Below, piece after piece: positions 1-64,000 of a stretch of 64,000 bases of DNA. Under the pieces are notes generated by a model. That model worked only from the letters and a program-made list of their open reading frames with translations. It did not search any database and was not told the DNA's origin. The DNA is taken from positions 211,971 to 275,970 of the IMG/VR virus record IMGVR_UViG_3300047157_000197; one strand, 5' to 3'. The number at the start of each line of letters is the position of its first letter. Positions within the stretch are counted from its first letter, which is position 1. Made by a program: the position numbers and the translations under genes.

Positions 1-2
1 CT

Positions 3-368
3 AATCCTGGTCATCCACATTTTTCATTTCAATATCAAGGTAGAGAGTTAGATTATTACGATAGAGAAATAGAATGTACATCACCACATCTTTTAGATTC
101 AGTTCATTGGTGTGATTCATTTGAAAAGTTTCCCCAACATATTGGAAAAGAAGGTGAGTACTTTACTACAACATCTCGTTATGGTAATTGGACAAACAAT
201 CCTTGTTTATATAAAAAAGATTTTTATTTAGAAACAGTAAAACAATTCGCAGGTGAGGGGATTGCATTAGAAGGTAACATCTCAAAGTGGTGGGCTAAAC
301 AAACTTACAAAGTTGCACATGGTGAGGGATTATTCAAACATATAGATGAGGGTAAACATGGCAGATAA
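3..368 (+). CDS. 5'-truncated glycosyltransferase-like (GT-A) protein, C-terminal part
   Basis: Open frame from the window edge (NPGHPHFSF...WTNNPCLY...GLFKHIDEGKHGR*) ending TAA 366-368; lies in a glycan operon; not in the ORF track. Confidence 0.55.
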   Translation, partial: NPGHPHFSFQYQGRELDYYDREIECTSPHLLDSVHWCDSFEKFPQHIGKEGEYFTTTSRYGNWTNNPCLYKKDFYLETVKQFAGEGIALEGNISKWWAKQTYKVAHGEGLFKHIDEGKHGR

Positions 369-1728
369 AATTAAATTAGTTATATTCGATTTAGATGGGG
401 TTCTTGTAGAAGCAAAGAACATTCATTATGATGCACTTAATGATGCATTGGGTAAGGAATATGCAATTAGTTGGAACGAACACTTATCTACTTACGATGG
501 ATTAAAAACCAATCAGAAGTTAGATATGTTAACCGAAAGAAAAGGATTACCTACATCATCTCATACAGATATTTGGATTCATAAACAAAAACTAACTTTA
601 GAAAAACTAAAACAATTAGAACCAAGTGATGTTCTTATTGAATTAATGGATAGTTTAGTTGAACGAGGATATAAAATAGCAGTATGTTCAAACTCAATTA
701 GAAAAACAGTTCTAACTGTACTTTCAAAGTTGGGTATTATGGAATTTATGGATTACATTATTTCAAACGAAGATGTTGAAAATAGTAAACCACATCCTGA
801 AATGTATTGGAATGCAATATCAAAGATGAAATGTTTACCAGAGGAAACTTTGATAGTAGAAGATTCACCTTATGGATTACTTGCAGCAGCTCGTTCTAAA
901 TCACACATACTTAGAGTTAAGAATACAAAACAAACTAATTTAAAAAACATAAATAACAAATTAAAACAAATAGAAATGGGAGAACAACAATCAACACCAG
1001 CATGGAGAGATGAAACTTTAAATGTTTTAATTCCAATGGCAGGAGCAGGAAGTAGATTCCAACAAGCAGGATATACTTTTCCAAAACCACTTATTGAAGT
1101 AAAAGGAAAACCTATGATTCAAGTAGTGGTAGAAAATCTAAATATCAAAGCAAACTTTATCTATGTAGTACAGAAAGAACATAGAGAAAAATATAACTTA
1201 GATACTTTGTTAAATTTAATCACACCAAATTGTAAAATTGTTGAAGTAGATGGTATTACAGAGGGTGCAGCTTGTACTGCATTACTTGCTAAAGAATATA
1301 TAGATTCGGAAAATCCTTTATTCTTCGCTAACTCAGACCAGTTCGTAGAATGGGATTCAAATGAGTTCTTATATAAAATGAACGAAACAAATGCAGATGG
1401 TGGGATTGTATCATTTAGAGCAACACACCCAAAGTGGAGTTTTGCTAAGATAGATGAACAAGGATTAGTAACTGAAGTTGCTGAAAAGAATCCTATATCA
1501 GATATTGCAACAGTTGGATATTACTATTGGAAGAATGGTTCTGATTTTGTAAAGTATGCAGAAGAAATGATTGAAAAGATGTTCAGAGTAAATGGAGAAT
1601 TCTATGTTTGTCCTGTTTTCAATCAAGCAATTGAAGATGGAAAAGAGATTCGTACATTTGATATTCCTAAGATGTGGGGATTGGGAACACCAGAAGATTT
1701 GAAAGAATATTTGGAAAATTATAAATAA
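358..1728 (+). CDS. HAD phosphatase fused to a sugar nucleotidyltransferase-like domain (BcbE/GT2_BcE-like)
   Basis: N-terminal HAD motifs FDLDGVL, KPHP, VEDS; C-terminal IPMAGAGSRF...PKPLI nucleotidyltransferase motif and LGTPEDL; likely start ATG 358. Confidence 0.85.
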   Translation: MADKIKLVIFDLDGVLVEAKNIHYDALNDALGKEYAISWNEHLSTYDGLKTNQKLDMLTERKGLPTSSHTDIWIHKQKLTLEKLKQLEPSDVLIELMDSLVERGYKIAVCSNSIRKTVLTVLSKLGIMEFMDYIISNEDVENSKPHPEMYWNAISKMKCLPEETLIVEDSPYGLLAAARSKSHILRVKNTKQTNLKNINNKLKQIEMGEQQSTPAWRDETLNVLIPMAGAGSRFQQAGYTFPKPLIEVKGKPMIQVVVENLNIKANFIYVVQKEHREKYNLDTLLNLITPNCKIVEVDGITEGAACTALLAKEYIDSENPLFFANSDQFVEWDSNEFLYKMNETNADGGIVSFRATHPKWSFAKIDEQGLVTEVAEKNPISDIATVGYYYWKNGSDFVKYAEEMIEKMFRVNGEFYVCPVFNQAIEDGKEIRTFDIPKMWGLGTPEDLKEYLENYK

Positions 1729-1743
1729 TTTCGTATATTTGTA
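1710..1743 (+). promoter_or_regulatory. Bacteroidota sigma70-type promoter
   Basis: TTTG-N20-TATATTTG directly upstream of 1751. Confidence 0.7.
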
Positions 1744-1750
1744 AGTAGAT

Positions 1751-2203
1751 ATGATATTAATAGCACATAGAGGAAATATAAATGGTAAGGTTGAGAAGTT
1801 TGAAAACACTCCAAGTTACATAGATTCTGCTATTGAACAAGGTTACGATGTTGAAGTAGATTTACGATATCATCAACATGAATTTTGGTTAGGACATGAT
1901 TATGCAAAATATGAAATTAATTTAAAATGGTTAACTGATAGAAAAGATTCTTTATGGATACATTGTAAAGATTTAATAACAATTGATATGTTAAGAGAAT
2001 TACAGATTCATAACAAAGTTGATTTACATTATTTTTTCCATAATGATGATGATTGTACGATAACTTCAAAAGGAGATTTGTGGGTTTATCCAGGAAAACA
2101 ACCAGTAAAAAATAGTATAGCAGTAATTCCAGAATGGCATCGAGATGATGTTAGTTTATGTAAAGGAATCTGTTCAGATAATATAATAAATTTTAAAGAA
2201 TGA
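1751..2203 (+). CDS. GDPD/PLC-like phosphodiesterase domain protein
   Basis: IAHRG, EN, VEVDL, LGHD, WIHCK motifs. Confidence 0.75.
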   Translation: MILIAHRGNINGKVEKFENTPSYIDSAIEQGYDVEVDLRYHQHEFWLGHDYAKYEINLKWLTDRKDSLWIHCKDLITIDMLRELQIHNKVDLHYFFHNDDDCTITSKGDLWVYPGKQPVKNSIAVIPEWHRDDVSLCKGICSDNIINFKE

Positions 2204-2634
2204 GTAAAATAGGATTTACAGCAGGTAACTTTGATTTACTACATCCTGGTTACATTTATACTTTTGAAGAAGCAAAGAAACATTGTGATAAGTTTTTTGT
2301 ATTTCTACACGCAGACCCATCTGAATATAGAAATAATAAATACAAACCAGTAGTTCCTTTATATGAAAGGTATAAAACTCTAATGGCTATTAAATACATT
2401 GATGCAGTTTATACTTACAAAACAGAGGAAGAATTATTAGATTTAATTATACATTGGAAACCTGATATAAGAATATTAGGTGAAGATTATATTGGGAAAT
2501 CATTTACAGGAGATGAATTACCTATTGAAGTTATTTACACTACTCGTTCACACGAATGGTCAACAACTAAAATTAAAAATCTAATTACAAAACAAACAAT
2601 TAAACAAAATCCTGATATACTAAAAGATGAATAA
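2200..2634 (+). CDS. TagD/RfaE-type cytidylyl/adenylyltransferase
   Basis: GNFDLLHPGY (HIGH-like), GEDY, STTKIK. Confidence 0.8.
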   Translation: MSKIGFTAGNFDLLHPGYIYTFEEAKKHCDKFFVFLHADPSEYRNNKYKPVVPLYERYKTLMAIKYIDAVYTYKTEEELLDLIIHWKPDIRILGEDYIGKSFTGDELPIEVIYTTRSHEWSTTKIKNLITKQTIKQNPDILKDE

Positions 2635-3829
2635 ACCAGAACAATCAATTCCATTATTTAAAGTTTACATGAACCCATCAGCAAAAGATGCGGCATGTGA
2701 AGTATTAGATAGTGGATATATAGGACAAGGACCAAAAGTAGATGAATTTGAAAAACAAATTGGAAATTACTTTGGTAATAAAAAAGTAGTAACTACAAAT
2801 GCAGGAACATCAGCATTACATTTAGCATTACATCTTTTGAAGAAACCTAAAGAAGATTGGAATGAAGATGTATTTCAAGGAATTGCATTTGTATCTCACA
2901 ACTGGCCAGGTATTCAAGATGGTGATGAAGTTTTAGCAACTGCTCTAACTTGTACTGCTTCAAATTGGCCAATCGTAGCGAATAACCTTAAAATCAAATG
3001 GGTAGATATAGACCCAAAAACTCTTAATATGGATTTGGAAGATTTAGAAAGAAAATTAACTCCAAAAACAAAAGTTATTATGGGAGTTCATTGGGGTGGG
3101 TATCCATTAGATTTGGAAAAAATAAGAGACATCAGAGTTAGATTTAGAAAAGAACATGGGTGGGCTCCTGCTTTGATAGAAGATGGTGCACATTCAATTG
3201 GTACAAAATACAAAGGAGAGTATTTAGGTAATCATGGAAACTTCGTAATGAACTCATTACAAGCAATTAAACACATCACATCAGTAGATGGTGGTATATT
3301 ATATTGTCCACATGAAGAATTATACGAAAGAGCTAAATTACTTAGATGGTATGGTATTGATAGAAGTCCAAAAGGAAGAACTGATTTCAGATGTGAGGCA
3401 GATATAGAAGAATGGGGATTCAAGTTCCACATGAATGATTTGTGTGCAGCAATTGGTATGGAAAACTTTAAATCAGTAGATACCATAATTTCTAAACACA
3501 AAGATAATGCACAATATTATGATGATAATCTAAAAGATGTAAATGGAGTTACCTTATTGGAAAGAGAAGAAGGATTTGAATCTGCATTTTGGATTTATAC
3601 AATGTTGGTAGATGATAGACCATCTTTCTATGAGTATATGAAAGAGTGTAACATTACAGTATCTCAAGTACACGAAAGAAATGATAAACATAGTTGTATG
3701 GCTGAATTTAAATCAGAACTACCTAACTTGGATAAAACAATTGGTAAGATAGTATCTATACCTGTTGGTTGGTGGGTTACCAATGAAGAAAGAGAATATA
3801 TTGTAGATTGTATTAAAAAATGGAAGTAA
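2627..3829 (+). CDS. DegT/DnrJ/EryC1/StrS sugar aminotransferase
   Basis: GTSALHLA, EDGAHS, SLQAIKHITSVDGG (PLP lysine). Confidence 0.9.
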   Translation: MNKPEQSIPLFKVYMNPSAKDAACEVLDSGYIGQGPKVDEFEKQIGNYFGNKKVVTTNAGTSALHLALHLLKKPKEDWNEDVFQGIAFVSHNWPGIQDGDEVLATALTCTASNWPIVANNLKIKWVDIDPKTLNMDLEDLERKLTPKTKVIMGVHWGGYPLDLEKIRDIRVRFRKEHGWAPALIEDGAHSIGTKYKGEYLGNHGNFVMNSLQAIKHITSVDGGILYCPHEELYERAKLLRWYGIDRSPKGRTDFRCEADIEEWGFKFHMNDLCAAIGMENFKSVDTIISKHKDNAQYYDDNLKDVNGVTLLEREEGFESAFWIYTMLVDDRPSFYEYMKECNITVSQVHERNDKHSCMAEFKSELPNLDKTIGKIVSIPVGWWVTNEEREYIVDCIKKWK

Positions 3830-4242
3830 CCTTATTATCATTATTGGAAAGTGATTTGCCATTTTTAATTGAAGTTAGAAATGATGAATCAACTCGTTCT
3901 CAATTAGGAAATGATTCTTTATTTACATTAGAAGATTCTACACAATGGTTTAAAAAAGAACAACCAGAGTGGTTACTTATTATAAACCATAATTTAACTA
4001 GAATCGGATACATGAGAATAGATGGTGATACAATTGGTATTGATATTCATCCTAATTTTCGTAGAAAAGGATATGCAAGATTGGCATATCAAAAATATTT
4101 AGAAGATACTGATTATGCAGACCTTTGGGTTTTTGAAGATAATCATGCTAAGAAACTATATGAAGAATTAGGATTTGTAGAAACAGGTGAATACGAAACG
4201 TTAAGAGATAGAAAGTATTTGAAAATGATATACGAAAAATGA
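3820..4242 (+). CDS. GNAT N-acetyltransferase (PseH-like)
   Basis: FRRKGYA acetyl-CoA loop, N..AKKLYEELGF; follows the aminotransferase. Confidence 0.8.
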   Translation: MEVTLLSLLESDLPFLIEVRNDESTRSQLGNDSLFTLEDSTQWFKKEQPEWLLIINHNLTRIGYMRIDGDTIGIDIHPNFRRKGYARLAYQKYLEDTDYADLWVFEDNHAKKLYEELGFVETGEYETLRDRKYLKMIYEK

Positions 4243-4949
4243 AAGTAGCATTAATGTTGACAGGACTTGCTAGAAAAGTTCAAGAAGGATATGATGGTTT
4301 TTGGAAATATATTATTGATAATAATGATGTGGATTTATATCTTCATGCTTGGGAATCTAAACCAGATGAAGTAACTAATAATGAAGATAGTGATATTGTA
4401 CATCAAGTTTATCCAAATGCAACTTATGTTAATATTGAGAAACCTTTTAAGTTCACAAAATACAGAGAAGGTATAAAAACACCAAGAGATGATAAATCAA
4501 GACCTCTTACAGATTTTGATGTATTCAGTAATTTTAGAAGTTTTCCTATGTATTATTCTTGGCAATCTACTTATGAAAATATCAAATCTTCAAACATTGA
4601 TTATGATTGTATTATAAGAAGTAGATACGATATTGGTGGAGATAATTTAAATATATCTGAGTTTGATTTAAATAAAATATTCACATCAAATCATCATTGG
4701 AAAAACAGTCATGTTCACGATGATAATTTTTACATATCAAATCAAAGTAATTCTGATAAAGTATTTCCTACTATATTTGAAAACATAGTTGAATTTAATA
4801 GAAGTAAAGGTATGATGGATAGTGCAGAAGAAAATCTAACTAAGTACTTAGAAAGAATAGGATTAATAAATATCTCAGAAAAATCAGATAAAATAAAATT
4901 TGATTTATTAAGAGATAATAAAGTTTGGTGGCCAAAAGATATAAAATGA
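4239..4949 (+). CDS. putative glycosyltransferase-like protein
   Basis: KVALMLTGLAR, YLHAW, YDCIIRSRYD pattern seen in capsule-locus proteins. Confidence 0.5.
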   Translation: MKVALMLTGLARKVQEGYDGFWKYIIDNNDVDLYLHAWESKPDEVTNNEDSDIVHQVYPNATYVNIEKPFKFTKYREGIKTPRDDKSRPLTDFDVFSNFRSFPMYYSWQSTYENIKSSNIDYDCIIRSRYDIGGDNLNISEFDLNKIFTSNHHWKNSHVHDDNFYISNQSNSDKVFPTIFENIVEFNRSKGMMDSAEENLTKYLERIGLINISEKSDKIKFDLLRDNKVWWPKDIK

Positions 4950-5620
4950 AAATAGGAATTAACTTAGTAGGAGTATCTTATAACAATGCAATAACTGGTG
5001 GACGTTTACGAAACTATGAAGATGCAATAGAAAACTTTCATACTTACATTGTAGAACCATTTAGAGAAAAGGGATATAATGTCCAATTTTATTTATATAG
5101 TTACGAAAATGAAAAACAAGATAAGATAATAAACGATTACAGACCTTGTATGAAATCGCAATTCGTAAAACCAGATTATAATAAATTAGGTGGTGGGACA
5201 AAAGTTTCTGAAGGATACAAAGTTATGTCAGTTAGTTATCTAAATAGTTTAGAACAATTAAAGAATCAAGATTTAGATTTAATTATATCAACTAGATACG
5301 ATATTAAGTTTCTTAAAAATCCATTTGAAGAATATAATTTTGATTTTGATAAAATGAATTTCTTATGGAGAGAACCAGAACTTAAAGATTTACCATTAGT
5401 TAATGATACTTTTTTGGTATTTCCATATAAAATGTTAGATAATGTTGTTGATTCTATAATTGAAATGGAAGAAAATCCACCACAAGGTAAAAATATAGCA
5501 ATGCATAATTGGTATTTACCCATGGTAAATCAAGTTGGAGAAGATAAAGTACAATGGGTTGACGATGAATTCAGAACCGCAATACAGAATGAGTTATACA
5601 TATTAACAAGAAAGACATAA
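4946..5620 (+). CDS. putative glycosyltransferase-like protein, paralog-like to 4239
   Basis: KIGINLVG, DLIISTRYD; likely start ATG 4946. Confidence 0.45.
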   Translation: MKIGINLVGVSYNNAITGGRLRNYEDAIENFHTYIVEPFREKGYNVQFYLYSYENEKQDKIINDYRPCMKSQFVKPDYNKLGGGTKVSEGYKVMSVSYLNSLEQLKNQDLDLIISTRYDIKFLKNPFEEYNFDFDKMNFLWREPELKDLPLVNDTFLVFPYKMLDNVVDSIIEMEENPPQGKNIAMHNWYLPMVNQVGEDKVQWVDDEFRTAIQNELYILTRKT

Positions 5621-5623
5621 TAT

Positions 5624-6382
5624 ATGAATAAATTAATAAGTGGATATTGGTGGGCATGGAAAGAGATAGAAGCAGGAAAGAAATCTATGCAAACTCTAAG
5701 AAAGTATTATCCTGATGCTGATTTGTTTATTAATGTAGATTATGAAGGTGATGTAGATGGTTATACCAAAGTAGGTAAAGAACTAAATGCAACAGTTACT
5801 CGTAATAATTTTCAGTTAGGATATTGTGGAAACTTTGGTGATAGAGATATAGGATATGATTATTGGTCAAAAGAAAAAGCAGTAGAATGGTTAAGAGGAG
5901 TATATGATGCTTGTACTAAAACTGATTCAAAGTATATGATGTTGTTTGAAGAAGATGATTTTGTATTAAAGAACATCTCAATCTTAGATACAGATTTTTC
6001 AATAGCAATTCATCCAACTGCACCATCACCAGTTAGAATGAGACCAAATCTAATACCAAAACAGTTTTTAGATTATTCTAAAGAGATTGGTGGTATTGGA
6101 GATTGTCCTGGTTATGCAAGTGGTGGGGGAACTATTTTTAATAGAGAACATTATATGGATAGTTACGAAAGAATATTAGATAAGTTTACAGATGTATATG
6201 ATGATTTCTGTAAAATAAATAAAATATTTGGTTGGGAAGATTTTTTATTCCAATACATTTTTATGTTAGGTGGATATGAAGTTACACAAAATCATGATTT
6301 ATGTGAACTATGGGAAGTACCAAACTTTGAGGGATTTGAAATATTAACTGGTTGTAAAGACCCAAACTTAATTACACTATAA
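5624..6382 (+). CDS. putative GT-A glycosyltransferase
   Basis: YMMLFEEDD (DxD-like), GGGTIF, GWED. Confidence 0.5.
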   Translation: MNKLISGYWWAWKEIEAGKKSMQTLRKYYPDADLFINVDYEGDVDGYTKVGKELNATVTRNNFQLGYCGNFGDRDIGYDYWSKEKAVEWLRGVYDACTKTDSKYMMLFEEDDFVLKNISILDTDFSIAIHPTAPSPVRMRPNLIPKQFLDYSKEIGGIGDCPGYASGGGTIFNREHYMDSYERILDKFTDVYDDFCKINKIFGWEDFLFQYIFMLGGYEVTQNHDLCELWEVPNFEGFEILTGCKDPNLITL

Positions 6383-7191
6383 TGGATGATGATACTTACA
6401 CAATACTAGGTTGTATTACAAAATATAAGGCAGATGATATAAGACCTTATGTAGAATCAATTGAACAGACAGGTTTTAAAGGTAGAAAAGTAATGTTGGT
6501 ATATGATGTACCACAAGAAACTATTGATTATCTTAAATCAAAAGGATGGGATTTGTTTGGAGGAGAACTTCAACAACATATAATCTTACAGAGGTTTAGA
6601 GATTTATATAAACTATTAGGTTCAGAAATAAAAGGTACAGTTATTTGGACTGATGTTAAGGATGTGATATTTCAAAAAGACCCAACTGATTGGATTGAGC
6701 ATAATATGGAAGATGATATATTATCATTCTCAGAATGTATCACATTTAAAAATGACCCTTGGGCGTGTGTAAATGCAGGAACTTCTTTTCCTATGGAGTG
6801 GGAATGGTTACAAAATAAAACATCTTATTGTGCAGGAACTATCGTTGGTGATGCTTGTTATCTTAGAGATTTATTCATCGATATTTACAGATGGAGTATG
6901 ACAAGTTCAAACCCAGGCCAGTTATCAGACCAAGCAGCTTATAATGTGTTAATTAACTTACATCATATTAGTGATTGTGTTCAAACAGTAAAACAGGAAG
7001 AGGGATTTGTTACCCAATTAGGAACTGTGTTGGTAAAGAAAGATGAGTTTAAAGATGTTCTATTAGAACCAACACCAATCGTAGATGAAAACTATATAGT
7101 AAAGAATCAAAATGGAGAACCTTTCTGTTTAGTACATCAGTACGATAGAATACCAGCATTTAAAGAATTTATTTATAACAAATACAAATAA
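6382..7191 (+). CDS. putative GT-A glycosyltransferase
   Basis: WTDVKDVIFQ, SDQAAYN, HQYDR. Confidence 0.6.
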   Translation: MDDDTYTILGCITKYKADDIRPYVESIEQTGFKGRKVMLVYDVPQETIDYLKSKGWDLFGGELQQHIILQRFRDLYKLLGSEIKGTVIWTDVKDVIFQKDPTDWIEHNMEDDILSFSECITFKNDPWACVNAGTSFPMEWEWLQNKTSYCAGTIVGDACYLRDLFIDIYRWSMTSSNPGQLSDQAAYNVLINLHHISDCVQTVKQEEGFVTQLGTVLVKKDEFKDVLLEPTPIVDENYIVKNQNGEPFCLVHQYDRIPAFKEFIYNKYK

Positions 7192-8084
7192 TGAAAGTAG
7201 TAATATCAATTTTCTGTTTACCATATGAGATAGATGATTTGGAAAATACACTAAATCAACTAAAGAAGGCATCTTATTATATAGATAAAAAAATAGATTG
7301 GTGTTTAGATGTAACGATGTGTTTGGCAGATGATATGGTAAATTGGAATAAATCATCTTTACCAAAGAAGTTTTTTGAAGATAAATTATTAAAATTATTA
7401 TCAATAACAGATTGGTGTACGAAGAATATTCAAACTTCAACAGAAATAAAAGGATGTGTATCTCAGAGAAGATATTCTTTAGAAAAACATAGAGAAGCAG
7501 ATTACTTTATTTGGTTAGATACAGATATTATATTTGATGAAAGAACGTTGTTCTATATCGAACAAAGTATAAAAGGTACAAATAAAGATTATTTACAAAC
7601 AATCATTACACCAGAAATTGTTAGAGTTTGGGATAATACTTGGGATTGTATTGTAAATGAACAATTCTTAGATAAACCACTTGAATATCAAAAAACAAAT
7701 GACCCTTATAAAGATAGTGGTATCAAAGGAGATATTAGTATTGTACCTGTAAATAATTCAAACTCCCCTCAATCAAGATTTAAATTTGCAGGAGGATGGT
7801 TCACTTGTATAAGTGGAAAACTTCTAAATAGAATTGGAATACCAGATTCATTTGCTCACTATGGTTATGAAGATACCTTTTTAATGGTGGGTAGTGAAAA
7901 ACTCGTTAGAGAACAAAATGAAGAAATTCATCAATTCAAAATAAAAAACCTAGTAGTTTGTGAAAACTACAAATATAGAGGACATTATCATTACCTAAAT
8001 TCTCTCTCAGTTTACGATAGAAGAGAGGAATTTAAAAAAATATCCCATGATAATTTCATATCAGAAGTAAAAATAATACAATAA
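7191..8084 (+). CDS. putative GT-A glycosyltransferase
   Basis: FIWLDTD, GGWF, YGYED. Confidence 0.55.
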   Translation: MKVVISIFCLPYEIDDLENTLNQLKKASYYIDKKIDWCLDVTMCLADDMVNWNKSSLPKKFFEDKLLKLLSITDWCTKNIQTSTEIKGCVSQRRYSLEKHREADYFIWLDTDIIFDERTLFYIEQSIKGTNKDYLQTIITPEIVRVWDNTWDCIVNEQFLDKPLEYQKTNDPYKDSGIKGDISIVPVNNSNSPQSRFKFAGGWFTCISGKLLNRIGIPDSFAHYGYEDTFLMVGSEKLVREQNEEIHQFKIKNLVVCENYKYRGHYHYLNSLSVYDRREEFKKISHDNFISEVKIIQ

Positions 8085-8155
8085 ACCTACCCTTTAGAAT
8101 CTAATACCTATATTTATTGTTGTAAGAAATTACTTACATAAAACAAGTTATACCC

Positions 8156-8212
8156 AACATTCCCCCAAAAAGGGCAGTTCTACTTAACAATCCCCATAGA
8201 GGGCAGTTCTAC
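8156..8212 (+). repeat. tandem 27-28 nt repeat with CCC/GGG hairpin in the operon leader
   Basis: aacattcccccaaaaagggcagttctac / aacaatccccatagagggcagttctac. Confidence 0.8.
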
Positions 8213-8284
8213 AAATAAGAGTAGTTTTAGTAAATCGTTTTTTAAATTAGTTACAGTAATCTATTAATAATATAGGAGATTACT

Positions 8285-8794
8285 TTGAAGTACGCTACAT
8301 TAAATGTATTTAAAATATTCATTTTATGTATCTTTGTTTTATTACCGACAGGTTCTAATGAGATACATACAAGTGATGACAACCTCATTAAAGTCGGTGA
8401 AGTGACCAACGAAATCCGAATGGGACAGTTTGCAGGTAACCGAAACCTAGCAGTTGGTGTCAAGAATATCCTCGAAGAATTATTAATGGATTTAGATTAT
8501 GATTTATCAGACCAAGCATCTACGCAAATAAATGTAAGATTGGTCTTTTTTGATATAAAAAATATTGGAACATCGGTTGCGGTGTTTCATAAAGATGTTT
8601 CATTAACGCAAATTATTGCGATTGGTGAATTAGAAGTCAAGGGAAAAGTTAAAAAACGTACTACTCAAAAAGGAACGAGTAAAACAATTTCTACTAGTAC
8701 TCTTGTAGTTGCACAAGACGGAACATTTAACCAACAAACAGCCTCAATTGCTTTAAAGAAAGTATGTGAGGCAATTATTAAGGATTTATTATGA
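8285..8794 (+). CDS. exported CsgG/HfaB-like (TolB-N fold) protein
   Basis: TTG start with GGAG; hydrophobic signal; LAVGVKNILEELL...SIALKKVC pattern parallels 11855. Confidence 0.45.
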   Translation: MKYATLNVFKIFILCIFVLLPTGSNEIHTSDDNLIKVGEVTNEIRMGQFAGNRNLAVGVKNILEELLMDLDYDLSDQASTQINVRLVFFDIKNIGTSVAVFHKDVSLTQIIAIGELEVKGKVKKRTTQKGTSKTISTSTLVVAQDGTFNQQTASIALKKVCEAIIKDLL

Positions 8795-10440
8795 AAAAAA
8801 TTTTATTATTATTAATTAGTGTATTTTTTACACTATCTGTATCTGGTCAGAATGACCCCGCTGAGATAAATTATAGTCCAGTAAATACAGTAACAAAAGT
8901 AGGGGATACTTTAGTTATGAAGTTCCAATACAACAAACAAGATGGAGGAGATTTGACATTAGCTCAATTCGATTTCGAATATAACAACAAATTGTTATCT
9001 TACATCTCAAGTACCTCACAAGCACCAACAGGTGCATCATTTGCTAGAAACAATTGGACAGGGTATAAGTTTGTACCTAAAGCAAATACATCAGAAGATG
9101 ATATGGATGTACAATACACTTGGTGGAAAGATGAAGCAGGAAATGCTTCCTATTCTACTTCTGCTGATTGGAGTGTAGAGAGAACTACAATCCAAACCTC
9201 AGCTGCATACGAAGATGGTGGAGAATTTGTAAAGTATAGCTTCAAAATAAAGGATAAGTTTGGTAGTGGGTATGATAACTACAACAATATCATTAAAGTG
9301 AATTGGGCAAACTACCAAAAAGCAGATGGAACAAAAATTCAAACTATTAAATCACCATCTACACAATCACTAAGTGGTATCGAGGGTGGTAATGCTGGTG
9401 CATTTACTATTAACCTTAAAACTGCAAATTCAACTAAAACAGATTATTCTTATACTATTAAGAATGGTGCAGGTGAATCAGTTGCAACTGGTACTTTTGA
9501 TGAAAGTGGACAAGCATCTGTAAGTGGTTTAGAAAACAACGTAACTTATACTGCTGAAGCAAACTTAGCCGAAGATGCAACTTACTTAGATGAAGTAGTT
9601 ACTGTATCTGATTTGGCATTAGTATTCGCTGAAGCAATTGGAGCAGGTTCTGGTCCAAGTGGTGGTTCAACTACATTTGATTATTTCATACAAGATATAA
9701 TGGGTGATGTTGTTGGTAGTGATAATGGAGTAGATTTCCAAGATTCATATGAGATACTTGCTTACCTACAAGGTGTAACAAGTGGTAATACAAACTTAAT
9801 CACACAAGATGGACAAACGGAAGATTATAGTGGTATTGAATCTACATATGGTGCAGTTACTAATAATACAGTAACCTTCGCTAAATCATTCACACCAATT
9901 GATTCAGATGCTACTTCTAAAACAATTGATTTAGCTCATGGTTTAAGAGGTGATGTAAATTTCTCTCACTCATGGGAGCCGAGTGTATCAAGTGGTGAAA
10001 AAGCAACATCAGCTCAAACATCATCATTTAGAATATCATCGGCAGCTGGTTCTAAATATAGTCAAACAGAAACAGCAAATATCGATTTAATATCTGAAAT
10101 AAATGATGATGGAAGAGTAGTATTTTCAATTAATTCTGAGATTGAAGATATGGTTGGTTCTCAGTTTAATATCGTATATGACCCTAACATATTATCTTTA
10201 GAAAATGTAATATTTGATACTGGTAATGAAATGACTAACTTTTCAAACGTAATCGAAGCAGGGTATGTAAGAGTTGGTTCATTTGACCAAAATGTTAGTT
10301 CAACAGTTAAAGCAGGAACACCATATCAATTAATATTTGTTCCAGTTGAAGATATATCAAATGCATCAGGTTTAATTTCGTTTAGAGTTAAAGAAGGTGT
10401 AAAAGCAGATGGAACACAAATTAATTTTATAATACAATAA
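8791..10440 (+). CDS. secreted protein with N- and C-terminal cohesin-like domains and a dockerin-like Ca-binding region
   Basis: Signal peptide; AQFDFEYNNKLLSY and SQFNIVYDPNILSL cohesin-like strands; VTVSD, GDVVGSDNGVDFQDS, GDVNFSH. Confidence 0.65.
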   Translation: MKKILLLLISVFFTLSVSGQNDPAEINYSPVNTVTKVGDTLVMKFQYNKQDGGDLTLAQFDFEYNNKLLSYISSTSQAPTGASFARNNWTGYKFVPKANTSEDDMDVQYTWWKDEAGNASYSTSADWSVERTTIQTSAAYEDGGEFVKYSFKIKDKFGSGYDNYNNIIKVNWANYQKADGTKIQTIKSPSTQSLSGIEGGNAGAFTINLKTANSTKTDYSYTIKNGAGESVATGTFDESGQASVSGLENNVTYTAEANLAEDATYLDEVVTVSDLALVFAEAIGAGSGPSGGSTTFDYFIQDIMGDVVGSDNGVDFQDSYEILAYLQGVTSGNTNLITQDGQTEDYSGIESTYGAVTNNTVTFAKSFTPIDSDATSKTIDLAHGLRGDVNFSHSWEPSVSSGEKATSAQTSSFRISSAAGSKYSQTETANIDLISEINDDGRVVFSINSEIEDMVGSQFNIVYDPNILSLENVIFDTGNEMTNFSNVIEAGYVRVGSFDQNVSSTVKAGTPYQLIFVPVEDISNASGLISFRVKEGVKADGTQINFIIQ

Positions 10441-10458
10441 TAAAAAGGAAACAGAAAA

Positions 10459-10836
10459 ATGAAAAAAATATTAACATTACTTAGTTTGGTTTTAATAATG
10501 GGTTGTTACCAAGATGATGATTTAGTAACACTTTATCCAGACCAAGAAGTACCACAATCTTTACAGATTAAAGATTTGATTGGTATTAAATTAGAAAACA
10601 CTATCGTAACTGATAGAGTTGCGATGAATGTAAAATTACCACTTGATGGTAAATATAGAATAAAGATTAGACATGGTATGACCAATGAACTAATCTCACA
10701 AGAGATGATAACTGCTGGTGAGGGTGATAACCTTCTTAAAGTGTATGTTGCATCTTTAGAGAAAAGTGGTTATGTGATTCAATTAACAGATGAATTTCAT
10801 AATATATTAGGAAATCAGTCTTTCGTAGTAAATTAA
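10459..10836 (+). CDS. small lipoprotein with T9SS CTD-like Ig domain
   Basis: Lipobox IMG-C; YRIKI...GDNLLKVYVASLEKSGYVIQL pattern. Confidence 0.5.
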   Translation: MKKILTLLSLVLIMGCYQDDDLVTLYPDQEVPQSLQIKDLIGIKLENTIVTDRVAMNVKLPLDGKYRIKIRHGMTNELISQEMITAGEGDNLLKVYVASLEKSGYVIQLTDEFHNILGNQSFVVN

Positions 10837-10837
10837 A

Positions 10838-10975
10838 ATGTTAAATAGTATATTTTTAGTGTCAGTTGGATTTATTACAATGTGGTTAGTATGTAAGTAC
10901 GAAATAACAAAATGTAAAATTGGTAAATCATGTGATTGTAAAGAATGTAGAGAAAAAAGGAGAGCAAAATTATGA
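10838..10975 (+). CDS. small membrane protein with Cys-rich tail
   Basis: 45-aa ORF read by eye: one TM then CxCxxC. Confidence 0.4.
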   Translation: MLNSIFLVSVGFITMWLVCKYEITKCKIGKSCDCKECREKRRAKL

Positions 10976-11274
10976 GTGAAAAAAAAGAAGGATTCTTTGC
11001 ACAAATAAAGAATCAAGTAATAGCTGGGGTTGGTATAGTACTAACTACATTGGGTGGTGTTTTTATAGATGAGGTTAAATCATTTGTAGGAATAGAAGAT
11101 GATTCAGAACCACAAACTGAGGTTGTACAAGAAAACAATCAATCAGTAAATGTAGAAGGACCTACTATCGTAGTAAACATACCAGAACAACAGGTAAAAG
11201 AAAAAGTAATTATCAAGGAAGTTAAAGTTCCTGTTAAGAAGAAAAAAGAAAAAGAACAAGAAATTGATTGGTAA
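10972..11274 (+). CDS. single-TM hypothetical protein
   Basis: One hydrophobic helix, GGAG upstream. Confidence 0.6.
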   Translation: MSEKKEGFFAQIKNQVIAGVGIVLTTLGGVFIDEVKSFVGIEDDSEPQTEVVQENNQSVNVEGPTIVVNIPEQQVKEKVIIKEVKVPVKKKKEKEQEIDW

Positions 11275-11292
11275 TTTAAATAAAGGAGAAAA

Positions 11293-11520
11293 ATGAGTAG
11301 TTTCAAAAAATGGTGGAAAGTAAATGGACAAGGTATCGGATTTATAGCTGGTATAGTGTTTCTAAATGCTTACTTTTTAATATTAGGTGATTTAATGAAC
11401 AAACACGAATGGTTAGCTGGTGTTTGGTTATTATGTTTCTTTGGATTTGCAGGATGGTATTCTTGGCAAATGAAGATTCATGGTTGGAGATTGCCTAAGG
11501 ATATAAAAGATACCCACTAA
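11293..11520 (+). CDS. small 2-TM membrane protein
   Basis: Two hydrophobic segments; AAGGAG upstream. Confidence 0.6.
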   Translation: MSSFKKWWKVNGQGIGFIAGIVFLNAYFLILGDLMNKHEWLAGVWLLCFFGFAGWYSWQMKIHGWRLPKDIKDTH

Positions 11521-11556
11521 CGTTTAATATTAATACATGGAGAACAATGATAAACA

Positions 11557-11751
11557 ATGGAAGTAATAAAACAAATTTTCGGAGATAAAATGTCAGACTA
11601 TAAAATAGTTGATATTATGTTGAAAATATGGGTTGCTGGTTTATTATCTATGGTTGTACTTGGTTTAGTTGCTGTGATTAGTCACATCATCATGAACCCA
11701 TCATCAGTAGATAACGCAACATTTGGTGTATTTGATACACTAGGGAGTTAA
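11557..11751 (+). CDS. small membrane protein
   Basis: One TM; start uncertain. Confidence 0.5.
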   Translation: MEVIKQIFGDKMSDYKIVDIMLKIWVAGLLSMVVLGLVAVISHIIMNPSSVDNATFGVFDTLGS

Positions 11752-11854
11752 ATATGAAAAGAATTATAGAATTAATAATCAAGATAGATGATTGGGTAAT
11801 GAAATCATTATATGATATATATCCAGAATTAACCAAACATCAGAAAGATAAAAA

Positions 11855-12574
11855 ATGAGAAATATATTTATTTTAATTTTATGTGTATTATTCACACAAA
11901 ATACTATTGCACAAACTGTTGGTAAAATCAAGGCAGAAACATATCAAGCTGAATTTGAAAAAAAGAAATCAATTGATGATGTATCTGATTACGATGGTCC
12001 ATATATTCCTATAGCTTTACTTAATATATCTGCTAGTGATGGGGTTTACGAAATGTGGCCTGAGTTAAAGGATGCTAGAGTAGGTTTAGGTGTAACAAAC
12101 ATGGTAATAGAGTACTTGGATTGGACAAACAGATTCGAGTTCGTAGAGGAGAAGTCAGAGATTAAGGATAGAATGAAAAATCAATGGGTTGCATCAAGAA
12201 AGGGTGTTTCTCAAAATGAAGTTTATGGAATGGGTAAAGTAATGTTGGCGAATTATTTCGTTACAATAGAGATTTACGATTTCTCAGTTTCAGAAGATGA
12301 GGTTTTATCTTTAAAAGATGGTTCTAAACAAACACAAACAACTCGTTTAGGGTTGCAAGTTCGTTTTACTAATGCCGAGAATGGTACTTACTTTGTAGGT
12401 TCTGGTCTAGGTGAAGCAAATACAGTTAAGACTCAAGAGGGTTTGCTGGGATTAGATTTGGAGGAAATAAACTTCAGACAATCAGCAATTGGGGTAACTA
12501 CCAGAAAAGCATTAGAAACGGCTTCAGCAAGAATAGTAGCAAGAATGATTAGAAAAAAAATATTTCCAAACTAA
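11855..12574 (+). CDS. CsgG/HfaB family protein (curli secretion-channel-like)
   Basis: Signal peptide; GVTNMVIEYL..TNRFEFVEE, ANYFVTIEIYDF, LGLQVRFTNAENG match the CsgG fold pattern. Confidence 0.7.
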   Translation: MRNIFILILCVLFTQNTIAQTVGKIKAETYQAEFEKKKSIDDVSDYDGPYIPIALLNISASDGVYEMWPELKDARVGLGVTNMVIEYLDWTNRFEFVEEKSEIKDRMKNQWVASRKGVSQNEVYGMGKVMLANYFVTIEIYDFSVSEDEVLSLKDGSKQTQTTRLGLQVRFTNAENGTYFVGSGLGEANTVKTQEGLLGLDLEEINFRQSAIGVTTRKALETASARIVARMIRKKIFPN

Positions 12575-12577
12575 TGA

Positions 12578-14353
12578 ATGAGAAAACTACTATCGATACT
12601 TGCATTTTGGTTCATAACTAATCTTAGTTATGGACAAACATTCACACAGACATTTGTAGATAGATGTACTGGTGAAGTACAAGTTGTTACCGCTAATTTT
12701 ACAAGTGGTTCTGCTATCGTATCCTTTTACAACGAAGCTAAATTATTCACATACACACAATATACTAATGGTGAACTCCAACAATGGTTAGTTCAGAAAT
12801 ATGCATGGTGGGCTGCACTATCCCCATGTTCATCTGCGAGTAACGCAACCAACAACGCTAATAATACTGCAAACAACGCAACCAATAATACCAATTCAGG
12901 TTCAAGTGGTTCTAGTGGTGGTGGAGATAGTGGTTCAAGTGGTTCATCAGGTGGTAGTGGAGATAGTGGTGGTGGAAGTGGAGATTCAGGCGGTGGAGGT
13001 TCTGATGGTGGAAGTGGAGATTCTGGTGGCGGTGGTTCTGATGGCTCTGATGGTGGTGGTGGAGATTCTGATGGAGGAGGAGGCGATTCCGATGGCGGGG
13101 GTGGTGATTCCGATGGTGGCGGTGATTCCGATGGTGGAGATAGTGATGGTGGGTCTGGTGATTCCGATTCTGATGGTGGAGATAGTGATGGTGGAGATAG
13201 TGATTCTGATTCTGATGGTGGAGATAGTGATTCCGATTCCGATAGTGATTCTGATTCCGATAGTGATTCTGATTCCGATAGTGATTCTGATTCTGACTCT
13301 GATGGCGATAGTGATGATGATTCTGATTCTGACTCTGATGGCGATAGTGATGATGATTCTGATGGGGATTCTGATGATGATTCCGATGGAGATAGTGATG
13401 ATGAATCTGATGATGATTCCGATAGTGATGAAGATTCTGATGAATCTGATGAAGATAGTGAAGAAAGTGATGAGGAAGATAGTGAAGAAGAATCCGATGA
13501 AGAAGAAAAGGAAGAGGAAGAAGAAAGTGATGAAGAAGAGGAAGAAGAAGAAAAAGAGGAAGAAGAGGAAGAAGACGATGAAGAAGAAGATGAGGAAGAA
13601 GAAGATGAGGAAGATGAGGAAGATGAGGAAGACGAAAAAGATGAAGAAGATGAGGAAGAAGAAGAAGAAAAGAAAAAGAAATTTATGCCAATAGTATTGA
13701 AGGCAGATGTAATGTCAATGCAAGCTCTAACAAGAGAATACAACCAAGTTCTTGCAATTGGAGCATCACAAGCATCAATCTATGGTGATATAACAAATAC
13801 AGCAACTTTACAAGTATATGATAACTTAAAACAAGTTGGGTTATCATTGGGTAGAAGTAAAGTAAGTTTGAATGAAAATTATCAAGTAACTTGGGTAGAT
13901 GGAGCAAACGTATCTTATATGAGAAATTATCAGATGAACTCAACTACATTATCTCTCAGTAGAATGAAACCAATGGGTAAGTATGGAACTGTTGGATTGG
14001 GTGTTAGTTATTCATTTATGTTTGGTAAAGATGCTCTTGGAAATACAATGCCAAAAATGGGTACTATGGGATATAATGTTCTTTATACAAATATGGTAAA
14101 AATAAATGATAGAATAATGTACACACCAGCATTGATTGGTGCACAAAACCCATTATCTTATACAGAAAAAGTTGAGGGGTTCGATGCCTTTTCATCAACA
14201 TCAAAAGATTTTATAGGAATCCTTGCAAATTCCTTTACAATACAATTAACAAAAAGTTTTTCGTTTAATGCAGGTTGGACGATAATTTATAGTAGTAATG
14301 AGTTTGTTCCAATTATGAATTCGTTTATGATAGGAGCAAAGTTACCCTTTTAA
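12578..14353 (+). CDS. exported protein: N-terminal domain, Gly/Ser/Asp then Asp/Glu stalk, C-terminal beta-barrel-like domain
   Basis: Signal peptide; about 260 aa of low complexity; about 220 aa of amphipathic strands ending in terminal Phe (GAKLPF). Confidence 0.65.
   Translation: MRKLLSILAFWFITNLSYGQTFTQTFVDRCTGEVQVVTANFTSGSAIVSFYNEAKLFTYTQYTNGELQQWLVQKYAWWAALSPCSSASNATNNANNTANNATNNTNSGSSGSSGGGDSGSSGSSGGSGDSGGGSGDSGGGGSDGGSGDSGGGGSDGSDGGGGDSDGGGGDSDGGGGDSDGGGDSDGGDSDGGSGDSDSDGGDSDGGDSDSDSDGGDSDSDSDSDSDSDSDSDSDSDSDSDSDGDSDDDSDSDSDGDSDDDSDGDSDDDSDGDSDDESDDDSDSDEDSDESDEDSEESDEEDSEEESDEEEKEEEEESDEEEEEEEKEEEEEEDDEEEDEEEEDEEDEEDEEDEKDEEDEEEEEEKKKKFMPIVLKADVMSMQALTREYNQVLAIGASQASIYGDITNTATLQVYDNLKQVGLSLGRSKVSLNENYQVTWVDGANVSYMRNYQMNSTTLSLSRMKPMGKYGTVGLGVSYSFMFGKDALGNTMPKMGTMGYNVLYTNMVKINDRIMYTPALIGAQNPLSYTEKVEGFDAFSSTSKDFIGILANSFTIQLTKSFSFNAGWTIIYSSNEFVPIMNSFMIGAKLPF
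12896..13670 (+). repeat. coding low-complexity repeat: (GGGDSD)n, (SD)n, poly-D/E
   Basis: gattct/gatagt/gattcc hexamers then gaagaa/gatgag runs. Confidence 0.95.
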
Positions 14354-14362
14354 GGAGATAAT

Positions 14363-14893
14363 ATGAGAAAAATAGATTTTAAATTAGTAGTAATAGGTAT
14401 ATTGATAGGAGTATCAGTATGGCAATTTTTAAACCCAACAATACAAGAAGTAGAAAAGATTAAAGAAATCGAAGTACTTCAGACTGTAATTGATAGTATC
14501 TATGTTGAAAAACTGATAGAGAAGAAAGTTTTTGTACCAAAGTATATTACAAAAATAAAAAGAGATACTATAATCAAAGAAGTAATTGTAGAAAAAATTA
14601 AAACTAAAATCAAAAAGGTTTATATAGATAAACCATATGAAGTAATCGTACCGAAGTATGAATTACCAGAATCAAAGTGGTATGCTGGATTTGCATATCA
14701 ATGGGATATGGAAAATTACTTTAGTGGAGCAAATGTACAAGTTTTACATAAATTCAAAAATGATAAAATGTTTAGTATAGATGTTGGATTTAGAAACGAT
14801 TTAATAGATTTAGAAAATAATCTTGGAAAATTAAGACCTTATGTTGGAGGAACAATATATTTCAGATTAGATAAACCAAAAGATAATTTTTAA
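14363..14893 (+). CDS. N-terminally anchored protein with beta-stalk and C-terminal beta strands
   Basis: TM, IEKKVFVP/DTII repeats, alternating-hydrophobic C-terminus. Confidence 0.55.
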   Translation: MRKIDFKLVVIGILIGVSVWQFLNPTIQEVEKIKEIEVLQTVIDSIYVEKLIEKKVFVPKYITKIKRDTIIKEVIVEKIKTKIKKVYIDKPYEVIVPKYELPESKWYAGFAYQWDMENYFSGANVQVLHKFKNDKMFSIDVGFRNDLIDLENNLGKLRPYVGGTIYFRLDKPKDNF

Positions 14894-16986
14894 TGAAGAA
14901 ACTTCTTTTCATATTATTACTGTTACCAACTTTAGTATTTGGTCAGACCGGTGCTGGTTATACTCCAAGTGGTGAAGGAAAAATAAATTATAAATCCTAC
15001 AAAACTCACTCTGGTAATGGTGCAGCATCATCTTATAATAGTGTATCATATAGTGGTGGAGCAGGTTCAACTGCTGAGTTTGATGCAATGGTTGATACAA
15101 ACCAACCAGGTACAACATTAACTCATGTTGGTGAAGCAACACCATGGAGTTCAGGTGGTTTAAATGGAGGACACCCACCGAGATGGGGTAATTCGTATTT
15201 TGCAATAGTTTATTCAGGTTGGTTCAAACCAAATAAAAATGGAACTTATAATTTCAAAACTTATGCAGATGATTCATCAGAAACTAGATATAGAGAAGTA
15301 GGAACTACTACTTGGCAAACAATTACATTTCAATGGGGTTGTTGTTCTAATCGATATGGTACTGCAAATTTAGATAATACTAAATGGTATGAATTTGAAT
15401 TTAGATACCAAGAATATGGTGGAGGGGATTATTACTATTTTGGTTATTCAATACCAGCAAATTCAAGTTCACCAAATTACAATTGGATAAGTTCCAATCA
15501 TCAATTTGGAACTTGGACAAATGTAGACCCAAGTGGTGGAACAACTACTACAACAGAACCCGAAGTTGATTTAGATTTAGAATTCCATTCTCAATTAGCA
15601 CCAGAACAATATAGATTTGGTGTGTATTATGATGCATCAAATGAACAAGATGGTTCAACATATTTCAATACTTCTACAATGAATTCAAAATATTATTTAG
15701 ATGATGATGGAAGTAAAGATATAACTGATTATCTAAATTTGGTTAAGATGACTGATGGTTTGAAAGCAACCACAGAAAGTGGAAGTGTAGAGTGGGTAGT
15801 TTTATATCCATATGATTCTACAAACGATAGACATCGAATACTGATTGATGGTAGAGAATTTACTGCTACTAATCCTGATACAGACCCAAATGATTTAAAA
15901 TCATTACAATTACTTGATTTATATGATGGAACAATTACTGTTCATAGTGTAAGTGAGGGTTCGGGTGGTTGGCAACAATATTACATACCAGGTAATCTAA
16001 CAACTGCTATATCTAATAGTTCATATGGAAGTGGTGTGATTAGAAATGCTGGTAGTTATTTTGGTATTAGAGCAGAGTTCTCATTTGAAGATGTTGAAAT
16101 ATATAAAGGACATAAAATAGTTGTTAATAATCCATCTGATAATATAGAAGGGTGGACAGCTGAAGAATTTATGGATGATTACATTACAGTTGCAGATGTA
16201 GTTGCAGGATTTAATGAATTAGCAGGTGGTGGAATATTCGGTGGATATAAAGGAGATTTGAATGGAGTTCAATTACAAAACTCAGATGTTAATCAAGATG
16301 GTGAGTTTGATTTTCAAGATAGTCAAATAGGATTGGCTTTCTTAAATGGTGATGATACTCCTTTTAATGGTTACCTACAAGAGATAATGAGAATAGTTCC
16401 TAAATCAGAATACGATAATACTACAACTACTAATTGGAAAACACAAACAAATAAATCACCATCAACAAATTTTACCTTTAGTATTATAGATACGATACAA
16501 ACCTTAGAATATAAAGTTTCATTTATAGGTGATGTAAATCTTTCACATTCTGCACCACAATCAACAAGTTCACCTGGTACTCAATCAACATCAGTCAGAA
16601 ATTCATCTTCTCAAAAATCAAGTGAATTAGAAGTGTTGTTAGATATTGGTATGGAAGAAGATAAACTTGTGGTAACATTAGATGTACCACAAAACAATCA
16701 TAACATTGTAGGTTCTGAATTTAGAATAGGATATGATAACACTAGAGTGGAGTTTGATAGAATAGAAACTACTTCTAACTTACAATCATTTTCAGCTGAA
16801 AGAACAAACTACATAAAGTTAGGTTCTATATCTACTGATGGTTCTCAAAATTTAAATGGTGGTGTACAATATAAGATTTACTTTTCACCACAACAAACTT
16901 TTGAATCTATATTAGGATTACTATCAGTTACAAAATCAGAATTAGTAAAACAAAATGGGGGTGGAATAGACCATAAAATAAAATGA
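14893..16986 (+). CDS. secreted PA14 + dockerin-like + cohesin-like protein
   Basis: Signal peptide; PA14 motifs YSGWF, GTYNFKTYADDS, YQEYGGGD; ITVAD, SDVNQDGEFDFQDS, GDVNLSH; SEFRIGYDNTRVEF; C-terminal half paralogous to 8791. Confidence 0.7.
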   Translation: MKKLLFILLLLPTLVFGQTGAGYTPSGEGKINYKSYKTHSGNGAASSYNSVSYSGGAGSTAEFDAMVDTNQPGTTLTHVGEATPWSSGGLNGGHPPRWGNSYFAIVYSGWFKPNKNGTYNFKTYADDSSETRYREVGTTTWQTITFQWGCCSNRYGTANLDNTKWYEFEFRYQEYGGGDYYYFGYSIPANSSSPNYNWISSNHQFGTWTNVDPSGGTTTTTEPEVDLDLEFHSQLAPEQYRFGVYYDASNEQDGSTYFNTSTMNSKYYLDDDGSKDITDYLNLVKMTDGLKATTESGSVEWVVLYPYDSTNDRHRILIDGREFTATNPDTDPNDLKSLQLLDLYDGTITVHSVSEGSGGWQQYYIPGNLTTAISNSSYGSGVIRNAGSYFGIRAEFSFEDVEIYKGHKIVVNNPSDNIEGWTAEEFMDDYITVADVVAGFNELAGGGIFGGYKGDLNGVQLQNSDVNQDGEFDFQDSQIGLAFLNGDDTPFNGYLQEIMRIVPKSEYDNTTTTNWKTQTNKSPSTNFTFSIIDTIQTLEYKVSFIGDVNLSHSAPQSTSSPGTQSTSVRNSSSQKSSELEVLLDIGMEEDKLVVTLDVPQNNHNIVGSEFRIGYDNTRVEFDRIETTSNLQSFSAERTNYIKLGSISTDGSQNLNGGVQYKIYFSPQQTFESILGLLSVTKSELVKQNGGGIDHKIK

Positions 16987-17321
16987 GAAAGTATATAGTA
17001 TTAATATTGTTCGTTATACTATCTTGTCAACCAGAAGAGTTGATGATTGTAGAACCACTACCACAATACGAAATGATATTTGAAGAATCTGAATCATCAG
17101 TAACAGATGGACAAGAATTTTCTTTTGAAATAATATCAGAAGAAGAACATCATTTAGTTATATCAAAAGATGGTTCTGTTATTACAAAAGAATCATTTTT
17201 ACCTACACTTGAATTGAATACAAGAAAGATTTATACTAAATCACTTCCTACTGATTTGTTACAATTGGAACTAATTAACTCTAATGGTGTTATAAAATCA
17301 ACTTTTATACAAATATATTAA
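16983..17321 (+). CDS. small lipoprotein with T9SS CTD-like domain, paralog of 10459
   Basis: Lipobox ILS-C; NTRKIYTKSL aligns with NLLKVYVASL. Confidence 0.5.
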   Translation: MRKYIVLILFVILSCQPEELMIVEPLPQYEMIFEESESSVTDGQEFSFEIISEEEHHLVISKDGSVITKESFLPTLELNTRKIYTKSLPTDLLQLELINSNGVIKSTFIQIY

Positions 17322-17455
17322 TATTTATACAAAATGACTAACCTCATAACTCTACTTAAAATAATTGGAATATTGGTTATATTCTACATTATGGCAAATC
17401 GGTTTTTCAATTGGTTAGATAAGTAACATAAATTAAAGGAATATTATATAATACA

Positions 17456-17668
17456 ATGTCAACAAAATTAAAACCAAGTTCTAAAGAATATCTTAGAGTT
17501 AACAACAAACTAACAAACAAATTTGTAATTAAACATTATACACCATCAGGTACATCAACTGAAGAATTGAAAAAACTTTACAATTCAGATTCATATAAAA
17601 GAAAAAAAGAATTAATTAGAAAAGAATTAGTGAAACGAGGAGCATGGGAAAACTTAAAGAAAAAATAA
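17456..17668 (+). CDS. basic hypothetical protein
   Basis: ORF track. Confidence 0.6.
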   Translation: MSTKLKPSSKEYLRVNNKLTNKFVIKHYTPSGTSTEELKKLYNSDSYKRKKELIRKELVKRGAWENLKKK

Positions 17669-17829
17669 TTGAAAAAGGAAGTGGTTTAGTTGCTAAATCA
17701 AAAACTAAAAAACAATTAGAAAAAGTATTACCAAAACCTTTGGCCAAACAAATATCAAAAAAAGTTGGTAAAGGGGTAGAATCAATTACATCTAAGGCAA
17801 TTGATTTGTGGAATAAATTTAGTAAATAA
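17644..17829 (+). CDS. basic hypothetical protein
   Basis: ORF track. Confidence 0.5.
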   Translation: MGKLKEKIIEKGSGLVAKSKTKKQLEKVLPKPLAKQISKKVGKGVESITSKAIDLWNKFSK

Positions 17830-17840
17830 ACATAACTATA

Positions 17841-17848
17841 TATTTATA
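17841..17848 (+). promoter_or_regulatory. putative late-type promoter TA(T/C)TTATA (representative copy)
   Basis: Also at 17322, 18525, 20608, 21546, 22514, 30761, 32408, 61862, each shortly before a start codon and without the -33 box; TATTTATT variant at 8111. Confidence 0.5.
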
Positions 17849-17853
17849 GTAGT

Positions 17854-18501
17854 ATGTTCATATTCACAGAAGAAAATATAAAAGATATTAAGAATGCCGT
17901 TTACACAACAGATGGTATAAAGGATAAGCATGTGAAAAAGATTGAAGGAATCAAAGATGGTTTGTTCAAAGATTTTAATTACTCTAAATACAAAGTAAAA
18001 AATCCCCCTAAAAATAATTCAATGGTAGTTTATAATGAACTACAATTCTTAAAAGATTTACCAGAAGATGATGCATATGTTGAAGAACATGATGATATTG
18101 AAAAAGTATTTGAGCAAGTTTGTAAAGAAAACAACGTAGAATATCCAAAGGAACTCGTAGAGAGTTTAATCAAATCAGCCGCTGGTATTATATTAGATTT
18201 AAAATATCACTATAATAGACCAAGACCATTTCAACTTTCTAGCCATTATAATATTAAATTAGGTGAAAAAGTATTGGAATCAATGAAAACACCATCATAC
18301 CCATCAGGACATTCAGCACAAGGTATTTTAGTAGGGAAGGTACTACAAACTAAATTACCAATCAATACAGATGCCTTTTTGGAAGCAGGAAAACGAATAT
18401 CATATAGTAGAAATATAGGAAGAGCACACTATCCATCTGATTCAAGAATGGGTGAGATTATTGGTGATGTTATGTTTAACCATATAAAGCACAAGATTTA
18501 A
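17854..18501 (+). CDS. PAP2/vanadium haloperoxidase-superfamily phosphatase
   Basis: KYHYNRPRP, SYPSGH, SRNIGRAHYPSD. Confidence 0.85.
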   Translation: MFIFTEENIKDIKNAVYTTDGIKDKHVKKIEGIKDGLFKDFNYSKYKVKNPPKNNSMVVYNELQFLKDLPEDDAYVEEHDDIEKVFEQVCKENNVEYPKELVESLIKSAAGIILDLKYHYNRPRPFQLSSHYNIKLGEKVLESMKTPSYPSGHSAQGILVGKVLQTKLPINTDAFLEAGKRISYSRNIGRAHYPSDSRMGEIIGDVMFNHIKHKI

Positions 18502-18557
18502 ATAATTATTTACAAATACTTTTATACTTATATAGTATAGAACATTAAGGAATTAAT

Positions 18558-19163
18558 ATGAAATTATCAGAATTTAAAGAAGCAGTTAAAAATGTACTTA
18601 GAGAAAGAAGTATAAATGCTATCTCAAAACTACAACAAAGAAATATTGAGAATATTGCATCTGCATTAGAGTTCTACAAAAAGAACAAACATACCGATAA
18701 AAAAGAACCATTTATCAAATTACTTAAAAAACTAGGTAAAGAGAAAGCAGCTCTAGCAAAAGAACTTGATATGAAAGTTAGTGGTATGTACAAAAACGCA
18801 GAGTATAAAGGAGAATCAGTAAACGAAGGAAGTGATATATACATTAACAACAGAATTCAAATTACTAAATTTTCTGGTGGTAAAGACGGTAAACTGATTC
18901 AAATTAACGCACCAAAAATACAAGGTTCTGGTGACCATATTATTATGAAGATAGATGATTTTAAAAAAATGTTAAAAAAATCATCTAACTTATTAAAACA
19001 AGTACAAGAATCAGTAAACGAAGGACCATCTTCTGAAGAAAAAAGAATTGCAATGTTAGCAGTTAAGAAACAAGCTAAATACAGAAATGTAAGTTTATCT
19101 CAAGCAATTCAAGACCAAATAAATGCATTAGAAGAATTAAAAAGACAATATAAAGGAAAGTAG
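18558..19163 (+). CDS. modular hypothetical protein with ESVNE linkers (putative internal virion protein)
   Basis: MKLSEF...VLRE leader; two ESVNEG linkers. Confidence 0.6.
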   Translation: MKLSEFKEAVKNVLRERSINAISKLQQRNIENIASALEFYKKNKHTDKKEPFIKLLKKLGKEKAALAKELDMKVSGMYKNAEYKGESVNEGSDIYINNRIQITKFSGGKDGKLIQINAPKIQGSGDHIIMKIDDFKKMLKKSSNLLKQVQESVNEGPSSEEKRIAMLAVKKQAKYRNVSLSQAIQDQINALEELKRQYKGK

Positions 19164-19495
19164 TGATTAAACTAAAAAACATATTATCTGAAAGTAAAGT
19201 AGAATTAGGTAAAGTTTATTCTAATCCTTATGCAACTGCATTCAAACCACAAAATACGATTAAAGAAGAAGAGATAAAAGAAGATGACCATGAAGTAGGT
19301 ATGGGATTATCATCCTTAAAATCATCTGTTCGTTCCGCTAAAATCATATATACTAATATCAAAAAACGTAACATTGAAGATTTAGATGGTTGGGTTCAAG
19401 AGAAAATGACCTTAGCATCCGATTATCTTAAGAGTGTTGCTGATTACATGGAAGATTTAGACGAATACGATAAAGATGGAACAAATACTAACTAA
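19163..19495 (+). CDS. hypothetical protein with MIKLKNILSE leader
   Basis: GTG start; DHEVGM, LDGWVQEK module. Confidence 0.65.
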   Translation: MIKLKNILSESKVELGKVYSNPYATAFKPQNTIKEEEIKEDDHEVGMGLSSLKSSVRSAKIIYTNIKKRNIEDLDGWVQEKMTLASDYLKSVADYMEDLDEYDKDGTNTN

Positions 19496-19508
19496 TCATA
19501 ATCACATA

Positions 19509-20113
19509 ATGGAATTATTAGGAGCATTTTTAACCGGTGTAGTGGGACCAGTATTATATTTACTAATTAGTAGATATTTACAGAAACAAAAAGAAAAGAC
19601 TAGAGATATCGTAAAAGAAAATATTCAAGTGTTTCCTTAATTTCAAATGAACTTGAAGAAATCAGAGAAGAATTCAAAGGAGATAGAGTTTGGATTGCTC
19701 AGTTTCATAATGGTGGTAACTTCTACCCCACAGGTAAATCAATCCAAAAATTCTCAATATTCTATGAAGTAACCAAAATTGGTATATCTTCGGTATCTCA
19801 TACCTTTAATAATATACCTTGTTCACTTTACCCTAAAACATTTGAACATACAATGGATGGAAATAATATTTATATTCCAGATTTCAAAGACCCTAAAATT
19901 GCAACCTATGGATTAAAAGGAGCAGCAGAATCTGTTGGTACAAAATCTACATACTTAGTACCACTATTTACCTTAGATGATAAGTACATCGGAAACATAG
20001 GAATTGATTATGTTAGTAAGAAAAAGAAAATGACCAAAGATGATTGGGAACATTTCCAAATCAAAGCTGGTAGAATAGCAGGATATATTTCAAACCACTT
20101 ATCTGCTAACTAA
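19509..20113 (+). CDS. TM + GAF-like protein, holin-like candidate (one-base deletion near 19625)
   Basis: MELLGAF TM at 19509; adding one T at atattcaagt gives a continuous frame ...DRVWIAQFHNGG... into the 19853 ORF. Confidence 0.55.
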
Positions 20114-20154
20114 AATACCCTTATTTATACTCATTATAAACTACAAAAATAATC

Positions 20155-20207
20155 CACTTTTTATTAGGTTTTCTCGTTTATTTTCACTATATTTACTATG
20201 TAAATAA
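20155..20207 (+). promoter_or_regulatory. repeated promoter cassette (copy at 35584-35636)
   Basis: cactttttattagg-N7-gtttattttcactatatttactatgtaaataa in both. Confidence 0.8.
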
Positions 20208-20215
20208 TCTAAAGT

Positions 20216-20605
20216 ATGACTGAGAAAGAAGTCCAAAAAATAATCAACGAAGTTTATCCAAAGATAGAGAAACATTATGGTTACTCTAAATTTATATCAG
20301 AGTGTACTCCTTATGTAGAAACTCATTATAATATCTATGCTAGATATAGTGGTGAACCTGAAGCTAGAGGTGAACAAGATGATTGTCATGCTGAATTTGA
20401 TAGAACTGATAATAGTATTGTTATCTATTGGCCTAATATGAAAAATAGAAAACATATAATTCAAACTTTAGTTCACGAATACCAACATTACCTACAATCA
20501 CCATCTTGGTTCAAAAGATATTATGATATGGGATATGATTATGGTAATCATCCTTACGAAGTTCAAGCGTATGGTGAAGAAAAGAATTGGGTTCTTTTTA
20601 AATAA
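20216..20605 (+). CDS. small HExxH metallopeptidase-like protein
   Basis: TLVHEYQH...HPYEVQA. Confidence 0.7.
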   Translation: MTEKEVQKIINEVYPKIEKHYGYSKFISECTPYVETHYNIYARYSGEPEARGEQDDCHAEFDRTDNSIVIYWPNMKNRKHIIQTLVHEYQHYLQSPSWFKRYYDMGYDYGNHPYEVQAYGEEKNWVLFK

Positions 20606-20633
20606 TATATTTATACACAAATAGGAGAACATT

Positions 20634-20960
20634 ATGATAACATTAAAATCAATATTAGAAGATGCTAAAATCAATACAAAGATTGATGAAGCAAACGATA
20701 CATACTTTAAATCTTTTACAGATGCAGTAGAATTCGCTAGAAAAGCTACTGAAAAAAGAGGATTCACAATCGATGAAGATGATTGGCAATCTCAAATTGC
20801 TTTTGGTGGTAAGTATTCTCGTTCAAGGCCTTCTAAAGGTAAAACGAATTCATTTACAGTAGGGTTACTTAAAAAAGGTAAACCACAAAGAAAATCATTA
20901 CAAATCTCTGTATTTGGTATGGATAGTGGTTCTTATGAATTAACCCACTACATTAACTAA
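20634..20960 (+). CDS. hypothetical protein with MITLKSILE leader
   Basis: ORF track; GGAG and TATTTATA upstream. Confidence 0.7.
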   Translation: MITLKSILEDAKINTKIDEANDTYFKSFTDAVEFARKATEKRGFTIDEDDWQSQIAFGGKYSRSRPSKGKTNSFTVGLLKKGKPQRKSLQISVFGMDSGSYELTHYIN

Positions 20961-21506
20961 TGATTAAATTAAAAGATATGATAAGTAGAAGTTTATTTGT
21001 TGAATCAAAGAAACTCAGAGTTTTTGACTTTGATGATACTTTGGTTAAAACAACTTCGTTTATTTATATTACTAATGGTGATAAGAAAAAGAAACTTACA
21101 CCAGGTCAATATGCAGTTTACAATGAGAAGCCTGGTGATGAATTTGATTTCTCAGATTTCCAAAAAGTACAAGACCCAAAAGAAATTAAAAAGATAACTA
21201 AACGTTTTTCGTAGAATCGTAAAAAGTAGTGGTGGTGATGGAGTTCACATCCTAACTGCCAGAGCAGCATACAAACCGATAAGACAATATCTAAAAGATA
21301 TCGGTATTAACATGAGTAAAATATATGTAACCGCATTAGCATCTAACAATCCAAAAGATAAAGCAGATTGGATTGAAGATAAGATTGATAATGAAGGATA
21401 TGATGATGTATATTTTGCTGATGATTCCAAAAAGAACGTTGAAGCAACTAAAAAAATGTTAAGAAAAAAAAATATTAAGTTTAGAGTTCAACTGATAAAA
21501 CATTAA
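20960..21506 (+). CDS. HAD-family phosphatase with MIKLKD leader (one-base insertion near 21201)
   Basis: FDFDDTL, ILTAR, YFADD; removing one A joins the 20960 and 21312 ORFs. Confidence 0.75.
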
Positions 21507-21556
21507 GTTCGGTATGATTATTGAACTATATACTAAATAAATCTATATTTATAAAT

Positions 21557-22495
21557 ATGAGACACCTAATATACATACTGTGGGTGTTGTTACTTACATC
21601 TTGTGGTACAACATACCAACTATCAACAATCAATCACGACCCAATCTATACATCTGATGGAACAGAAATCCAATTTGATGTAGTAGATAACGAATTTCAA
21701 TTAGCAAGAAAGTTCAGAACAGATGATAAATTCCGATGGGATTTTGCACAATTTGCAATGAAACAAGACCTAAGATGGAACTATGATTTCTATTTCAATA
21801 ATAGAATGTACAGAAGTCCATATGCATCACCATTTGATTTCTATTGGAACTCACATAACTATTGGTGGAATTGGGCAACTAATTCACATTTCAATATGGG
21901 ATTCAATCATTGGGATAGATTTGGATTCTATGGATATGGTAGTTCTTTTGGATATTATGGATTCAATAGATATGGTTGGAACAATGGTTACTATGGTAAT
22001 GGTTGGGGATACAGACAGAGAATGAATGATTATGCATGGAGAAATAGAAATAGAACAAATACAGCTTATGTAGTTGGTAGAAGAAGTTCAAACAATGTTG
22101 TAGTTGGTAATAGAACTAACGTAATAAAAGATAGAGTTATTATTAATAGAAACAAACCTAGACTGGTTGTTGATAAGGATGTAGTTATTGATAGAGCAAT
22201 TATCAAACTTAAACGAAATAACAACAACATCAGAGTTTACGAAAACCCTAATAACGTTCCTAATAAAATTATAATAAGAAATAATAACAACAGTAAACCT
22301 GTTAGAAATTATAATAGACCAGAGAACAATAGAAATAACTTTAACAGAAATAATAATACAAGACCAAGTAGAACTTACACACCTCCATCAAGAAGTTCTT
22401 CACCACCTGTGATTAGTAGACCTCCAACAAGAAGTTCTAATCCACCTGTGATTAGTAGAGGTAGTGGTGGTAGTAGAGGTTCTGTAAAGAATTAG
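21557..22495 (+). CDS. lipoprotein with aromatic/Gly/Asn-rich and Arg/Asn/Ser-rich low-complexity regions
   Basis: Lipobox LTS-C; likely start 21557. Confidence 0.7.
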   Translation: MRHLIYILWVLLLTSCGTTYQLSTINHDPIYTSDGTEIQFDVVDNEFQLARKFRTDDKFRWDFAQFAMKQDLRWNYDFYFNNRMYRSPYASPFDFYWNSHNYWWNWATNSHFNMGFNHWDRFGFYGYGSSFGYYGFNRYGWNNGYYGNGWGYRQRMNDYAWRNRNRTNTAYVVGRRSSNNVVVGNRTNVIKDRVIINRNKPRLVVDKDVVIDRAIIKLKRNNNNIRVYENPNNVPNKIIIRNNNNSKPVRNYNRPENNRNNFNRNNNTRPSRTYTPPSRSSSPPVISRPPTRSSNPPVISRGSGGSRGSVKN

Positions 22496-22540
22496 TTAAT
22501 ATTAATTTCTTTATATTTATATAGGTAAAGGAAATACCAT

Positions 22541-24007
22541 ATGTCAAGATTAAAAAAAGAAATCCTAAATAAACTTAAAGAGTATGCCGGTAAGATGGGT
22601 AAAGACCATCTAGGTGGTGATGATATTGAATCCCCAAAAAAAGGTGGGTTAAGAGATTTTGATGGATACGATAACGTAGACTACAATCAAGATATGCCAA
22701 TGGATGAAATGCAGGTTGTAAACAAAGCAACAGGTAAAGATATTACCAAGCACGTTTTAGCTTTATTATCGGGTAAAATTGATAAGAAAAAGTTTGAAAA
22801 ACTTACTGGTCTAAAAAAAGAATCAGTAAACGAAGTTGGAGTAAATGTTTGGTATTTTTACAAAAAAGCTAACAAAAATAAGAATAAGTTTTTTAAGATG
22901 TTATCTGATTTTCGTAAAAAACATAGTGATACTGCATGGATAAAGATGTTAAATTATGCTCTTGAGGATTTTAATGAAAATCCAAAGAAGTATAAAACAA
23001 TTGATGATAAACAAAATATATTATTTAAAAACCTTCAAAACAATAAAAAAGTATATGAGGGTATGATGTCTACAATAGACCAAATCAGACAAGATTCAAA
23101 AGATGTTAGAGATTTCGTAAAGAACGTATTTAAGGATAGAGAATTTAAAAAGATGAGTAATGATAAAGATTTCATTAAGTATCTTAAATCTATCTATGAA
23201 GGTACTACAAATGAAGATGGTCATCCACAAAATTGGATGAGTGGTAGAACTTCTGATTACCATACTGCACTAAGAGGTAAGAATAAAGATTATAGTGGTG
23301 GTACTAACTTTAAAAAAAAGAATCATGGTCAACCAGATGTTGAAGAAGATGATGAGGACCAAGAAACTAACCATCTGAGTAATAAACAAACTCATATAAA
23401 ATCTCCATTAAAAATGGCAGAGAGTGGAAAAAAAAAATCCGATAAGAACTACAAAGATTGGAAAAGTAGTAGATTAAGAAAAGAAATATCTAAAAAACTT
23501 AAAGAATACGGTCAAAGATTAGATTTATCATTTATAGAAGATGAAGAAGCTAAGTTAGATGGAACATATCCATCAACTGATGCAATTGATAGAGATATTG
23601 ATGAAACTGCTAAAAGAGATTACAAAGATGAGTACAAGAAATTTCAATCATCAAAGAAATCAAAGAAATACAGAGCGGAATTAAATAAGTACAATAGACA
23701 AAAGGGTACTTATGGTAATGGTGATGGTAAAGATGCTTCACATAAAGGTGGGAAGATAGTAGGTTTTGAATCTGCATCTAAAAATCGTGGCAGAAAAGAA
23801 AAGAGTAGGTTAAAGAAAGAATCAATTACACTAGATGAAATCGGTATATTTCCTGTAAACAATTACCTTAAAGGTATGATTCCACGAAACATGATGGATA
23901 CTACAACAAGACAGAAAAAAGAAAGATTAAAATCAACTATAAATGATTTGAAAAGTACGTTAAATCATTTTTGGAAATCACATGATATACCATATAGGAT
24001 AAAATAA
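22541..24007 (+). CDS. modular protein with Glu-bounded segments, including an HNH-like module
   Basis: ESVNE, VYEG, IYEG junctions; KRDYKDEY...GDGKDASH...SKNR segment. Confidence 0.6.
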   Translation: MSRLKKEILNKLKEYAGKMGKDHLGGDDIESPKKGGLRDFDGYDNVDYNQDMPMDEMQVVNKATGKDITKHVLALLSGKIDKKKFEKLTGLKKESVNEVGVNVWYFYKKANKNKNKFFKMLSDFRKKHSDTAWIKMLNYALEDFNENPKKYKTIDDKQNILFKNLQNNKKVYEGMMSTIDQIRQDSKDVRDFVKNVFKDREFKKMSNDKDFIKYLKSIYEGTTNEDGHPQNWMSGRTSDYHTALRGKNKDYSGGTNFKKKNHGQPDVEEDDEDQETNHLSNKQTHIKSPLKMAESGKKKSDKNYKDWKSSRLRKEISKKLKEYGQRLDLSFIEDEEAKLDGTYPSTDAIDRDIDETAKRDYKDEYKKFQSSKKSKKYRAELNKYNRQKGTYGNGDGKDASHKGGKIVGFESASKNRGRKEKSRLKKESITLDEIGIFPVNNYLKGMIPRNMMDTTTRQKKERLKSTINDLKSTLNHFWKSHDIPYRIK

Positions 24008-24009
24008 TA

Positions 24010-24330
24010 ATGATAAAACTTACATCTATACTTAACGAAGGAAAGATATTATTACAATCTAAAGATAAGAATGCTGAATTACCATCAGTATTTCCTGATT
24101 TTTTAGTACACGCTAAAGAACATAATGTAATACAATTTATTCCAAGAAAATCAGTTGATTTAGATAAAATAGACCAATTGGGTAATATATCAAAAGATGA
24201 TATCACTAAACAATTAGCTAGTTGGGCTGAAAAGAAAACAAAAATCAAATATAAACCATTTAACGATTTCCAAGGAGCAGGATATGGAATTCGTATAGAT
24301 ATGGATTACATTGGAAAAAAACTTAAATAA
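24010..24330 (+). CDS. hypothetical protein with MIKLTSILNE leader
   Basis: ORF track. Confidence 0.65.
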   Translation: MIKLTSILNEGKILLQSKDKNAELPSVFPDFLVHAKEHNVIQFIPRKSVDLDKIDQLGNISKDDITKQLASWAEKKTKIKYKPFNDFQGAGYGIRIDMDYIGKKLK

Positions 24331-24340
24331 GGAGAATCAA

Positions 24341-24829
24341 ATGGCAATAGTACCAAAAGGAATCGTAGTACATAGTATGGGTGAGTATCTTCAATGGGAA
24401 GGTGAATGGATAACAGCTCATGAATTTTTAAAAGAATTGAAACTCTCAGTTCATGGATTTATACATCCTGATGGTAAATATGAAAAGATGATTTCATCAC
24501 CTGGTAAAGCATCTCATGCTGGTAAATCAGAATGGAATGGATTACAACATTTAAACTCACATTATTTAGGATTTGAATTGTTAGTACCTGGTAAACAAAC
24601 GTATGGTTCGTTTTTAAAGGCAATAGAACAAGAAGGTACTTATACTGAAGAACAATTTAAATCATCAGTAGATACAGTAAAATGGTGGATGAAAGAATAT
24701 AATATCCCTGCAGAAAATGTAGTAAGACATTCTGATTGTAGTGGAGACCATGTAAGAGGAAGTGGAAAAGGAAAAGTAGACCCTGGCTCTGCATTTGATT
24801 GGGAACGATTTAAGAAAGAAATTTCATAA
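24341..24829 (+). CDS. N-acetylmuramoyl-L-alanine amidase (Amidase_2), candidate endolysin
   Basis: VVHS, SHAG, GFE, RHSD, KVDPG; start 24341 after AAGGAG. Confidence 0.85.
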   Translation: MAIVPKGIVVHSMGEYLQWEGEWITAHEFLKELKLSVHGFIHPDGKYEKMISSPGKASHAGKSEWNGLQHLNSHYLGFELLVPGKQTYGSFLKAIEQEGTYTEEQFKSSVDTVKWWMKEYNIPAENVVRHSDCSGDHVRGSGKGKVDPGSAFDWERFKKEIS

Positions 24830-24886
24830 ATTTTTATATATATAAGTAATAAAGGTTACAACTCACATTTAAGGAGGAGTAATACA

Positions 24887-25217
24887 ATGATTGATAAAGA
24901 ATTAGAGAAAGCAAATACCAGTCATCCAGCAGATACAAACGGTGATGGTAAAGTATCTAAAGAAGAACACGATATGTATCTTGAATTCAAGAGAAAAGAA
25001 CTTGAAGATAAAGATGCTATGAGAGATGCACAACGTAGAATGGCATGGTTTGCCTTAATTGGTATGTTACTATATCCATTCGCAGTTGTAATCGCTTCAG
25101 TAAGTGGTGTGGAACAAGCATCAACTATACTTGGTGATATGGCAAGCTACATATTTTGTTTCAGTTGCAGCAATAGTTGCAGCATTCTTTGGTACACAAG
25201 CGTACTCAAGTAAATAA
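24887..25217 (+). CDS. EF-hand + 2-TM holin-like membrane protein (one-base insertion near 25144)
   Basis: DTNGDGKVSKEE; removing one A restores ATYFVSVAAIVAAFFGTQAYSSK*; next to the amidase. Confidence 0.55.
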
Positions 25218-25236
25218 AGTTATAAAATTATAAAAA

Positions 25237-26007
25237 TTGGATAGATTTAAAAAAATACCACCTCTTGATATGAGTGAGTGGTTTGTTACAGAAAAAGAAA
25301 AGGACACCTTTCATCCTAATGATTGGAATATGCCAGTGCCTTGGATATCCTCATTTATTTTTACACATATAAAATCTGAATTTTGGGGTTATGGAAACGA
25401 CCAAGAATGGGATTATAAGCATAGACCAAAAGTTTTACAAATTGGTTGTGCTCAAGGATGGGATGCCATTGAAAATGCCAAAATACTTAAATTGCCTTCA
25501 ATAAATGGAGAGCTTCATATTATTGACTGGTTCAAAGGTAATTTAACTGTTGATACAGAAGAAGAATGGTATTATAATGAAAATAACCCACCAGAATGGA
25601 AATCCCACTTATGGAGTGAGGCAAAAAAATTCAAAGTAGATGATATTATAACAGTATTTGAAGGCGATTCAAGAAAAATGATTCATAATGTTATGGATAA
25701 TTGGTATGATATTATTTTTATTGACGGTGGTCATGAATATGATATCGTAAAATCAGATGTTGAAAATGGTTATAGAAAATTAAAAAAAGGTGGTATTATG
25801 GTTTTTGATGATTTTTCAGGAGATGAAACTACCTATGATGAATTAAATATCAAAGATGCATCTGAAGAAATGTTAGAAAAAGATACTTGGGAATTTGAAT
25901 CACATGGTTTGGTTCATGTTGGTGTTATAAAAGCAGTACATGAATTTTTAAAAGGAGATTATATTTCTGTTCCATGTCATCATAAATGCTATCACATTAA
26001 AAAATAA
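25237..26007 (+). CDS. class I SAM methyltransferase (Methyltransf_24-like)
   Basis: QIGCAQG, GDS, IFIDGGHEY, GGIMVFDD. Confidence 0.85.
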   Translation: MDRFKKIPPLDMSEWFVTEKEKDTFHPNDWNMPVPWISSFIFTHIKSEFWGYGNDQEWDYKHRPKVLQIGCAQGWDAIENAKILKLPSINGELHIIDWFKGNLTVDTEEEWYYNENNPPEWKSHLWSEAKKFKVDDIITVFEGDSRKMIHNVMDNWYDIIFIDGGHEYDIVKSDVENGYRKLKKGGIMVFDDFSGDETTYDELNIKDASEEMLEKDTWEFESHGLVHVGVIKAVHEFLKGDYISVPCHHKCYHIKK

Positions 26008-26016
26008 AATAAAGTT

Positions 26017-26490
26017 ATGATATATTGGTTCACAGGACAACCTGCAGCAGGAAAAACTATTTTAGGTAAAAAATTAATTGAGTTTCTTAAAACAGAAAAG
26101 AGAAATTGGAGAAGAACAGTCTTTCATTTAGATGGAGATGATTTAAGAGAACTAACTGTTAATAAAGATTATACCCCAAAGGGTAGAGAAATCAATATAA
26201 GAAATGCTCAGATGATTACAGAATTTCTTCATAAGAATGGGTGTGATGTAGTTGTTTCACTTGTAGCACCTCCAAGATGGTTACGAGAAGAATTCAAAGA
26301 AAGAATAGGTTTAGAAAACTTTCAAGAATTTTATGTACATTGTTCAGACCCTCGTGAAAGAGACCACTTTCATAGTAAGAATTACGAAGCACCTCAAGAT
26401 AACTTCATCGATGTTGATACAACAAAACATTCACCCGAAAAATCATTTTCAAAGATTATAAATACGCTGAAAAAGTTAAATAGATTATAA
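26017..26490 (+). CDS. cysC: adenylylsulfate (APS) kinase
   Basis: WFTGQPAAGKT, LDGDDLR, YEAP. Confidence 0.8.
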   Translation: MIYWFTGQPAAGKTILGKKLIEFLKTEKRNWRRTVFHLDGDDLRELTVNKDYTPKGREINIRNAQMITEFLHKNGCDVVVSLVAPPRWLREEFKERIGLENFQEFYVHCSDPRERDHFHSKNYEAPQDNFIDVDTTKHSPEKSFSKIINTLKKLNRL

Positions 26491-27533
26491 TGATTGATAA
26501 AAAAGAATATATCTGTTCAATGCCGTTTCAATATACAGAGGTATTTGATGACAGACAATATCTTTGTTGTCCCTCTTGGTTAGATGTGGATGTGTGGGAT
26601 GGAAAATCAATAAAATCTAGTTTTAATAGTGATAAGTCAAAAGAAGTTAGAGAATCTATTTTAGATGGTTCTTACAAATATTGCAATGAAACACAATGTC
26701 CATATTTATCAGGTCTAAAAAATAATAACTTATCAAAGAAATTTATAAAAAAAGATAAAAAAATTATAAACAACCTAAGAAGTAACGTTGAAATAAAAAC
26801 AGTTAATTTTTGTTTTGATAGAAGTTGTAATTTTCAATGTCCATCTTGTAGAAATGAATTAATAAACTACTATGGAAAAGATAGAGAACAAGTTGAAGTA
26901 AAACTTAAAGAAATTACAGATGAGATATCATCAACTGTAAAAATATTATATCTCACAGGAACTGCAGACCCATTTTACTCTAAATCATTTAGAGAGTTTT
27001 TAGAAAAATTAGATTCTACCAAATTTAAAAAATTAGAATCAATTCATTTACATACTAATGGAAGTTTATGGAATGAAAAAATGTGGAATAGATTAAGTGC
27101 AATACATCCTTATGTAAAAACTTGTGAAATATCAATAGATGCTGGAACAAAAAAAACCTATGAAACTAAAACAAGAATCGGTGGTAAGTGGGATGTGTTG
27201 TTAGAAAATTTAAAGTTTATCACCACAATAGATACTATACAATTCTTTAGTTTTTCATTTGTAGTACAAGACAGTAATTTTAGAGAAATGAAACTATTCT
27301 ATGATATAATAACTAATTGTATGAAAGGAAGTAAATCTAAATTTGATGTATTTTATAATTCAATAACAAATTGGGGTACTTATAGTGAAGAAGAATATAA
27401 TGAAAAAAATGTTACAAATTCAAATCATAAAGACCATAGCGAGTTTTTGGAAGTATTAAAAACAATGAAAGATTTACCTTTCTTTACAAATAATTTTAAT
27501 CACTTATATGAAAAAACAATAAGTTTAATATAA
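26490..27533 (+). CDS. radical SAM enzyme with N-terminal SPASM/twitch-like Cys cluster
   Basis: CNFQCPSC; N-terminal C..P, CC, C...CP. Confidence 0.85.
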   Translation: MIDKKEYICSMPFQYTEVFDDRQYLCCPSWLDVDVWDGKSIKSSFNSDKSKEVRESILDGSYKYCNETQCPYLSGLKNNNLSKKFIKKDKKIINNLRSNVEIKTVNFCFDRSCNFQCPSCRNELINYYGKDREQVEVKLKEITDEISSTVKILYLTGTADPFYSKSFREFLEKLDSTKFKKLESIHLHTNGSLWNEKMWNRLSAIHPYVKTCEISIDAGTKKTYETKTRIGGKWDVLLENLKFITTIDTIQFFSFSFVVQDSNFREMKLFYDIITNCMKGSKSKFDVFYNSITNWGTYSEEEYNEKNVTNSNHKDHSEFLEVLKTMKDLPFFTNNFNHLYEKTISLI

Positions 27534-27934
27534 TGGCAAATATAAAAACAAAAGCAGATAAAGAATCTTCCTCATCAGAAGTAAAGTATTCATTCTTTGC
27601 AGGTAGATGGCAACCACTTCACAAGGGGCATCTATGGTTAATTAATGAAAGATTAAAAGAAGGATATAAAGTATGGTTAGGTATCAGAGATGTAGAACCA
27701 GATGAAAAGAATCCTTGGACTGCAGAAGAAATTCTAAAAATGGTTCATGAAGGTGAGTTAAAAGAACTCATCTTAGAGGGTAAGGTAATTGCAACCATTA
27801 TACCTGATATCGAATCTATCAACTATGGTAGAGGAGTAGGATATGATATCATAGAGCACGTACCACCAAAAGAGATTGGGGATATTTCAGCAACATCTAT
27901 TCGTAATCAAATGAAAAAAGATGGTAAGCTATGA
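27533..27934 (+). CDS. HIGH-family nucleotidyltransferase
   Basis: GRWQPLHKGH, ISATSIR. Confidence 0.8.
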   Translation: MANIKTKADKESSSSEVKYSFFAGRWQPLHKGHLWLINERLKEGYKVWLGIRDVEPDEKNPWTAEEILKMVHEGELKELILEGKVIATIIPDIESINYGRGVGYDIIEHVPPKEIGDISATSIRNQMKKDGKL

Positions 27935-28419
27935 TTTTGTTTCAAGAAAAACTTATAGATGATATAGAAATAAAATACCTTCTTAATCTTTGGGATACTA
28001 ATTTAGTTCAAGATAATACTAAATTTTTAGATGAATATAAAGCACTAGCAATGGAATGGGTTGATGTAATTAAAAATAAGTTAGATATAAGTAGCTTGCA
28101 CAACGGAGGGTTTCATAATAAAAATTTTGAAAAAATAAGAATACAACATTATCACGAATCCATTGGTAATATAGAAACATACCATGGTCATGTCAATATT
28201 CATAATTATATTATATTTTTGAATGATGATTTTAAAGGTGGCGAATTAGAATTTGAAAATGGAATAATCATTAAACCATCAAAGGGAAGTTTAGTATATT
28301 TCAATAATAATGAAAGACATAGAGTTCTACCTTGTATCGGAAGTAGATATGTATTTACTGCATTAGGAAATACAGAAGCAAATATAGAATTTAAATCTAA
28401 AGAAAAAAGTATTATATAA
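27931..28419 (+). CDS. 2OG-Fe(II) oxygenase-like protein
   Basis: FLNDDFKGGEL, H..., GSRY; first ligand motif atypical (HxH/HxN). Confidence 0.65.
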   Translation: MILFQEKLIDDIEIKYLLNLWDTNLVQDNTKFLDEYKALAMEWVDVIKNKLDISSLHNGGFHNKNFEKIRIQHYHESIGNIETYHGHVNIHNYIIFLNDDFKGGELEFENGIIIKPSKGSLVYFNNNERHRVLPCIGSRYVFTALGNTEANIEFKSKEKSII

Positions 28420-28420
28420 T

Positions 28421-28615
28421 ATGGCATCAATAAAAGAAACTTTTATCAAAACTATTATTTGGAGAGTAATTGCTACTTCAATAACATTTTTAGTTAGTTG
28501 GGTTATAAGCGGTAACTTAGAGTTTGGATTAATGATAGGTGGTATAGATACAATAATAAAAACAATCGGGTATTTTACATATGAAAGATTATGGAATACT
28601 AAAAAAACAAAATAA
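28421..28615 (+). CDS. DUF2061-like small membrane protein
   Basis: KTIIWR...YERLW. Confidence 0.75.
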   Translation: MASIKETFIKTIIWRVIATSITFLVSWVISGNLEFGLMIGGIDTIIKTIGYFTYERLWNTKKTK

Positions 28616-28616
28616 A

Positions 28617-29645
28617 ATGATAAAACCAAATGTAAAAAATGAATGGGGTGATTTAAAAGAAATCATTGTAGGAAGTGCAATAAATGCACAAGTACCAACT
28701 GTTGGGGATAAATGTTTACATAATATTGATTATGCACACCTATCTGATGAAGAATTTAAAAACAGACCAAGTGGATTATATCCTCAAAAACTGATAGATG
28801 AAACTGAAGAAGATTTAGATGGAATTTCAGACCAACTTAGAGAACTTGGAGTAAAGGTTCACAGACCATTAGAAAGAGATTTTTCACAACCTATAAAAAC
28901 AGATAATTGGGAAGTTGATGGTTATTATAACTATTGCCCAAGAGATTCTATGTTAGTTATCAACGATAAAGTTATTGCAACACCAATGACTCTTAGACAT
29001 AGAAGTAATGAAGCAGAAACTTGTAAACCATTATTTGACCCAACACATTGGGTAGATGCTCCAAAACCAAAATTATTAGATTCAATCTATCAAAGAGAAG
29101 ATTTATCTATTCCAACGTTACTTGATGGTGAACCTGTTTTTGATGCAGCAAATGTTATTAAACATAATAATGATTTACTATATTTAGTTTCTAATACAGG
29201 TAATAAGACTGGTGCAGAGTGGTTAGAAAGATATTGTAAAGAAAACTTTGGTGAAGAATATAATGTACATTTAGCACAAGGTGTTTATGCATACATTCAT
29301 ATTGATACAACTTTTGTATTTGTAGGAGAAGGTAAGGTACTTTTAAATCCAACAAGAGTTAATGAATTCAATATACCAGAATTTTTAAAACCTTTTGATA
29401 AGATATGGGCACCCGAACCATTTCCTACTCAAGTACTTGATAATTGGTGTCCTGCTTCACCATGGTTGGGAATGAATATTTTACCAATCAATGATAAGTT
29501 AATAATGGTTGAAGAACACCAAACTCTACTAATGAAAGAATTAAAAAGATTTGGAATAGATACAATACCTGTAAGAATGAGACATGCTAGAACTTTTAGT
29601 GGTGGACCTCATTGTGTAACCTTAGATGTAGTTAGAGGTGAGTAA
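28617..29645 (+). CDS. amidinotransferase (glycine/inosamine-phosphate amidinotransferase family)
   Basis: NEW..LKEIIVG, CPRD, FDAA, HID, GGPHC; start 28617. Confidence 0.88.
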   Translation: MIKPNVKNEWGDLKEIIVGSAINAQVPTVGDKCLHNIDYAHLSDEEFKNRPSGLYPQKLIDETEEDLDGISDQLRELGVKVHRPLERDFSQPIKTDNWEVDGYYNYCPRDSMLVINDKVIATPMTLRHRSNEAETCKPLFDPTHWVDAPKPKLLDSIYQREDLSIPTLLDGEPVFDAANVIKHNNDLLYLVSNTGNKTGAEWLERYCKENFGEEYNVHLAQGVYAYIHIDTTFVFVGEGKVLLNPTRVNEFNIPEFLKPFDKIWAPEPFPTQVLDNWCPASPWLGMNILPINDKLIMVEEHQTLLMKELKRFGIDTIPVRMRHARTFSGGPHCVTLDVVRGE

Positions 29646-30723
29646 GCGTATATTAGATTTTCATCACCAAGCTAATAGATTATTTGGAAGATTTCTTGAT
29701 ATCAACGATTATAGAGATTCAGCCAATGGTGTTTATGATGCTATAATTGCACATAGACAAATTGAAGAAGATGGTGAAATTGAAGAACTTATTAAATATT
29801 GTAAAAAAACTACAAGAGTAATAGTAGATATAACAACCGAATCTGGTCAAATAGAACTTTTTATTGATAGATTTAATAAAATTATAAATAAACATCCATA
29901 TAAATTCATTTTAATTTCAGATGTACCTATTAATAAAGTAGTAAATTGTAAAGTGATAGATGATTATTCACTTGCATTTACATCTCATTTAAATGATTCA
30001 ATGGTTGGTAGAGTATATCATCATCCAACAGGTGCAAAATTGCAACATGGACTTGATAGTTATAATGGTTCTTTAAGAATACAAAGATTATGGTTAAATT
30101 ACTTTTTTATTACAAAATTCAGAAGAGATGTATTACCATTGAACGTTGAGTTTAATCATTATGTAAATTTAGGCGAAGGTCCACAATTTTATCAAGAACA
30201 ATTTGAAAATTTACTTAAAGAATTACCCACAACTGAAAGAAATGAAATACTTCATAATAAACAATATATAAACCCACCTGGAAAAGATATTGATATTGCA
30301 CATTTCAATGATTTAAAACACCATTGTAACACCGTAAACGTTGTAAGTGAAAACACAATAGGTAATGATATGAATAAAAACGATGATTCCTTTCATATAA
30401 CTTTCACAGAAAAAACAATTAAACCATTTGTAAGAGGACAGATACCGTTAATACATAGTTATGTAGGATTGCAATCTAAATTAAGAGAATTAGGATTTGA
30501 TTTATACGATGAATTTGTAAACCATTCATATGAAAATGAATCAGATTCAGTAAAAAGACTTGAAATGATTGTAGATGAGGGTAAACGATTAATGTACTTA
30601 GATACTGAAAATTATTTAAGAGAAAATCAAAGTAGAGTTTACAAGAATAAAAAATTATGTGAGTATTTGGTATGGCAAGGTAAAACCATGGTACATGATA
30701 TAATAGATAATATTAATATTTAA
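29638..30723 (+). CDS. GT10-like (fucosyltransferase-like) protein
   Basis: NVVSE, FTEKTIKPF, LRELGF, HSYE. Confidence 0.5.
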   Translation: MSKRILDFHHQANRLFGRFLDINDYRDSANGVYDAIIAHRQIEEDGEIEELIKYCKKTTRVIVDITTESGQIELFIDRFNKIINKHPYKFILISDVPINKVVNCKVIDDYSLAFTSHLNDSMVGRVYHHPTGAKLQHGLDSYNGSLRIQRLWLNYFFITKFRRDVLPLNVEFNHYVNLGEGPQFYQEQFENLLKELPTTERNEILHNKQYINPPGKDIDIAHFNDLKHHCNTVNVVSENTIGNDMNKNDDSFHITFTEKTIKPFVRGQIPLIHSYVGLQSKLRELGFDLYDEFVNHSYENESDSVKRLEMIVDEGKRLMYLDTENYLRENQSRVYKNKKLCEYLVWQGKTMVHDIIDNINI

Positions 30724-30783
30724 AAATTAGAAAAGCCTATCAAAAAATTTTAATATACTATACTTATATTAAAGAGGATTACT

Positions 30784-31347
30784 ATGGAAAATAAAAAAGA
30801 AAAAATATTCCCTAATTATGACCCAACTCAAGATTTATCTTTAGCTGGTAAAAATCGAAGAATGAAACGAGGATTAGGTGCAAAACCACTTCTCGAATCA
30901 GAGATAAAGGAAGTTCAAAAGAAAGCTCGTTCAGCAATGGAAGCAGCTAGATTATTGGGAGTATCTTACAACACTTATAAAAAATACGCAAGAAAATATG
31001 GTATCTTTGAAGATTTAAAGAACCCTGATGGAACTGGTATTCGTAAAGGATATAATATCAAACGAGGAAAATACTCTTTAGATGATATTTTAAAAGGGAA
31101 ATATCCTGATTACCCTGTTTGGAAACTTAAACAAAGATTACTCAATAATGGTTATATGTTAGAAAAATGTAACAAATGTGGATTTGAAGAAAGAAGAATC
31201 ACAGACCATAAAGTTCCACTTGTTTTAGATTTTCTTGATGGAGATAGAAAGAATCATAATTATGAAAATTTAAGAATGTTATGTTTTAATTGTTCCTTTC
31301 TAATTAATGGAAATTTATCAGGCCCTAAAAAAGAATACGAATATTAG
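30784..31347 (+). CDS. HTH + degenerate HNH-like zinc-finger protein
   Basis: AARLLGVSYNT; CNKC...LDFLDGD..N...NLRMLCFNC with the usual His residues missing. Confidence 0.65.
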   Translation: MENKKEKIFPNYDPTQDLSLAGKNRRMKRGLGAKPLLESEIKEVQKKARSAMEAARLLGVSYNTYKKYARKYGIFEDLKNPDGTGIRKGYNIKRGKYSLDDILKGKYPDYPVWKLKQRLLNNGYMLEKCNKCGFEERRITDHKVPLVLDFLDGDRKNHNYENLRMLCFNCSFLINGNLSGPKKEYEY

Positions 31348-31377
31348 GATAATTAAATAATTTTTTGTATATTTGTA
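31344..31377 (+). promoter_or_regulatory. Bacteroidota sigma70-type promoter
   Basis: TTAG-N20-TATATTTG. Confidence 0.7.
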
Positions 31378-31390
31378 GAAATAAATAAAT

Positions 31391-31714
31391 ATGAGTTACA
31401 TAATCGGTGATAAGTGTGTAAGTGTATGTGATACTGCATGTGTTAAAGTATGTCCTGTTAATTGCATACATGGTCCTATTGATATTGAGGGAGCAGGAAA
31501 TGAAGTTGATAATATGTCACCTGAGGAATTAAAAGGAAAACAACTATATATTAATCCAGAAGAATGTATTTTATGTGGTGCATGCGTACCTGAATGTCCT
31601 CCAGATGCTATTTACTATGATGAAGATGATACAATTAAAGCAGAAGGTAATGCTGAATCTGTGAAAAAAAACTATGAATTTTTTGGATTCGAATTTGGAA
31701 AAGATAAATTTTAA
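31391..31714 (+). CDS. dicluster ferredoxin
   Basis: CVSVCDTACVKVCP and CILCGACVPECP. Confidence 0.9.
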   Translation: MSYIIGDKCVSVCDTACVKVCPVNCIHGPIDIEGAGNEVDNMSPEELKGKQLYINPEECILCGACVPECPPDAIYYDEDDTIKAEGNAESVKKNYEFFGFEFGKDKF

Positions 31715-31720
31715 AAAAAA

Positions 31721-31752
31721 TTAGGAAATTAAACAAATTTTTCGTATCTTTA
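31721..31752 (+). promoter_or_regulatory. Bacteroidota sigma70-type promoter
   Basis: TTAG-N20-TATCTTTA. Confidence 0.65.
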
Positions 31753-31790
31753 TACGATAAATACATATATATAAATATAAAACAGAAATT

Positions 31791-32003
31791 ATGAGTAAAT
31801 TTTTCGAAGTTACAGTAGAAGTGGTTGTTGCCACACTTAAAAATGGTAAAGACAAAAAAGTAAAAGAAATCTACTTAGTAGATGCACAATCAGTAACAGA
31901 AGCTGAAGCAAGAACCGTAAAGGATTTTGAACAAAGTGGAGTTCAGATTGACTACAAAGTAAGTGGAGCAAAAGAAAGTAGAGTACTAAGAGTAATTGAG
32001 TAA
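31791..32003 (+). CDS. DUF4494-like protein
   Basis: KEIYLVDAQSVTEAEAR; Bacteroidota-associated family. Confidence 0.75.
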   Translation: MSKFFEVTVEVVVATLKNGKDKKVKEIYLVDAQSVTEAEARTVKDFEQSGVQIDYKVSGAKESRVLRVIE

Positions 32004-32269
32004 TGAGTAAAGAACCTCAAATACAAAAAGAAGAAGTTAAAACAAAAGTTGCAAAGAGAGTACCACCTGGAGATAGGTGGACTCCTCTTTCCAACTCTAC
32101 CGTAATGTTGGATTCTTTAACTGATGTACTTGAATTTATTTATCAAGATACAGGTAAAACACAATTTTATATGGATGCTAAAGAAGGATTTGTATATGTT
32201 GTTGATACTGAAGAAGTGGTGATAGAACCAGAACCAACAAAAAGATGGAGTTTATACGGTGAAGAATAG
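32003..32269 (+). CDS. hypothetical protein
   Basis: ORF track; RVPPGDRW. Confidence 0.65.
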   Translation: MSKEPQIQKEEVKTKVAKRVPPGDRWTPLSNSTVMLDSLTDVLEFIYQDTGKTQFYMDAKEGFVYVVDTEEVVIEPEPTKRWSLYGEE

Positions 32270-32469
32270 AACAAAAAAATTTATACTAAAGTTAGTGTTT
32301 TTATATGCTACATTATTTCCCTCATCAGGTCTTATAACAGAACTACATGATTATAGTTCTAAAAAAGCAGAAGATACCGATGAGCATATGTTTATTTAAA
32401 AGTACTATATTTATAGTAGTGATGTAATATATCACAAAATCAATTAATTAATTAAAAAATAAAAAAATC

Positions 32470-32781
32470 ATGCAAAACATTTTAATTATTTTAGCTATCC
32501 TTGCAATAGGAGCTGCAGTTTATTATTTCGGATTCTACAAACAAGGTAAAATCAACGATAGAGATGGGGATTTTATTCCTGATGAAATCGAAGATGCAGT
32601 AGAAGATGTAAAGAAAGTTGCTAAAACTGTAAAAAGAAGAGCTAAAAGAGTAAAAGAAGAACTTGGTGATGTTGCAGATGCAATTAAAGAGGTTGGTAAA
32701 CAATCTAAAGATGTTGTAAAAGCAGCAAAAGGAAAACCAAGAGCAGGTAGAAAACCTAGAGCTTCTAAGAAAAAGAAATAA
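32470..32781 (+). CDS. single-TM protein with coiled coil and basic tail
   Basis: TM, DRDGDFIPD. Confidence 0.7.
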   Translation: MQNILIILAILAIGAAVYYFGFYKQGKINDRDGDFIPDEIEDAVEDVKKVAKTVKRRAKRVKEELGDVADAIKEVGKQSKDVVKAAKGKPRAGRKPRASKKKK

Positions 32782-32793
32782 GGAGTACTATTT

Positions 32794-33612
32794 ATGAGTT
32801 TAAAATCATTGATTACCGAAACAGTATTAATTGATTCAATGTATGACATCGAATCTGAATTACTGAATATAAAAGAAGCTTTATTAGAACAAATGATTAT
32901 CGAGGGCGTTGATGACCCTGGAATACTTAAATGTGTTTTCATGGCAGGAGGACCTGGTTCAGGTAAATCCTATACTGCCATGGAGATTTTCGGTATTGAT
33001 AAAAGATTAAAACAATCCTTTGCAATGACTGGTCTTAAATCAGTTAATTCAGATTCAGCATTTGAAAAAGGATTAAAGGATAATGGTATTGACCCAAAGA
33101 ACTTAGCAAAAATTGAAAAAGAAGATGCTGAACTTTGGGATAAAATTTCTAATAATGATGACTCTATTAGAAATAATGCAAAACGATTAACTCAACTTCA
33201 AAAGAAATTTTATGAAGCTGGTAGATTGGGTATGATTATCGATGGTACTGGTCATGTATATAGTAAAATTCAAAAGAATAAGAAATATGCAGAATCACTT
33301 GGTTACGATACCTACATGATATTTGTAAATACTTCACTTGAAGTAGCACAAGAACGAAACTTAAATAGAGAAAGAGTTTTAGATGCTGACCGATTAGAAA
33401 AATCTTGGAAAGATGTTCAGAACAACTTGGGTAAGTTCCAAAACTTATTCGGTGGTAACTTTAGGATAGTAGATAATACAGTTTATAAACCTATCGGAAA
33501 ACAAGTACAGAAAGCAGTAAATGCTTTTGTAAGAAAGAAAGTGTATAATCCAATCGGAAAGAAATGGATTCAAACTGCAAGAGCACTTAAAAACAAAAAC
33601 TTCATTAAATAA
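32794..33612 (+). CDS. zeta-toxin/AAA_33-like P-loop kinase with MSLKSLITE leader
   Basis: GGPGSGKS, NSD, IIDGTG, RN..R.R. Confidence 0.8.
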   Translation: MSLKSLITETVLIDSMYDIESELLNIKEALLEQMIIEGVDDPGILKCVFMAGGPGSGKSYTAMEIFGIDKRLKQSFAMTGLKSVNSDSAFEKGLKDNGIDPKNLAKIEKEDAELWDKISNNDDSIRNNAKRLTQLQKKFYEAGRLGMIIDGTGHVYSKIQKNKKYAESLGYDTYMIFVNTSLEVAQERNLNRERVLDADRLEKSWKDVQNNLGKFQNLFGGNFRIVDNTVYKPIGKQVQKAVNAFVRKKVYNPIGKKWIQTARALKNKNFIK

Positions 33613-33617
33613 ATTAA

Positions 33618-33752
33618 ATGGCATTAACATTAGGAAATCTCCTATCATCTCAAAAGAAAAAGAGACCAGGAGTACACGCTAAATCTAAAACTTCTAATAG
33701 TAAACAAGCAAAGAATTACAAGAAGAAGTATAGAGGACAGGGTAAAATATAA
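33618..33752 (+). CDS. small basic protein (KKYRGQG motif)
   Basis: 44-aa ORF read by eye: ...RPGVHAK...KKKYRGQGKI. Confidence 0.6.
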   Translation: MALTLGNLLSSQKKKRPGVHAKSKTSNSKQAKNYKKKYRGQGKI

Positions 33753-33765
33753 ATCTAAGCTCGTT

Positions 33766-34767
33766 ATGGAAAATGCAATAATCTTTACAGGGTGTTCTTA
33801 TACATTCGGAGAAGGGCTTGAATTGTATTCAGATACACCAAAGTGGATAAATCAAAGAAACTACCAAACCCATGATTTTGAATTAAAACAAATTCATGAT
33901 TCGGACGGTACTAACTTTAGGTTAAATAATAATTTTCCATCTATTGTTAGTAAACATTTTAATACCATACCAATACAATCAAATAAAAATGGTGGTAGTT
34001 TCGCATCAAGTCTACGATTTATACGAAAAAACCAAGCCACTATTAAAAAAGAAAAGACTAAAAAAATAGTAAGTATTATATTTCAGTTAAGTTCTTTTAG
34101 TAGAGAACCTTTTCATTTTGATTATTCTTGTGAATGTGATTTATGTGAAGGAACTCTTTGGGCATATTGGGGTGAGTTTTATATGCATTTAGAATATCTT
34201 AGTGATTTAATTTCAAAAAAAACTAATACAGAACAAATAATCAGATTTCAAACATCAATAGATGATAAAAATAGAAATGTAATTATTAAATATTTTTCGG
34301 GTATAATGAAACTAATTTATAATGATTTTGATTATGATTATTTTGTTCAAAAATCATTAGAAAATAAAGAATATTTTTCAACTATAATGGAAACTGTAAT
34401 GGAAAATATTGATGATATTAAAAATAAACAAAACAAAGATGTATTAACTTCACTTCAAGCAACAATAGAAAAATTTGAAAGGGAAATTGCACCTGTATAT
34501 TTTATAGATAGTTGGTGTGAGGATACTTCTAAATTAATTTTTAATAATGAGTTTTATTATAATAAATTAATACGCTTAAAGGGAGATGATGGTAAGTATT
34601 ATAAAAAATGGACAGAATGGGAAAAAACTATAAAGAATAGATTAGTAAAGGATGATTTTCCAAATACACATAATCATCATCCATCGCTACATTCACATCA
34701 ACGTATAGGAGAATCTATAATAGATTTTTTAAATAAAAAACCGTTTTTGGAAATAAAGTATATTTAA
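33766..34767 (+). CDS. SGNH-hydrolase-like protein
   Basis: FTGCSYTFG; C-terminal HHPS. Confidence 0.6.
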   Translation: MENAIIFTGCSYTFGEGLELYSDTPKWINQRNYQTHDFELKQIHDSDGTNFRLNNNFPSIVSKHFNTIPIQSNKNGGSFASSLRFIRKNQATIKKEKTKKIVSIIFQLSSFSREPFHFDYSCECDLCEGTLWAYWGEFYMHLEYLSDLISKKTNTEQIIRFQTSIDDKNRNVIIKYFSGIMKLIYNDFDYDYFVQKSLENKEYFSTIMETVMENIDDIKNKQNKDVLTSLQATIEKFEREIAPVYFIDSWCEDTSKLIFNNEFYYNKLIRLKGDDGKYYKKWTEWEKTIKNRLVKDDFPNTHNHHPSLHSHQRIGESIIDFLNKKPFLEIKYI

Positions 34768-34801
34768 TCAGGTATGCAAAACTTATATTAGATTATATTA
34801 T

Positions 34802-34963
34802 ATGATAAACTTATCTGAAGAAATACAAAGAATTTTAACAGTTCTTGAAGATGCAAGAGATGAAAAAGATTGGGAAATGGTAAATGATACTATTGCTGAT
34901 TTAGAAAAGGTCTACGAAGAACTTGATAGACAAGAAAATGGATTTACTTATGAATATGAATAA
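34802..34963 (+). CDS. small acidic helical protein
   Basis: 53-aa ORF read by eye. Confidence 0.5.
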   Translation: MINLSEEIQRILTVLEDARDEKDWEMVNDTIADLEKVYEELDRQENGFTYEYE

Positions 34964-35028
34964 AGTAAGAAAAATAATTTGGGAATATTGGATTAAACCA
35001 TGGGGTGTATCCATTTAAATAATAAGTT

Positions 35029-35415
35029 ATGATTATACCAATAGATGTAAAACCACCTAAGAGAGTACAAAAGCTTTGGGGATATGAATTGTGGATTCAC
35101 AATGATGAAGAATATTGTGGAAAATTATTAGTTTTCGTAAAAAAGATGGCAAACTTTTCAATGCATTATCATCTTAAGAAAAAAGAAACTTGGTATATTC
35201 AACAAGGAAGTTTTCAATTCAATTGGATAGATGTTGAAAATGGATTACACGATAGTAGGATTCTAAATGAAGGGGATTCTGTTTTGATAGAAAGAGGTCA
35301 ACCACATCAATTGGTATCGTTAGAAGAGAACTCAATCGTTTTTGAGGTATCTACTGAACACTTTGATGAGGATTCATATAGAATATACAGAGGAACACCA
35401 AATGATTTATTATAA
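35029..35415 (+). CDS. cupin-domain protein (sugar isomerase-like)
   Basis: KLWGYE, SMHYH..KKET, PH, EVST. Confidence 0.8.
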   Translation: MIIPIDVKPPKRVQKLWGYELWIHNDEEYCGKLLVFVKKMANFSMHYHLKKKETWYIQQGSFQFNWIDVENGLHDSRILNEGDSVLIERGQPHQLVSLEENSIVFEVSTEHFDEDSYRIYRGTPNDLL

Positions 35416-35583
35416 TGTATAACGAAAAACACCCAATTAAAATTACCAAAGAATTTTCTGAAAAGTACAATTCCCCAGCAATGAAGTTAAATCTTCTTGA
35501 ACAAGGTTGGAAGTATAAAGGAACAAATAAAGGTAATCCCATCTTTGAATATTATCATTCATAAAATTTTAACATAATTTTAA

Positions 35584-35636
35584 CACTTTTTATTAGGAAT
35601 TGTGGTTTATTTTCACTATATTTACTATGTAAATAA
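35584..35636 (+). promoter_or_regulatory. repeated promoter cassette (copy of 20155-20207)
   Basis: 14 + 32 nt identical blocks. Confidence 0.8.
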
Positions 35637-35643
35637 GTGATAT

Positions 35644-35868
35644 ATGATAAAGCAAAAACCACAAACAAACGGAATTGAAATCGATTTAACAGGTCCTCAA
35701 GGAAATGCATATTTCCTATTGGGTACTGCTAAGAAATTTGGTAAACAACTTGGTATGGGTGATTCCTATATTAAAGAAATGTTAGATAAAATGATGAGTG
35801 GAGACTATGAAAACTTAGTAAAAGTTTTTGATGATGAGTTCGGTTCAGTTGTAACTTTGTACAGATAA
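35644..35868 (+). CDS. small hypothetical protein
   Basis: LTGPQGNAYFLLG; has its own promoter. Confidence 0.7.
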   Translation: MIKQKPQTNGIEIDLTGPQGNAYFLLGTAKKFGKQLGMGDSYIKEMLDKMMSGDYENLVKVFDDEFGSVVTLYR

Positions 35869-35886
35869 AAAATAAATCAAAAAAAA

Positions 35887-35933
35887 CTTGTGTATGTCAA
35901 ATATATTTCGTATATTTACAAAGTAAATGAGTG
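35887..35933 (+). promoter_or_regulatory. promoter cassette shared with 38073-38119
   Basis: tttcgtatatttacaaagtaaatgagtg (28 nt identical). Confidence 0.8.
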
Positions 35934-35952
35934 ATAATTAAACCTTAAAACT

Positions 35953-38050
35953 ATGAGTAAATACAACAATTCTTCCTTTTGGTATGATGATTTTGAAACA
36001 GATGACATCATCGTTAACCAACTTTCCGATACGGAAAGAAAATCCCTAGATTTATATAAGTTGGCTTCTTCTAAAAGAGCAATATCTAACTTTGTTAATA
36101 TTGTAACCAACGAATCTGTACCTGTTAAGTTTAAAGAAAGAGGTGATTCTTATACCGATGGTAAATCAGTTGTTATTGGTAGTAGAATTACAGAACCAAA
36201 AGATTTTGATGTGGCAGTTGGATTGGCACTTCACGAGGGTTCTCACATTAAACTTTCTGATTTCAAATTACTTAATGATATATACAATTTAGTTCCAACT
36301 CATGTAAAAGATGGGGGCTATTAAAAAAGGTATTAATAATTCAATTGAGATTATTAAGAATCTTTGGAACTATGTTGAAGATAGAAGAATTGATAACTTC
36401 GTATTCAAATCAGCACCTGGTTACAGAGACTATTACAGAAAAATGTACGATAAGTACTTCAATGATAAGTTAATCGATAAGGCACTCTTATCTGATGAAT
36501 ATACCGATGAAACGATTGATTCTTATATGTTCAGAATTATTAACTTACACAACAAAAATACCCAACTTTCTTCTTTGAAGGGATTGAGAGCAATTTATAG
36601 ATTAGTTGGATTGAATACAATTAGTAGATTAACCAACTCTAAAGAATCCTTTAATGTTGCACTTGCGATGTTCAATATAATTTTAAAAAACCTTAATCAA
36701 CCAACTGATATTGATAACCAACAAACCCCACAAAATGAAAATGGTGAGGGTTCTTCTTCTGATGAACAAGGTTCTGATGATGGACAAGGTGGTTCTTCTA
36801 ATGAGGGAATGAGTGATGATGAGTTCAATGAATTATTAGAATCAATTGGTGAATCTCCAATGGGTGGTGATTCTGATGAATCTCCAACTGGTGGTAATGG
36901 AATGGATGTTGGTAACTTACCTGATAACATGGAAGGTAAACCAAGTGAAGATAATTCTACTTCAACAAACTCAGTTCAACTTTCAGATAGACAAAAAGAT
37001 TTACTTAAAAAGAAAATAGAGAAACAAAAGAAGTTCATGGAAGGTGATATTCAGAAAACTTCACTTAATAAAACAGATTCTAAGAACCTAAACGCTATTG
37101 AAGAGAGTGGTTCTGAAATGAAAGAAGTTGGTAAGGATGTTAAAAAAGGTTACTATGGTAATGAATCTGTTCAATGTATTGTAGTTAAGAAACTTACTAA
37201 GGGATTATTTGAATCAACAATGTTTCCAATGACATCAACAAACTATTGGAATCAAGATACACCAATGAGAATGGATTATGTAGAAGAGGTTCAGAAAGGA
37301 ATCAAACTTGGTACAATGTTAGGTAAGAAACTTCAAGTGAGAGGTGAAGATAGAACAACAGTTTTCAACAGACAGAAAGTTGGTAGAATTGATAAGAGAA
37401 TGATTTCATCTTTAGGATTTGGTAATGAAAATGTATTCCAATTCTCAGAAATAGATTCTTACAAAAAGGCTAACTTACATATCTCAATAGATGCCAGTTC
37501 ATCTATGAATGGTGATAAGTGGAGAAATACGATGATTAATGTAGTTGCAATGTGTAAGGCAGTTGATATGATTCCTAACTTACAAGTTCAAGTAACTTTC
37601 AGATGTACTCAAAATGAGAAACCATATATCGTTATGGCTTACGATTCTAAAACAGAAAAGTTTTCTAAAGTAAAACAAATGTTCGGTGGTTTAAGACCAA
37701 ATGGTACAACACCAGAAGGATTATGTTTTGAAGCAATTATGAAATCTTTTATTCCAATTAATAATGATATGGATTCTTACTTCTTAAATCTTTCAGATGG
37801 ACAACCTTACTTCGGTGGAAGAGGGTTCTACTACGCTGGTGATGCTGCTGAAAGACATACAGGTAAGATGATTAAAATGATTGAGAGTATGGGAATCAAA
37901 ACCTTATCCTACTTCGTATCAGATTATGGTGTACAAAGTTACGAAAAAAGAAGTTTCCAAACAATGTATGGAAAAGGAGCTAAGTTTGTAGATGTTACAA
38001 ATCTTAACCAAATCACGAAAACAATGAACCAATTATTTTTACAAAAATAA
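35953..38050 (+). CDS. HExxH + vWA domain protein (CobT-like MoxR partner; one-base insertion in G-run near 36315)
   Basis: LHEGSH, NYVEDRRI, MIDAS DASSSM, TPE, LSDG; removing one G joins the two ORFs. Confidence 0.8.
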
Positions 38051-38072
38051 ATGAAAAATAAGTACGAAAAAA

Positions 38073-38119
38073 TTTGTTTATTCCAATTATTTTTCGTATA
38101 TTTACAAAGTAAATGAGTG
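38073..38119 (+). promoter_or_regulatory. promoter cassette shared with 35887-35933
   Basis: TTTG-N20-TATATTTA; followed by TGGGGA/TCCCCA hairpin. Confidence 0.8.
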
Positions 38120-38168
38120 GGGAATTATCCCCAAGATAAATAAAGTATAAACCTTAAAACAAATAATT

Positions 38169-39392
38169 ATGAATGAAATGAATGAATTTAAAGTTGGATA
38201 TGTTTCCACAGAAGTGTACAAAGTTGAACAGTTTGGTAATACCTGGAAACTGATAGATTCACAAGGTACTAAAGTTGGTACTCTTGGAGCAACAACATTA
38301 ACAAGAAAAACAGCATTTAAAGAAGGTAAGGCACTTCAAGCATACATCAATAAGAATGGTAAGAAAACTTACAGAAAAGTTGATATGAATGTTTATAACT
38401 CCTTAGTTATTCCTATGAATACAGACCAAGGTGGTGTTCAGTTTGAAGATAAATCAGACCACACTGCAATAAAAGATTTTATCCACCAAGGTTCGGTATC
38501 TCTAAAACCAACTGAATTGGTTATGGAAGAATTGAAATGGAAATATCTTATCAGAAGTGCTGTGAGAGCTAAAAATATTATGATGACTGGACCGAGTGGT
38601 TGTGGTAAAACTATGGCTTCCAAAGCTTTAGTGAACGCACTCGATAGACCAGATTTCTATTTCAACCTTGGGGCAACTCAAGACCCGAGAGCTACCTTAA
38701 TTGGTAACACTCACTTCGATAAACAAAAAGGAACATACTTTTCAGAATCCGCTTTTGTTACGGCAATCAAAACTCCAAACGCAGTTATTCTGTTAGATGA
38801 GTTATCGAGAGCTCATCCAGATGCGTGGAACATCTTAATGACTGTACTTGACCAAGGACAGAGATACTTGAGATTAGATGAGGCTGATGGTTCACCAATT
38901 GTGAATGTGGCTGAAGGTGTTACTTTCATCGCTACCGCTAACATCGGTAATGAATACACATCAACAAGAGTTATGGATAGAGCAATCTTAGATAGATTTG
39001 TTACTATTGAAATGGATGTTCTTGATGATGTTAAAGAATTAGGATTATTAAAGTTTATGTTTCCTGAAGTTAAGGAATATGATTTGAAAGCAATCGCAGA
39101 AATCGCTCATCACACTAGAACTCAATCAATGAATGAGAATGGTAAGTTAACTTCAATGGTTTCCACCAGAGCATCTGTTGAGATGGCTGGGTTAATCTAC
39201 GATGGTTTCGAACTTAACGAAGCAGCTGAGATTTCAATCTATCCTTTCTTTTCTCAAGATGGTGGTGTTGATTCGGAAAGAACTTACATCAAACAATTGG
39301 TTCAGAAATACCAAATGGATGAAAATGGTGAACCTCTATTCAAAGAAGTAGATGACACCGAAAGTAATGAGGATGATATCCCTCAGTTTTAA
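38169..39392 (+). CDS. MoxR/CbbQ/CobS-like AAA+ ATPase
   Basis: GPSGCGKT, ILLDE, ATAN, DRAILDRF, STR. Confidence 0.9.
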   Translation: MNEMNEFKVGYVSTEVYKVEQFGNTWKLIDSQGTKVGTLGATTLTRKTAFKEGKALQAYINKNGKKTYRKVDMNVYNSLVIPMNTDQGGVQFEDKSDHTAIKDFIHQGSVSLKPTELVMEELKWKYLIRSAVRAKNIMMTGPSGCGKTMASKALVNALDRPDFYFNLGATQDPRATLIGNTHFDKQKGTYFSESAFVTAIKTPNAVILLDELSRAHPDAWNILMTVLDQGQRYLRLDEADGSPIVNVAEGVTFIATANIGNEYTSTRVMDRAILDRFVTIEMDVLDDVKELGLLKFMFPEVKEYDLKAIAEIAHHTRTQSMNENGKLTSMVSTRASVEMAGLIYDGFELNEAAEISIYPFFSQDGGVDSERTYIKQLVQKYQMDENGEPLFKEVDDTESNEDDIPQF

Positions 39393-39413
39393 GGTTATCA
39401 ATTATTTACAAAT

Positions 39414-39442
39414 GAATAAGGGGGATTAATTTCCCTCTATTC
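39414..39442 (+). terminator. hairpin after the AAA gene
   Basis: gaataaggggg...ccctctattc imperfect inverted repeat; no clear U-tract. Confidence 0.35.
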
Positions 39443-39460
39443 TAAATAGTATAAAGTTAC

Positions 39461-40811
39461 ATGAAATTATTATTAGGAGATAGTGTAGATAAATTAAAAG
39501 AGTTAGATGATAACTCTATTGATTCAATCGTTACAGACCCACCTTATGGTTTATCCTTTATGGGTAAAAAATGGGATTATGATGTTCCTTCACAAGAAAT
39601 ATTTGAGGAATGTTTAAGAGTATTAAAACCAGGTGGTTATTTACTTTCATTCGCAGGTTCACGAACTTATCACAGAATGGCAGTTAGAGTAGAAGATGCT
39701 GGGTTTGAGATAAGAGACCAAATAATGTGGATATATGGAAGTGGTTTTCCAAAATCTATGAACATAGGAAAAGCTATGGATAAAGTACAAGGTAATGAAA
39801 GAGAGGTAATTGGTAAAAAGGGAGGAAAAATAGATTTTAGTAAAACTAAAAAAGGCGATACATCTTTTTATGAGACTGCTTGGGATAATAAAGATTATGT
39901 GGAGTTAGAAATAACCAAAGGAAACTCTGAATGGGAAGGTTGGGGAACTGCTCTTAAACCTGCTCACGAACCTATTGTAATGGCAAGAAAACCTTTAAGT
40001 GAAAAAACAGTAGTTAATAATGTTTTAGAATGGGGAACAGGTGGAATTAATATTGATGAAAGTAGAATAGGAACAACAACAAAAACAAATGCTGGAAAAG
40101 CAAATAAAGAAAATAACAGAATAGCTGGCTAATGGTGGATATGTAAATGATGTCTCATCACAAGAACACAATTACGGCAGATTTCCTGCAAATATTATAT
40201 TAGATAAAGAAGCAGGTAGAATCCTTGATGAACAAACAGGTGAATTATCAACTGTGGGTAGTCCTAAAAAGATTGATAATAGTAAAACATCCATTTTTGG
40301 AGCAGGTGTACCTGGATTTCAAATGTATGGTGATAAAGGTGGAGCATCTCGTTTCTTCTATTGTCCAAAAACTTCTAAAACTGATAGGAATGAAGGATTG
40401 GATGAGTTTGAGGATAAATACTATGCCGCAGGTAATCAAGCAAAAGCAGAACTAAAACGAGGTAATGTTGAGTTTAATTCCAATAAAGGTAAAGGTAAAG
40501 ATGAACGACACAATCACAATCAAGTTGGTGTAAGTAAAAACAATCACCCAACTGTTAAACCTACTGATTTGATGTTATACTTAATCAGATTAATAACACC
40601 AAAAGGTGGAACTACTTTAGACCCTTTTATGGGTAGTGGTTCAACTGGTAAAGCAGCAGTTAGAGGTGGATTTGATTTTGTTGGTATAGAAAGAGAAAAA
40701 GAGTATATGGAAATTGCAGAAGCAAGAATCCAATATGAAAAAGATAATCCTTATAGTGAAGAAAAGGAAGAACGAATACAAATAAATAAAAATGCAAATA
40801 AATTTTTCTAA
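39461..40811 (+). CDS. N6A/N4C DNA methyltransferase (one-base insertion near 40130)
   Basis: DPPY, HPTVKP, DPFMGSGSTG; removing one base restores GRFPANIILD and joins both ORFs. Confidence 0.85.
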
Positions 40812-40816
40812 AATAA

Positions 40817-40848
40817 TTAGGATATATGAAATAAATTTCGTATATTAG
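40817..40848 (+). promoter_or_regulatory. Bacteroidota sigma70-type promoter
   Basis: TTAG-N20-TATATTAG. Confidence 0.65.
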
Positions 40849-40870
40849 AGTAAATATAAAAGTTAAAATT

Positions 40871-41131
40871 ATGAGTGATAGGGAGATTAGTAATTCAAAA
40901 AGTGGAATACCAATATGGTGGAAACCAGGTCTGGCCTTCTTAAAAGAAGATTGGATATCTATGAAAGAATTAAAACATTTCAAAGATAAAAAATGTACAG
41001 ATAAAAAATGTGATTGTGAATCCCCTAAATTAGTAAACCTATGGGAACACGATTCTTGTGTACGAGGAAGAATTGATACAGATGTATGTGTTAAGTGTAA
41101 TGAAGTTGAATCTTTTAGTATAATAAGATAA
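40871..41131 (+). CDS. Cys-rich hypothetical protein
   Basis: ORF track. Confidence 0.55.
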   Translation: MSDREISNSKSGIPIWWKPGLAFLKEDWISMKELKHFKDKKCTDKKCDCESPKLVNLWEHDSCVRGRIDTDVCVKCNEVESFSIIR

Positions 41132-41410
41132 GTGGGTAGTAATGTAGATGCATCTTGGACTTGTGGTTGTGGTTCATTAAACGCAGGATGGAGAACAACT
41201 TGTGGAGGATGTGAAGAAAAAGAAATTATGGAAAATAAAACACCGAGAAAAGATTTACTTAAAATCCTAAATATGATTAAAGAAGATTTTGAAATGTTAC
41301 AAGATGGAACTTGGAGTTTGCAATATTCAGATGGTTCAGAAATTGAAGCATCATTAGATAACGTAGAAAAGGCAATTGAAATAGTAAATAAAGATTTATA
41401 TGGTAAATAA
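41132..41410 (+). CDS. hypothetical protein with RanBP2-like zinc finger
   Basis: WTCGCGSLN.....CGGC. Confidence 0.5.
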   Translation: MGSNVDASWTCGCGSLNAGWRTTCGGCEEKEIMENKTPRKDLLKILNMIKEDFEMLQDGTWSLQYSDGSEIEASLDNVEKAIEIVNKDLYGK

Positions 41411-41581
41411 AATAAAGAAATGATTATTAGTTATATTTTAATAGGATTAATTTGGTCTCTTTATTGGGAATTAAGATTGCCAATGAATTGGGGTAGACGG
41501 TTAAGAACTATATTTCTCTGGCCAGTAACTGTTGTTGCATGGTGTGTAGGATTTATTGATGCAATGAATCGTAAATAATAT

Positions 41582-42085
41582 ATGAGAATTCTAATTATAT
41601 CACTTCCAAGGACAGGGTCTAATTCTTTAATGAAGAAATATTCTTCTAAATATAAATTAGATATGTACGGAGAACCATTTAATGAACGTCATCTACTACC
41701 AAGTGATTGGATAACATCTGATAATGTTATAGTTACAACCAAGTTGACACAATGTCCAGAAAATGTTAAAAATAGTGTTAAATATTGGTATGAACAATCA
41801 AAATCATTTGACAAAGTTATTTTATTATCAAGAAAAGATTTGTATGATTGTGCAAAGAGTTTTTCTTTTTTACTTGATAAACGTAATGAGGGATATAAAT
41901 ACAATGCTTCTTATGTTTGGGAAGAAACTCCAAGTTTAAATAATATTTATAAAAACTTACAATCAGAACATAAAAAATTAGAATTAATTTCAGAAAAATT
42001 AAATATTTCTGTAATATATTATGAAGATATTTTTGATATTAATTCAAAAGATAGGTTAAGAAAAAATAATAAAGAGATATTATAA
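41582..42085 (+). CDS. sulfotransferase-like protein
   Basis: SLPRTGS (5'-PSB loop), EPF, LSR, YED. Confidence 0.65.
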   Translation: MRILIISLPRTGSNSLMKKYSSKYKLDMYGEPFNERHLLPSDWITSDNVIVTTKLTQCPENVKNSVKYWYEQSKSFDKVILLSRKDLYDCAKSFSFLLDKRNEGYKYNASYVWEETPSLNNIYKNLQSEHKKLELISEKLNISVIYYEDIFDINSKDRLRKNNKEIL

Positions 42086-42098
42086 ATGTAAAGTTATA

Positions 42099-42139
42099 TG
42101 ACAATATGTCAGTATAATACCAAATGGTACAAAAATTGA
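42099..42139 (+). promoter_or_regulatory. TGACA-N3-TGTCA palindrome plus sigma54-like -24/-12 element upstream of the groEL unit
   Basis: TGACAATATGTCA 42099-42111; TGGTAC-N5-TTGA 42125-42139. Confidence 0.5.
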
Positions 42140-42164
42140 AATTAATAAATTAAATATAAAACAA

Positions 42165-42260
42165 ATGAGTAAAAAATTATCAACAAAGATGAAAAATCAT
42201 CGAGAACATACTGCCGAAAGGAGTGTAATTAAAAGAACAAGAAGAAAAAATAAAAAGTAA
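42165..42260 (+). CDS. small basic peptide
   Basis: 31-aa ORF MSKKLSTKMKNHREHTAERSVIKRTRRKNKK. Confidence 0.35.
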   Translation: MSKKLSTKMKNHREHTAERSVIKRTRRKNKK

Positions 42261-42264
42261 AGTT

Positions 42265-42630
42265 ATGAGTGAAAAAATTTATGTAAGAAAGTGTGAAAGA
42301 TACACACTATGGGAAGCAACAAAACCAATTGAGGTTGATGTTGAAAAATTAAGAAAGTGTGAACCACCATATGAAGGTAACACACCAGAAGAACTTTTAA
42401 ATTATTTTGGAGATAATGTTTGGTGTAACGAAGAATTCTATGAGAATGAAACTAATAAAGAAGTTTATGGTGAAGATGAAGTATATGATTTATCTATGGA
42501 AGAAGAATACGATATGGAAGTATATTCAGATTCAAGAAATAAAGGATGTGAAGATTGGATAGATGTTGGAGTACCAAATGAAGAATACACCAAGTATGGT
42601 GGATTTGAAGTAAAGGCAACAAATGTATAA
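42265..42630 (+). CDS. acidic hypothetical protein
   Basis: ORF track. Confidence 0.65.
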   Translation: MSEKIYVRKCERYTLWEATKPIEVDVEKLRKCEPPYEGNTPEELLNYFGDNVWCNEEFYENETNKEVYGEDEVYDLSMEEEYDMEVYSDSRNKGCEDWIDVGVPNEEYTKYGGFEVKATNV

Positions 42631-42633
42631 TAA

Positions 42634-44262
<1,629 letters not shown>

Positions 44263-44384
44263 TATGGCTAAAACTAAACAAGAAGAGTGGTTACATGAAT
44301 TGGTGAAGAAATACTCCATTCCAACCAATGATAACACAGATAAGAGGGGTATATTAAACGAAACACAATTAAAGAATTTAAAAA

Positions 44385-44690
44385 ATGGGAAGAACTAAAA
44401 ACTTTCTTGATAGTCTAAACTTAAATGAAGAAGAACTAAATGAAGAGTTATATTCAAGAGCAGATTCAGAGTATCAATACAAAAAATGGTTAGAATCAGA
44501 AGAATTTGTAGAATATGTAAATGCAGAACTTGATTCAACAAGACCTAGGTATTCAGAATATGATATTATGCGTGCAACTAGATATGCATCTGAACATATT
44601 ACAATAGAACCAAGTGAAGTTGGTAAGGAAGTATATGATATGTTATTTTCTGAGAAGATAGAAGAATATCTAACTTGTAAAACTTTTTAA
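44385..44690 (+). CDS. hypothetical protein
   Basis: ORF track. Confidence 0.6.
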   Translation: MGRTKNFLDSLNLNEEELNEELYSRADSEYQYKKWLESEEFVEYVNAELDSTRPRYSEYDIMRATRYASEHITIEPSEVGKEVYDMLFSEKIEEYLTCKTF

Positions 44691-45187
44691 TGAATTACTA
44701 TAAAGAACACATAGATAAGATTTCAAACTTTCCTATCGAGGGAATAACTTACAGAGATATTCAACCATTACTTGCAAATCATACAGTATTTATGGATGCA
44801 ATCAAAGATATGGGAAATCTCATAGAAACTAAACCTGATTATTGGATAGCATTGGAATCACGAGGATTCTTATTTGCATCTGCACTTTCAATGTTATTTG
44901 GTGGTGGAGTTAGATTAATTAGAAAAAAAGGGAAGTTAGGAAATAGTAGATTGATGAGAGTTGATTATGGATTAGAATATGGTAAAGATTCATTTGAAAT
45001 GGCTTATCTACCTCAATTCGATTTGGGTAAAGTTGTAATCGTAGATGATGTATATGCAACTGGTGGTACTATGAAAGCTGCTGAAGGTTTAGTTAAAGGA
45101 CATGGATTAGAAGTTATCGATAAACTATGTTTAATGGATATTGGTATTGTAAAAGACCACGATGTTAAATGTTTAGTAACTTATTAA
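44690..45187 (+). CDS. apt: adenine phosphoribosyltransferase
   Basis: ESRGF, RKKGKL, LEYG, VDDVYATGGT. Confidence 0.9.
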   Translation: MNYYKEHIDKISNFPIEGITYRDIQPLLANHTVFMDAIKDMGNLIETKPDYWIALESRGFLFASALSMLFGGGVRLIRKKGKLGNSRLMRVDYGLEYGKDSFEMAYLPQFDLGKVVIVDDVYATGGTMKAAEGLVKGHGLEVIDKLCLMDIGIVKDHDVKCLVTY

Positions 45188-45188
45188 T

Positions 45189-45452
45189 ATGAAACGTTGG
45201 AAAGAGTACACACAAAAACAAGAAAAAGAAGTATTTAGTAACTTATACAAATATGGTGTACTATATCTAGGAACTACATTAATGATGATTTCACCATTCA
45301 TTATTGATTCTATTTATGGAAAATTGGGAATGATTGTAGGTTTAATTCTCATCACAATTCAGACACAGAAAACAAAACAATATAATCTTTCCTTACTTAA
45401 TGCGGTGGGGATAGTTGGTTACTTATACGCATTATTAAAAAATATATTATGA
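45189..45452 (+). CDS. small multi-TM protein
   Basis: Three hydrophobic segments. Confidence 0.55.
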   Translation: MKRWKEYTQKQEKEVFSNLYKYGVLYLGTTLMMISPFIIDSIYGKLGMIVGLILITIQTQKTKQYNLSLLNAVGIVGYLYALLKNIL

Positions 45453-45640
45453 AACAAATTGTATTATTTCTAATAATTATGGTATTGATGGGATTTACTA
45501 TTAGTACTACTCAAAAAGAAAACTCATGGGAAGTAAAATATCATGAAGTAAAAAAAGAAAGAGATTATTACAAAAAAACATCTGAACAACTTTTAAAAAA
45601 TTGGAAAGATTGTGAAGAAAAATTAGTAGAGGTTATTTAA
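45449..45640 (+). CDS. TM + coiled-coil small protein
   Basis: ORF track. Confidence 0.5.
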   Translation: MKQIVLFLIIMVLMGFTISTTQKENSWEVKYHEVKKERDYYKKTSEQLLKNWKDCEEKLVEVI

Positions 45641-46188
45641 TGAGTAAAACAATATTAGTATCTGCAACACCATTAGAACATGGTGGATTAACTGAGTTAA
45701 ATGGATTACCTATATTCCAAGTGGGAATTGGTAAAATCAATTCTGCTATGAATTTAACAGAACTAATTTTACAAGAGAAGCCAGATTTGGTTATAAACTT
45801 TGGTAGTTGTGGAAATCTTAAAAATCACAAAGTTAGTGAGGTTATTGAAGTTGGAACTGTTTATAATAATATAGATGTTAGACCTTTTGCACCATATGGT
45901 TGTACACCAGGAAATATTCCTTGTGGATTAAAATTATCAGATAGTGAAATTCGTTGTTTTACAACAGACCAAATATATGATAACTCTCGTTCAGATTATG
46001 CAGAGAAGTATTTAGAAATGATTAATGAATGTGATATCGTAGATATGGAATGTTATTCACTTGCATATGTTTGCAACCAATATGGGATAAATTTTAAATC
46101 TTACAAATGGGTAAGTGATGATGGAAATATTGATTCATGGGAAGAAAACGCAGCAATAGGATTTGAGAACTTTAAAAAAATAATATAA
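45640..46188 (+). CDS. MTA/SAH nucleosidase-like protein (PNP_UDP_1)
   Basis: GIGKINSA, INFGSCG, VDME, KWVSD. Confidence 0.8.
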   Translation: MSKTILVSATPLEHGGLTELNGLPIFQVGIGKINSAMNLTELILQEKPDLVINFGSCGNLKNHKVSEVIEVGTVYNNIDVRPFAPYGCTPGNIPCGLKLSDSEIRCFTTDQIYDNSRSDYAEKYLEMINECDIVDMECYSLAYVCNQYGINFKSYKWVSDDGNIDSWEENAAIGFENFKKII

Positions 46189-46913
46189 TGAATATAGCAG
46201 TTTTAGTAGATATAATAAAAGAAACAAAAACAAACTGGAGATTTATATTTGAATCTCCTCTTTACGATAATATAAACTTCATACCAGGTCAATTAGTACA
46301 ATTGGTTGCTAAACCATACGCTCCAAGTGAGGGTGGAAATGCAATACAAAGAAATTATTCAGTTGCAAGTTATCCTGATAATACAAATAGATTTGAATTA
46401 ATTATTACTTACTTGGAGGGTGGGCAAATGAGTGAATATTTATTTAAAGATGTTAAAATAGGAGATGAGTTTGGATACAAAGGACCAATGGGAGTATTTA
46501 CACTACCAGATAATCTAATAGATAGAGATATTTATTTTGTATCTACTGGTTCGGGTATCTCACCATTTCGTTCAATGATAAATTATCTTCATCAGAATAA
46601 AATTCCATTTAAAAATATAAAATTATTCTTTGGTACACGAAAAGAATCTGATTTATTGTATAGAAAAGAATTAGAAACGATACAAGAAGAATTACCAAAT
46701 TTTGAATTCATTCCATGTTTATCAAGAGAAGATAAACCAGAATTTGCTCATGGATATGTACATGAACACTATCTTGATTTGATTGATAGTACAGATGAAA
46801 AACCTTGGGTTTATTTCTGTGGTTGGGATAGAATGATTTCAGAAGGTAGAAAACACCTCGATGAGAGAGGTTTTGAAATGTTTAAAGATATAAGAGTAGA
46901 AATATTTGGATAA
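46188..46913 (+). CDS. ferredoxin-NAD(P) reductase-like flavoprotein
   Basis: RNYS, GQMS, GPMG, TGSGISPF, YFCG. Confidence 0.88.
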   Translation: MNIAVLVDIIKETKTNWRFIFESPLYDNINFIPGQLVQLVAKPYAPSEGGNAIQRNYSVASYPDNTNRFELIITYLEGGQMSEYLFKDVKIGDEFGYKGPMGVFTLPDNLIDRDIYFVSTGSGISPFRSMINYLHQNKIPFKNIKLFFGTRKESDLLYRKELETIQEELPNFEFIPCLSREDKPEFAHGYVHEHYLDLIDSTDEKPWVYFCGWDRMISEGRKHLDERGFEMFKDIRVEIFG

Positions 46914-47040
46914 TGAAAAAAACAACTCAAACAGAATTATTTGATTTACTTTATACTTTAGAGGATAAATTCGAATACGATGAAACCAAGGCGGGATTAA
47001 GAATAGGTTTATTGATAAATGACTTACAAAACGAACTATT

Positions 47041-48402
47041 ATGAAATTATTATTAGGAGATTGTATTGACAAACTTAAAGAGTTAGATGACAATAGTGTA
47101 GATAGTATTGTTACAGACCCACCATATGGGTTATCCTTTATGGGTAAAAAATGGGATTATGATGTTCCCTCTCAAGAAATCTTTGAGGAATGTTTAAGAG
47201 TTCTAAAACCAGGTGGCCATCTATTATCATTTGCCGGTTCACGAACTTATCACAGAATGGCAGTTAGAGTAGAAGATGCTGGATTTGAGATAAGAGACCA
47301 GATAATGTGGATATATGGTTCAGGTTTTCCAAAATCTATGAATATAGGAAAAGCTATGGATAAAGTACAAGGTAATGAAAGAAAGGTAATTGGTAAACAA
47401 AACTACTCAATTCCAAAAGCAGATAACACTATACAAGCCAGTTCCTATGGTATAAGTGGAGGTTTATTGAAAGATGGAAAAAAAGCAGAAAGATTAGTAC
47501 CTGATATAACCAAAGGAAACTCTGAATACGAGGGTTGGGGAACTGCTCTCAAACCAGCTCACGAACCAATTGTAATGGCAAGAAAACCACTTTCAGAAAA
47601 AACTGTTGTAGATAATGTATTAGAATGGGGAACTGGTGGAATTAATGTAGAGGAAAGTAGAATACCATATAAATCAAAAGATGATATGGAAATTAGAAAA
47701 AATACACATCGTGAAACAAATAAATTAGGAGATGGTAATTTTGGTGGAGGTAAATATTCACAACCTGTTGAAAGTGGCAGATTTCCTTCAAACATAATCT
47801 TTGATGAAGAAGCAGGTAAGATACTTGATGAACAAAGTGGTATATCCAAATCCACAGGTGGTAGAAGTGGAAACAAAGAAGGAGTTGGTCAAAATGGAAT
47901 ATATGGTCAATATAGTGGAGAAGTAAGAGATGAAAATCCTGGTCTTGGTGATATTGGTGGAGCATCTCGTTTCTTTTATTGTCCTAAAACTTCTAAAACT
48001 GATAGAAACGAAGGATTAGAAGATTTTGAAATAAAACAAACTGTTGGTGGAGGTGGTGGTATAGGTGATTATCAAGATGACGTAAATAGTGCAAGTGGTA
48101 AGTTTGGTAGTGAAAAAGCACCAAGTAAGAACAATCACCCAACAGTCAAACCAACAGATTTGATGTTATACCTTATTCGCTTAGTTACTCCAAAAGGTGG
48201 AACTACTTTAGACCCATTTATGGGTAGTGGTTCAACTGGTAAAGCTGCAACTCGTGGTGGATTTGATTTTATAGGTATTGAAAGAGAAAAAGATTATATG
48301 GAAATTGCAAAAACAAGAATCCAATATGAAAAAGATAATCCTTATAATGAAGAAAAGAAAGAGCGAGTAAAAATAAATAAAAATGCAAATAAATTTTTCT
48401 AG
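47041..48402 (+). CDS. N6A/N4C DNA methyltransferase, paralog of 39461
   Basis: DPPY, HPTVKP, DPFMGSGSTG. Confidence 0.9.
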   Translation: MKLLLGDCIDKLKELDDNSVDSIVTDPPYGLSFMGKKWDYDVPSQEIFEECLRVLKPGGHLLSFAGSRTYHRMAVRVEDAGFEIRDQIMWIYGSGFPKSMNIGKAMDKVQGNERKVIGKQNYSIPKADNTIQASSYGISGGLLKDGKKAERLVPDITKGNSEYEGWGTALKPAHEPIVMARKPLSEKTVVDNVLEWGTGGINVEESRIPYKSKDDMEIRKNTHRETNKLGDGNFGGGKYSQPVESGRFPSNIIFDEEAGKILDEQSGISKSTGGRSGNKEGVGQNGIYGQYSGEVRDENPGLGDIGGASRFFYCPKTSKTDRNEGLEDFEIKQTVGGGGGIGDYQDDVNSASGKFGSEKAPSKNNHPTVKPTDLMLYLIRLVTPKGGTTLDPFMGSGSTGKAATRGGFDFIGIEREKDYMEIAKTRIQYEKDNPYNEEKKERVKINKNANKFF

Positions 48403-48408
48403 AATAAT

Positions 48409-48573
48409 ATGGTAGAATTTTTTAGACACATATTTGGAATCTGTGGTGAACATTTTCATCCGAACATTTGGAACACGATGGCATCTTTGCCAATCATAGC
48501 AACAACTGTACATTATATCAAATGTAAATGTGGTGGTTGGTTCAGACATAAAAAAGATTGTGAAAATAAATAA
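48409..48573 (+). CDS. small His/Cys-containing protein
   Basis: 54-aa ORF read by eye: HIFGICGEHFHP...CKC. Confidence 0.5.
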   Translation: MVEFFRHIFGICGEHFHPNIWNTMASLPIIATTVHYIKCKCGGWFRHKKDCENK

Positions 48574-48574
48574 T

Positions 48575-48826
48575 ATGAATTGGAATCAACTAGAACATCA
48601 ACTTAAAGCAAAAGAATACAGTTCACTACCACAAAAGATAATGATGGAGAAGTGGGAAGCATCTGGTAGAGATTTACATACATATTGGAATTCTATCGAA
48701 TGGGATTCTTCTTGGTTAAAACACGATACACCTGAAGAACGATATGCTAAAGATGTAACACGAGAATTTAATAGACATCCATTTAGAGAATATATAGAGA
48801 AACCCAAAGAATATATAGAATCGTGA
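48575..48826 (+). CDS. hypothetical protein
   Basis: Likely start 48575 within the tracked ORF. Confidence 0.5.
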   Translation: MNWNQLEHQLKAKEYSSLPQKIMMEKWEASGRDLHTYWNSIEWDSSWLKHDTPEERYAKDVTREFNRHPFREYIEKPKEYIES

Positions 48827-49053
48827 AGATAGAAGATATAGATAGAATAATTGAAATGGCTTGGGAAGATAGAACTCCATTCGAAGCAATAGAATATCAG
48901 TTTGGTATCAAAGAGAATGAAGTTCGTAAGATAATGAGAACTCATATGAAAGAGTCATCATTTAAGATGTGGAGAGAACGAGTAAAAGGTAGAAAAACAA
49001 AACACAGTAAAACATCAGAATCAAATAGATTCAAATCTAAAAATCAGAAATAA
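48823..49053 (+). CDS. DUF2805/TIGR03643 family protein
   Basis: IIEMAWEDRTPFEAI...WRERV. Confidence 0.85.
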   Translation: MKIEDIDRIIEMAWEDRTPFEAIEYQFGIKENEVRKIMRTHMKESSFKMWRERVKGRKTKHSKTSESNRFKSKNQK

Positions 49054-49148
49054 TATGGAAACATTAATGTGGTTAGCTGTAGCAGGTGTAGTAATGGTAG
49101 TAGGTAAAAAGATAGGTCAATTCCTATGGCCTGAAGATTGGGAAAATT

Positions 49149-49334
49149 ATGAGTAAAGAATCGAAAGAATGGTTAGATAGAAACGAATGGCCAGATTTAC
49201 CAATAGATAGTTCAGCTTATTCTCATTATACATACCTATCTGAGTTGTTAGAACAATTTGGAAAAGAATATCACGAAAAACAACTTGTGAAATACGCATT
49301 AGTTCAAAAAACTAAATTCAAAAAATACTTATAA
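49149..49334 (+). CDS. hypothetical protein
   Basis: ORF track. Confidence 0.5.
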   Translation: MSKESKEWLDRNEWPDLPIDSSAYSHYTYLSELLEQFGKEYHEKQLVKYALVQKTKFKKYL

Positions 49335-49336
49335 AA

Positions 49337-49370
49337 TTAGGATATATCAAATATTTTTTGTATATTTGTA
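49337..49370 (+). promoter_or_regulatory. Bacteroidota sigma70-type promoter
   Basis: TTAG-N20-TATATTTG. Confidence 0.7.
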
Positions 49371-49390
49371 TAAATATTAAAACTTAAAAC

Positions 49391-49876
49391 ATGGCGTATA
49401 ACCCATTTCGTTGGTTCACAGAAGGCAAGTACCGAACCAAACCACTTAAAAAATCATCACCACTTTTGTTAAAAATACAAAATGGTGATTTTGAATACTC
49501 CCCTTTTTTCTTAGAATCAAAAGATAATGATAAACTTTATGATGATATGTTCCAACAATATATGGAAACATCTCAAATCAGAGATATTAATGATAGAAAA
49601 GTAGAGGCACATGAATATGCTAAGATGAAGAGAATCAAAGCACAGAAGTTAATGGAAAAGGGTGTCGAGGAGGAACAGAGTAGGTTGCATGAATTAAAAA
49701 ATCAACTAGAATTAGAATTTGGTAAAGATTTGTGGGAAAAATGTTTGGAAAAGAAAAGAGGAAAAGGTACTACCGAAGATATGTATTGGTGGTACAAGAA
49801 ACAATGTAAAATGGGACAAACACCATCAGAGATAGCAATTGCATTGGGTAGAACAACAACAAAAGGATTAAGATGA
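49391..49876 (+). CDS. hypothetical protein
   Basis: ORF track; promoter upstream. Confidence 0.7.
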   Translation: MAYNPFRWFTEGKYRTKPLKKSSPLLLKIQNGDFEYSPFFLESKDNDKLYDDMFQQYMETSQIRDINDRKVEAHEYAKMKRIKAQKLMEKGVEEEQSRLHELKNQLELEFGKDLWEKCLEKKRGKGTTEDMYWWYKKQCKMGQTPSEIAIALGRTTTKGLR

Positions 49877-50052
49877 TGAAAGCATATATGAAAGTATGGA
49901 ATACCATACGAACTTGTAACTACATTCATTTAGAAAATGGTAGTGTATTGAAGTTAATAAATAACTTTAACAATATGTATAAAGACAAGGCTCGTTATAA
50001 TGAACTTATGTCAGATTATAATAATAAATTAAATAGTATAAATAACTAATTT

Positions 50053-50337
50053 TTGAAAGTTATGGAAATAAAAAGAAATAGGTATGGTGTAGAAAGAGTT
50101 TATGAAAAGATTGATGAGACTAGAATCAGAATCACAGGTGAATCTTTGCTTACAAGAGGCTCTAACGATGAAAACGGAGTTCAAATGATGTTTGACTTTG
50201 AAGGAGGTCCTTGTTTTACTGTTGGTGGAACTTTGGATTATATGAATACAAAATGGCTAGTCAAATCAATTACTGTTGATACAAATATCAGAGAAGAGAA
50301 TTTAGCATCAGTAGTTTGTGTTGTTGCAATTAAGTAA
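50053..50337 (+). CDS. hypothetical protein
   Basis: NRYG...DFEGGP. Confidence 0.6.
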   Translation: MKVMEIKRNRYGVERVYEKIDETRIRITGESLLTRGSNDENGVQMMFDFEGGPCFTVGGTLDYMNTKWLVKSITVDTNIREENLASVVCVVAIK

Positions 50338-50341
50338 CTTG

Positions 50342-50677
50342 ATGAGTTTAGATAGAAAATATAAAGTTAAACATATTTACATAGGAGAGGATGATGTCCA
50401 AGAGTGGACACAAGGTGTTGGAAAATATACTTTAATGCCTTTAATGTTTAGAGGAATTAAAAAAATAATAGAACTTAACTTAAAAAAATATCATTTTGCA
50501 AGAGTTGAATGTGTTATTAGAACAGAAAAAAAGGCATTCGATTTTTATGTAAAAGAAGATGGTATTTGGGATTCTCTTGAAAAAGTAATGGAGTGGGCAA
50601 TTGATGAAGAAGAATACGAAATGTGTTCTGAAATTAAAAAATTAGAAGAACTTTTAGATAAAGATAATACGTTTTGA
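50342..50677 (+). CDS. hypothetical protein with UVR-like C-terminal hairpin
   Basis: WAIDEEEYEMCSEIK; start 50342. Confidence 0.55.
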   Translation: MSLDRKYKVKHIYIGEDDVQEWTQGVGKYTLMPLMFRGIKKIIELNLKKYHFARVECVIRTEKKAFDFYVKEDGIWDSLEKVMEWAIDEEEYEMCSEIKKLEELLDKDNTF

Positions 50678-51417
50678 AAATATTAGTTATAGGAGATAGT
50701 TGTACAGATGTTTTTGTATATGGTAGTTGTGATAGGTTATGTCCTGAAGCACCAATACCTGTATTCAAACCATCAAAAACCATAACCAACCAAGGTATGG
50801 CTGGAAACGTTGTTGATAACCTCAGAGCATTAGGAGTTAGAAAAACTGAACTAATCACTAACAACGAACAAATCATAAAAACAAGATATGTAGAAACTAA
50901 ATCAAACCAAATGCTACTTAGAGTAGATGGTAATGATAAAGTTTCTAATTCATTTGATTATCGTAAGGTAGATTTTGATTCATATGATGCAGTAATTGTA
51001 TCTGATTATGATAAAGGATATCTAACGTATAAAGATATTGGTGAAATTGGTAAAAAATCTAAACTATCTTTTATTGATACTAAAAAAACAATAGGTAGTG
51101 GAGATTACTTCAAAGATTATACATTTGTAAAAATGAATGAAGAAGAATGGGATAATTGTGTTTCAAAAGGTGCAATTTATTCAGATTGGAAGAATAATTT
51201 AATTGTAACTATGTCTGAAAGAGGATGTATGTATGATGAGAAAAGATATCCGGTTGATAATACAATTGAAGTAAGAGATTTGAGTGGTGCAGGTGATACT
51301 TGGATGGCATCATTTGTAATGAAATATGTAGAAACTTCAAATATTGATACATCAATAATATTTGCAAATGATAATGCAACAATAGTAGTACAAAAAAGAG
51401 GTGTAACAACAATATGA
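50674..51417 (+). CDS. PfkB sugar kinase, HldE/RfaE kinase-domain-like
   Basis: RLCPEAPIPV, GMAGNV, SDYDKG, DLSGAGDT. Confidence 0.85.
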   Translation: MKILVIGDSCTDVFVYGSCDRLCPEAPIPVFKPSKTITNQGMAGNVVDNLRALGVRKTELITNNEQIIKTRYVETKSNQMLLRVDGNDKVSNSFDYRKVDFDSYDAVIVSDYDKGYLTYKDIGEIGKKSKLSFIDTKKTIGSGDYFKDYTFVKMNEEEWDNCVSKGAIYSDWKNNLIVTMSERGCMYDEKRYPVDNTIEVRDLSGAGDTWMASFVMKYVETSNIDTSIIFANDNATIVVQKRGVTTI

Positions 51418-52217
51418 TAAAAGAAATAATTTGTATAGGAACTTCTTTTACAGAAGGGTCTGGATTAAATCCAAAAGGTAAAAAAGATGTAAACCAAGCT
51501 GTAAAATGGTATAAAGAAAATAAAAATATTACAATAAAATCACTGTCAGAATACTCCTGGCCAAATGTTCTATCTGAACTATTAGATATAAAAGTAAGAA
51601 ATTTAGGTAAATGTGGTTCAAGTATAGAATATCTTATGAGAACTCTTGAAGAAATACTTGAAACCGAAGATTACTCAAATAAATTATTTATCTTAGAATA
51701 CTCTAGTTGGGGTAGAAGTGAATTATGGTCATCAGAATATAATCAATGGATAGTTGCAAATTGGGGACATAAAAATGGAGATGAACCATCAGATGGATAT
51801 GCTACTATGCTTTCTACTGATTATAATTTCGGAGAACAATTACCTCATTCAGAAATAAATTTTTATGATGAATTTTTAAATAAATTTTTTAATGAAAAAG
51901 AATTTTTAAAACAAAGAGATAGACATTTCTTAAACTTATTATATAAACTTAAATCTAAAAATATTAAATATCAAGTACTTCTATTAGAGAATTGTTTCTT
52001 AAATGAACTAGAATCTAATCCATTGTTTAACAATAAAGATTTAGATTTTAAAATAGATAATAAGCATTGTGATTTATGGGGATTTGTAGAAAAGAAGGGT
52101 TGGACACTAACTGCAGAAACAAACGGAAAAATAAAGGATGACCACCCATCAATTTCAGGACATCGATTTCTAGCTGAAGAACTTGCAAGAAAATTAAAAG
52201 TAGTTAATAACATATAA
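51414..52217 (+). CDS. SGNH-hydrolase-like protein
   Basis: GTSFTEG, SWP, NLGKCG, DDHPS. Confidence 0.65.
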   Translation: MIKEIICIGTSFTEGSGLNPKGKKDVNQAVKWYKENKNITIKSLSEYSWPNVLSELLDIKVRNLGKCGSSIEYLMRTLEEILETEDYSNKLFILEYSSWGRSELWSSEYNQWIVANWGHKNGDEPSDGYATMLSTDYNFGEQLPHSEINFYDEFLNKFFNEKEFLKQRDRHFLNLLYKLKSKNIKYQVLLLENCFLNELESNPLFNNKDLDFKIDNKHCDLWGFVEKKGWTLTAETNGKIKDDHPSISGHRFLAEELARKLKVVNNI

Positions 52218-52219
52218 AG

Positions 52220-52615
52220 ATGAGAAAATACTTACCAACATTAGGAGAATTGATTGATAGATTATCAATCGTTCAGTTAAAAGAAGTGAAGATTCCACAA
52301 CATAAAGAGGAATATGCACAAGAAATATTAGAAATAGTACACGATATTAACGAAATCCTTAATGATAAACCAAAAGTAGATGGAGAATTTATCAGAGCAA
52401 TAGTTGTACTATCTCAGATGAATACACATATTTGGTACAATGAGGATAATGCAAGGAGTGGTGATGATGTAGGAAATAAATTAATGTTAACACATGGTTT
52501 AAATGGAATCAGAAATACTGCCAAAAATAAAATACAAGAATTAGATGGTGGTAGAAAAGATTACAAGATAGATTGTATTGCTGATGAATTTAATGATTGG
52601 GATGTATCGTGGTAA
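52220..52615 (+). CDS. helical hypothetical protein (DUF4254/DUF6165-like)
   Basis: GELIDRLSI..LK, IW..ED, N..R...K. Confidence 0.5.
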   Translation: MRKYLPTLGELIDRLSIVQLKEVKIPQHKEEYAQEILEIVHDINEILNDKPKVDGEFIRAIVVLSQMNTHIWYNEDNARSGDDVGNKLMLTHGLNGIRNTAKNKIQELDGGRKDYKIDCIADEFNDWDVSW

Positions 52616-53220
52616 AAAATAAACTTTGGAGATTTGGAGATTCATATTCTTTAACTTCAAAAGATTTTAATCATATTGAACAAAATCATTCGACTTATAT
52701 AGCTGAACATTTTAATTTAGAATTAGTTCATCTTGGTCAAGGTGGGTTATCTAATTTAGAAATATTTAACAAAATTTTATCTAATAGTCAAAAATACAAA
52801 AAAGGTGATATGTTACTAATTAATTTTGCATCACGAAGTAGATTTGCAATTGTAGAAAACGATGAAATTATAAAAATAAATGGAGGAGAAACTGATATGA
52901 ATAATCAAACGATTAGAAATGGTGTTTTGAGTAATTTAGTAATTCCTATATCGGATATAATTTTCTATTTAATTAAACCCTTTTTAGAATTATTAATTAA
53001 AAAAGGAATTAGAGTTTATCATTTTTATAACGATGTTGACAGAGAAGATGGACTTGTTTCAACAAAAATTAAAAATGAATTAATTTTTGATGTAAACGTA
53101 GGGTTCATTCAATGGATAAGTGATAATGGGTATGAAGATTTATCACCAAATGGAAATATACATTATTTAGTTGGTAAACAAAAAGAAATTGCAGAAGAAA
53201 TAATCAACAAAATTAGTTAA
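52609..53220 (+). CDS. SGNH-hydrolase-like protein
   Basis: FGDSYS, LGQGGLSN, GNIHY; GTG start. Confidence 0.6.
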   Translation: MVKNKLWRFGDSYSLTSKDFNHIEQNHSTYIAEHFNLELVHLGQGGLSNLEIFNKILSNSQKYKKGDMLLINFASRSRFAIVENDEIIKINGGETDMNNQTIRNGVLSNLVIPISDIIFYLIKPFLELLIKKGIRVYHFYNDVDREDGLVSTKIKNELIFDVNVGFIQWISDNGYEDLSPNGNIHYLVGKQKEIAEEIINKIS

Positions 53221-54066
53221 ATGGAAATAACAAACAAATTACATATATTTGGCTGTTCACATTCAACAGGTATACACAGAGAAGATAATAACAAACCATT
53301 TTGGGCAGACTACATTGCTCAAAATTTAGGATTGGAAAGATTCCCAAGAATTGGACACTCAGGTAAAAATGTTGAGTATATTTTATTTGATATATTTGAT
53401 AGAATATTAAATAATGATATTTCAAAATCAGATATTGTTATTTTAAACACATCTTACCCACTTAGATTTGGTACCCCAAGATTACAAAACTATAATAAAA
53501 ATCCTATGGATTATGATTTTGATTATGAAAAAATTTTAGGAATAAAAGACTATGAATCTTTTGATGAGTTAGATACAAGCTTGACATTTAATCTTTGGTA
53601 TCATCAAACTTTTGGAGCTTGGAAACTTTTAAATTCTATATGTGATAATGTTTATCAATGGTGTGTAATTGATGTAAATGAGATTGATAAAACCTTTCAG
53701 GATCTACAATACAAGTTACATAATTCAGAAATTCCAAAACGTAGTAATAAACTTTCTTTTTTAGAAGATGCTTCTTTATATCTAAATAATTCTGGTGAAT
53801 CTAATACCAGCTGGAAGAGAGGTGATTCATTAAGAAAATATCGTATGTCTCGTATGTCAAGAACAATAACAGCTCCTAAAGATGCACCGCTAAATCCTTG
53901 GAATAATTTAGTAAAATGTCCAAATAATTATAAGGATTGGGATAGTTATATTGAGTTAAATCAACATCCAAAGGGACATCTAAATAATACTGATAAACTT
54001 CATAAAGACTTTGCAAAACAATTTATAAACACAATAAACCAAAATGAAAATAAAAGATTATTATAA
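53221..54066 (+). CDS. SGNH-hydrolase-like protein
   Basis: FGCSHS, GHSGKN, GHLN. Confidence 0.55.
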   Translation: MEITNKLHIFGCSHSTGIHREDNNKPFWADYIAQNLGLERFPRIGHSGKNVEYILFDIFDRILNNDISKSDIVILNTSYPLRFGTPRLQNYNKNPMDYDFDYEKILGIKDYESFDELDTSLTFNLWYHQTFGAWKLLNSICDNVYQWCVIDVNEIDKTFQDLQYKLHNSEIPKRSNKLSFLEDASLYLNNSGESNTSWKRGDSLRKYRMSRMSRTITAPKDAPLNPWNNLVKCPNNYKDWDSYIELNQHPKGHLNNTDKLHKDFAKQFINTINQNENKRLL

Positions 54067-54337
54067 GATGTATCTATCGTTACATCAAAACAAGAATTGT
54101 ATCAGATTACATTTCTTAGGACAATGGGTAACTTTGATAAGTGCCTTTTTGATATTTTATCATTGGTTATGGTATCTAATACCAATTATACCATTTATTA
54201 TATATCCATTTGCATGGAGTGGTCATTATCTATTTGAAAAGAATGAACCCGCTGCATTCAAAGACCCATGGAAAGCAAAACTTTCCGATTGGATAATGTT
54301 TTTAGATATATTACGAGGAAAAGTAAAAATATTTTAA
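54044..54337 (+). CDS. DUF962 (Mpo1-like) membrane protein
   Basis: YLSLH, LHFLG, AWSGHYLFEKNEPA. Confidence 0.8.
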   Translation: MKIKDYYKMYLSLHQNKNCIRLHFLGQWVTLISAFLIFYHWLWYLIPIIPFIIYPFAWSGHYLFEKNEPAAFKDPWKAKLSDWIMFLDILRGKVKIF

Positions 54338-55278
54338 TGAGTGGCAACAAAACTTTAGTTGTAATAGGATGTAGTTTAACATTTGGTCAAGATGTTAAAT
54401 ACGAAGAAACTTGGGGTTATTTATTAGCAAAAGAACTTGGGTTGGATTACTTAAATCTTGGTTGTGGTGGAACTGGTTGGTATTATGTTGAGGAAGTAGT
54501 AAAAACATTTGTTTTAGAAAACCAAGAAAATATAGATGATTACTTATTCGTTATCCAAAAATCAGAATTCAATAGAAGACCAAATTATGAAGAAATTTCA
54601 TTTATACCAACAGAAAATAAAAATCTAAAGAAATATAATATAAATTTAATACCTAGGATTGCCTATGAATTTATAGGTCCAAAAGAAGGTGTTAGAAGTT
54701 GTGAACCTATTCATCACTTCAATAAAGATAGTTGGATTCATGATTTTAATATACCAAACCACAGAGTAAACCCTAATCATAGAAATGCATGGTGGGTTGA
54801 TGTAAATAAGGATGGTAAGAAATCTCCACATCCAAAAACAGATAGTATGGTTGAATCTTTACTTACGCATTGGGGATATTCTATATTTGGATTACATAAG
54901 TTTTTGAAAGAATTTAATGTAAATCATATACTTGTAGATGGTTATTTTCCAATCTTATCGTGTAAAATGAATTTTAAAAAATACGATTGTTTTAGTGAAG
55001 ATGAGTTTGAACTAACACAAGATTTTTGGAGTTCTAATCCAATGAAAAATGATGAAGATGAAATACTTCTCGTGAAGCATGATAATCCAAAATTAATAAG
55101 TATAATCGATAAAATAGATATTAAAAATAAAATAGATGATGTTGTTCTTTGGAGTACATTCTTTTGGAAGGGACATAATACTGAATATAATATTGATGGA
55201 GGACACCCTGGTCCAAAAGGACATATTAATATAAAAAATGTTATACTAGAAAATATCAAACAAAAAGGATTGGCATGA
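54337..55278 (+). CDS. SGNH-hydrolase-like protein
   Basis: GCSLTFG, NLGCGG, DGGHPG; start 54337. Confidence 0.7.
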   Translation: MSGNKTLVVIGCSLTFGQDVKYEETWGYLLAKELGLDYLNLGCGGTGWYYVEEVVKTFVLENQENIDDYLFVIQKSEFNRRPNYEEISFIPTENKNLKKYNINLIPRIAYEFIGPKEGVRSCEPIHHFNKDSWIHDFNIPNHRVNPNHRNAWWVDVNKDGKKSPHPKTDSMVESLLTHWGYSIFGLHKFLKEFNVNHILVDGYFPILSCKMNFKKYDCFSEDEFELTQDFWSSNPMKNDEDEILLVKHDNPKLISIIDKIDIKNKIDDVVLWSTFFWKGHNTEYNIDGGHPGPKGHINIKNVILENIKQKGLA

Positions 55279-56195
55279 AATATATCATAAATACAGGTTG
55301 TAGTTATGGAGTAATGTTTCGTTCCATGAAAGAGTTTACAAAAGGAAACGATACTGATTTTAAAGTAATTGATTTGCATTGTGATTCATTTGGTGCAGAA
55401 TATCAAAAAAGAAGTGTAGTTTATACTGTTTCTAAATTATTATGGGATGGTGTATTACCTGATAATATATTTGTAATAATAGAATGGTCTCAACCAAATA
55501 GATTATTTACAGAAATACCAAATGAATTATGTAAAGATATTTTAAATGATTCGGATAATATTGAAGGTACTTTTATTTTAGATAATAAATTTAATTTAAA
55601 AGAAAAAACTAATCAATTAATTGGAAAATGGAAATCATTAAATGTTATTATTGGTAATAAAGTTTACACAAACCCAGATGTTGATGATTTAACCTATTTT
55701 GAAAATAAAGAAATAGAATGGTATCTAAGTGAATATAAAAATAATTGTCACATATCACATAAACCAATAGATAGATATGAGCATTATTTACAATGTATTG
55801 TAGATACTCAAAGTTTTTTAACCTCATTAAATATAGAACACATTTCATTCTTAATGAATGATACATTTACAGATTTAAAAAGTAAATCAGATTATTTAAA
55901 AAATATTTGGAATTGTGTTGATTTAACTAAATTTGTATTTCATAATAGGTTTGGTGGAATTGATGAGTTTGCAATGGAAAAATTTGGTAACATTTCTTAT
56001 CTAAGTGGAGCAAATGAATGGGATATACCACCAGATGGTAATATGATGGAATTTGGTAATCATCCACATGATTCTGTATATATAGATTTCTTTGAACAAT
56101 ATATTTATATTAAAGGTAAAAAGTATTTTGGAAACCTAACATTTGATTATACGGATAGGTGGTTAAAAACAAAACATAATGCAATTAGGTTATGA
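55275..56195 (+). CDS. SGNH-hydrolase-like protein
   Basis: GCSYG, WSQPNR, GNHP. Confidence 0.55.
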   Translation: MKYIINTGCSYGVMFRSMKEFTKGNDTDFKVIDLHCDSFGAEYQKRSVVYTVSKLLWDGVLPDNIFVIIEWSQPNRLFTEIPNELCKDILNDSDNIEGTFILDNKFNLKEKTNQLIGKWKSLNVIIGNKVYTNPDVDDLTYFENKEIEWYLSEYKNNCHISHKPIDRYEHYLQCIVDTQSFLTSLNIEHISFLMNDTFTDLKSKSDYLKNIWNCVDLTKFVFHNRFGGIDEFAMEKFGNISYLSGANEWDIPPDGNMMEFGNHPHDSVYIDFFEQYIYIKGKKYFGNLTFDYTDRWLKTKHNAIRL

Positions 56196-56971
56196 TAAAT
56201 AAAAAATCAGAGTGGAATCAAACAAAATCCGATTGGGGATTTGGAAGAATAAAACTTGATAATTTTCTTGACGAAAAAACTGTACACCAATTATATGAAG
56301 AATGTAAGAATGCACCAAAAGGTGGATGGACTGTATTTACTCGTGCTGGTTCTCGTATGGAAGAATTTAATGATTTAATTTCATTACCAACTGCACATAG
56401 AGTAACCTATGATATAATGCATAGTGGAGAGTTCTTATATGAATTAGAACAATTGACAGGTATTGTAGGATTATTACCAGACCCTCATTTAGTTGGAGCA
56501 GGATATTCAATAATCCGAAATGGAAAAGATTTAGGTTGTCATTATGATTTCAATTGGAATGATAGAATTCGATTACATAGAAAACTAACATCACTACTAT
56601 ATATTACACCAGATTGGAAAAATGAGTGGGGAGGACATATTCAGTATTATGATGATAATATTGATATAAATCCAAAATCAAATCTTATAGAATCAGTTTC
56701 ACCAAAGTTTAACCGATTGGTAATTAATGAAAATGTAAAACATGCACCATACCATAGAGTAAGTTCGGTAAACGCACCAAATGATATTCCAAGATGTGCA
56801 ATCAGATTTTTCTATTATATTTCTACATCAGAATATGATAAGGATAACCCACCACATAGAAGTACATACAAAACAAACGAATACGAACATCACAAATTAC
56901 ATGAAGAAGAAAATTGGGATGGACACTTTGTAGGAAAAGGTGGTGAAGATTATGGATATAACTCAAAATAA
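56192..56971 (+). CDS. 2OG-Fe(II) oxygenase
   Basis: HYDFN, WGG, YH, R..I. Confidence 0.85.
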   Translation: MINKKSEWNQTKSDWGFGRIKLDNFLDEKTVHQLYEECKNAPKGGWTVFTRAGSRMEEFNDLISLPTAHRVTYDIMHSGEFLYELEQLTGIVGLLPDPHLVGAGYSIIRNGKDLGCHYDFNWNDRIRLHRKLTSLLYITPDWKNEWGGHIQYYDDNIDINPKSNLIESVSPKFNRLVINENVKHAPYHRVSSVNAPNDIPRCAIRFFYYISTSEYDKDNPPHRSTYKTNEYEHHKLHEEENWDGHFVGKGGEDYGYNSK

Positions 56972-57898
56972 ATGAAATATGTACTAACATCAGGTTGTTC
57001 TTTTACTAATAATGTAAGATTAAATCCTAATAATTTAAAAGAAGAAGATTCTAGTAGATTCTCATGGCCTTATTATTTACAAAAAGAATTAGGAAAAGAA
57101 TATGAGGTTTTAAATTATGGTGGTGCAACTAATGATAATGTAAGTTTATGTAGAATCTTTTTTTACCATACAAAAAGATTAATAAAAGAAGGAGTAAATC
57201 CAAAAGATATTATAATAATTGGACAATGGTCAGACCCTAATAGAGAATCTATTTGGATTAAATCTAAGTTCACAGAAGAAGATAGAGAAAAATATGGTCA
57301 CACCTTAGTTTATACACCAACCTGGGAAAAGGAAAATGGTTTCTTTTATTTAACAGGTGGATTTTCTCCACCAGATGGTGAAGATTCTGCACTTAAAAAA
57401 TATGGTATTGAAAACGCAATTAAATATTGGGAAGCAGATATCAATTGGAATAATATTTTAAATCAAGTTTTACATTGGTTAGAATCTTGGTCACATCTTG
57501 AAAGATATTGTAAAGAAACCCAAGTAAATACATATTGGATGAGTATGAGAAACCCTTATTCAGTTGAATCATATGAGTGTTGGTTTGGTGCACCCGAAAA
57601 CGATTCAACCATTCCTACAAAAAATTTATGGTTTGAGAAATATGAAATATTAAAACCATATATTGATGAATTACCAATTAATAAATCAAATCACTGGCAT
57701 TACAAAAACTATAATGGATTATTAGAATGGACAATTGATAATATTCAAGAAGGAGTTCCTTATTTTCAAGAATCAAGTGGAAAATATTTGAGTTGGGAAG
57801 ATTATAAAAAAGAAATCCACGAATATGGTTGGGGTCACCCATCACCACAAATGATGGAAAAGTTTGTAAAAGAAGAACTTATAAACATAATTAGATGA
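56972..57898 (+). CDS. SGNH-hydrolase-like protein
   Basis: GCSFT, SWP, NYGG, WS..R, GHPS. Confidence 0.65.
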   Translation: MKYVLTSGCSFTNNVRLNPNNLKEEDSSRFSWPYYLQKELGKEYEVLNYGGATNDNVSLCRIFFYHTKRLIKEGVNPKDIIIIGQWSDPNRESIWIKSKFTEEDREKYGHTLVYTPTWEKENGFFYLTGGFSPPDGEDSALKKYGIENAIKYWEADINWNNILNQVLHWLESWSHLERYCKETQVNTYWMSMRNPYSVESYECWFGAPENDSTIPTKNLWFEKYEILKPYIDELPINKSNHWHYKNYNGLLEWTIDNIQEGVPYFQESSGKYLSWEDYKKEIHEYGWGHPSPQMMEKFVKEELINIIR

Positions 57899-58533
57899 AA
57901 GAATATAATATAAATGACCCTTGGGATTGGGTAACTACTTTTGAAAATGAAGTTGCAGAATATACTGGTTACAGATATGGTATCGCATGTGATTCTAATT
58001 CTAACGCGATACGATTATGTTTACATTATTTAAACATTACAGATACCGATATAGAAATACCAGCAAATACATATGTATCAGTTCCTAATCAAATTATATT
58101 AAGTGGTAACAGACCACAATTTAGAGATATAAAATGGAAAGGATTATATCCAATTGGAGATACAAGTATCATTGATTCTGCAACTGCATTCTATGAAGGA
58201 ATGGGTAGAGGATATGAAGATAAATTTATGATTTTATCGTTTCATTTAAAAAAGATTTTAAATATTGGACAAGGTGGAATGATACTTACAAATCGAGATG
58301 ATTTTAATGAGTGGGCAAGACCCATGATTTACGATGGGAGACATAAGGATAAATTATATAAAGAAGATGAATTTGAGTGTATCGGTTGGCATATGTATAT
58401 GAGTCCTGAATCTGCTGAAAAAGGATTAAGAATATTTAATTCAGATAAAATACAACAATTTAACGAACCATGTGGCTCATCAGAAATGTATGGAGATTTA
58501 AGAAAACAGAAAATATACCAAGATTATGTCTAA
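57895..58533 (+). CDS. short DegT-family aminotransferase lacking the C-terminal domain
   Basis: FENEVAEY, IDSA, SFHLKKILNIGQGG; only 212 aa. Confidence 0.75.
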   Translation: MKEYNINDPWDWVTTFENEVAEYTGYRYGIACDSNSNAIRLCLHYLNITDTDIEIPANTYVSVPNQIILSGNRPQFRDIKWKGLYPIGDTSIIDSATAFYEGMGRGYEDKFMILSFHLKKILNIGQGGMILTNRDDFNEWARPMIYDGRHKDKLYKEDEFECIGWHMYMSPESAEKGLRIFNSDKIQQFNEPCGSSEMYGDLRKQKIYQDYV

Positions 58534-59581
58534 AAAGAAAATAAATAGAATTTTTTTACTTGGTGATTCTTGGATTGAAGGACAAGGTACCTATTCAGTT
58601 ATACACAAAGACGGCACACTAGATGAACCTTCAATGCCTTTTGATAATACTGGTTTTGGTGGAATTAATGAGTGGAGACGAGAAAATAGTTGGAATAAAT
58701 TTTTTAGAGAAGAGTATGGAGATGATATTGATATTATAAATCTAGGTAGACAAGGAGCAGATAATAAATCAATGTTTAGTAAATTAAACTATATTTTAAG
58801 TTATGATTACCAAGAGACTGATTTAATTTTATTTGGGTTCACTTCAAAATATAGAGATTATAATATAAACCACTGCTTTGGTAAAGAAAACTTAGATAAT
58901 TGGAGAAATGATGATGAAAGAAAAACCCAAGGACAAAAACACAATGAGAATTCTTTTCTATTACATAAATCAAATCCCATTATCAAATGTCCTATTTCCT
59001 ATGAAAGATTACAAATAGCACAACAACTTTTAAAAAAGAATAATGAGAAAAACTTATTTTTAGGAAAAGAGGACTTTTATGAATCAGATGAAATTCCTGA
59101 AGCTGAAAAAGAATTTTCAAGAAAATGGTTACAAGATTTTTTTGTTGAAATATTTGATGAGAGGGTTTATGAAAATATAGCATCAACAAATTATATGTTT
59201 TATCAAAAATATTGTAAATGGAAAGGAATTAATATTTTATTCTTTGATTTGTTTGAACCATATGTAGACTCAAAATTTCCAAATGAATTCTACAACGTAG
59301 ACACAGAAATGTATATCAACTATGGTAAAAAACATTTTAGAGATATTTTAGTAGATTATGAATTTGAAAATTATAGTTTTGATGCACCATATTCGGTATG
59401 GGAATGTGGACATACGTTTCCATCTTTAAACTCAAACCATTGGTATAAAAAAGGAGAAAAGTATTCTGGTCTAATATATCATCCAAATCAACATGGTTAT
59501 AAAGCGTTATTTGATTATTTAGTAGAAAATCATCTTAATAAAGGATATGAAATAAAACCAAAAATAAAAGATATTATATGA
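58526..59581 (+). CDS. SGNH-hydrolase-like protein
   Basis: GDSWIEG, NLGRQGADN, YHPN. Confidence 0.65.
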   Translation: MSKKKINRIFLLGDSWIEGQGTYSVIHKDGTLDEPSMPFDNTGFGGINEWRRENSWNKFFREEYGDDIDIINLGRQGADNKSMFSKLNYILSYDYQETDLILFGFTSKYRDYNINHCFGKENLDNWRNDDERKTQGQKHNENSFLLHKSNPIIKCPISYERLQIAQQLLKKNNEKNLFLGKEDFYESDEIPEAEKEFSRKWLQDFFVEIFDERVYENIASTNYMFYQKYCKWKGINILFFDLFEPYVDSKFPNEFYNVDTEMYINYGKKHFRDILVDYEFENYSFDAPYSVWECGHTFPSLNSNHWYKKGEKYSGLIYHPNQHGYKALFDYLVENHLNKGYEIKPKIKDII

Positions 59582-60300
59582 AAACATTTTATTCAAATGG
59601 TGATTCAGTAGTTTGGGGAGCAGAACTAGAAAATAAACAAACAGAAAGATATTCATCAATTGTGAGTAATTTGTTTAATTGGGTAGATTGTAATAATGCA
59701 TCTGCGGGTGTTTCAAATGATTATATTTTCAGACAGACTATGAGAGATGTTTCACATTGGTTAGATACAAAAAAATGTTGGAGTGAAGAAACTGGTTGGG
59801 TAAAAAGTGATGAACTTTTTGTTTGTATTGGTTGGACATCACCAACAAGATTTGAATGGTGGACAGGAAAAGAATATCAACAAGAAAGATTATGGGCAGG
59901 ATATGATAAGTGGGGAGATAATGATAATAATAGAACCACCGAAGATGATTTCGTTTTAAATCAAACAGAAGATATACCGTCTTACATAAAAACATTGAAT
60001 CAAATAATATCATTGGGTAGTTTTTTACAAGTAAATAATATACCATATTGTTTTTACAATGTATTCTATGATTTTAAAACTTTAAAAGAACCAAAAAAAC
60101 AAATTGATAAGTTTGGTAGAAAAACACACCAAACCTCTTTAAAATCACTATGGAAGCAAATTCCTAATTTTAATGATATATCAATGTACAATTATTTAAA
60201 AACAAATGGGGGAACGTTTTTACCAAGAAAACACCCAACCAAAGAATCTCATATTAAATGGGGGAACTATTTATATAAAAGAATTAGTAATGGCCTGTAA
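59578..60300 (+). CDS. SGNH-hydrolase-like protein
   Basis: GDSVVWG, NASAGVSN, WT..R, KHPT. Confidence 0.65.
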   Translation: MKTFYSNGDSVVWGAELENKQTERYSSIVSNLFNWVDCNNASAGVSNDYIFRQTMRDVSHWLDTKKCWSEETGWVKSDELFVCIGWTSPTRFEWWTGKEYQQERLWAGYDKWGDNDNNRTTEDDFVLNQTEDIPSYIKTLNQIISLGSFLQVNNIPYCFYNVFYDFKTLKEPKKQIDKFGRKTHQTSLKSLWKQIPNFNDISMYNYLKTNGGTFLPRKHPTKESHIKWGNYLYKRISNGL

Positions 60301-60421
60301 GAAAAAACCAAAAACAATTTTAGAAAAACGATTAGAAAAAAACCTTTCCAAAAAGGAATTAGAGGAGTTTTACAAACGAGCTGCTCATAATAATCATTTT
60401 AACGAAATATTCAATAGATAA
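60290..60421 (+). CDS. small hypothetical protein
   Basis: Likely start 60290 within the tracked ORF. Confidence 0.4.
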   Translation: MACKKKPKTILEKRLEKNLSKKELEEFYKRAAHNNHFNEIFNR

Positions 60422-60666
60422 TGACACCTCAAGAGTATTATTACAAATACGTTAGAAAAGATAATAAAACCCTTTACGAAATGCGGATAAAATCCCTCGC
60501 GTGGATGTTAGATTGTTTTGAAAAGGGAACCATACGAAAACGAACAATTGTAACTCTTATACCATTATCAGAATTAATAACCCTCTTAGAGTGGTTAGAA
60601 GAACGAGAAAGATATGAAGAATGTCATACAGTTAAAACAGTAATTGAAAAAATATATGAAAATTAA
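60421..60666 (+). CDS. hypothetical protein with UVR-like C-terminus
   Basis: EERERYEECH. Confidence 0.5.
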   Translation: MTPQEYYYKYVRKDNKTLYEMRIKSLAWMLDCFEKGTIRKRTIVTLIPLSELITLLEWLEERERYEECHTVKTVIEKIYEN

Positions 60667-60880
60667 TAAAAACACGCAACACATGGAATTTTACACAAAC
60701 AACCCAAGAAATCTTCACACTCCTATTAAAAAAGGAAAACTTACGAAAAAACAAAGGAACAAAGAGATAATTTTTAATTTAGAATCTACTATTAATTTTG
60801 AAAAATCCAAAATAGGTGGTGGTAATAAAGAATTGATTGAAAAATTTCAAAACAAATTAAATCAAAAGCTAAAAGGATAG
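60656..60880 (+). CDS. hypothetical protein
   Basis: ORF track; start uncertain. Confidence 0.45.
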   Translation: MKINKNTQHMEFYTNNPRNLHTPIKKGKLTKKQRNKEIIFNLESTINFEKSKIGGGNKELIEKFQNKLNQKLKG

Positions 60881-60884
60881 TAGA

Positions 60885-61610
60885 ATGAAACCTACTAAAT
60901 TAAATTCAATTCTATTTTTAGGAGATTCGTTTACATGGGGACAGGGATTACAATATTATCATCTAATAGAAAACGAAGGTTGGGATTGGAAAAAATGTTC
61001 TAATTTTTTAGAAAGTAGAGAAAGATTTGAAAACCTTGGATATGGAGCAGATGAATATAGAAGAATAAATTCATTCCCTAACCTTGTATGTAAAGAACTC
61101 AATTGTAGACCAATCATTCCTCAACAAGAAAATGGTGGAGATAATTCTAGAATTATAGATATCTTAGAACAAATACATCTATTTGTTACCTCAAATGTAT
61201 TAGATTGTATCATTGTTCAGTTTTCTATACCCTCACGAATAAACGATACGAGATACCAACAATTTAATAATATAGATGAGATAATCATTTCAGAGATAGA
61301 AAGAATAAATGAGTTTTCAAACAAAAATAATATACCATGGTTTGGATTTTCATGGACAAAAGAGGTAGGTAGTATATTAGAGACTCAATATAAAGAAAAT
61401 TACATCCCTATCCAATATGATAATAAAGAATGGAATTATTTTAACATTGAACATCATCCACCAAGTTTTCCATTTAAAAAACTCGTTATAGCAGGAAACA
61501 AGAAAATAAAAGATTTTCATCCTAATTTAGAAGGACACAAAGTTATAAAGAATTCCATTATTAACAAACTAACACGAGTTCGACCCCCTTTTGAACTTAT
61601 AGGGAACTAA
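60885..61610 (+). CDS. SGNH-hydrolase-like protein
   Basis: GDSFTWG, NGGDN, DFHPN..GH; most similar in layout to 33766. Confidence 0.7.
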   Translation: MKPTKLNSILFLGDSFTWGQGLQYYHLIENEGWDWKKCSNFLESRERFENLGYGADEYRRINSFPNLVCKELNCRPIIPQQENGGDNSRIIDILEQIHLFVTSNVLDCIIVQFSIPSRINDTRYQQFNNIDEIIISEIERINEFSNKNNIPWFGFSWTKEVGSILETQYKENYIPIQYDNKEWNYFNIEHHPPSFPFKKLVIAGNKKIKDFHPNLEGHKVIKNSIINKLTRVRPPFELIGN

Positions 61611-61614
61611 CATT

Positions 61615-61767
61615 ATGATAAAAAAAGAATGGACGTGGATGTTAAATCTACCAACAAAGACCCATAAGAACGAGACCATCAATCAAGATAACCTCGAAGA
61701 TGGAATAGATGATATTATATCAACTCCCAAAGAAACTCCTTACAATGATGATGAATACGATAATTAA
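61615..61767 (+). CDS. small acidic protein
   Basis: 50-aa ORF read by eye. Confidence 0.4.
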   Translation: MIKKEWTWMLNLPTKTHKNETINQDNLEDGIDDIISTPKETPYNDDEYDN

Positions 61768-61873
61768 TCCCTTATAACTCAACTAATCCCTTTTCGTTCT
61801 TTTGTCGTGGGGGGTCGAATGAGTCGTAAGAAAAATTTTTTACCCTATTTTTTATTGATAGTATTTATATAGA

Positions 61874-62014
61874 ATGAAACAATGTAGAAAATGTAATATA
61901 GAATTACAAGTATTTAATCCTTCAAGTGGACGATATTATATTTGTGGTAAATGTAATGATGTAACTTATCCTACCGAAGATATAGATAAGGTAGTAGAAA
62001 GAGGAAGAGATTAA
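61874..62014 (+). CDS. small zinc-ribbon protein
   Basis: CRKC...CGKC; TATTTATA upstream. Confidence 0.5.
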   Translation: MKQCRKCNIELQVFNPSSGRYYICGKCNDVTYPTEDIDKVVERGRD

Positions 62015-62520
62015 CTAACCCTATATACATAATACCCTATATACAGGTATACCGAATCCCACTACCGCATACTCTATACTCCCATACTCCCATACCAACA
62101 GTACCCCTACTCCAGACTCAACCCCAAACCCTTTCCCCCATAATAACCAAAACGATAACACCCTCGAACTCCCGATACTCACCTAAAACTTTCCCTATAA
62201 CTCTCTCTATTCCAATGTGTTAAATGGGGTAAAAGGGGGAGCTGTGAAAGTACGAGGTTTTTAATCCTTTTTAAGAGGTCTGAGATTGAATCCGTACCAA
62301 GATATTACACCCTACCCTAATTAACCACTATACCCTCTTATATGGAGTGTACAAGGGAGTTGGGAGTGCACATACTCACTATGGGGTTGAATATTACACC
62401 CTATGTCATATTATGATATGATGTAGTTCCCACTTTCTACCACCCGATACCACTATATCACTATGGAGAGGAGCCTCAAGCGTATGTGTTGTTGGAGGTT
62501 ATTTTTTTCCGGAGTAACTA

Positions 62521-62679
62521 TGACACATTGTCACACCCCCTACTTGGGACTCAATTGCATTATTCGTAATTCTACACTATGACACCTTGTCACCCGATTA
62601 TGGATTATTTAAAATATTGGAATAAACCGCCCATTTCATTGTCATATTCGTAAATCGATGATACTATGACACATTGTCA
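62521..62679. repeat. three CTA-TGACAC(A/C)TTGTCA palindromes
   Basis: 62521-62533, 62580-62592, 62667-62679. Confidence 0.9.
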
Positions 62680-62688
62680 TGAGATTTA

Positions 62689-62720
62689 TTTGTTTATTTA
62701 AAAAAATTGTCGTATCTTTA
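62689..62720 (+). promoter_or_regulatory. Bacteroidota sigma70-type promoter
   Basis: TTTG-N20-TATCTTTA. Confidence 0.6.
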
Positions 62721-62819
62721 GGGTGGTTGTGGGTGGGAGTGTACACATCAGTATATAGGGGTCACCAGCGGCACTGGAGTACTGGAGTGGAAAATAAATT
62801 AAAAATAAGTCCTAAATTG

Positions 62820-62851
62820 TTTGGTAGTCTCAGTTATTTTTCGTATATTAG
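62820..62851 (+). promoter_or_regulatory. Bacteroidota sigma70-type promoter
   Basis: TTTG-N20-TATATTAG. Confidence 0.65.
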
Positions 62852-62860
62852 TCATGTAAT

Positions 62861-63079
62861 ATGACTGATATGAGAGATATAAAGAAATTAGTTCCCTATA
62901 TAGGGTTAGGTGTAGTGATTGCCATTATACTGTTGTTGGTACCGATGATTATTCGAGGTTTTTTCGCGATATTGTTACTTTTGATGAAAAATCCACTTGA
63001 ATTCCTTATTGGAACCACGATTTTGCTCCTGTGTATGTATATAGGGGAGAAGATAATAAATAAACCATTAAATAAATAA
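62861..63079 (+). CDS. small membrane protein
   Basis: Mostly hydrophobic; promoter upstream. Confidence 0.6.
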   Translation: MTDMRDIKKLVPYIGLGVVIAIILLLVPMIIRGFFAILLLLMKNPLEFLIGTTILLLCMYIGEKIINKPLNK

Positions 63080-63082
63080 AAC

Positions 63083-63415
63083 ATGAGAAACATTACCAAA
63101 ATCCTCGACAGAAGTCAGAGGTTATTCCTAGCTGGGAATATGAAAAAGAGTTATTCTATCGCGATTGATGGGATTACCGAACTATCCCAAGTAAACAGAA
63201 GATTAAACGAAGAAACCCAAGGTTGGGATTTAAAGAAAGCGTACGATTACAAGGGTACTTACAAGATTCAAGGTAAAACTCTTACCAATTGGATGGAGAA
63301 ATTATGGACAATAGTTGAAAATACTGGAGTTGAACCGATTGTAGAGGAGTATGAAACTGATATGATTCAGTACAGTATAGATAATACACAGACGTTAGTA
63401 AAGAATAGAAAATAA
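63083..63415 (+). CDS. hypothetical protein
   Basis: ORF track. Confidence 0.65.
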   Translation: MRNITKILDRSQRLFLAGNMKKSYSIAIDGITELSQVNRRLNEETQGWDLKKAYDYKGTYKIQGKTLTNWMEKLWTIVENTGVEPIVEEYETDMIQYSIDNTQTLVKNRK

Positions 63416-63426
63416 TTCTAATTTTA

Positions 63427-63458
63427 TTAGGATATATCAAATAAATTTTGTATATTAG
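63427..63458 (+). promoter_or_regulatory. Bacteroidota sigma70-type promoter
   Basis: TTAG-N20-TATATTAG; no ORF follows. Confidence 0.7.
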
Positions 63459-63464
63459 CCCCTG

Positions 63465-63828
63465 TAGTTGAGGTTGATGATTGAGAATATAGGGTTTGAT
63501 TCCCTCTCTAGTTAATCTCTAAAGACCTCCTCTTAATAGAATTAGAGGCCGTCAGTAGTGTTGGGAGATACACCTACTATAAAAACTGAATCTCTTTTAA
63601 AGAAATGTGAGCTGTTGGTGGTATTTTCTCACTCTAAACAACGAACCACCACATATAACGATGATGAGTCACAGGCGATGAAATGATACTACGCTCGGAA
63701 TCGAATTTCATCCACAGATTAGGGGTTTTCTGTGGAGATTAATAGGAGCCAACTCAACTCTCTCCTATCCTAAGTGTTCAATCTGAACCACCCACTAAGT
63801 TATGGCTTCCTTCTTAGTGGGTTTTTTT
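63465..63828 (+). ncRNA. candidate structured non-coding RNA of unknown family
   Basis: Promoter- and terminator-bounded, no ORF, many complementary segments including 5'/3' long-range pairing. Confidence 0.6.
63790..63828 (+). terminator. intrinsic terminator
   Basis: ACCCACTAAG...CTTAGTGGGT followed by a T-run. Confidence 0.8.
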
Positions 63829-63887
63829 ATTCCCTATACTCTGGAGCGGGAACATGACATAATGTCAGATGCTGCTCCTGTACCTAT

Positions 63888-63907
63888 TGTTAATAACTTG
63901 TTAATAA
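63888..63907. repeat. tandem TGTTAATAA (DnaA-box-like TTATTAACA on the minus strand)
   Basis: 63888-63896 and 63899-63907. Confidence 0.45.
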
Positions 63908-63932
63908 CTTTTTTAAAATAAACCTCTTTTTA

Positions 63933-63964
63933 TTAGGTTTTTACAAAAAATAGTCGTATATTAC
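63933..63964 (+). promoter_or_regulatory. Bacteroidota sigma70-type promoter
   Basis: TTAG-N20-TATATTAC. Confidence 0.65.
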
Positions 63965-64000
63965 ATATGTAATAAGTAATAATCCTTAAAACTAAAAAAT

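What the first reader, a model, noticed from the sequence alone, without database searches (positions are those of the whole stretch)
8285..17321. Phage-like operon for an exported surface assembly: CsgG-like proteins, cohesin/dockerin proteins, lipoproteins and a beta-barrel
Seen: across 9 kb of contiguous genes, every product has a signal peptide, lipobox or TM anchor. They comprise two CsgG-like proteins (8285, 11855), two large proteins each with dockerin-like Ca loops and cohesin-like domains (8791; 14893, which also has a PA14 domain), a stalked beta-barrel protein (12578) and several small membrane proteins. Known: CsgG forms the curli outer-membrane channel, cohesin-dockerin pairs assemble cellulosomes, PA14 binds glycans, and tailed-phage virion proteins normally do not use Sec. 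Inference: proteins carrying both cohesin and dockerin could chain into a lectin-tipped coat on the infected cell or its vesicles, affecting adhesion, aggregation, superinfection exclusion or grazing. I know of no described phage system like this.
Basis: partly seen in the sequence, partly recalled or inferred. Interest (0 to 1): 0.9.

Follow-up and report, generated by a model that had tools for sequence, protein, structure and literature searches.

The report
Phage-encoded lectin display and envelope module
A roughly 276-kb phage of Flavobacterium-like bacteria carries a conserved 9-kb block of exported proteins (sugar-binding heads on cohesin/dockerin scaffolds, surface lipoproteins, two CsgG-fold proteins and an outer-membrane barrel). 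The block most likely re-dresses the infected cell's surface, and I found no phage system like it described.

Summary
All 11 consecutive products carry a signal peptide, lipobox or TM anchor: 10 of 11 pass a hydrophobicity test, against 6 of 84 elsewhere in the window (P about 8e-9).

- **Protein 11855** has a CsgG fold (AF2 plus Foldseek, E 3e-8). Sixteen of 36 homologs hit Pfam CsgG.
- **Protein 8285** is a shorter paralog of 11855 (hhalign 93%).
- **Proteins 8791 and 14893** share a dockerin-like plus cohesin tail. Homologs pass the Pfam Cohesin and PA14 thresholds; the window copies do not.
- **Protein 12578** is an N-domain, a repeat-encoded acidic stalk and a roughly 12-strand outer-membrane barrel.

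The window is identical, over the 20.7 kb fetched, to a 275,970-bp IMG/VR viral contig. The module recurs in 65 viral loci and in the cultured Flavobacterium phage immuto (gp013-gp019). There it lies far from the structural genes.

In 47 related loci the cohesin scaffold ends in a T9SS sorting domain. In the window's clade that domain is replaced by small lipoproteins that carry a Bacteroidota surface-export signal.

Best reading: a phage-driven surface display of fast-evolving lectins. Chaining of the scaffolds, the role of the CsgG-fold/barrel platform and the purpose of the module are all untested. Phage CsgG genes were already known in pelagimyophages.

The parts
8285..8794 (+). A169: exported 169-aa short paralog of the CsgG-fold protein
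   Evidence: N-terminal hydrophobic segment. Family profile against the 11855 family: hhalign 93%, E 3.3e-7. Immuto gp019 belongs to this family (99%, E 1e-18). Found in 62 loci.
8791..10440 (+). B549: signal peptide, N-terminal domain, dockerin-like segment (about aa 270-335) and C-terminal cohesin (about aa 425-549); no T9SS sorting domain
   Evidence: Shares a 300-aa tail with 14893. Homologs L018 and L021 hit Pfam Cohesin at 27.6 and 30.2 bits in the C-terminal domain. L013 hits Dockerin_1 at 22.5 bits, residues 296-352. NCBIfam and Pfam find no sorting domain.
10459..10836 (+). C125: small lipoprotein (LIMGC, then YQDDD), predicted surface-exposed; partner of B549
   Evidence: The lipobox is conserved. 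Relatives read C-x-K-D-D/E, which is the published lipoprotein export signal. Paralog of K112. Never co-occurs with the sorting domain. Weak resemblance to the sorting-domain fold (hhalign 34%, E 4e-4).
10972..11274 (+). D100: single-TM inner-membrane protein with a charged C-terminal tail; always immediately upstream of the CsgG-fold gene in distant relatives
   Evidence: Found in 66 loci plus immuto gp016. Its N-terminal 45 aa stay about 75% conserved (estimated by eye) in L156, where 11855's homolog is only 40% identical.
11293..11520 (+). E75: small membrane protein with two TM segments
   Evidence: Hydrophobic segments. Found in 15 loci of the window's clade.
11557..11751 (+). F64: small membrane protein with one TM segment
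   Evidence: Found in 14 loci.
11855..12574 (+). G239: exported CsgG-fold protein; signal peptidase I type here, a lipoprotein in distant clades
   Evidence: AF2 and Foldseek. Transitive Pfam CsgG and LpoB hits. 3573 database clusters. N-termini compared.
12578..14353 (+). H591: signal peptide, N-domain with two invariant Cys (aa 21-102), acidic S/G/D/E stalk encoded by in-frame tandem repeats (aa 103-402) and a C-terminal outer-membrane beta-barrel (aa 403-591, ending in F)
   Evidence: Alignment A4. AF2 model. Foldseek hits are only outer-membrane barrels, led by NanC with TM 0.53 normalised to the target. Tandem repeats. Follows the 11855 homolog in every locus with downstream sequence.
14363..14893 (+). 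I176: N-terminal TM anchor, charged repeat region and a beta-rich C-terminus; restricted to the window's clade
   Evidence: 10 loci. No family match.
14893..16986 (+). J697: signal peptide, PA14/GLEYA-like lectin head (about aa 85-195), middle region, dockerin-like segment (aa 428-486, with a DxNxDGxxDxxD loop at 465-476) and C-terminal cohesin (about aa 575-697); fast-evolving head
   Evidence: Pfam hits in homologs. Head 72% against tail 93-96% identity in the nearest relatives, and 29% against 49% in L016. In L008 and L010 the flanking genes are 53-89% identical while J is 31-33%.
16983..17321 (+). K112: small lipoprotein (ILSC, then QPEE), predicted surface-exposed; partner of J697
   Evidence: Lipobox and export-signal-like acidic residues; relatives read C-Q-K-D-E. 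Always follows the J gene, including in L002-L005 where the pair has moved.

Best explanation
This is a non-structural accessory module of large phages that infect Bacteroidota (Flavobacteriia-like hosts). During infection it uses the host's Sec, lipoprotein and barrel-assembly pathways, and T9SS in most relatives, to install a phage-made assembly in the cell envelope.

The display part consists of scaffold proteins with a variable lectin head (PA14 here; C-type or ConA-like lectins in relatives), a dockerin-like segment and a cohesin. Most relatives anchor the scaffold through a T9SS type A sorting domain. In the window's clade each scaffold is instead followed by a small lipoprotein with a surface-export signal, which I infer replaces that anchor.

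The platform part is a conserved set: an inner-membrane protein (D100), a CsgG-fold protein (G239), its short paralog (A169) and a roughly 12-strand outer-membrane barrel with a repeat-encoded acidic stalk (H591). G239 has a polar hairpin tip and the window copy lacks a lipid anchor. I therefore infer that it acts as a periplasmic ring or plug partner of the barrel, as PelC does for PelB or LptE for LptD, and not as a curli-type channel.

Net effect (inferred): glycan-binding heads are exposed on the infected cell. They either make it stick to particles or sister cells, or mask the phage's own glycan receptors.

Shown: the folds and domains, the export signals, the co-conservation, the faster evolution of the heads and the swap between sorting domain and lipoprotein. 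Inferred: surface location in this clade, cohesin-dockerin pairing, platform function and purpose.
For: - Exported or membrane products cluster far beyond chance.
- Folds and domains.
- The order scaffold-D-G-H-(lectin-dockerin protein)-A is conserved in the related viral loci (65 found through G239) and in immuto gp014-gp019.
- Scaffold, D and G stay together down to 40% G identity.
- Eight of 8 distant scaffolds tested hit Cohesin at or above the Pfam threshold and Por_Secre_tail above it. TIGR04183 scores 43.9 bits.
- The sorting domain (47 loci) and the small lipoproteins (19 loci) are mutually exclusive.
- The lipoproteins match C-x-K-(D/E)2, the Bacteroidota surface-export signal (PMC5080379).
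- Lectin-dockerin proteins without cohesin sit next to the barrel gene in some loci (L038: Lectin_C plus Laminin_G_3).
- The heads diverge faster than the tails.
- In immuto the module sits among replication and nucleotide genes, 65-110 kb from the baseplate, tail, terminase and portal genes.
- Flanking genes also concern the envelope: sugar-nucleotide genes upstream and a PAP2 phosphatase downstream.
Against: - None of the window's own proteins passes a curated Pfam, NCBIfam or PHROG threshold. Every domain name rests on homologs, profiles or models.
- B549 and J697 have no recognisable outer-membrane export signal.
- Cohesin-dockerin binding is untested. The dockerin-like segment is atypical, with one clear Ca loop and a second GDVNxSHS motif about 80 residues away.
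- The topology of the H591 N-domain and stalk is unknown. Two invariant Cys 54 residues apart argue against autotransporter-style export.
- A GH19 endolysin lies inside or within 4 kb of the module in 10 loci. This fits a lysis role equally well.
- There are no expression or proteomic data.
- Family sizes come from iterated HMMs seeded at E<1e-4, so their final E-values are inflated.
Confidence: 0.5

Rival explanations
1. Lysis or egress device. D100 (type II inner-membrane protein) and the outer-membrane components (G239, A169, H591) span the envelope like a spanin, or time lysis as proposed for the phage CsgGF pore. E75 and F64 act as holin-like proteins. The lectin scaffolds are adjacent by coincidence.
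For: A PG_binding_1 plus GH19 endolysin sits directly upstream of the D-like gene in L002-L005 and within 4 kb of G-H in six more loci. D has spanin-like topology, and G is a lipoprotein in distant clades. A lysis-timing role was proposed for the Melnitz CsgGF (PMC9004378).
Against: There is no endolysin in the 64-kb window. In immuto the annotated holin and endolysin pair is about 30 kb from gp016-gp018. G (240 aa, globular CsgG fold) and H (a barrel) look nothing like o-spanins. The cohesin scaffold stays linked to D and G down to 40% identity, which a lysis role does not explain.
Confidence: 0.13
2. The phage brings its own secretion channel. G239 oligomerises into a CsgG-type (type VIII-like) outer-membrane pore, helped by A169 and H591. 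The pore exports the sorting-domain-less scaffolds B549 and J697, or another substrate, across the outer membrane.
For: Full-length structural match to CsgG, including long beta-hairpins at 134-173. This would solve the export problem of the window's clade. H follows G much as csgF neighbours csgG.
Against: The hairpin tip (SEDEVLSLKDGSKQTQ) has no hydrophobic face (sequence). The window copy lacks a lipobox. Cellular relatives of this subfamily are periplasmic domains fused to Ser/Thr kinases or caspase-like domains. No CsgE, CsgF, CsgA or CsgB match was found. G is kept equally in clades whose scaffold uses T9SS.
Confidence: 0.1
3. Virion-associated host-recognition or decoration proteins. 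The lectin-headed proteins are tail-fibre-like or capsid-decorating adhesins, and their variability reflects host range.
For: Fast-evolving lectin heads resemble receptor-binding-protein evolution. One weak phage_tail_N hit (E 0.0057).
Against: Every product carries a Sec signal, lipobox or TM anchor, and relatives carry T9SS sorting domains. These route proteins out of the cytoplasm, where tailed virions assemble. In immuto the module lies far from the structural block. No PHROG structural family matches.
Confidence: 0.05
4. Not phage at all: a bacterial surface-protein island on a mis-assigned contig.
For: Three hits in MAG bins of Flavobacterium, Sediminibacterium and an uncultured Bacteroidetes. 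No hallmark capsid or terminase gene lies inside the window.
Against: The 20.7 kb fetched is identical to an IMG/VR contig. Relatives sit on 250-373-kb viral contigs. The same module is in the cultured myovirus immuto. Only 3 of 185,579 species genomes carry it, all of them MAG contigs. Tara contigs place it beside a RecA-like gene, an exonuclease and a DnaB helicase, and immuto has an exonuclease, a helicase and a nuclease in the same position. Nearly all window genes are on one strand, with phage-typical GroEL, CobS/T-like and methyltransferase genes.
Confidence: 0.02

Closest known systems
Curli-type CsgG/CsgF clusters of pelagimyophages (HTVC008M group) and Methylophilales phage Melnitz
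   Same: A phage-encoded, Sec-exported CsgG-fold protein in a variable, non-structural region next to cell-wall and glycosyltransferase genes. It is widespread in marine viromes and its function is unknown; uptake, 'sibling capture' and lysis timing have been proposed (PMC7029224, PMC9004378). The best BFVD structural match of G239 is such a phage CsgG.
   Different: No CsgF or other curli partner is detectable here. The partners are instead an outer-membrane barrel with an acidic stalk, a short CsgG-fold paralog, an inner-membrane protein and cohesin/dockerin/lectin scaffolds. The hosts are Bacteroidota rather than SAR11 or OM43. The hairpin tip is polar and the window copy is not a lipoprotein.
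Cellulosome-type cohesin-dockerin scaffolding (and non-cellulosomal cohesin/dockerin modules)
   Same: A cohesin domain (Pfam above threshold in homologs) and a dockerin-like Ca-loop segment. Relatives have a scaffold with an anchoring module plus separate lectin-dockerin proteins.
   Different: Encoded by a phage. The payloads are lectins, not enzymes. Cohesin and dockerin-like parts sit in one chain. Anchoring is by a T9SS sorting domain or a surface lipoprotein rather than SLH or sortase. The dockerin is atypical and binding is untested.
T9SS type A cargo proteins of Bacteroidota
   Same: In 47 related loci the scaffold has a signal peptide plus a C-terminal Por_Secre_tail/TIGR04183 domain above threshold.
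   Different: The window's own scaffolds lack the domain, and here the cargo is phage-encoded. I found no paper describing phage-encoded T9SS cargo. That search was limited.
PelC-PelB and LptE-LptD (lipoprotein ring or plug plus outer-membrane barrel)
   Same: G239 also matches PelC (E 2e-5) and LptE (E 5e-4) structurally. H591's barrel weakly matches PelB (E 0.054) among other barrels. The two genes are strictly adjacent.
   Different: There is no sequence homology. No polysaccharide or LPS transport components have been identified as partners. The fold matches are generic for these classes.
Phage superinfection-exclusion envelope proteins (for example T5 Llp, phi80 Cor); from my own knowledge
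   Same: Phage-encoded exported lipoproteins or outer-membrane proteins made in the infected cell that alter receptor availability.
   Different: Those are single small proteins that block one receptor. Here there is an 11-gene modular assembly with lectin heads, and no receptor is known.

Membership tests
CsgG (PF03783; curli / type VIII secretion channel) | CsgG alpha/beta fold over the full length | tested here: met
   AF2 pLDDT 81.6. Foldseek top hits 6l7c, 4uv3 and 4uv2, E 2.6e-8 to 1e-7, TM 0.53-0.63. Sixteen of 36 homologs hit PF03783. The window protein itself has no Pfam hit.
CsgG (PF03783; curli / type VIII secretion channel) | N-terminal lipobox (outer-membrane lipoprotein) | tested here: not met
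   The window copy ends its signal peptide ...NTIAQ|T with no canonical lipobox. Distant phage homologs do have one (LFSCK, LIGCK, LSGCG).
CsgG (PF03783; curli / type VIII secretion channel) | Amphipathic transmembrane hairpins that build a 36-strand barrel in a nonamer | tested here: inconclusive
   The model has long hairpins (134-152 / 156-173, and 179-194). The tip, residues 146-162, is polar or charged on both faces and SEDE is conserved. No multimer modelling was available.
CsgG (PF03783; curli / type VIII secretion channel) | Genomic partners CsgE, CsgF, CsgA and CsgB | tested here: not met
   No such Pfam hits in any module protein. The H N-domain profile finds no CsgF in the PDB or Pfam.
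Cohesin (PF00963) | Match to the cohesin profile above the gathering score | tested here: inconclusive
   Window B549 and J697 have no hit. Orthologs L018 and L021 score 27.6 and 30.2 bits in the same C-terminal domain. Eight distant scaffolds score 24.1-49.2 bits (GA 24.1). My family HMM picks up the Pfam-positive cohesin of immuto gp015. The family profile against PDB cohesins gives E 0.013.
Dockerin type I (PF00404) | Two tandem EF-hand-like Ca-binding loop-helix segments; profile match | tested here: inconclusive
   J697 residues 465-476 read DVNQDGEFDFQD, fitting DxNxDGxxDxxD. The first segment is degenerate. Pfam E 0.86. The best homolog scores 22.5 bits against GA 22.9; others give E 0.0013-0.006. 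PDB dockerin E 0.48 at the right position.
PA14 / GLEYA lectin domain (PF07691 / PF10528) | Profile match in the N-terminal head of J697 | tested here: inconclusive
   The window protein shows only GLEYA, E 0.0087, over aa 103-128. P0236, 69% identical, carries PF07691 and PF10528. Six of 25 family members hit PA14, best 4.8e-18.
T9SS type A cargo (Por_Secre_tail, PF18962 / TIGR04183) | C-terminal sorting domain | tested here: not met
   Absent from all window proteins. Present above threshold on the scaffold in 47 related loci and in immuto gp015.
Bacteroidota surface-exposed lipoproteins (LES-dependent) | Lipobox Cys followed by polar or basic residue and then two or more acidic residues at +3 to +6 | tested here: met
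   C125 reads C-YQDDD and K112 reads C-QPEE. Relatives read C-AKDDE, C-VKDEE and C-QKDE. The motif is as defined in PMC5080379. Surface exposure itself is not testable here.
Type Va autotransporter | C-terminal 12-strand barrel with N-terminal passenger threaded through it via a helical linker | tested here: inconclusive
   The barrel class is consistent (BrkA, NalP and EspP among the hits, E 0.009-0.06). No Autotransporter Pfam hit. Only a 5-residue helix lies before the barrel. Two invariant Cys 54 residues apart in the N-domain argue against threading, from my own knowledge.
Two-component spanins | Adjacent type II inner-membrane protein and small outer-membrane lipoprotein within a lysis cassette | tested here: inconclusive
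   D100 has the topology. An endolysin is adjacent in L002-L005 but absent from the window. G is a large globular protein, not a short proline-rich lipoprotein.

The most novel reading that the evidence does not exclude
Aquatic Bacteroidota phages encode a self-contained, cellulosome-like lectin display system. Cohesin/dockerin scaffolds with swappable glycan-binding heads are exported by the host T9SS, or handed to phage-made surface lipoproteins. They are mounted on a dedicated platform made of CsgG-fold proteins and a beta-barrel. The infected cell thereby gains a new adhesive or receptor-masking surface. This would be a new class of phage-driven cell-surface engineering. It would also give a first functional context for the unexplained 'phage CsgG' genes that are abundant in ocean viromes.
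Probability: 0.4. Interest if true: 0.85.

Novelty: new variant of a known kind. Interest (0 to 1): 0.72.

Why it matters
The CsgG-fold gene of this module has 3573 clusters (at 90% identity) in public data, including Tara Oceans samples. Between this phage and the cultured phage immuto it is as conserved as GroEL. The module is therefore common and under selection.

Phage CsgG genes have had no agreed function since 2020. Here the CsgG-fold gene stays linked to a scaffold whose sorting domain names its export route (T9SS) and whose heads name its ligand class (glycans). That makes the question testable.

The module exists in a cultured pair, phage immuto and Flavobacterium sp. LMO8, so knock-outs, fractionation and adhesion or superinfection assays are feasible.

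If infected Flavobacteriia become sticky, or mask their own receptors, that bears on particle colonisation, phage-host encounter rates and carbon flux in blooms. The modular cohesin/dockerin/lectin parts may also be useful for surface display in Bacteroidota.

Tried and rejected
- Direct Pfam, PHROG and NCBIfam scans of the window proteins gave nothing above threshold.
- Single-sequence and profile searches of PDB sequences for G239, A169 and the H N-domain found nothing useful.
- Megablast of the 9 kb, and tblastn of J697 and B549, against 50,697 phage records gave no match. Only G239 and a distant-clade scaffold (L038, not a window protein) hit, and only in immuto.
- The mature N-terminus of H591 reminded me of the CsgF constriction peptide. 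Neither Pfam nor a PDB profile search supports this, so I dropped it.
- The idea that C125 and K112 are split-off T9SS sorting domains got only hhalign 34%, E 4e-4. I keep it as a lead, not a claim.
- I tried to reach the window's contig through immuto's terminase. The 80 best hits were all closer relatives of immuto, so the contig's own terminase was not seen.
- The sigma-70 promoter and terminator scan was below shuffle expectation and does not fit Bacteroidota promoters. No TAnnTTTG box lies in the module's gaps. There are no tRNAs.
- The alignment-based locus search with the broad CsgG-like alignment failed for lack of conserved stretches.
- The genome-contig scan gave only three MAG contigs, so no cellular ancestor system was identified. 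More distant cellular G-like proteins sit in unrelated contexts: kinase or caspase fusions, or next to DUF3187.
- My first window-versus-immuto BLAST accidentally included all loci. I repeated it correctly.


Full report
**What is there**

Between 8285 and 17321 lie eleven + strand ORFs that abut or overlap by 1-4 nt. The only larger gaps are 135 nt (before 10972) and 103 nt (before 11855). I label the ORFs by product length: A169 (8285), B549 (8791), C125 (10459), D100 (10972), E75 (11293), F64 (11557), G239 (11855), H591 (12578), I176 (14363), J697 (14893) and K112 (16983).

A simple hydrophobicity test finds an N-terminal hydrophobic stretch in 10 of the 11 products. H591 falls just under the cut-off but has a clear signal peptide. 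Elsewhere in the window the count is 6 of 84 ORFs (hypergeometric P about 8e-9). The lipoboxes of C125 and K112, the signal peptides and the TM segments are conserved in relatives.

**Is it a phage?**

- The 20.7 kb around 11855 is identical to IMG/VR contig IMGVR_UViG_3300047157_000197 (275,970 bp). Relatives lie on viral contigs of 250-373 kb.
- Nearly all window ORFs are on one strand at about 30% GC. PHROG hits include GroEL, CobS/CobT-like ATPases and a DNA methyltransferase.
- G239 has a 54% identical homolog in the cultured myovirus Flavobacterium phage vB_FspM_immuto, as gp017. That is as conserved as GroEL (52%) and a WecE-like aminotransferase (54%) between the two phages.
- A scan of 185,579 species genomes found the gene on only three MAG contigs, from Flavobacterium, Sediminibacterium and an uncultured Bacteroidetes.
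- No capsid or terminase gene lies in the 64-kb window, and I could not reach the rest of the contig. The phage call therefore rests on the points above.

**The two CsgG-like proteins**

G239 has no direct Pfam hit. Sixteen of 36 diverse homologs hit Pfam CsgG (best 1.9e-17) and 8 hit LpoB. Its AF2 model (pLDDT 81.6) matches CsgG structures over the full length (E 2.6e-8, TM about 0.6). PelC, FlgT, GNA1162 and LptE follow. The best viral match is a phage CsgG.

A169 shows no BLAST similarity to G239. Its family profile aligns to the G239 family at 93% probability, E 3.3e-7, making it a shorter paralog.

Three points speak against a curli-type channel:
- The window copy has no lipobox, although distant phage homologs do.
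- The hairpin tip (SEDEVLSLKDGSKQTQ) is polar on both faces.
- Cellular relatives of this subfamily are periplasmic domains fused to kinases or caspase-like domains.

No CsgE, CsgF, CsgA or CsgB is detectable.

**The scaffolds**

B549 and J697 share a 300-aa C-terminal module (27% identity, E 6e-12). The window copies are below the Pfam thresholds, but their orthologs are not:
- Cohesin at 27.6 and 30.2 bits in the same C-terminal domain (L018, L021).
- Dockerin_1 at 22.5 bits, against a cutoff of 22.9, at the expected place (L013).
- PA14/GLEYA down to 4.8e-18 in J-type heads.
- P0236, 69% identical to J697, carries PA14.

A family profile weakly finds cellulosomal cohesins in the PDB (E 0.013), and a dockerin at the right position (E 0.48). 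J697 residues 465-476 read DVNQDGEFDFQD, a textbook Ca loop.

The heads evolve faster than the tails. Head and tail identities are 72% and 93-96% in the nearest relatives, and 29% and 49% in L016. Heads are swapped between PA14 and C-type lectin types, and proteins range from 635 to 908 aa, while the flanking genes stay at 53-90% identity.

**The barrel protein**

H591 has three parts:
- A conserved N-domain with two invariant Cys.
- A 300-residue S/G/D/E stalk encoded by in-frame tandem repeats. Its length varies among relatives.
- A C-terminal beta domain ending in Phe.

In the AF2 model the N-domain scores pLDDT 74-86 and the 10-11 C-terminal strands score 70-86. Every Foldseek hit is an outer-membrane barrel. 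These include NanC (TM 0.53 normalised to the target), the autotransporter beta domains BrkA, NalP and EspP, FapF, BamA and PelB. The E-values are weak, 4e-3 and worse. The fold class is supported; a specific family is not.

**Co-conservation**

Iterated HMM searches over all fetched loci (seeds at E<1e-4) give a fixed order in distant phages:
1. Scaffold of about 635-658 aa.
2. D-like TM protein.
3. G.
4. H.
5. An optional lectin-dockerin protein.
6. An A-like protein.

Immuto shows the same order as gp014 (dockerin-like), gp015 (cohesin), gp016 (D), gp017 (G), gp018 (H) and gp019 (A). One distant scaffold aligns across immuto gp013-gp015, so that gene is split there. On Tara contigs where G is only 40% identical, the scaffold, D and G are still together, next to a RecA-like gene, an exonuclease and a DnaB helicase.

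In immuto the module lies at 10.5-16.4 kb among replication and nucleotide genes. The baseplate, tail, terminase and portal genes are at 81-123 kb. This argues against a virion role.

**The destination signal**

All eight distant scaffolds tested carry Cohesin at or above threshold and a T9SS type A sorting domain above it (Por_Secre_tail 33.8-52.4 bits, GA 27; TIGR04183 43.9 bits). They are therefore cargo of the host's type IX secretion system.

The window's clade lacks this domain. Each of its scaffolds is instead followed by a small lipoprotein (C125, K112; paralogs). Across loci the two solutions never co-occur: 47 loci have the sorting domain, 19 have the lipoproteins and none has both.

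The lipoproteins carry C-x-K-(D/E)2-type motifs: CYQDDD and CQPEE here, CAKDDE and CQKDE in relatives. This is the signal that flips Bacteroidota lipoproteins to the cell surface (PMC5080379). Any homology between the lipoproteins and the sorting domain is only hinted at (hhalign 34%, E 4e-4).

Some loci add a lectin-dockerin protein without cohesin next to H, for example Lectin_C plus Laminin_G_3. That matches the scaffold-plus-payload logic of cellulosomes.

**Most likely mechanism (confidence about 0.5)**

The phage makes the infected cell display fast-evolving lectins on cohesin/dockerin scaffolds. These are anchored by T9SS in most relatives and by surface lipoproteins in this clade.

A conserved platform accompanies the scaffolds: inner-membrane D100, CsgG-fold G239 and A169, and barrel H591. 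Given G's polar hairpin and its structural similarity to PelC and LptE, I favour a ring or plug partner for the H barrel over a channel formed by G alone.

The folds, signals, synteny, anchor swap and head variability are shown. Surface exposure in this clade, cohesin-dockerin binding, the platform's role and the purpose are inferred. The purpose could be adhesion or 'sibling capture', as proposed for phage curli genes in PMC7029224. It could equally be masking of glycan receptors against superinfection and against loss of progeny on debris.

**Rivals**

- **Lysis or egress device (0.13).** A GH19 endolysin lies inside the module in L002-L005 and within 4 kb of it in six other loci. D100 is spanin-like in topology, and a lysis role was proposed for the Melnitz CsgGF (PMC9004378). 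Against this, the window has no such endolysin, immuto's holin and endolysin pair is about 30 kb away, and the scaffold linkage goes unexplained.
- **Phage-borne CsgG-type export channel for the scaffolds (0.10).** This would solve the export problem. It is weakened by the polar hairpin, the missing lipid anchor and the persistence of G in T9SS-using clades.
- **Virion proteins (0.05).**
- **Bacterial island (0.02).**

**Comparison with what is known**

Phage CsgG/CsgF clusters have been described in pelagimyophages and Melnitz with unknown function. This is a different version: no CsgF, different partners and Bacteroidota hosts. Virus-encoded dockerin and signal-peptide proteins have been suggested to promote adhesion in archaeal viruses (PMC13452462).

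My searches were limited. Within them I found no description of a phage-encoded cohesin/dockerin lectin scaffold, of phage-encoded T9SS cargo, or of the link between these and a CsgG-fold/barrel platform. The immuto record only labels single genes. I rate the module a new variant of a known kind (phage accessory envelope modules containing CsgG-like proteins). I give it a 0.4 chance of being a genuinely new type of phage-driven surface engineering.

**Limits**

- There was no signal-peptide predictor and no multimer modelling, and only two monomer models were built.
- The H591 model is confident only in its two folded domains.
- All domain names for the window's own proteins are transitive.
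- The final E-values of the iterated HMMs are inflated.
- IMG/VR membership is not independent proof of viral origin.

Noticed in passing
window 8172-8183 and 8201-8212: Exact direct repeat GGGCAGTTCTAC, two copies 29 bp apart, in the 200-nt gap upstream of the first module gene. It is unique in the window (0.03 expected). It is present in L006 (the window's own contig) and as one copy in the next relative, L007. It may be a regulatory site.
   Followed up: partly
window 346-8084 and 17854-18501: The module is flanked by envelope-related genes. Upstream are a HAD plus sugar nucleotidyltransferase fusion and a WecE-like aminotransferase (54% identical to immuto gp177), with a GT2 in relatives. 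Downstream is a PAP2 lipid phosphatase. The first 18.5 kb of the window looks devoted to cell-surface chemistry.
   Followed up: partly
window 12884-13783 (within 12578-14353): The H591 stalk is encoded by in-frame tandem repeats (periods 9-42 nt), and its length differs among close relatives (proteins of 479-630 aa). The long ORFs at 12793-13743 (-) and 12801-13694 (+) are artefacts of this repeat.
   Followed up: yes
L002 8239-9096 and nine other loci: A PG_binding_1 plus GH19 endolysin sits inside or within 4 kb of the module in 10 loci. No homolog is detectable in the 64-kb window.
   Followed up: partly
window 21521-22495; 32470-32781; 45449-45640; 62861-63079: Further predicted exported or membrane ORFs lie outside the module. 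They include a 324-aa lipoprotein (LLLTSC) at 21521.
   Followed up: no
window 36311-39392, 42646-44262, 47041-48402, 26490-27533: CobT/CobS-like (MoxR-type) ATPase pair, GroEL (52% identical to immuto's), a DNA methyltransferase and a radical SAM protein. These are typical accessory genes of large aquatic phages.
   Followed up: no
L156 6407-6733 (Tara contig) against window 10972-11274: The N-terminal 45 residues of D100 (MSEKKEGFFAQIKNQVIAGVGIVLT...) are about 75% conserved (estimated by eye) even where the neighbouring CsgG-fold protein is only 40% identical. This suggests contact with a conserved host component.
   Followed up: no
P0316, P0341, P0342, P0356; L159 1-2732: Cellular relatives of G239 are periplasmic domains fused to Ser/Thr kinases or caspase-like domains. 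In one contig two tandem G-like genes precede a CSDDDD lipoprotein and a DUF3187 protein. This may be a cellular counterpart of the G-plus-barrel pair.
   Followed up: partly
window 60001-64000: The GC skew, about +0.2 across the rest of the window, drops to about 0, and GC rises to 36% in the last 2 kb. This suggests a change of genome module or transcription direction.
   Followed up: no

Follow-up and report, generated by a model that had tools for sequence, protein, structure and literature searches.

Can a sorting domain of a bacterial secretion system be cut loose from its cargo and encoded by a phage as a separate, lipid-anchored protein? We were led to this question by a 64,000-nt stretch of a 276-kb marine phage genome (here called the window; IMG/VR record IMGVR_UViG_3300047157_000197, positions 211,971 to 275,970), in which two large ORFs are each followed by a small lipoprotein gene. 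The preliminary description had read the region as a duplicated two-gene unit: a cohesin/dockerin protein with a variable N-terminal head on a shared C-terminal scaffold, followed by a lipoprotein resembling the C-terminal domain (CTD) that is fused to cargo of the Bacteroidota type IX secretion system (T9SS). It inferred that the sorting or anchoring domain had been split off, to act in trans as a lipid-anchored partner or as a decoy for the host T9SS, with interchangeable heads on a common stalk. As shown below, we could confirm what had been seen, whereas only part of how it had been explained is supported.

Two large genes, each followed by a small lipoprotein gene

All four ORFs are present at the coordinates where they had been described. 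Together with their neighbors, they form the following arrangement, in which L1 and L2 denote the large proteins and sA and sB the small lipoproteins (numbers are window positions):

8285..8794, plus strand: g8285, 169-aa protein with a signal peptide, overlapping L1 by 4 nt
8791..10440, plus strand: L1 (ORF 8791), 549-aa secreted protein, signal peptide aa 1-20
8854..9384, plus strand: L1 head, aa 22-198, predicted cohesin module
9403..9567, plus strand: L1 aa 205-259, predicted small Ig-like sandwich at the place of an X-module, between cohesin and dockerin
9598..9780, plus strand: L1 aa 270-330, predicted three-helix dockerin-like element, with TVSD and the acidic loop D-V-V-G-S-D-N-G-V-D-F-Q-D
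9823..10065, plus strand: L1 aa 345-425, beta insert, then the near-invariant motif GDVNFSHS (aa 387-394), then a disordered Ser/Thr-rich linker (aa 395-425)
10066..10437, plus strand: L1 aa 426-549, predicted C-terminal cohesin-like jelly roll
10459..10836, plus strand: sA (ORF 10459), 125-aa lipoprotein; lipobox IMGC with Cys16, then Y-Q-D-D-D, then a predicted CTD-like 7-strand sandwich at aa 42-125 (nt 10582-10833)
10972..11751, plus strand: three small membrane proteins (100, 75 and 64 aa)
11855..12574, plus strand: g11855, 239-aa protein with a signal peptide, possibly CsgG/HfaB/LpoB-like
12578..14353, plus strand: g12578, 591-aa protein with a signal peptide, a roughly 260-aa acidic Ser/Gly/Asp/Glu low-complexity tract and a beta-rich C-terminal part ending in Phe
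14363..14893, plus strand: g14363, 176-aa protein with an N-terminal membrane anchor, overlapping L2 by 1 nt
14893..16986, plus strand: L2 (ORF 14893), 697-aa secreted protein; PA14/GLEYA-family head at about aa 18-410, canonical dockerin-type loop D-V-N-Q-D-G-E-F-D-F-Q-D at aa 466-477 (nt 16288-16323), GDVNLSHS at aa 544-551 (nt 16522-16545), C-terminal cohesin-like domain at about aa 578-697
16983..17321, plus strand: sB (ORF 16983), 112-aa lipoprotein; lipobox ILSC with Cys15, then Q-P-E-E-L

L2 and sB overlap by ATGA, while L1 and sA are separated by TAATAA plus 15 nt, 18 nt in all. Scans for promoters and terminators returned fewer sites than expected by chance and revealed no operon boundaries.

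To test whether the two large proteins are related, we aligned them by BLASTP and obtained a single collinear alignment with 27% identity over 305 aa (E 6e-12), covering aa 249-549 of L1 and aa 412-697 of L2. In contrast, the N-terminal parts do not align. A six-sequence alignment retained the motifs of the preliminary description in order: TVxD, the D-V-x-x-D...F-x-D loop, GDVNxSHS, a Ser/Thr linker and the C-terminal domain. Across 72 sequences, D388 of L1 is invariant, and G387, S392, H393 and S394 are nearly so.

The relationship between the two lipoproteins is more distant. Their similarity was not significant pairwise (E 0.13), nor in a profile-to-profile comparison once signal peptides had been removed (probability 3%). 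However, it became significant when diverged relatives from other phages were added as intermediates (hhalign probability 91.7%, E 7.9e-7 over 70 columns, mature parts only). We therefore consider sA and sB to be remote homologs.

The genome contains exactly two copies of each kind of gene. While the preliminary description spoke of a duplicated unit, a recent duplication can be ruled out, since the two units are only 27% identical and both types occur in distant lineages; they are ancient paralogs. Other lineages arrange them as L-L-sB-sA, or with genes inserted between.

Predicted domain architecture of the large proteins

An AlphaFold (AF2) model of L1 (pLDDT 90.5, pTM 0.81) predicts an N-terminal cohesin, an Ig/X-like module, dockerin-like helices, a flexible linker (pLDDT below 50 at aa 416-421) and a C-terminal cohesin-like domain. 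The N-terminal module matches the nine-strand jelly-roll fold of solved type I/II cohesins (VIA-align Z 13.0-13.7, rmsd 2.4-2.6 Å over about 133 residues); the head of L1 is itself a cohesin. For the C-terminal part, the Foldseek hits in the PDB are cohesins (E 1e-8 to 1e-5, TM by target up to 0.70), with this module contributing to both cohesin-dyad and single-cohesin hits. The scaffold ends at the C-terminus in nearly all full-length hits listed. At the sequence level, neither L1 nor L2 gave a Pfam cohesin (PF00963) hit, but two relatives, P0398 (24.5 against a cut-off of 24.1) and P0419 (24.8; at aa 43-181), exceed the gathering score, and PF00963 is precomputed in some orthologs.

The evidence for the dockerin-like element is thinner. 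A dockerin has two tandem calcium-binding loop-helix repeats within about 70 aa. The L1 model shows helices at aa 272-285, 300-305 and 316-327. The first calcium-binding-type loop is canonical in L2 but degenerate in L1, and the second loop-like motif, GDVNxSHS, lies about 70 aa downstream and has no helix. Pfam Dockerin_1 was detected in 2 of 6 scaffold members (best E 0.0026), with E 0.86 in L2 itself. A search of PDB sequences with the scaffold profile gave a group 2 dockerin at E 0.61 and otherwise only noise (FtsX, E 0.015).

The closest solved arrangement is the end of the cellulosomal scaffoldin CipA (CohI9-X-DocII, PDB 3KCP/4FL4), to which the L1 model aligns over aa 23-327 and 22-392 (Z about 13) with the same module order: cohesin, Ig-like X module, dockerin-like helices. 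L1 differs in that it has no enzymes or CBM, is a phage gene with a Gram-negative host, carries an atypical dockerin and possesses an additional C-terminal cohesin-like domain.

In support of interchangeable heads, many different heads sit on one common stalk: 209 clusters at 50% identity, with cohesin, PA14/GLEYA, C-type lectin and LCCL heads. The head homologs of L2, P0398 and P0362, pass the Pfam PA14 cut-off.

The small lipoproteins resemble T9SS sorting domains

We next asked whether the lipoproteins have a CTD-type fold, a point on which the earlier interpretation had been staked. The model of sA (pLDDT 79) is a seven-strand sandwich whose best matches in AlphaFold DB are overwhelmingly the terminal 90-100 aa of T9SS cargo (TM 0.6-0.7). 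Against solved structures, however, the fold is generic: complement MG and Ig domains score Z 10-11, while the solved CTDs 6za2 and 8qb1 score Z 9.4 and 8.8.

Profile searches gave no match above the curated cut-offs. Neither sA nor sB gave a hit to TIGR04183 or PF18962 even at E<=1, and no PF18962 match exists anywhere in the phage genome. Relatives do score, but below threshold (13-18 bits against a cut-off of 27): PF18962 in 6 of 14 and 7 of 10 family members and TIGR04183 in 3 of 14, with best E-values of 4.1e-5 for Pfam and 1.6e-4 for TIGR04183. Of the late motifs of type A CTDs, a G-x-Y strand and a Lys-rich last strand, sA keeps S-G-Y (compare L-x-x-G-x-Y) but ends F-V-V-N, sB has neither, and sB relatives end K-T-T-I-I-I-K. 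Like a type A CTD, the domain is about 85 aa long and lies at the very C-terminus of a Sec-exported protein. Unlike one, it has no passenger, the protein comprising only a signal peptide, a lipobox, about 25 aa and the domain. PorA of P. gingivalis was considered as a CTD-only precedent but rejected, because it has a FimH-like passenger domain.

There is an alternative in which sA and sB are ordinary Ig-like lipoproteins of the DUF3244 type (PF11589; BT_1867, PDB 4G5A), whose resemblance to CTDs is merely a shared fold and which work with other members of the block, such as the CsgG-like or the acidic beta-rich protein, and not with L. Indeed, DUF3244 scores as well as PF18962 (4 of 14 members, best 23.8 bits against a cut-off of 25), the structure 4G5A is similar in size and fold (Z 8.8), bacterial clusters of about 120 aa combine DUF3244 and PF18962, and hhalign of the lipoprotein profile against one genuine CTD, from a Cytophagales MAG, was not significant. 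DUF3244 is a bacterial family of free-standing small CTD-like proteins with no known pairing with cohesin/dockerin proteins. In view of the AlphaFold DB matches, the fused forms described next and the matching gene counts, we regard this reading as unlikely, though not excluded.

Fused forms exist in bacteria and in other phages

Bacterial models named T9SS C-terminal target align over aa 22-548 of L1 (E down to 2e-20) and leave 90-113 aa beyond the aligned part, and viral clusters of 631-632 aa carry PF18962 in 96-98% of members, together with cohesin and dockerin. In addition, a Bacteroidota cluster has PF18962 in 77%, dockerin in 67% and cohesin in 20% of members. In contrast, none of the 150 listed relatives of the scaffold has a fused CTD. 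The description of the domain as split off is therefore a fair one, this lineage having a split form.

Sequence-based scans of bacterial genomes were less informative: the scaffold profile found no relative, and the lipoprotein profile found only a fragment beside an N gap in a scaffold of the Cytophagales MAG.

A conserved export motif and conserved linkage

Both lipoproteins carry, behind the lipobox, the type of surface-export motif found in Flavobacteriaceae, K-(D/E)2 or Q-A-(D/E)2 at +3 to +5 (PMC5080379). Among sA relatives, C-x-[K/Q]-D-[D/E] is present in 117 of the 117 with a detectable lipobox (of 120), and among sB relatives, C-Q-[P/K]-[E/D]-[E/D] is present in 102 of 102 (of 108), although the motif is weaker in distant sB relatives (5 of 36). 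This predicts T9SS-independent display on the cell surface and so points away from trans-acting T9SS sorting as originally proposed.

The genes co-occur in about 90 phage loci, as L-s or L-L-s-s, within a conserved envelope block. We counted 20 loci ordered L-sA and 28 ordered L-L-sB-sA. In 30 of 88 loci the small genes were not found beside L in the stretch examined, which speaks for the DUF3244-type alternative; where they are displaced, they still lie 1-1.7 kb downstream. The counts of L and s match, and their types co-vary.

For an initial glimpse at a possible L-s contact, we predicted complexes of L1 with sA. Three runs gave ipSAE values of 0.54, 0.40 and 0.48 against 0.00 in three controls, which we take as weak support for binding only; one of the three runs places the partner elsewhere. 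The predicted interface lies on the cohesin head, where the residues involved are more conserved than the rest of the head (0.49 against 0.31, p 0.006), whereas the lipoprotein side is not conserved. Moreover, this interface cannot be the same in L2, whose head is PA14-like.

A tentative model of phage-directed surface display

Our favored, though tentative, explanation is that the region holds two ancient paralogous L-s pairs inside a conserved envelope module of a Bacteroidota-infecting jumbo phage. In this view, the CTD has become a separate gene in this lineage and has gained a lipobox plus the surface-export signal. The lipidated s would be placed in the outer membrane, probably facing outward, where it would bind its cognate L non-covalently and hold it at the envelope, such that a lipid anchor replaces the covalent T9SS/PorU attachment. 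The cohesin and dockerin-like modules could additionally link L molecules to one another. The likely purpose would be to coat or remodel the surface of the infected cell with glycan-binding proteins, for example to mask receptors against superinfection or to change adhesion. What our analysis shows is the homology of the scaffolds and of sA and sB, the cohesin folds (in models), the PA14, lectin and LCCL heads of relatives, the similarity of the sA model to terminal CTDs with sub-threshold profile hits, the existence of fused forms, the lipobox and export motif, and the linkage with its start/stop overlaps; lipidation, surface exposure, L-s binding, cohesin-dockerin docking, T9SS-related action in trans or as a decoy, and the purpose are all inferred. 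Arguing against the model, L has only a Sec signal, which leaves its passage across the outer membrane unexplained if s faces outward. Metatranscriptome contigs cover the region only at low depth and may derive from DNA, and GroEL was uninformative for assigning a host.

A second possibility is that the lipid-anchored CTD mimic engages host CTD-handling proteins (the PorV shuttle, the SprA/Sov translocon or the PorU attachment complex) and jams secretion, stripping the surface of T9SS-delivered adhesins that serve as phage receptors and thereby giving superinfection exclusion. Besides the CTD-like fold, the sub-threshold CTD profile hits and the canonical-looking CTD tails of sB relatives, this would fit with the phage resistance caused by mutations in gliding and T9SS genes of Flavobacterium (bioRxiv 10.1101/2020.10.02.323337; PMC9804748), and the phage carries no fused PF18962 domain of its own that such a block would harm. 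Yet a decoy explains neither the conserved 1:1 linkage and type-matching with the large proteins nor the predicted L-s contact; the export motif suggests that the domain ends up outside the cell and not in the periplasm, where CTDs first meet the translocon; and the domain has drifted below the family thresholds. We consider this role unlikely, although it remains possible.

Less likely still is a trans-acting T9SS signal, in which s binds L in the periplasm and its CTD-like domain carries the complex through the host T9SS, with the lipid sliding into the outer leaflet. The fold, the fused relatives, which presumably use the T9SS, and the weak complex prediction would be compatible with it. 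However, we found no precedent in the literature searched for piggy-back T9SS export or for export of a lipidated CTD, the strictly conserved export motif points to a different route, and sA and sB fail the CTD profiles.

Taken furthest, the data would allow a speculative and rather unlikely scenario in which jumbo phages of Flavobacteriia carry a self-contained surface-display kit: cellulosome-like cohesin/dockerin scaffold proteins with exchangeable lectin heads, a T9SS sorting domain cut loose and turned into a surface lipoprotein that serves as their anchor or as a T9SS-jamming decoy, and the phage's own CsgG-like channel and accessory membrane proteins. The infected cell would then be given a new, phage-specified outer surface, in what would be the first case of a secretion-system sorting domain converted into a trans-acting lipoprotein and of cohesin-dockerin assembly used by a virus.

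T9SS sorting domains are known only as covalent tails of cargo. A widespread, conserved, free-standing and lipid-anchored version, paired with the former passenger, would show that the domain can work, or be repurposed, in trans, and would provide a natural tool for probing CTD recognition. The findings also point to a large, abundant group of marine and freshwater phages that invest about 10 kb in proteins for the host envelope; as these carry lectin-type heads, they bear on superinfection exclusion, aggregation and particle attachment of Flavobacteriia in the sea. Nothing similar turned up in the GenBank phage collection, which gave no match to near-identical DNA or tblastn searches, or in the literature searched, and the "Moraphage" paper does not mention this module. 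A possible functional analogy for receptor masking is offered by the phage lipoproteins T5 Llp and Cor, which are also small and targeted to the host outer membrane; these act alone, on a TonB-dependent receptor, and are unrelated in sequence and fold as far as tested.

Neighboring genes of the envelope block

The presence of small lipoproteins near g14363, with its membrane anchor and charged, repetitive middle part, raised the possibility of lysis genes, with sA and sB as o-spanins and g14363 as the i-spanin; an M23 peptidase lies upstream of the block in the related loci L003 and L004. We consider this very unlikely. The lipoproteins are predicted compact beta sandwiches with a surface-export motif that follow 549-697-aa genes, unlike small Pro-rich o-spanins, and are never adjacent to, or embedded in, an i-spanin-like gene. 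Moreover, g14363 is absent from lineages that keep L and s.

For g11855, the similarity to CsgG is a lead only. It rests on an Atlas feature score of 0.94 to CsgG clusters and a TM of 0.56-0.66 for the model of its cluster, while neither Pfam nor a profile search of PDB sequences gave a hit, and the protein has no lipobox. PHROGs returned nothing for any of the eight genes searched, apart from a low-complexity artifact in g12578. Among other ORFs, the C-terminal part of g12578, the 297-aa ORF that follows L2 in locus L086, and the 98-aa and 116-aa ORFs downstream of L2 in loci L066 and L084 gave no family match, and the L086 ORF is not similar to g12578.

The three small membrane proteins behind sA, which show hydrophobic segments in their translations, are conserved within the block by tblastn synteny. 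Protein g8285 showed no similarity to g11855 or g14363, and its profile gave no PDB sequence hit. It always precedes the first large gene, a position conserved in the related loci L003-L006 and L011-L013 as well as in the IMG/VR loci, and a 217-aa relative gives a weak hit to the lipoprotein family PF03923 (E 2e-4).

Two large genes, each with a small lipoprotein gene

The 64-kb window forms the end of a 275,970-bp IMG/VR virus record rated complete by CheckV, has about 30% G+C, and carries its genes on the + strand. In the last 2-4 kb (window 60001-64000), at the end of the linear record, GC skew falls to about zero and G+C rises to 36%. Among other phage-typical genes, the window encodes a full-length GroEL-type chaperonin (42646-44262; PHROG E 3.6e-172; about 55% identical to those of Bacteroides phages) and a DNA methyltransferase (47041-48402). 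Near-identical and diverged copies are abundant in marine metagenomes, Tara included, many on contigs of about 276 kb, whereas no GenBank phage in the collection searched holds a relative of the large protein described here.

The genes of interest are as follows.
8791-10440 (+): L1, large protein of 549 aa with a signal peptide
ORF 10459 (+): sA, lipoprotein of 125 aa
14893-16986 (+): L2, large protein of 697 aa with a signal peptide
ORF 16983 (+): sB, lipoprotein of 112 aa

L1 and L2 both start with Bacteroidota-style signal peptides and share one collinear C-terminal alignment (27% identity over 305 aa, E 6e-12), while their N-terminal parts do not align. The C-terminal motifs that the preliminary description had seen in the same order in both proteins are conserved in register in a six-sequence alignment and in 72 sequences; D318, D388, G496, F516 and G527 are invariant, and G-D-V-N-x-S-H-S is nearly so. 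The two small ORFs both have lipoboxes. Their mutual similarity is not significant pairwise (E 0.13), nor profile-to-profile once the signal peptides are removed (probability 3%), an earlier value of 84% having come from the signal peptides. However, adding diverged relatives from other phage contigs bridges the two families, with an hhalign probability of 91.7% and E 7.9e-7 on the mature parts only. The genome holds exactly two L and two s genes. The observation of a two-gene unit present twice therefore holds, although the two units are old paralogues.

Predicted architecture of the large proteins

A profile of the shared scaffold found 209 clusters (50% identity) among 1.84 billion representatives, 145 of them at E<=1e-10. 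In nearly all full-length hits listed, the scaffold is the very end of the protein; total lengths run from 499 to 878 aa, none has an extra domain behind the scaffold, and all begin with similar signal peptides. The heads fall into an 8791-like group, a 14893-like group and several others, in which Pfam names PA14/GLEYA (the 14893 family), C-type lectin, LCCL and cohesin. With a 72-row alignment, AlphaFold gave a confident model of L1 (pLDDT 90.5, pTM 0.81).

Table. Modules in the AlphaFold model of L1, by residue
22-198: cohesin
205-259: small Ig-like module
270-330: three helices
345-385: beta insert
387-394: G-D-V-N-F-S-H-S
395-425: disordered Ser/Thr linker
426-549: jelly roll

Residues 22-198 of the model match solved cohesins at Z 13.0-13.7, with an rmsd of about 2.5 A over about 133 residues, and the order cohesin, Ig-like module, helices aligns to the CohI9-X-DocII end of CipA (3kcp, 4fl4; Z about 13). 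Foldseek hits are almost all cohesins, with a cohesin dyad on top. Sequence support for the dockerin is thin, Pfam giving E 0.86 in L2 and 0.0026 at best in a relative, and the PDB giving E 0.61, but L2 does carry a canonical D-x-N-x-D-G-x-x-x-x-x-D loop. In short, L1 reads Coh, X-like, Doc-like, linker, Coh-like, and L2 has a PA14-type head on the same stalk.

The small lipoproteins resemble T9SS sorting domains

In a search with the profiles of the T9SS C-terminal sorting domain (CTD), neither small lipoprotein hit PF18962 or TIGR04183, even at E<=1. The sA model (pLDDT 79, seven strands), in contrast, finds in AlphaFold DB clusters mainly the last 90-100 residues of proteins named "secretion system C-terminal sorting domain" or "T9SS type A sorting domain" (TM 0.6-0.7, E about 1e-4). 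Against solved structures the fold is generic, since macroglobulin and Ig domains score Z 10-11 while the CTDs of PorU and mirolase, and DUF3244, score Z 8.8-9.4; a generic Ig-like lipoprotein thus remains a rival reading. The ESM Atlas places both proteins among viral clusters of 113-126 aa, some with PF18962 in 11-55% of members, and the structures of their own clusters match CTDs of Bacteroidota cargo. Across diverse family members, PF18962 appears in 6 of 14 (best E 4.1e-5) and in 7 of 10, always at 13-18 bits against a cut-off of 27; DUF3244 scores similarly, and TIGR04183 appears in 3 of 14. We conclude that the domain is of the CTD kind by fold and by marginal sequence signal, but that it is not a member by the curated criteria and lacks a passenger.

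If the sorting domain was split off, as the preliminary description proposed, homologues in which the two parts are fused might be found, and we looked for these as a test of that proposal. Indeed, the best AlphaFold DB matches of the L1 model are bacterial "T9SS C-terminal target domain" proteins, which align over query residues 22-548 and leave about 90-113 residues behind the aligned part. Examples are proteins of 909 aa aligned at 344-798 (E 2e-20), 895 aa at 253-806, 700 aa at 296-610 and 383 aa at 5-277. In addition, the Atlas shape search finds viral clusters of 631-632 aa with PF18962 in 96-98%, Cohesin in 60-69% and Dockerin in 36% of members, and a Bacteroidota cluster combines PF18962, Dockerin and Cohesin. 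The same passenger therefore exists with a covalent CTD in bacteria and in other phages, whereas the lineage of the window has it as a separate gene, with its own signal peptide, after a TAATAA double stop.

Conservation of the pairing

L1-sA adjacency, and the whole block, are conserved at 53-71% (L) and 66-69% (s) identity in two other lineages, where the block reads 160-aa protein, L, s, three small membrane proteins, 240-aa protein, 580-600-aa acidic protein. The same holds in far more distant contigs. L2-sB is conserved at 47% and 61% identity.

Table. Gene orders in the 88 loci analysed
L-sA: 20 loci
L-L-sB-sA: 28 loci
L-L with no small lipoprotein found in the stretch analysed: 30 loci

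Taken per gene, the 154 scaffold genes were followed by a lipoprotein with HMM and lipobox support in 60 cases, by a second scaffold gene in 62, and by something else in 27. In three of five L-L records checked, sub-threshold PF18962 frames of 126-139 aa lie 1-1.7 kb further downstream. In a distant lineage, probably freshwater, the second large gene is followed with a 1-nt overlap by an ORF of about 230-300 aa with a signal peptide, a C-terminal Phe and no family match, which pushes the small lipoproteins about 1 kb downstream; this was seen in locus L086 (5804-6697) and after L2 in loci L033, L034, L038-L040, L044 and others. The pairing is therefore conserved as co-occurrence in matched numbers and types, not as strict adjacency.

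Predicted route to the surface and predicted binding

After the lipobox Cys, the sA relatives with a detectable lipobox (117 of 120) all read x-[K/Q]-D-[D/E], and the corresponding sB relatives (102 of 108) all read Q-[P/K]-[E/D]-[E/D]. These are the positions and residues of the Capnocytophaga/Flavobacteriaceae lipoprotein export signal, K-(D/E)2 or Q-A-(D/E)2 at +3 to +5, which suffices for surface exposure (PMC5080379). This predicts outer-membrane, outward-facing lipoproteins that do not need the T9SS, and also supports a Flavobacteriia-type host. A trans-acting T9SS signal is nevertheless a possible, if unlikely, alternative. A scaffold of a Cytophagales MAG (L094, 2692-2775) carries a 28-aa fragment very like sA of the distant lineage, right beside a run of N, with a subtilisin-like protein bearing a typical T9SS tail on the opposite strand. 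This may be a mis-join or a phage fragment, and it is too short to use for host assignment.

A predicted complex of L1 (aa 21-549) with mature sA scored ipSAE 0.54, 0.40 and 0.48 (ipTM* about 0.8), against 0.00 for three controls, which rates only as weak support for binding. Two runs put sA on the N-terminal cohesin head (residues 57-180), and one run differs. Head residues in that interface are more conserved than the rest of the head (0.49 against 0.31, one-sided p 0.006), while the lipoprotein side is not.

Taken together, the interpretation given in the preliminary description, of a sorting domain split off as a lipid-anchored partner acting in trans or as a decoy for the host T9SS, is partly supported. 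The analysis itself establishes the folds (as predicted by the models), the homologies, the linkage, the motifs and the existence of fused forms. That s is a lipid anchor or partner which holds L at the outer membrane, and that the module re-coats the infected cell with glycan-binding scaffold proteins, we only infer, as are surface exposure, binding and any action in trans; the largest gap in this tentative model is how L, which has only a Sec signal, would cross the outer membrane. A T9SS decoy is a less likely but attractive rival, because T9SS and gliding mutants resist flavobacterial phages. In the literature searched, we found no description of phage-encoded free-standing CTD lipoproteins or of phage cohesin/dockerin modules. 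While the T9SS CTD and cohesin-dockerin are each known, we regard their genetic and viral setting here as new.

Genes surrounding the two pairs

Within the block, the 239-aa protein with a signal peptide at 11855-12574 resembles CsgG/HfaB/LpoB outer-membrane proteins by Atlas features (0.94) and shape (TM 0.56-0.66) only, giving no Pfam or PDB sequence hit, and is conserved next to the L-s genes in all lineages examined. The adjacent 591-aa protein (12578-14353) has a signal peptide, a conserved Cys-containing N-terminal part, a tract of about 260 aa made almost wholly of Ser/Gly/Asp/Glu, and a beta-rich C-terminal part ending in Phe. Relatives keep this layout with different repeat composition, and the overlapping ORFs 12793-13743 (-) and 12801-13694 (+) are by-products of the repeat. 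Contigs from four seawater metatranscriptome libraries match window 8285-12574 nearly exactly at low depth, one of them spanning the sA gene into the next gene, but this does not prove transcription, as DNA carry-over cannot be excluded.

Nucleotide-sugar and glycosyltransferase-like genes lie upstream of the envelope block. Directly upstream of it, at 346-8084, lies a cluster of nucleotide-sugar genes, comprising a HAD hydrolase fused to a nucleotidyl transferase, a cytidylyltransferase, an aminotransferase and a GNAT acetyltransferase, followed by several ORFs without assignment; relatives carry glycosyltransferase and carbamoyltransferase genes at this position. Just downstream of the second unit, a PAP2-family phosphatase is encoded at 17854-18501, and in the related loci L007 and L008 it directly follows the lipoprotein.

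What the first reader, a model, noticed from the sequence alone, without database searches (positions are those of the whole stretch)
18558..33612. Shared N-terminal leader on unrelated proteins: candidate capsid-targeting sequence
Seen: MIKLKNILSE (19163), MITLKSILE (20634), MIKLKDMISRSLFVE (20960), MIKLTSILNE (24010), MSLKSLITE (32794), and looser MKLSEF..VLRE (18558) and MSRLKKEILNKLKE (22541). They sit on different cargo, including a HAD phosphatase and a zeta-like kinase, mostly downstream of TA(T/C)TTATA. Known: T4 internal proteins carry a roughly 10-aa targeting leader that is removed after Glu by the gp21 prohead protease. Inference: a packaging tag for enzymes injected with the DNA.
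Basis: partly seen in the sequence, partly recalled or inferred. Interest (0 to 1): 0.72.

Follow-up and report, generated by a model that had tools for sequence, protein, structure and literature searches.

The report
Capsid-targeting leader on phage cargo proteins
At least nine otherwise unrelated proteins of a 276-kb T4-like marine phage share a ten-residue N-terminal tag that closely resembles phage T4's capsid-targeting sequence, so it probably marks proteins that are loaded into the head, trimmed by the head protease and delivered with the DNA.

Summary
The window is the last 64 kb of a 275,970-bp T4-like virus record that encodes a gp21-type prohead protease, a T4-type portal, an acidic scaffold and a gp23 capsid protein. 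The leader M-I-K-L-[KT]-x-[ILM]-[ILM]-x-E heads five genes in the window. It also heads four genes outside it, three of them right beside the portal and protease genes. It occurs only at N-termini, is conserved as peptide but not as DNA, and sits on unrelated cargo. It matches the functional positions of the T4 capsid-targeting sequence MKTYQEFIAE (hydrophobic 4, 7 and 8; Glu 10) and ends in the gp21 cleavage motif L/I-x-E. The leader genes lie in operons behind a candidate late promoter, TATAYTTATA, that is shared with head and tail genes. Relatives keep the leader while the cargo varies. HAD orthologues with different N-terminal extensions all keep a hydrophobic-x-E just before the domain. 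A second feature emerged: an internal E-S-V-N-E linker, encoded by one identical 16-nt DNA sequence, bounds segments that sit in different genes in different genomes. Packaging, cleavage and injection are inferred, not shown. I rate it a new variant of a known system.

The parts
17839..17848 (+). Candidate late promoter TATATTTATA in front of a PAP2 phosphatase gene (17854-18501)
   Evidence: 10-mer: 34 forward, 2 reverse in the genome; 9 found against 2.6 expected in the window; Pfam PAP2
18523..18532 (+). Candidate late promoter TATACTTATA in front of gene 18558
18558..19163 (+). 201-aa protein with the loose leader MKLSEFKEAVKNVLRE. Two E-S-V-N-E linkers (18813-18827 and 19008-19022) split it into three segments
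   Evidence: Metatranscriptome contigs diverge exactly at 18813 and after 19027
19163..19495 (+). 110-aa leader protein. Leader MIKLKNILSE at 19163-19192; GTG start overlaps the preceding stop codon
   Evidence: The family keeps the leader (A8)
20606..20615 (+). Candidate late promoter TATATTTATA followed by an AGGAG ribosome-binding site
20634..20960 (+). 108-aa leader protein (MITLKSILED). The gene is an indel cassette, absent from a contig of run X4
   Evidence: joint 20630->20952 skipping 321 nt
20960..21506 (+). HAD-motif phosphatase gene with leader MIKLKDMISRSLFVE (20960-21004). It is broken here by one extra base at 21199-21203 and is intact in relatives
   Evidence: frames; intact gene of about 177 aa in relatives; all laid contigs of X1, X4 and X16 lack one base there
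22512..22521 (+). Candidate late promoter TATATTTATA in front of gene 22541
22541..24007 (+). 488-aa protein with loose leader MSRLKKEILNKLKE and one E-S-V-N-E linker (22820-22834). Its segment MQVVNK...KKESVNE sits inside relatives of the 19163 gene in other genomes
24010..24330 (+). 106-aa leader protein (MIKLTSILNE, 24010-24039). Indel cassette, followed by an Amidase_2 gene (24311-24829)
   Evidence: joint 24007->24341
32406..32415 (+). Candidate late promoter TATATTTATA in front of the 32470-32781 and 32794 gene pair
32794..33612 (+). 272-aa P-loop kinase (Zeta_toxin/AAA_33) with the 9-residue leader MSLKSLITE (32794-32820)
   Evidence: Pfam, PHROGs, orthologues keep MS[LI]K..[LI]TE, fold matches to zeta toxin, PezT and bacterial polynucleotide kinase from a low-confidence model

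Best explanation
The leader is this phage lineage's version of the T4 capsid-targeting sequence. Shown: the genome is T4-like and encodes a gp21-family serine protease, a T4-type portal, an acidic scaffold and a gp23 capsid protein. Shown: at least nine proteins that are unrelated beyond residue 10 start with M-I-K-L-[KT]-x-[ILM]-[ILM]-x-E. Shown: their genes lie in the head module or in an island of operons behind a promoter-like motif shared with structural genes. Inferred: late in infection the short amphipathic leader (hydrophobic residues at 4, 7 and 8) holds the protein on the scaffolding core while the shell closes around it. The prohead protease then cuts after the Glu of hydrophobic-x-E and frees the mature protein. 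The mature protein stays inside with the DNA and enters the next cell on injection. The cargo includes a zeta/PNK-like kinase and a HAD-motif phosphatase. It also includes a 1,735-aa protein with NMNAT-like, HD and CCA-adding domains, and several small proteins of unknown function. A second set of head-module and island proteins carries internal E-S-V-N-E sites of the same kind. These proteins would be cut into pieces of 40-100 residues. Segments bounded by that linker sit in different genes in different genomes.
For: Protease, capsid protein, portal and scaffold are present. In an alignment with T4 gp21 the His85 and Ser140 columns are invariant, and the N-terminus is MANLLIE against T4's MNEPQLLIE. 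The leader occurs only at N-termini: 5 of 353 starts, 0 of 88,208 internal positions; DNA pattern 5 forward, 0 reverse, 0 control. It is a peptide-level feature on unrelated proteins. The T4 sequence is MKTYQEFIAE (PMC8442874). In T4, targeting depends on residues 4 and 7, processing on 8 and 10, and gp21 cuts after L/I-x-E (PMC9026906). Here L4 is invariant, 7 and 8 are hydrophobic and 10 is Glu. Leader genes flank the portal and protease genes, much as T4 core proteins gp67 (MEGLIE) and gp22 (MLKEQLIAE) do. The motif TATAYTTATA (34 forward, 2 reverse) lies upstream of head and tail genes and of the window's leader operons. Relatives keep the leader. The gene after the protease is 133, 291, 409 or 604 aa with a conserved leader and C-terminal domain. 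A 287-kb relative carries MITLKSIIEE, MIKLKNLIKE and MIKLTNIIKE. Orthologues of the 1,735-aa protein keep MN[EK]LS[KQ][FY]LVE although their domain make-up varies. HAD orthologues carry ..LFTE..LLTE..SINE or ..PIQE directly before the domain. Distant kinase homologues often start with similar leaders, for example MIKLEDILGE and MIKLVDLLKE. The cultured Flavobacterium phage immuto has its own analogous leader set in its head module, such as MKKSQLRQIIKE and MKKLIRIVE. All nine in-frame E-S-V-N-E sites lie in head-module or island proteins.
Against: There is no protein-level evidence: no virion proteome, no neo-N-termini, no cultured host. Hydrophobic-x-E near an N-terminus is low in information and also occurs where cleavage is not expected, for example the terminase MAKQSLKE. 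The late timing of the promoter motif is inferred from the genes it precedes, and it differs from T4's TATAAATA. Metatranscriptome contigs cover the genes but do not prove transcription. The protease-substrate complex prediction gave no answer. Some leaders deviate: one is 9 residues, one is a 15-residue version, and two are loose. A 200-kDa cargo protein is large for ejection. The HAD gene is frameshifted in this assembly.
Confidence: 0.7

Rival explanations
1. The leader is a protease-removed propeptide of prohead core or scaffold components. These are built into the prohead, then degraded and expelled, and are never delivered to the next host. On this reading the tag marks assembly proteins, not injected enzymes.
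For: Three leader genes lie between terminase and scaffold, beside the protease. T4 core proteins gp67 and gp22 also start with hydrophobic-x-E leaders and are degraded. Proteins with several E-S-V-N-E sites look like substrates that are chopped into pieces.
Against: A kinase, a HAD phosphatase and a 1,735-aa nucleotidyltransferase/HD protein have no obvious role in assembly. They carry a single N-terminal site, like T4 internal proteins and Alt, which are retained and injected. The two readings can both hold, for different members.
Confidence: 0.15
2. The shared N-terminus is a gene-expression or general folding feature. It could be A/T-rich early codons (ATG ATT AAA) that favour translation initiation. 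Or it could be a generic amphipathic helix for membrane association or oligomerisation, unrelated to the capsid.
For: Seven other genes start with MIK or MIN without the rest of the motif, so the first codons are common in this 30% G+C genome.
Against: L4, the hydrophobic pair at 7-8 and Glu 10 are conserved through synonymous and conservative changes. The motif is confined to head-module and promoter-linked genes. The same hydrophobic-x-E persists before the HAD domain even when it lies far from the start codon. The leader has no hydrophobic core of signal-peptide type, while ordinary signal and lipoprotein peptides occur elsewhere in the genome.
Confidence: 0.08
3. The leader keeps harmful enzymes, such as the zeta-like kinase, inactive in the producing cell. 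It would act as a degron or inhibitory propeptide without any targeting role.
For: The cargo includes a zeta-toxin-like kinase. The leader ends in a protease site.
Against: The same leader is on small non-enzymatic proteins and on proteins in the head module. In T4 the ten residues suffice for targeting. This role is compatible with targeting and not exclusive of it.
Confidence: 0.05
4. The similarity is chance or a remnant of paralogy, with no function.
For: None beyond the shortness of the motif.
Against: (N-terminal only, controls zero), conservation across hundreds of related contigs, and no similarity beyond the leader.
Confidence: 0.02

Closest known systems
[quoted passage not shown]
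   Same: An N-terminal leader of about 10 residues on proteins that are otherwise unrelated. Hydrophobic residues at 4, 7 and 8 and Glu at 10 (T4 MKTYQEFIAE, here MIKLKNILSE). It ends in L/I-x-E. The same genome encodes a homologous Peptidase_S77 protease, a T4-type portal, a scaffold and a gp23 capsid protein.
   Different: The consensus sequence differs. There are at least nine carriers rather than three. The cargo includes large enzymes and is not homologous to T4 internal proteins (no such family). The lineage is distant: capsid protein under 40% identical to enterobacterial T4-likes, nearest cultured relatives about 51-53%. Nothing is shown biochemically here.
T4 Alt ADP-ribosyltransferase (a packaged, injected enzyme processed by gp21)
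   Same: An enzyme, not a small basic protein, that carries a gp21-cleaved propeptide and is delivered with the DNA (PMC9026906).
   Different: Alt is cut at both ends. The enzymes here belong to other families: a zeta/PNK-like kinase, a HAD phosphatase, and a protein with NMNAT-like, HD and CCA-adding domains.
Polymorphic internal-protein loci of T-even phages
   Same: A diverse, exchangeable set of cargo proteins that share only the targeting sequence (PMC3012670). Here leader genes come and go as whole cassettes between near-identical genomes, and the gene after the protease ranges from 133 to 604 aa.
   Different: Here exchange also happens inside genes, at an E-S-V-N-E linker whose DNA is identical in every copy. 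I did not find this described for T-even phages in the papers I searched.
Propeptide processing of head and ejection proteins in phiKZ, 201phi2-1 and SPN3US
   Same: Many head proteins are cut after Glu at a three-residue motif by a diverged gp21 homologue. Propeptides hold several sites, and much of the cargo is ejected.
   Different: Their motif is S/A-x-E and no shared N-terminal leader is reported. Here P3 is hydrophobic as in T4, and the leader has a clear consensus.

Membership tests
T4-type capsid-targeting sequence / gp21-processed head cargo | Short (10-19 residue) propeptide at the extreme N-terminus of proteins that are otherwise unrelated | tested here: met
   Nine proteins; no similarity beyond residue 10; motif only at N-termini
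T4-type capsid-targeting sequence / gp21-processed head cargo | Propeptide ends in the gp21 cleavage motif L/I-x-E | tested here: met
   ILSE, SILE, LFVE, ILNE, LITE, LLNE, LLQE, LMNE, FLVE; motif definition from PMC9026906. P3 is L, I, M or F.
T4-type capsid-targeting sequence / gp21-processed head cargo | Hydrophobic residues at leader positions 4 and 7 (the targeting determinants of IPIII) | tested here: met
   L4 is invariant in the eight leaders with Ile or Asn at position 2, and position 7 is I, L, M or F. T4 has Y4 and F7. The 9-residue MSLKSLITE is shifted by one residue.
T4-type capsid-targeting sequence / gp21-processed head cargo | gp21-family prohead protease encoded by the same genome | tested here: met
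   Peptidase_S77, 91 bits against a cut-off of 27; T4 His85 and Ser140 columns invariant
T4-type capsid-targeting sequence / gp21-processed head cargo | T4-type head: gp20 portal, gp22-like scaffold core, gp23 capsid protein | tested here: met
   Portal_T4 at 2.5e-69, Gp23 at 2.7e-76, a 385-aa acidic scaffold-like protein upstream of the capsid gene (no Pfam match, assigned by position and composition)
T4-type capsid-targeting sequence / gp21-processed head cargo | Made late, together with head proteins | tested here: inconclusive
   A promoter-like 10-mer is shared with structural genes. RNA-library contigs cover the genes, but that does not prove transcription or timing.
T4-type capsid-targeting sequence / gp21-processed head cargo | Leader cut off after Glu, and mature protein present in DNA-filled heads | not testable with these tools
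   Needs virion mass spectrometry or N-terminal sequencing. The complex prediction gave no answer.
T4-type capsid-targeting sequence / gp21-processed head cargo | Cargo ejected into the host with the DNA | not testable with these tools
   Needs infection experiments
Zeta toxin / AAA_33 P-loop kinases (cargo at 32794) | Walker A P-loop and a family profile match over the curated cut-off | tested here: met
   GGPGSGKS; Zeta_toxin 29.7 bits (cut-off 22.3) and AAA_33 30.3 bits (cut-off 27). Fold matches to zeta toxin, PezT and bacterial PNK come from a low-confidence model (pLDDT 60). Substrate unknown.
HAD phosphatases (cargo at 20960) | Motif I DxDxT, motif II Thr/Ser, motif IV acidic pair, and a family profile match | tested here: inconclusive
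   FDFDDT, HILTAR and FADDS are readable. The only profile match is below the cut-off (DUF2608, 19.4 bits against 22.6). The gene is frameshifted in this assembly.
Sec or lipoprotein signal peptide (considered for the leader) | Hydrophobic core of about 7 or more residues followed by a signal-peptidase site | tested here: not met
   The leader alternates charged and hydrophobic residues and ends in Glu. True signal and lipoprotein peptides elsewhere in the genome look different.

The most novel reading that the evidence does not exclude
The head cargo of this abundant marine phage lineage is organised as an in-frame cassette system. Small protein segments are strung together behind a targeting leader. 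They are separated by one fixed 16-nt linker (GAATCAGTAAACGAAG, reading E-S-V-N-E). That linker would serve both as the prohead-protease cut site and as the recombination junction that moves segments between genes and genomes. If so, the phage can reshuffle what it injects, including enzymes that could repair RNA or restore NAD, without disturbing packaging or processing. The leader plus the linker would then be a sequence signature for finding injected proteins in uncultured phages.
Probability: 0.3. Interest if true: 0.8.

Novelty: new variant of a known kind. Interest (0 to 1): 0.6.

Why it matters
Proteins injected with phage DNA act before any phage gene is expressed, so they are prime candidates for countering host defences. 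They are almost impossible to recognise from sequence in uncultured phages. A targeting leader that can be read from the genome would help here, and it seems to have kept the T4 logic across a very distant and environmentally abundant branch of T4-like phages. The protease has more than 550 related stretches in IMG/VR, and the kinase more than 7,800 homologues. Such a leader gives a direct list of candidate injected proteins to test. It also suggests that capsid targeting of the T4 type is ancient. The linker-bounded segments add a possible mechanism for rapid turnover of that cargo.

Tried and rejected
- Megablast of the region against 50,697 phage records found nothing.
- A shuffle test of pairwise N-terminal similarity could not be run because the Python machine was lost. 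Regex counts and DNA-pattern controls stand in for it.
- The complex prediction of protease with the 24010 protein gave no answer and is not used as evidence.
- The AlphaFold model of the kinase was weak (pLDDT 60). Its fold matches only place it among zeta, PNK and adenylate-type P-loop kinases.
- The conserved 466-aa C-terminal domain of the 1,735-aa protein could not be identified. It had no PDB sequence match, no named Atlas cluster and an unusable model (pLDDT 39.5). A KTDG motif there hints at a ligase-like nucleotidyltransferase but is untested.
- I first read the capsid protein N-terminus MANFDLSKLME as a leader cut at Glu 11 and dropped that. The Gp23 profile match starts near residue 72, and the first 60 residues hold five hydrophobic-x-E motifs. 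A longer propeptide, as in T4, is therefore more likely.
- The joint 18987->22796 between two linker regions has only 21 letters on one side and is not used.
- Literature searches found no report of such leaders outside enterobacterial T4-like phages in the held library. That is not proof that none exists.

Full report
**What the window is.** The window is bases 211,971-275,970 of a single 275,970-bp IMG/VR virus record. The record has 30.5% G+C, and about 343 of 353 open reading frames are on the + strand. Nothing close is in the phage collection at the DNA level. The genome is T4-like. It holds a Peptidase_S77 (gp21-type) prohead protease at genome 111,608-112,201 and a Gp23 major capsid protein at 118,449-120,056. 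It also holds a Portal_T4 protein, a large terminase and a 385-aa acidic scaffold-like protein. By capsid protein, the nearest records are an uncultured 484-kb phage (57% identity), Microcystis phage Mel-JY01 (53%), Flavobacterium phage vB_FspM_immuto (51%) and Rhodothermus phage RM378 (39%). It is therefore a distant branch of the T4 superfamily. It is abundant in seawater. More than 550 IMG/VR stretches encode a relative of its protease. Many seawater metagenomes and metatranscriptomes hold the region.

**The observation.** The five clear ones are:

| Window start | Leader | Length |
|---|---|---|
| 19163 (GTG start) | MIKLKNILSE | 110 aa |
| 20634 | MITLKSILED | 108 aa |
| 20960 | MIKLKDMISRSLFVE | 84-aa piece of a HAD gene |
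| 24010 | MIKLTSILNE | 106 aa |
| 32794 | MSLKSLITE | 272 aa |

Reading the N-termini of the whole genome showed four more outside the window:

| Genome start | Leader | Protein and place |
|---|---|---|
| 106533 | MISLKNLLNE | 129 aa, between terminase and portal |
| 112390 | MIKLTDLLQE | 604 aa, one small gene after the protease |
| 114215 | MIKLTQLMNE | 250 aa, next gene |
| 98306 | MNKLSKFLVE | 1,735 aa, upstream of the terminase |

- The regex MI[KTS]L[KTS].[ILMF][ILM].E hits 5 of 353 ORF starts and none of 88,208 internal positions.
- A back-translated DNA pattern gives 5 forward, 0 reverse and 0 control matches in the genome. A second pattern gives 4 gene starts and 1 antisense chance hit.
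- The proteins share nothing after about residue 10.
- The leader codons differ at synonymous sites and the upstream DNA is unrelated. The conserved thing is therefore the peptide, not a duplicated piece of DNA.

**Comparison with T4.**
- The T4 capsid-targeting sequence is MKTYQEFIAE (PMC8442874).
- In T4 the first ten residues of IPIII suffice for packaging. Targeting depends mainly on residues 4 and 7 and processing on residues 8 and 10. gp21 cuts after Glu in L/I-x-E (PMC9026906).
- The leaders here have an invariant Leu at 4, a hydrophobic pair at 7-8 and Glu at 10.
- The protease aligns with T4 gp21 with the His85 and Ser140 columns invariant. That these two are the catalytic residues is from my memory of the T4 literature. 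The alignment also shows the same N-terminal LLIE: T4 MNEPQLLIE, here MANLLIE.
- T4 core proteins gp67 (MEGLIE) and gp22 (MLKEQLIAE) also begin with such motifs.
- Several head-module proteins here do too: MSMEQNLNKFLEE, MKITREALKNIVKE, MEEMLINE, MRLQNIIDE, and the scaffold-like protein MANSNLLKE.

**Expression context.**
- Aligning the intergenic hits gave a longer motif, TATAYTTATA(T).
- That 10-mer occurs 34 times forward and twice in reverse in the genome. In the window it occurs 9 times against 2.6 +/- 1.6 expected, and none of 100 shuffles reaches 9.
- It sits 15-40 nt upstream of head and tail genes. Seven of its eight + strand copies in the window lie between 17.8 and 32.4 kb.
- Genes 18558, 20634 and 22541 follow it directly. 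Genes 19163, 20960 and 24010 are coupled downstream genes, and 32794 is the second gene behind the copy at 32406.
- The 1,735-aa gene and the 129-aa gene in the head module also follow it.
- I read it as a late promoter, by association only.

**Relatives.**
- In contigs whose protease is 95-98% identical, the gene after the protease keeps the leader MIKLTDLL[KQ]E. It also keeps a C-terminal domain of about 120 aa (phrog_1987, which starts after ..IINE). The gene is nevertheless 133, 291 or 604 aa long.
- In a 287-kb relative with 83% protease identity, the corresponding leaders are MKLKNLLNE, MIRLSKIVNE and MIKLTNIIKE. Two more leader genes lie elsewhere in that genome.
- Orthologues of the 1,735-aa protein range from 974 to 1,853 aa with changing domain content but keep MN[EK]LS[KQ][FY]LVE. 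In some, residue 13 is Leu rather than Met, so the first ATG is the true start.
- Kinase orthologues keep MS[LI]K..[LI]TE.
- Among representatives of the kinase family clustered at 50% identity, many start with similar leaders, such as MIKLEDILGE, MIKLVDLLKE, MKITKEALLQLIRE and MKVTKRQLQKIIAE. Others have none.
- The most telling case is the HAD protein. Its orthologues carry MIKLKDMI[AS]RSLF[TV]E, MFIKEQEDMIARSLFTE, MLKLVDLLTE, or a long unrelated N-terminal region ending ..SINE or ..PIQE. In every case a hydrophobic-x-E stands directly before the conserved KKLRVFDFDD.
- Phage immuto has a different but analogous leader set in its head module: MKKSQLRQIIKE, MKKSQIVKAVQEVLEE, MKKLIRIVE and MKKQILSE.

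**Cargo.**
- 32794 is a P-loop kinase: Zeta_toxin and AAA_33 over their cut-offs and phrog_12810. A low-confidence model is nearest to zeta toxin, PezT and bacterial polynucleotide kinase.
- 20960 has HAD motifs I, II and IV, but only a sub-threshold profile match. It is frameshifted in this assembly at 21199-21203. Every laid contig from two DNA runs and one RNA run lacks one base there. Relatives have an intact gene of about 177 aa. The break is therefore peculiar to this assembly.
- The 1,735-aa protein has three recognisable parts. The first is a cytidylyltransferase-like domain with weak, sub-threshold matches to NMN adenylyltransferases. The others are an HD/HDIG domain and a CCA-adding/poly(A) polymerase head domain. 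Its conserved 466-aa C-terminal domain could not be identified.
- The other carriers have no known function.

**A second feature.**
- Nine in-frame E-S-V-N-E sites occur in the genome. Four are in a 515-aa head-module protein and two in a 343-aa one. Two are in the 18558 protein and one in the 22541 protein.
- Eight of the nine read GA[AT]TCAGTAAACGAA and one has TCG for the Ser codon. The flanking sequences are unrelated.
- The exact 15-mer occurs, always on the + strand, in 49 of the 164 loci fetched by then.
- Segments bounded by the linker sit in different genes in different genomes. One segment of our 515-aa protein lies in the homologue of the 343-aa protein in L011. The segment MQVVNK...KKESVNE of our 22541 protein lies inside homologues of the 19163 protein.
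- RNA-library contigs leave our sequence exactly at 18813 and after 19027, and continue into a segment of the 250-aa protein.
- In a comparison with the 287-kb relative, homology begins exactly at the linker.
- Whole leader genes are also present or absent as units: joints 20630->20952 and 24007->24341.
- The linker fits the same protease motif, with Val at P3. I read these proteins as strings of small head proteins that the protease cuts apart, with the fixed linker DNA acting as the junction for exchange. This part is inference.

**Verdict.** The capsid-targeting reading is supported by all the sequence-level tests available. Cleavage, packaging and injection remain to be shown. Some carriers may be core components that are degraded rather than delivered. 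The system is homologous in logic and machinery to T4's. It differs in consensus, in the number and kind of cargo proteins, and in the linker-bounded segments, so I rate it a new variant of a known kind.

Noticed in passing
window 62861-63685 (genome 274831-275656) against genome 884-1708: The first genes of the record are repeated near its end with small differences (MRDMRDIKKL.. against MTDMRDIKKL..). That points to a direct terminal repeat or a circularly permuted assembly, although IMG/VR lists the record as linear without end repeats.
   Followed up: no
window 18813-18827, 19008-19022, 22820-22834; L003 11821-11835, 12466-12480, 12673-12687, 12886-12900, 17414-17428, 17702-17716: The E-S-V-N-E linker is encoded by the same codons in all nine copies, with one synonymous exception. 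It includes the rarer Asn codon AAC, which peptide selection alone would not fix. The linker marks the breakpoints of segment exchange between genes.
   Followed up: partly
window 21199-21203: This assembly has one extra base relative to every laid contig of three public runs, and it breaks the HAD gene. This is an assembly error or a rare variant, not a general pseudogene.
   Followed up: yes
genome 9940-9956, 28153-28169, 165421-165437; window 1734-1750: A different upstream motif, TCGTATATTT(G/A), precedes several non-structural genes. It fits the Bacteroidota -7 promoter element TAnnTTTG as I recall it. Many signal peptides end in ..FAQ or ..GQ, as in Bacteroidota. This hints at a Bacteroidota host, in line with the Flavobacterium phage relative.
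   Followed up: no
genome 24-26 kb and 171-173 kb; window about 35.9-38.2 kb and 49.4 kb: A third upstream motif, A(A/C)CTTAAAA(C/T), lies directly before many small genes. It may be a middle-class promoter or a translation signal.
   Followed up: no
window 33766-34767 and 51414-61610: About nine paralogous genes start with G(D/C/T)S-type motifs, for example IFTGCSYTFGEG, CIGTSFTEGSG, LLGDSWIEGQG and FLGDSFTWGQG. They resemble SGNH/GDSL hydrolases, but none of the four tested matches a Pfam family at E 0.001.
   Followed up: partly
window 42646-44262: A phage-encoded Cpn60/GroEL chaperonin (Pfam 4.6e-73). A GroES-like N-terminus (MKQFKPLGDRVLIKP) lies at genome 208749.
   Followed up: partly
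window 39461-40132 and 47041-48402: Two N6_N4 DNA methylase genes have nearly identical N-termini (MKLLLGD.[VI]DKLKELDDNS[IV]DSIV). The shorter one matches only the first part of the profile.
   Followed up: no
window 24887-30723: A cluster of modification or biosynthesis genes lies between the two leader-gene groups: a methyltransferase, an APS-kinase-like protein, a radical SAM enzyme, a cytidylyltransferase-like protein and a weak arginine-deiminase-like match.
   Followed up: no
proteins P0339, P0350, P0360, P0362 and P0363 (relatives, not in the window): In some relatives the 19163-type protein and the kinase are fused behind a different N-terminal module, MSWS.KYKKSIDCSNPKGFSQKAHC... In those fusions the former leader is internal and has lost its Glu. 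This may be a second, alternative N-terminal module for the same cargo.
   Followed up: no
L131 and L138 (relatives), and window 19193-19250: The motif GK[IV]YSNP[FY]..AFK follows the leader of the 19163 protein. In other large phage contigs it recurs just upstream of the HAD domain. It is a small conserved element of unknown role.
   Followed up: no
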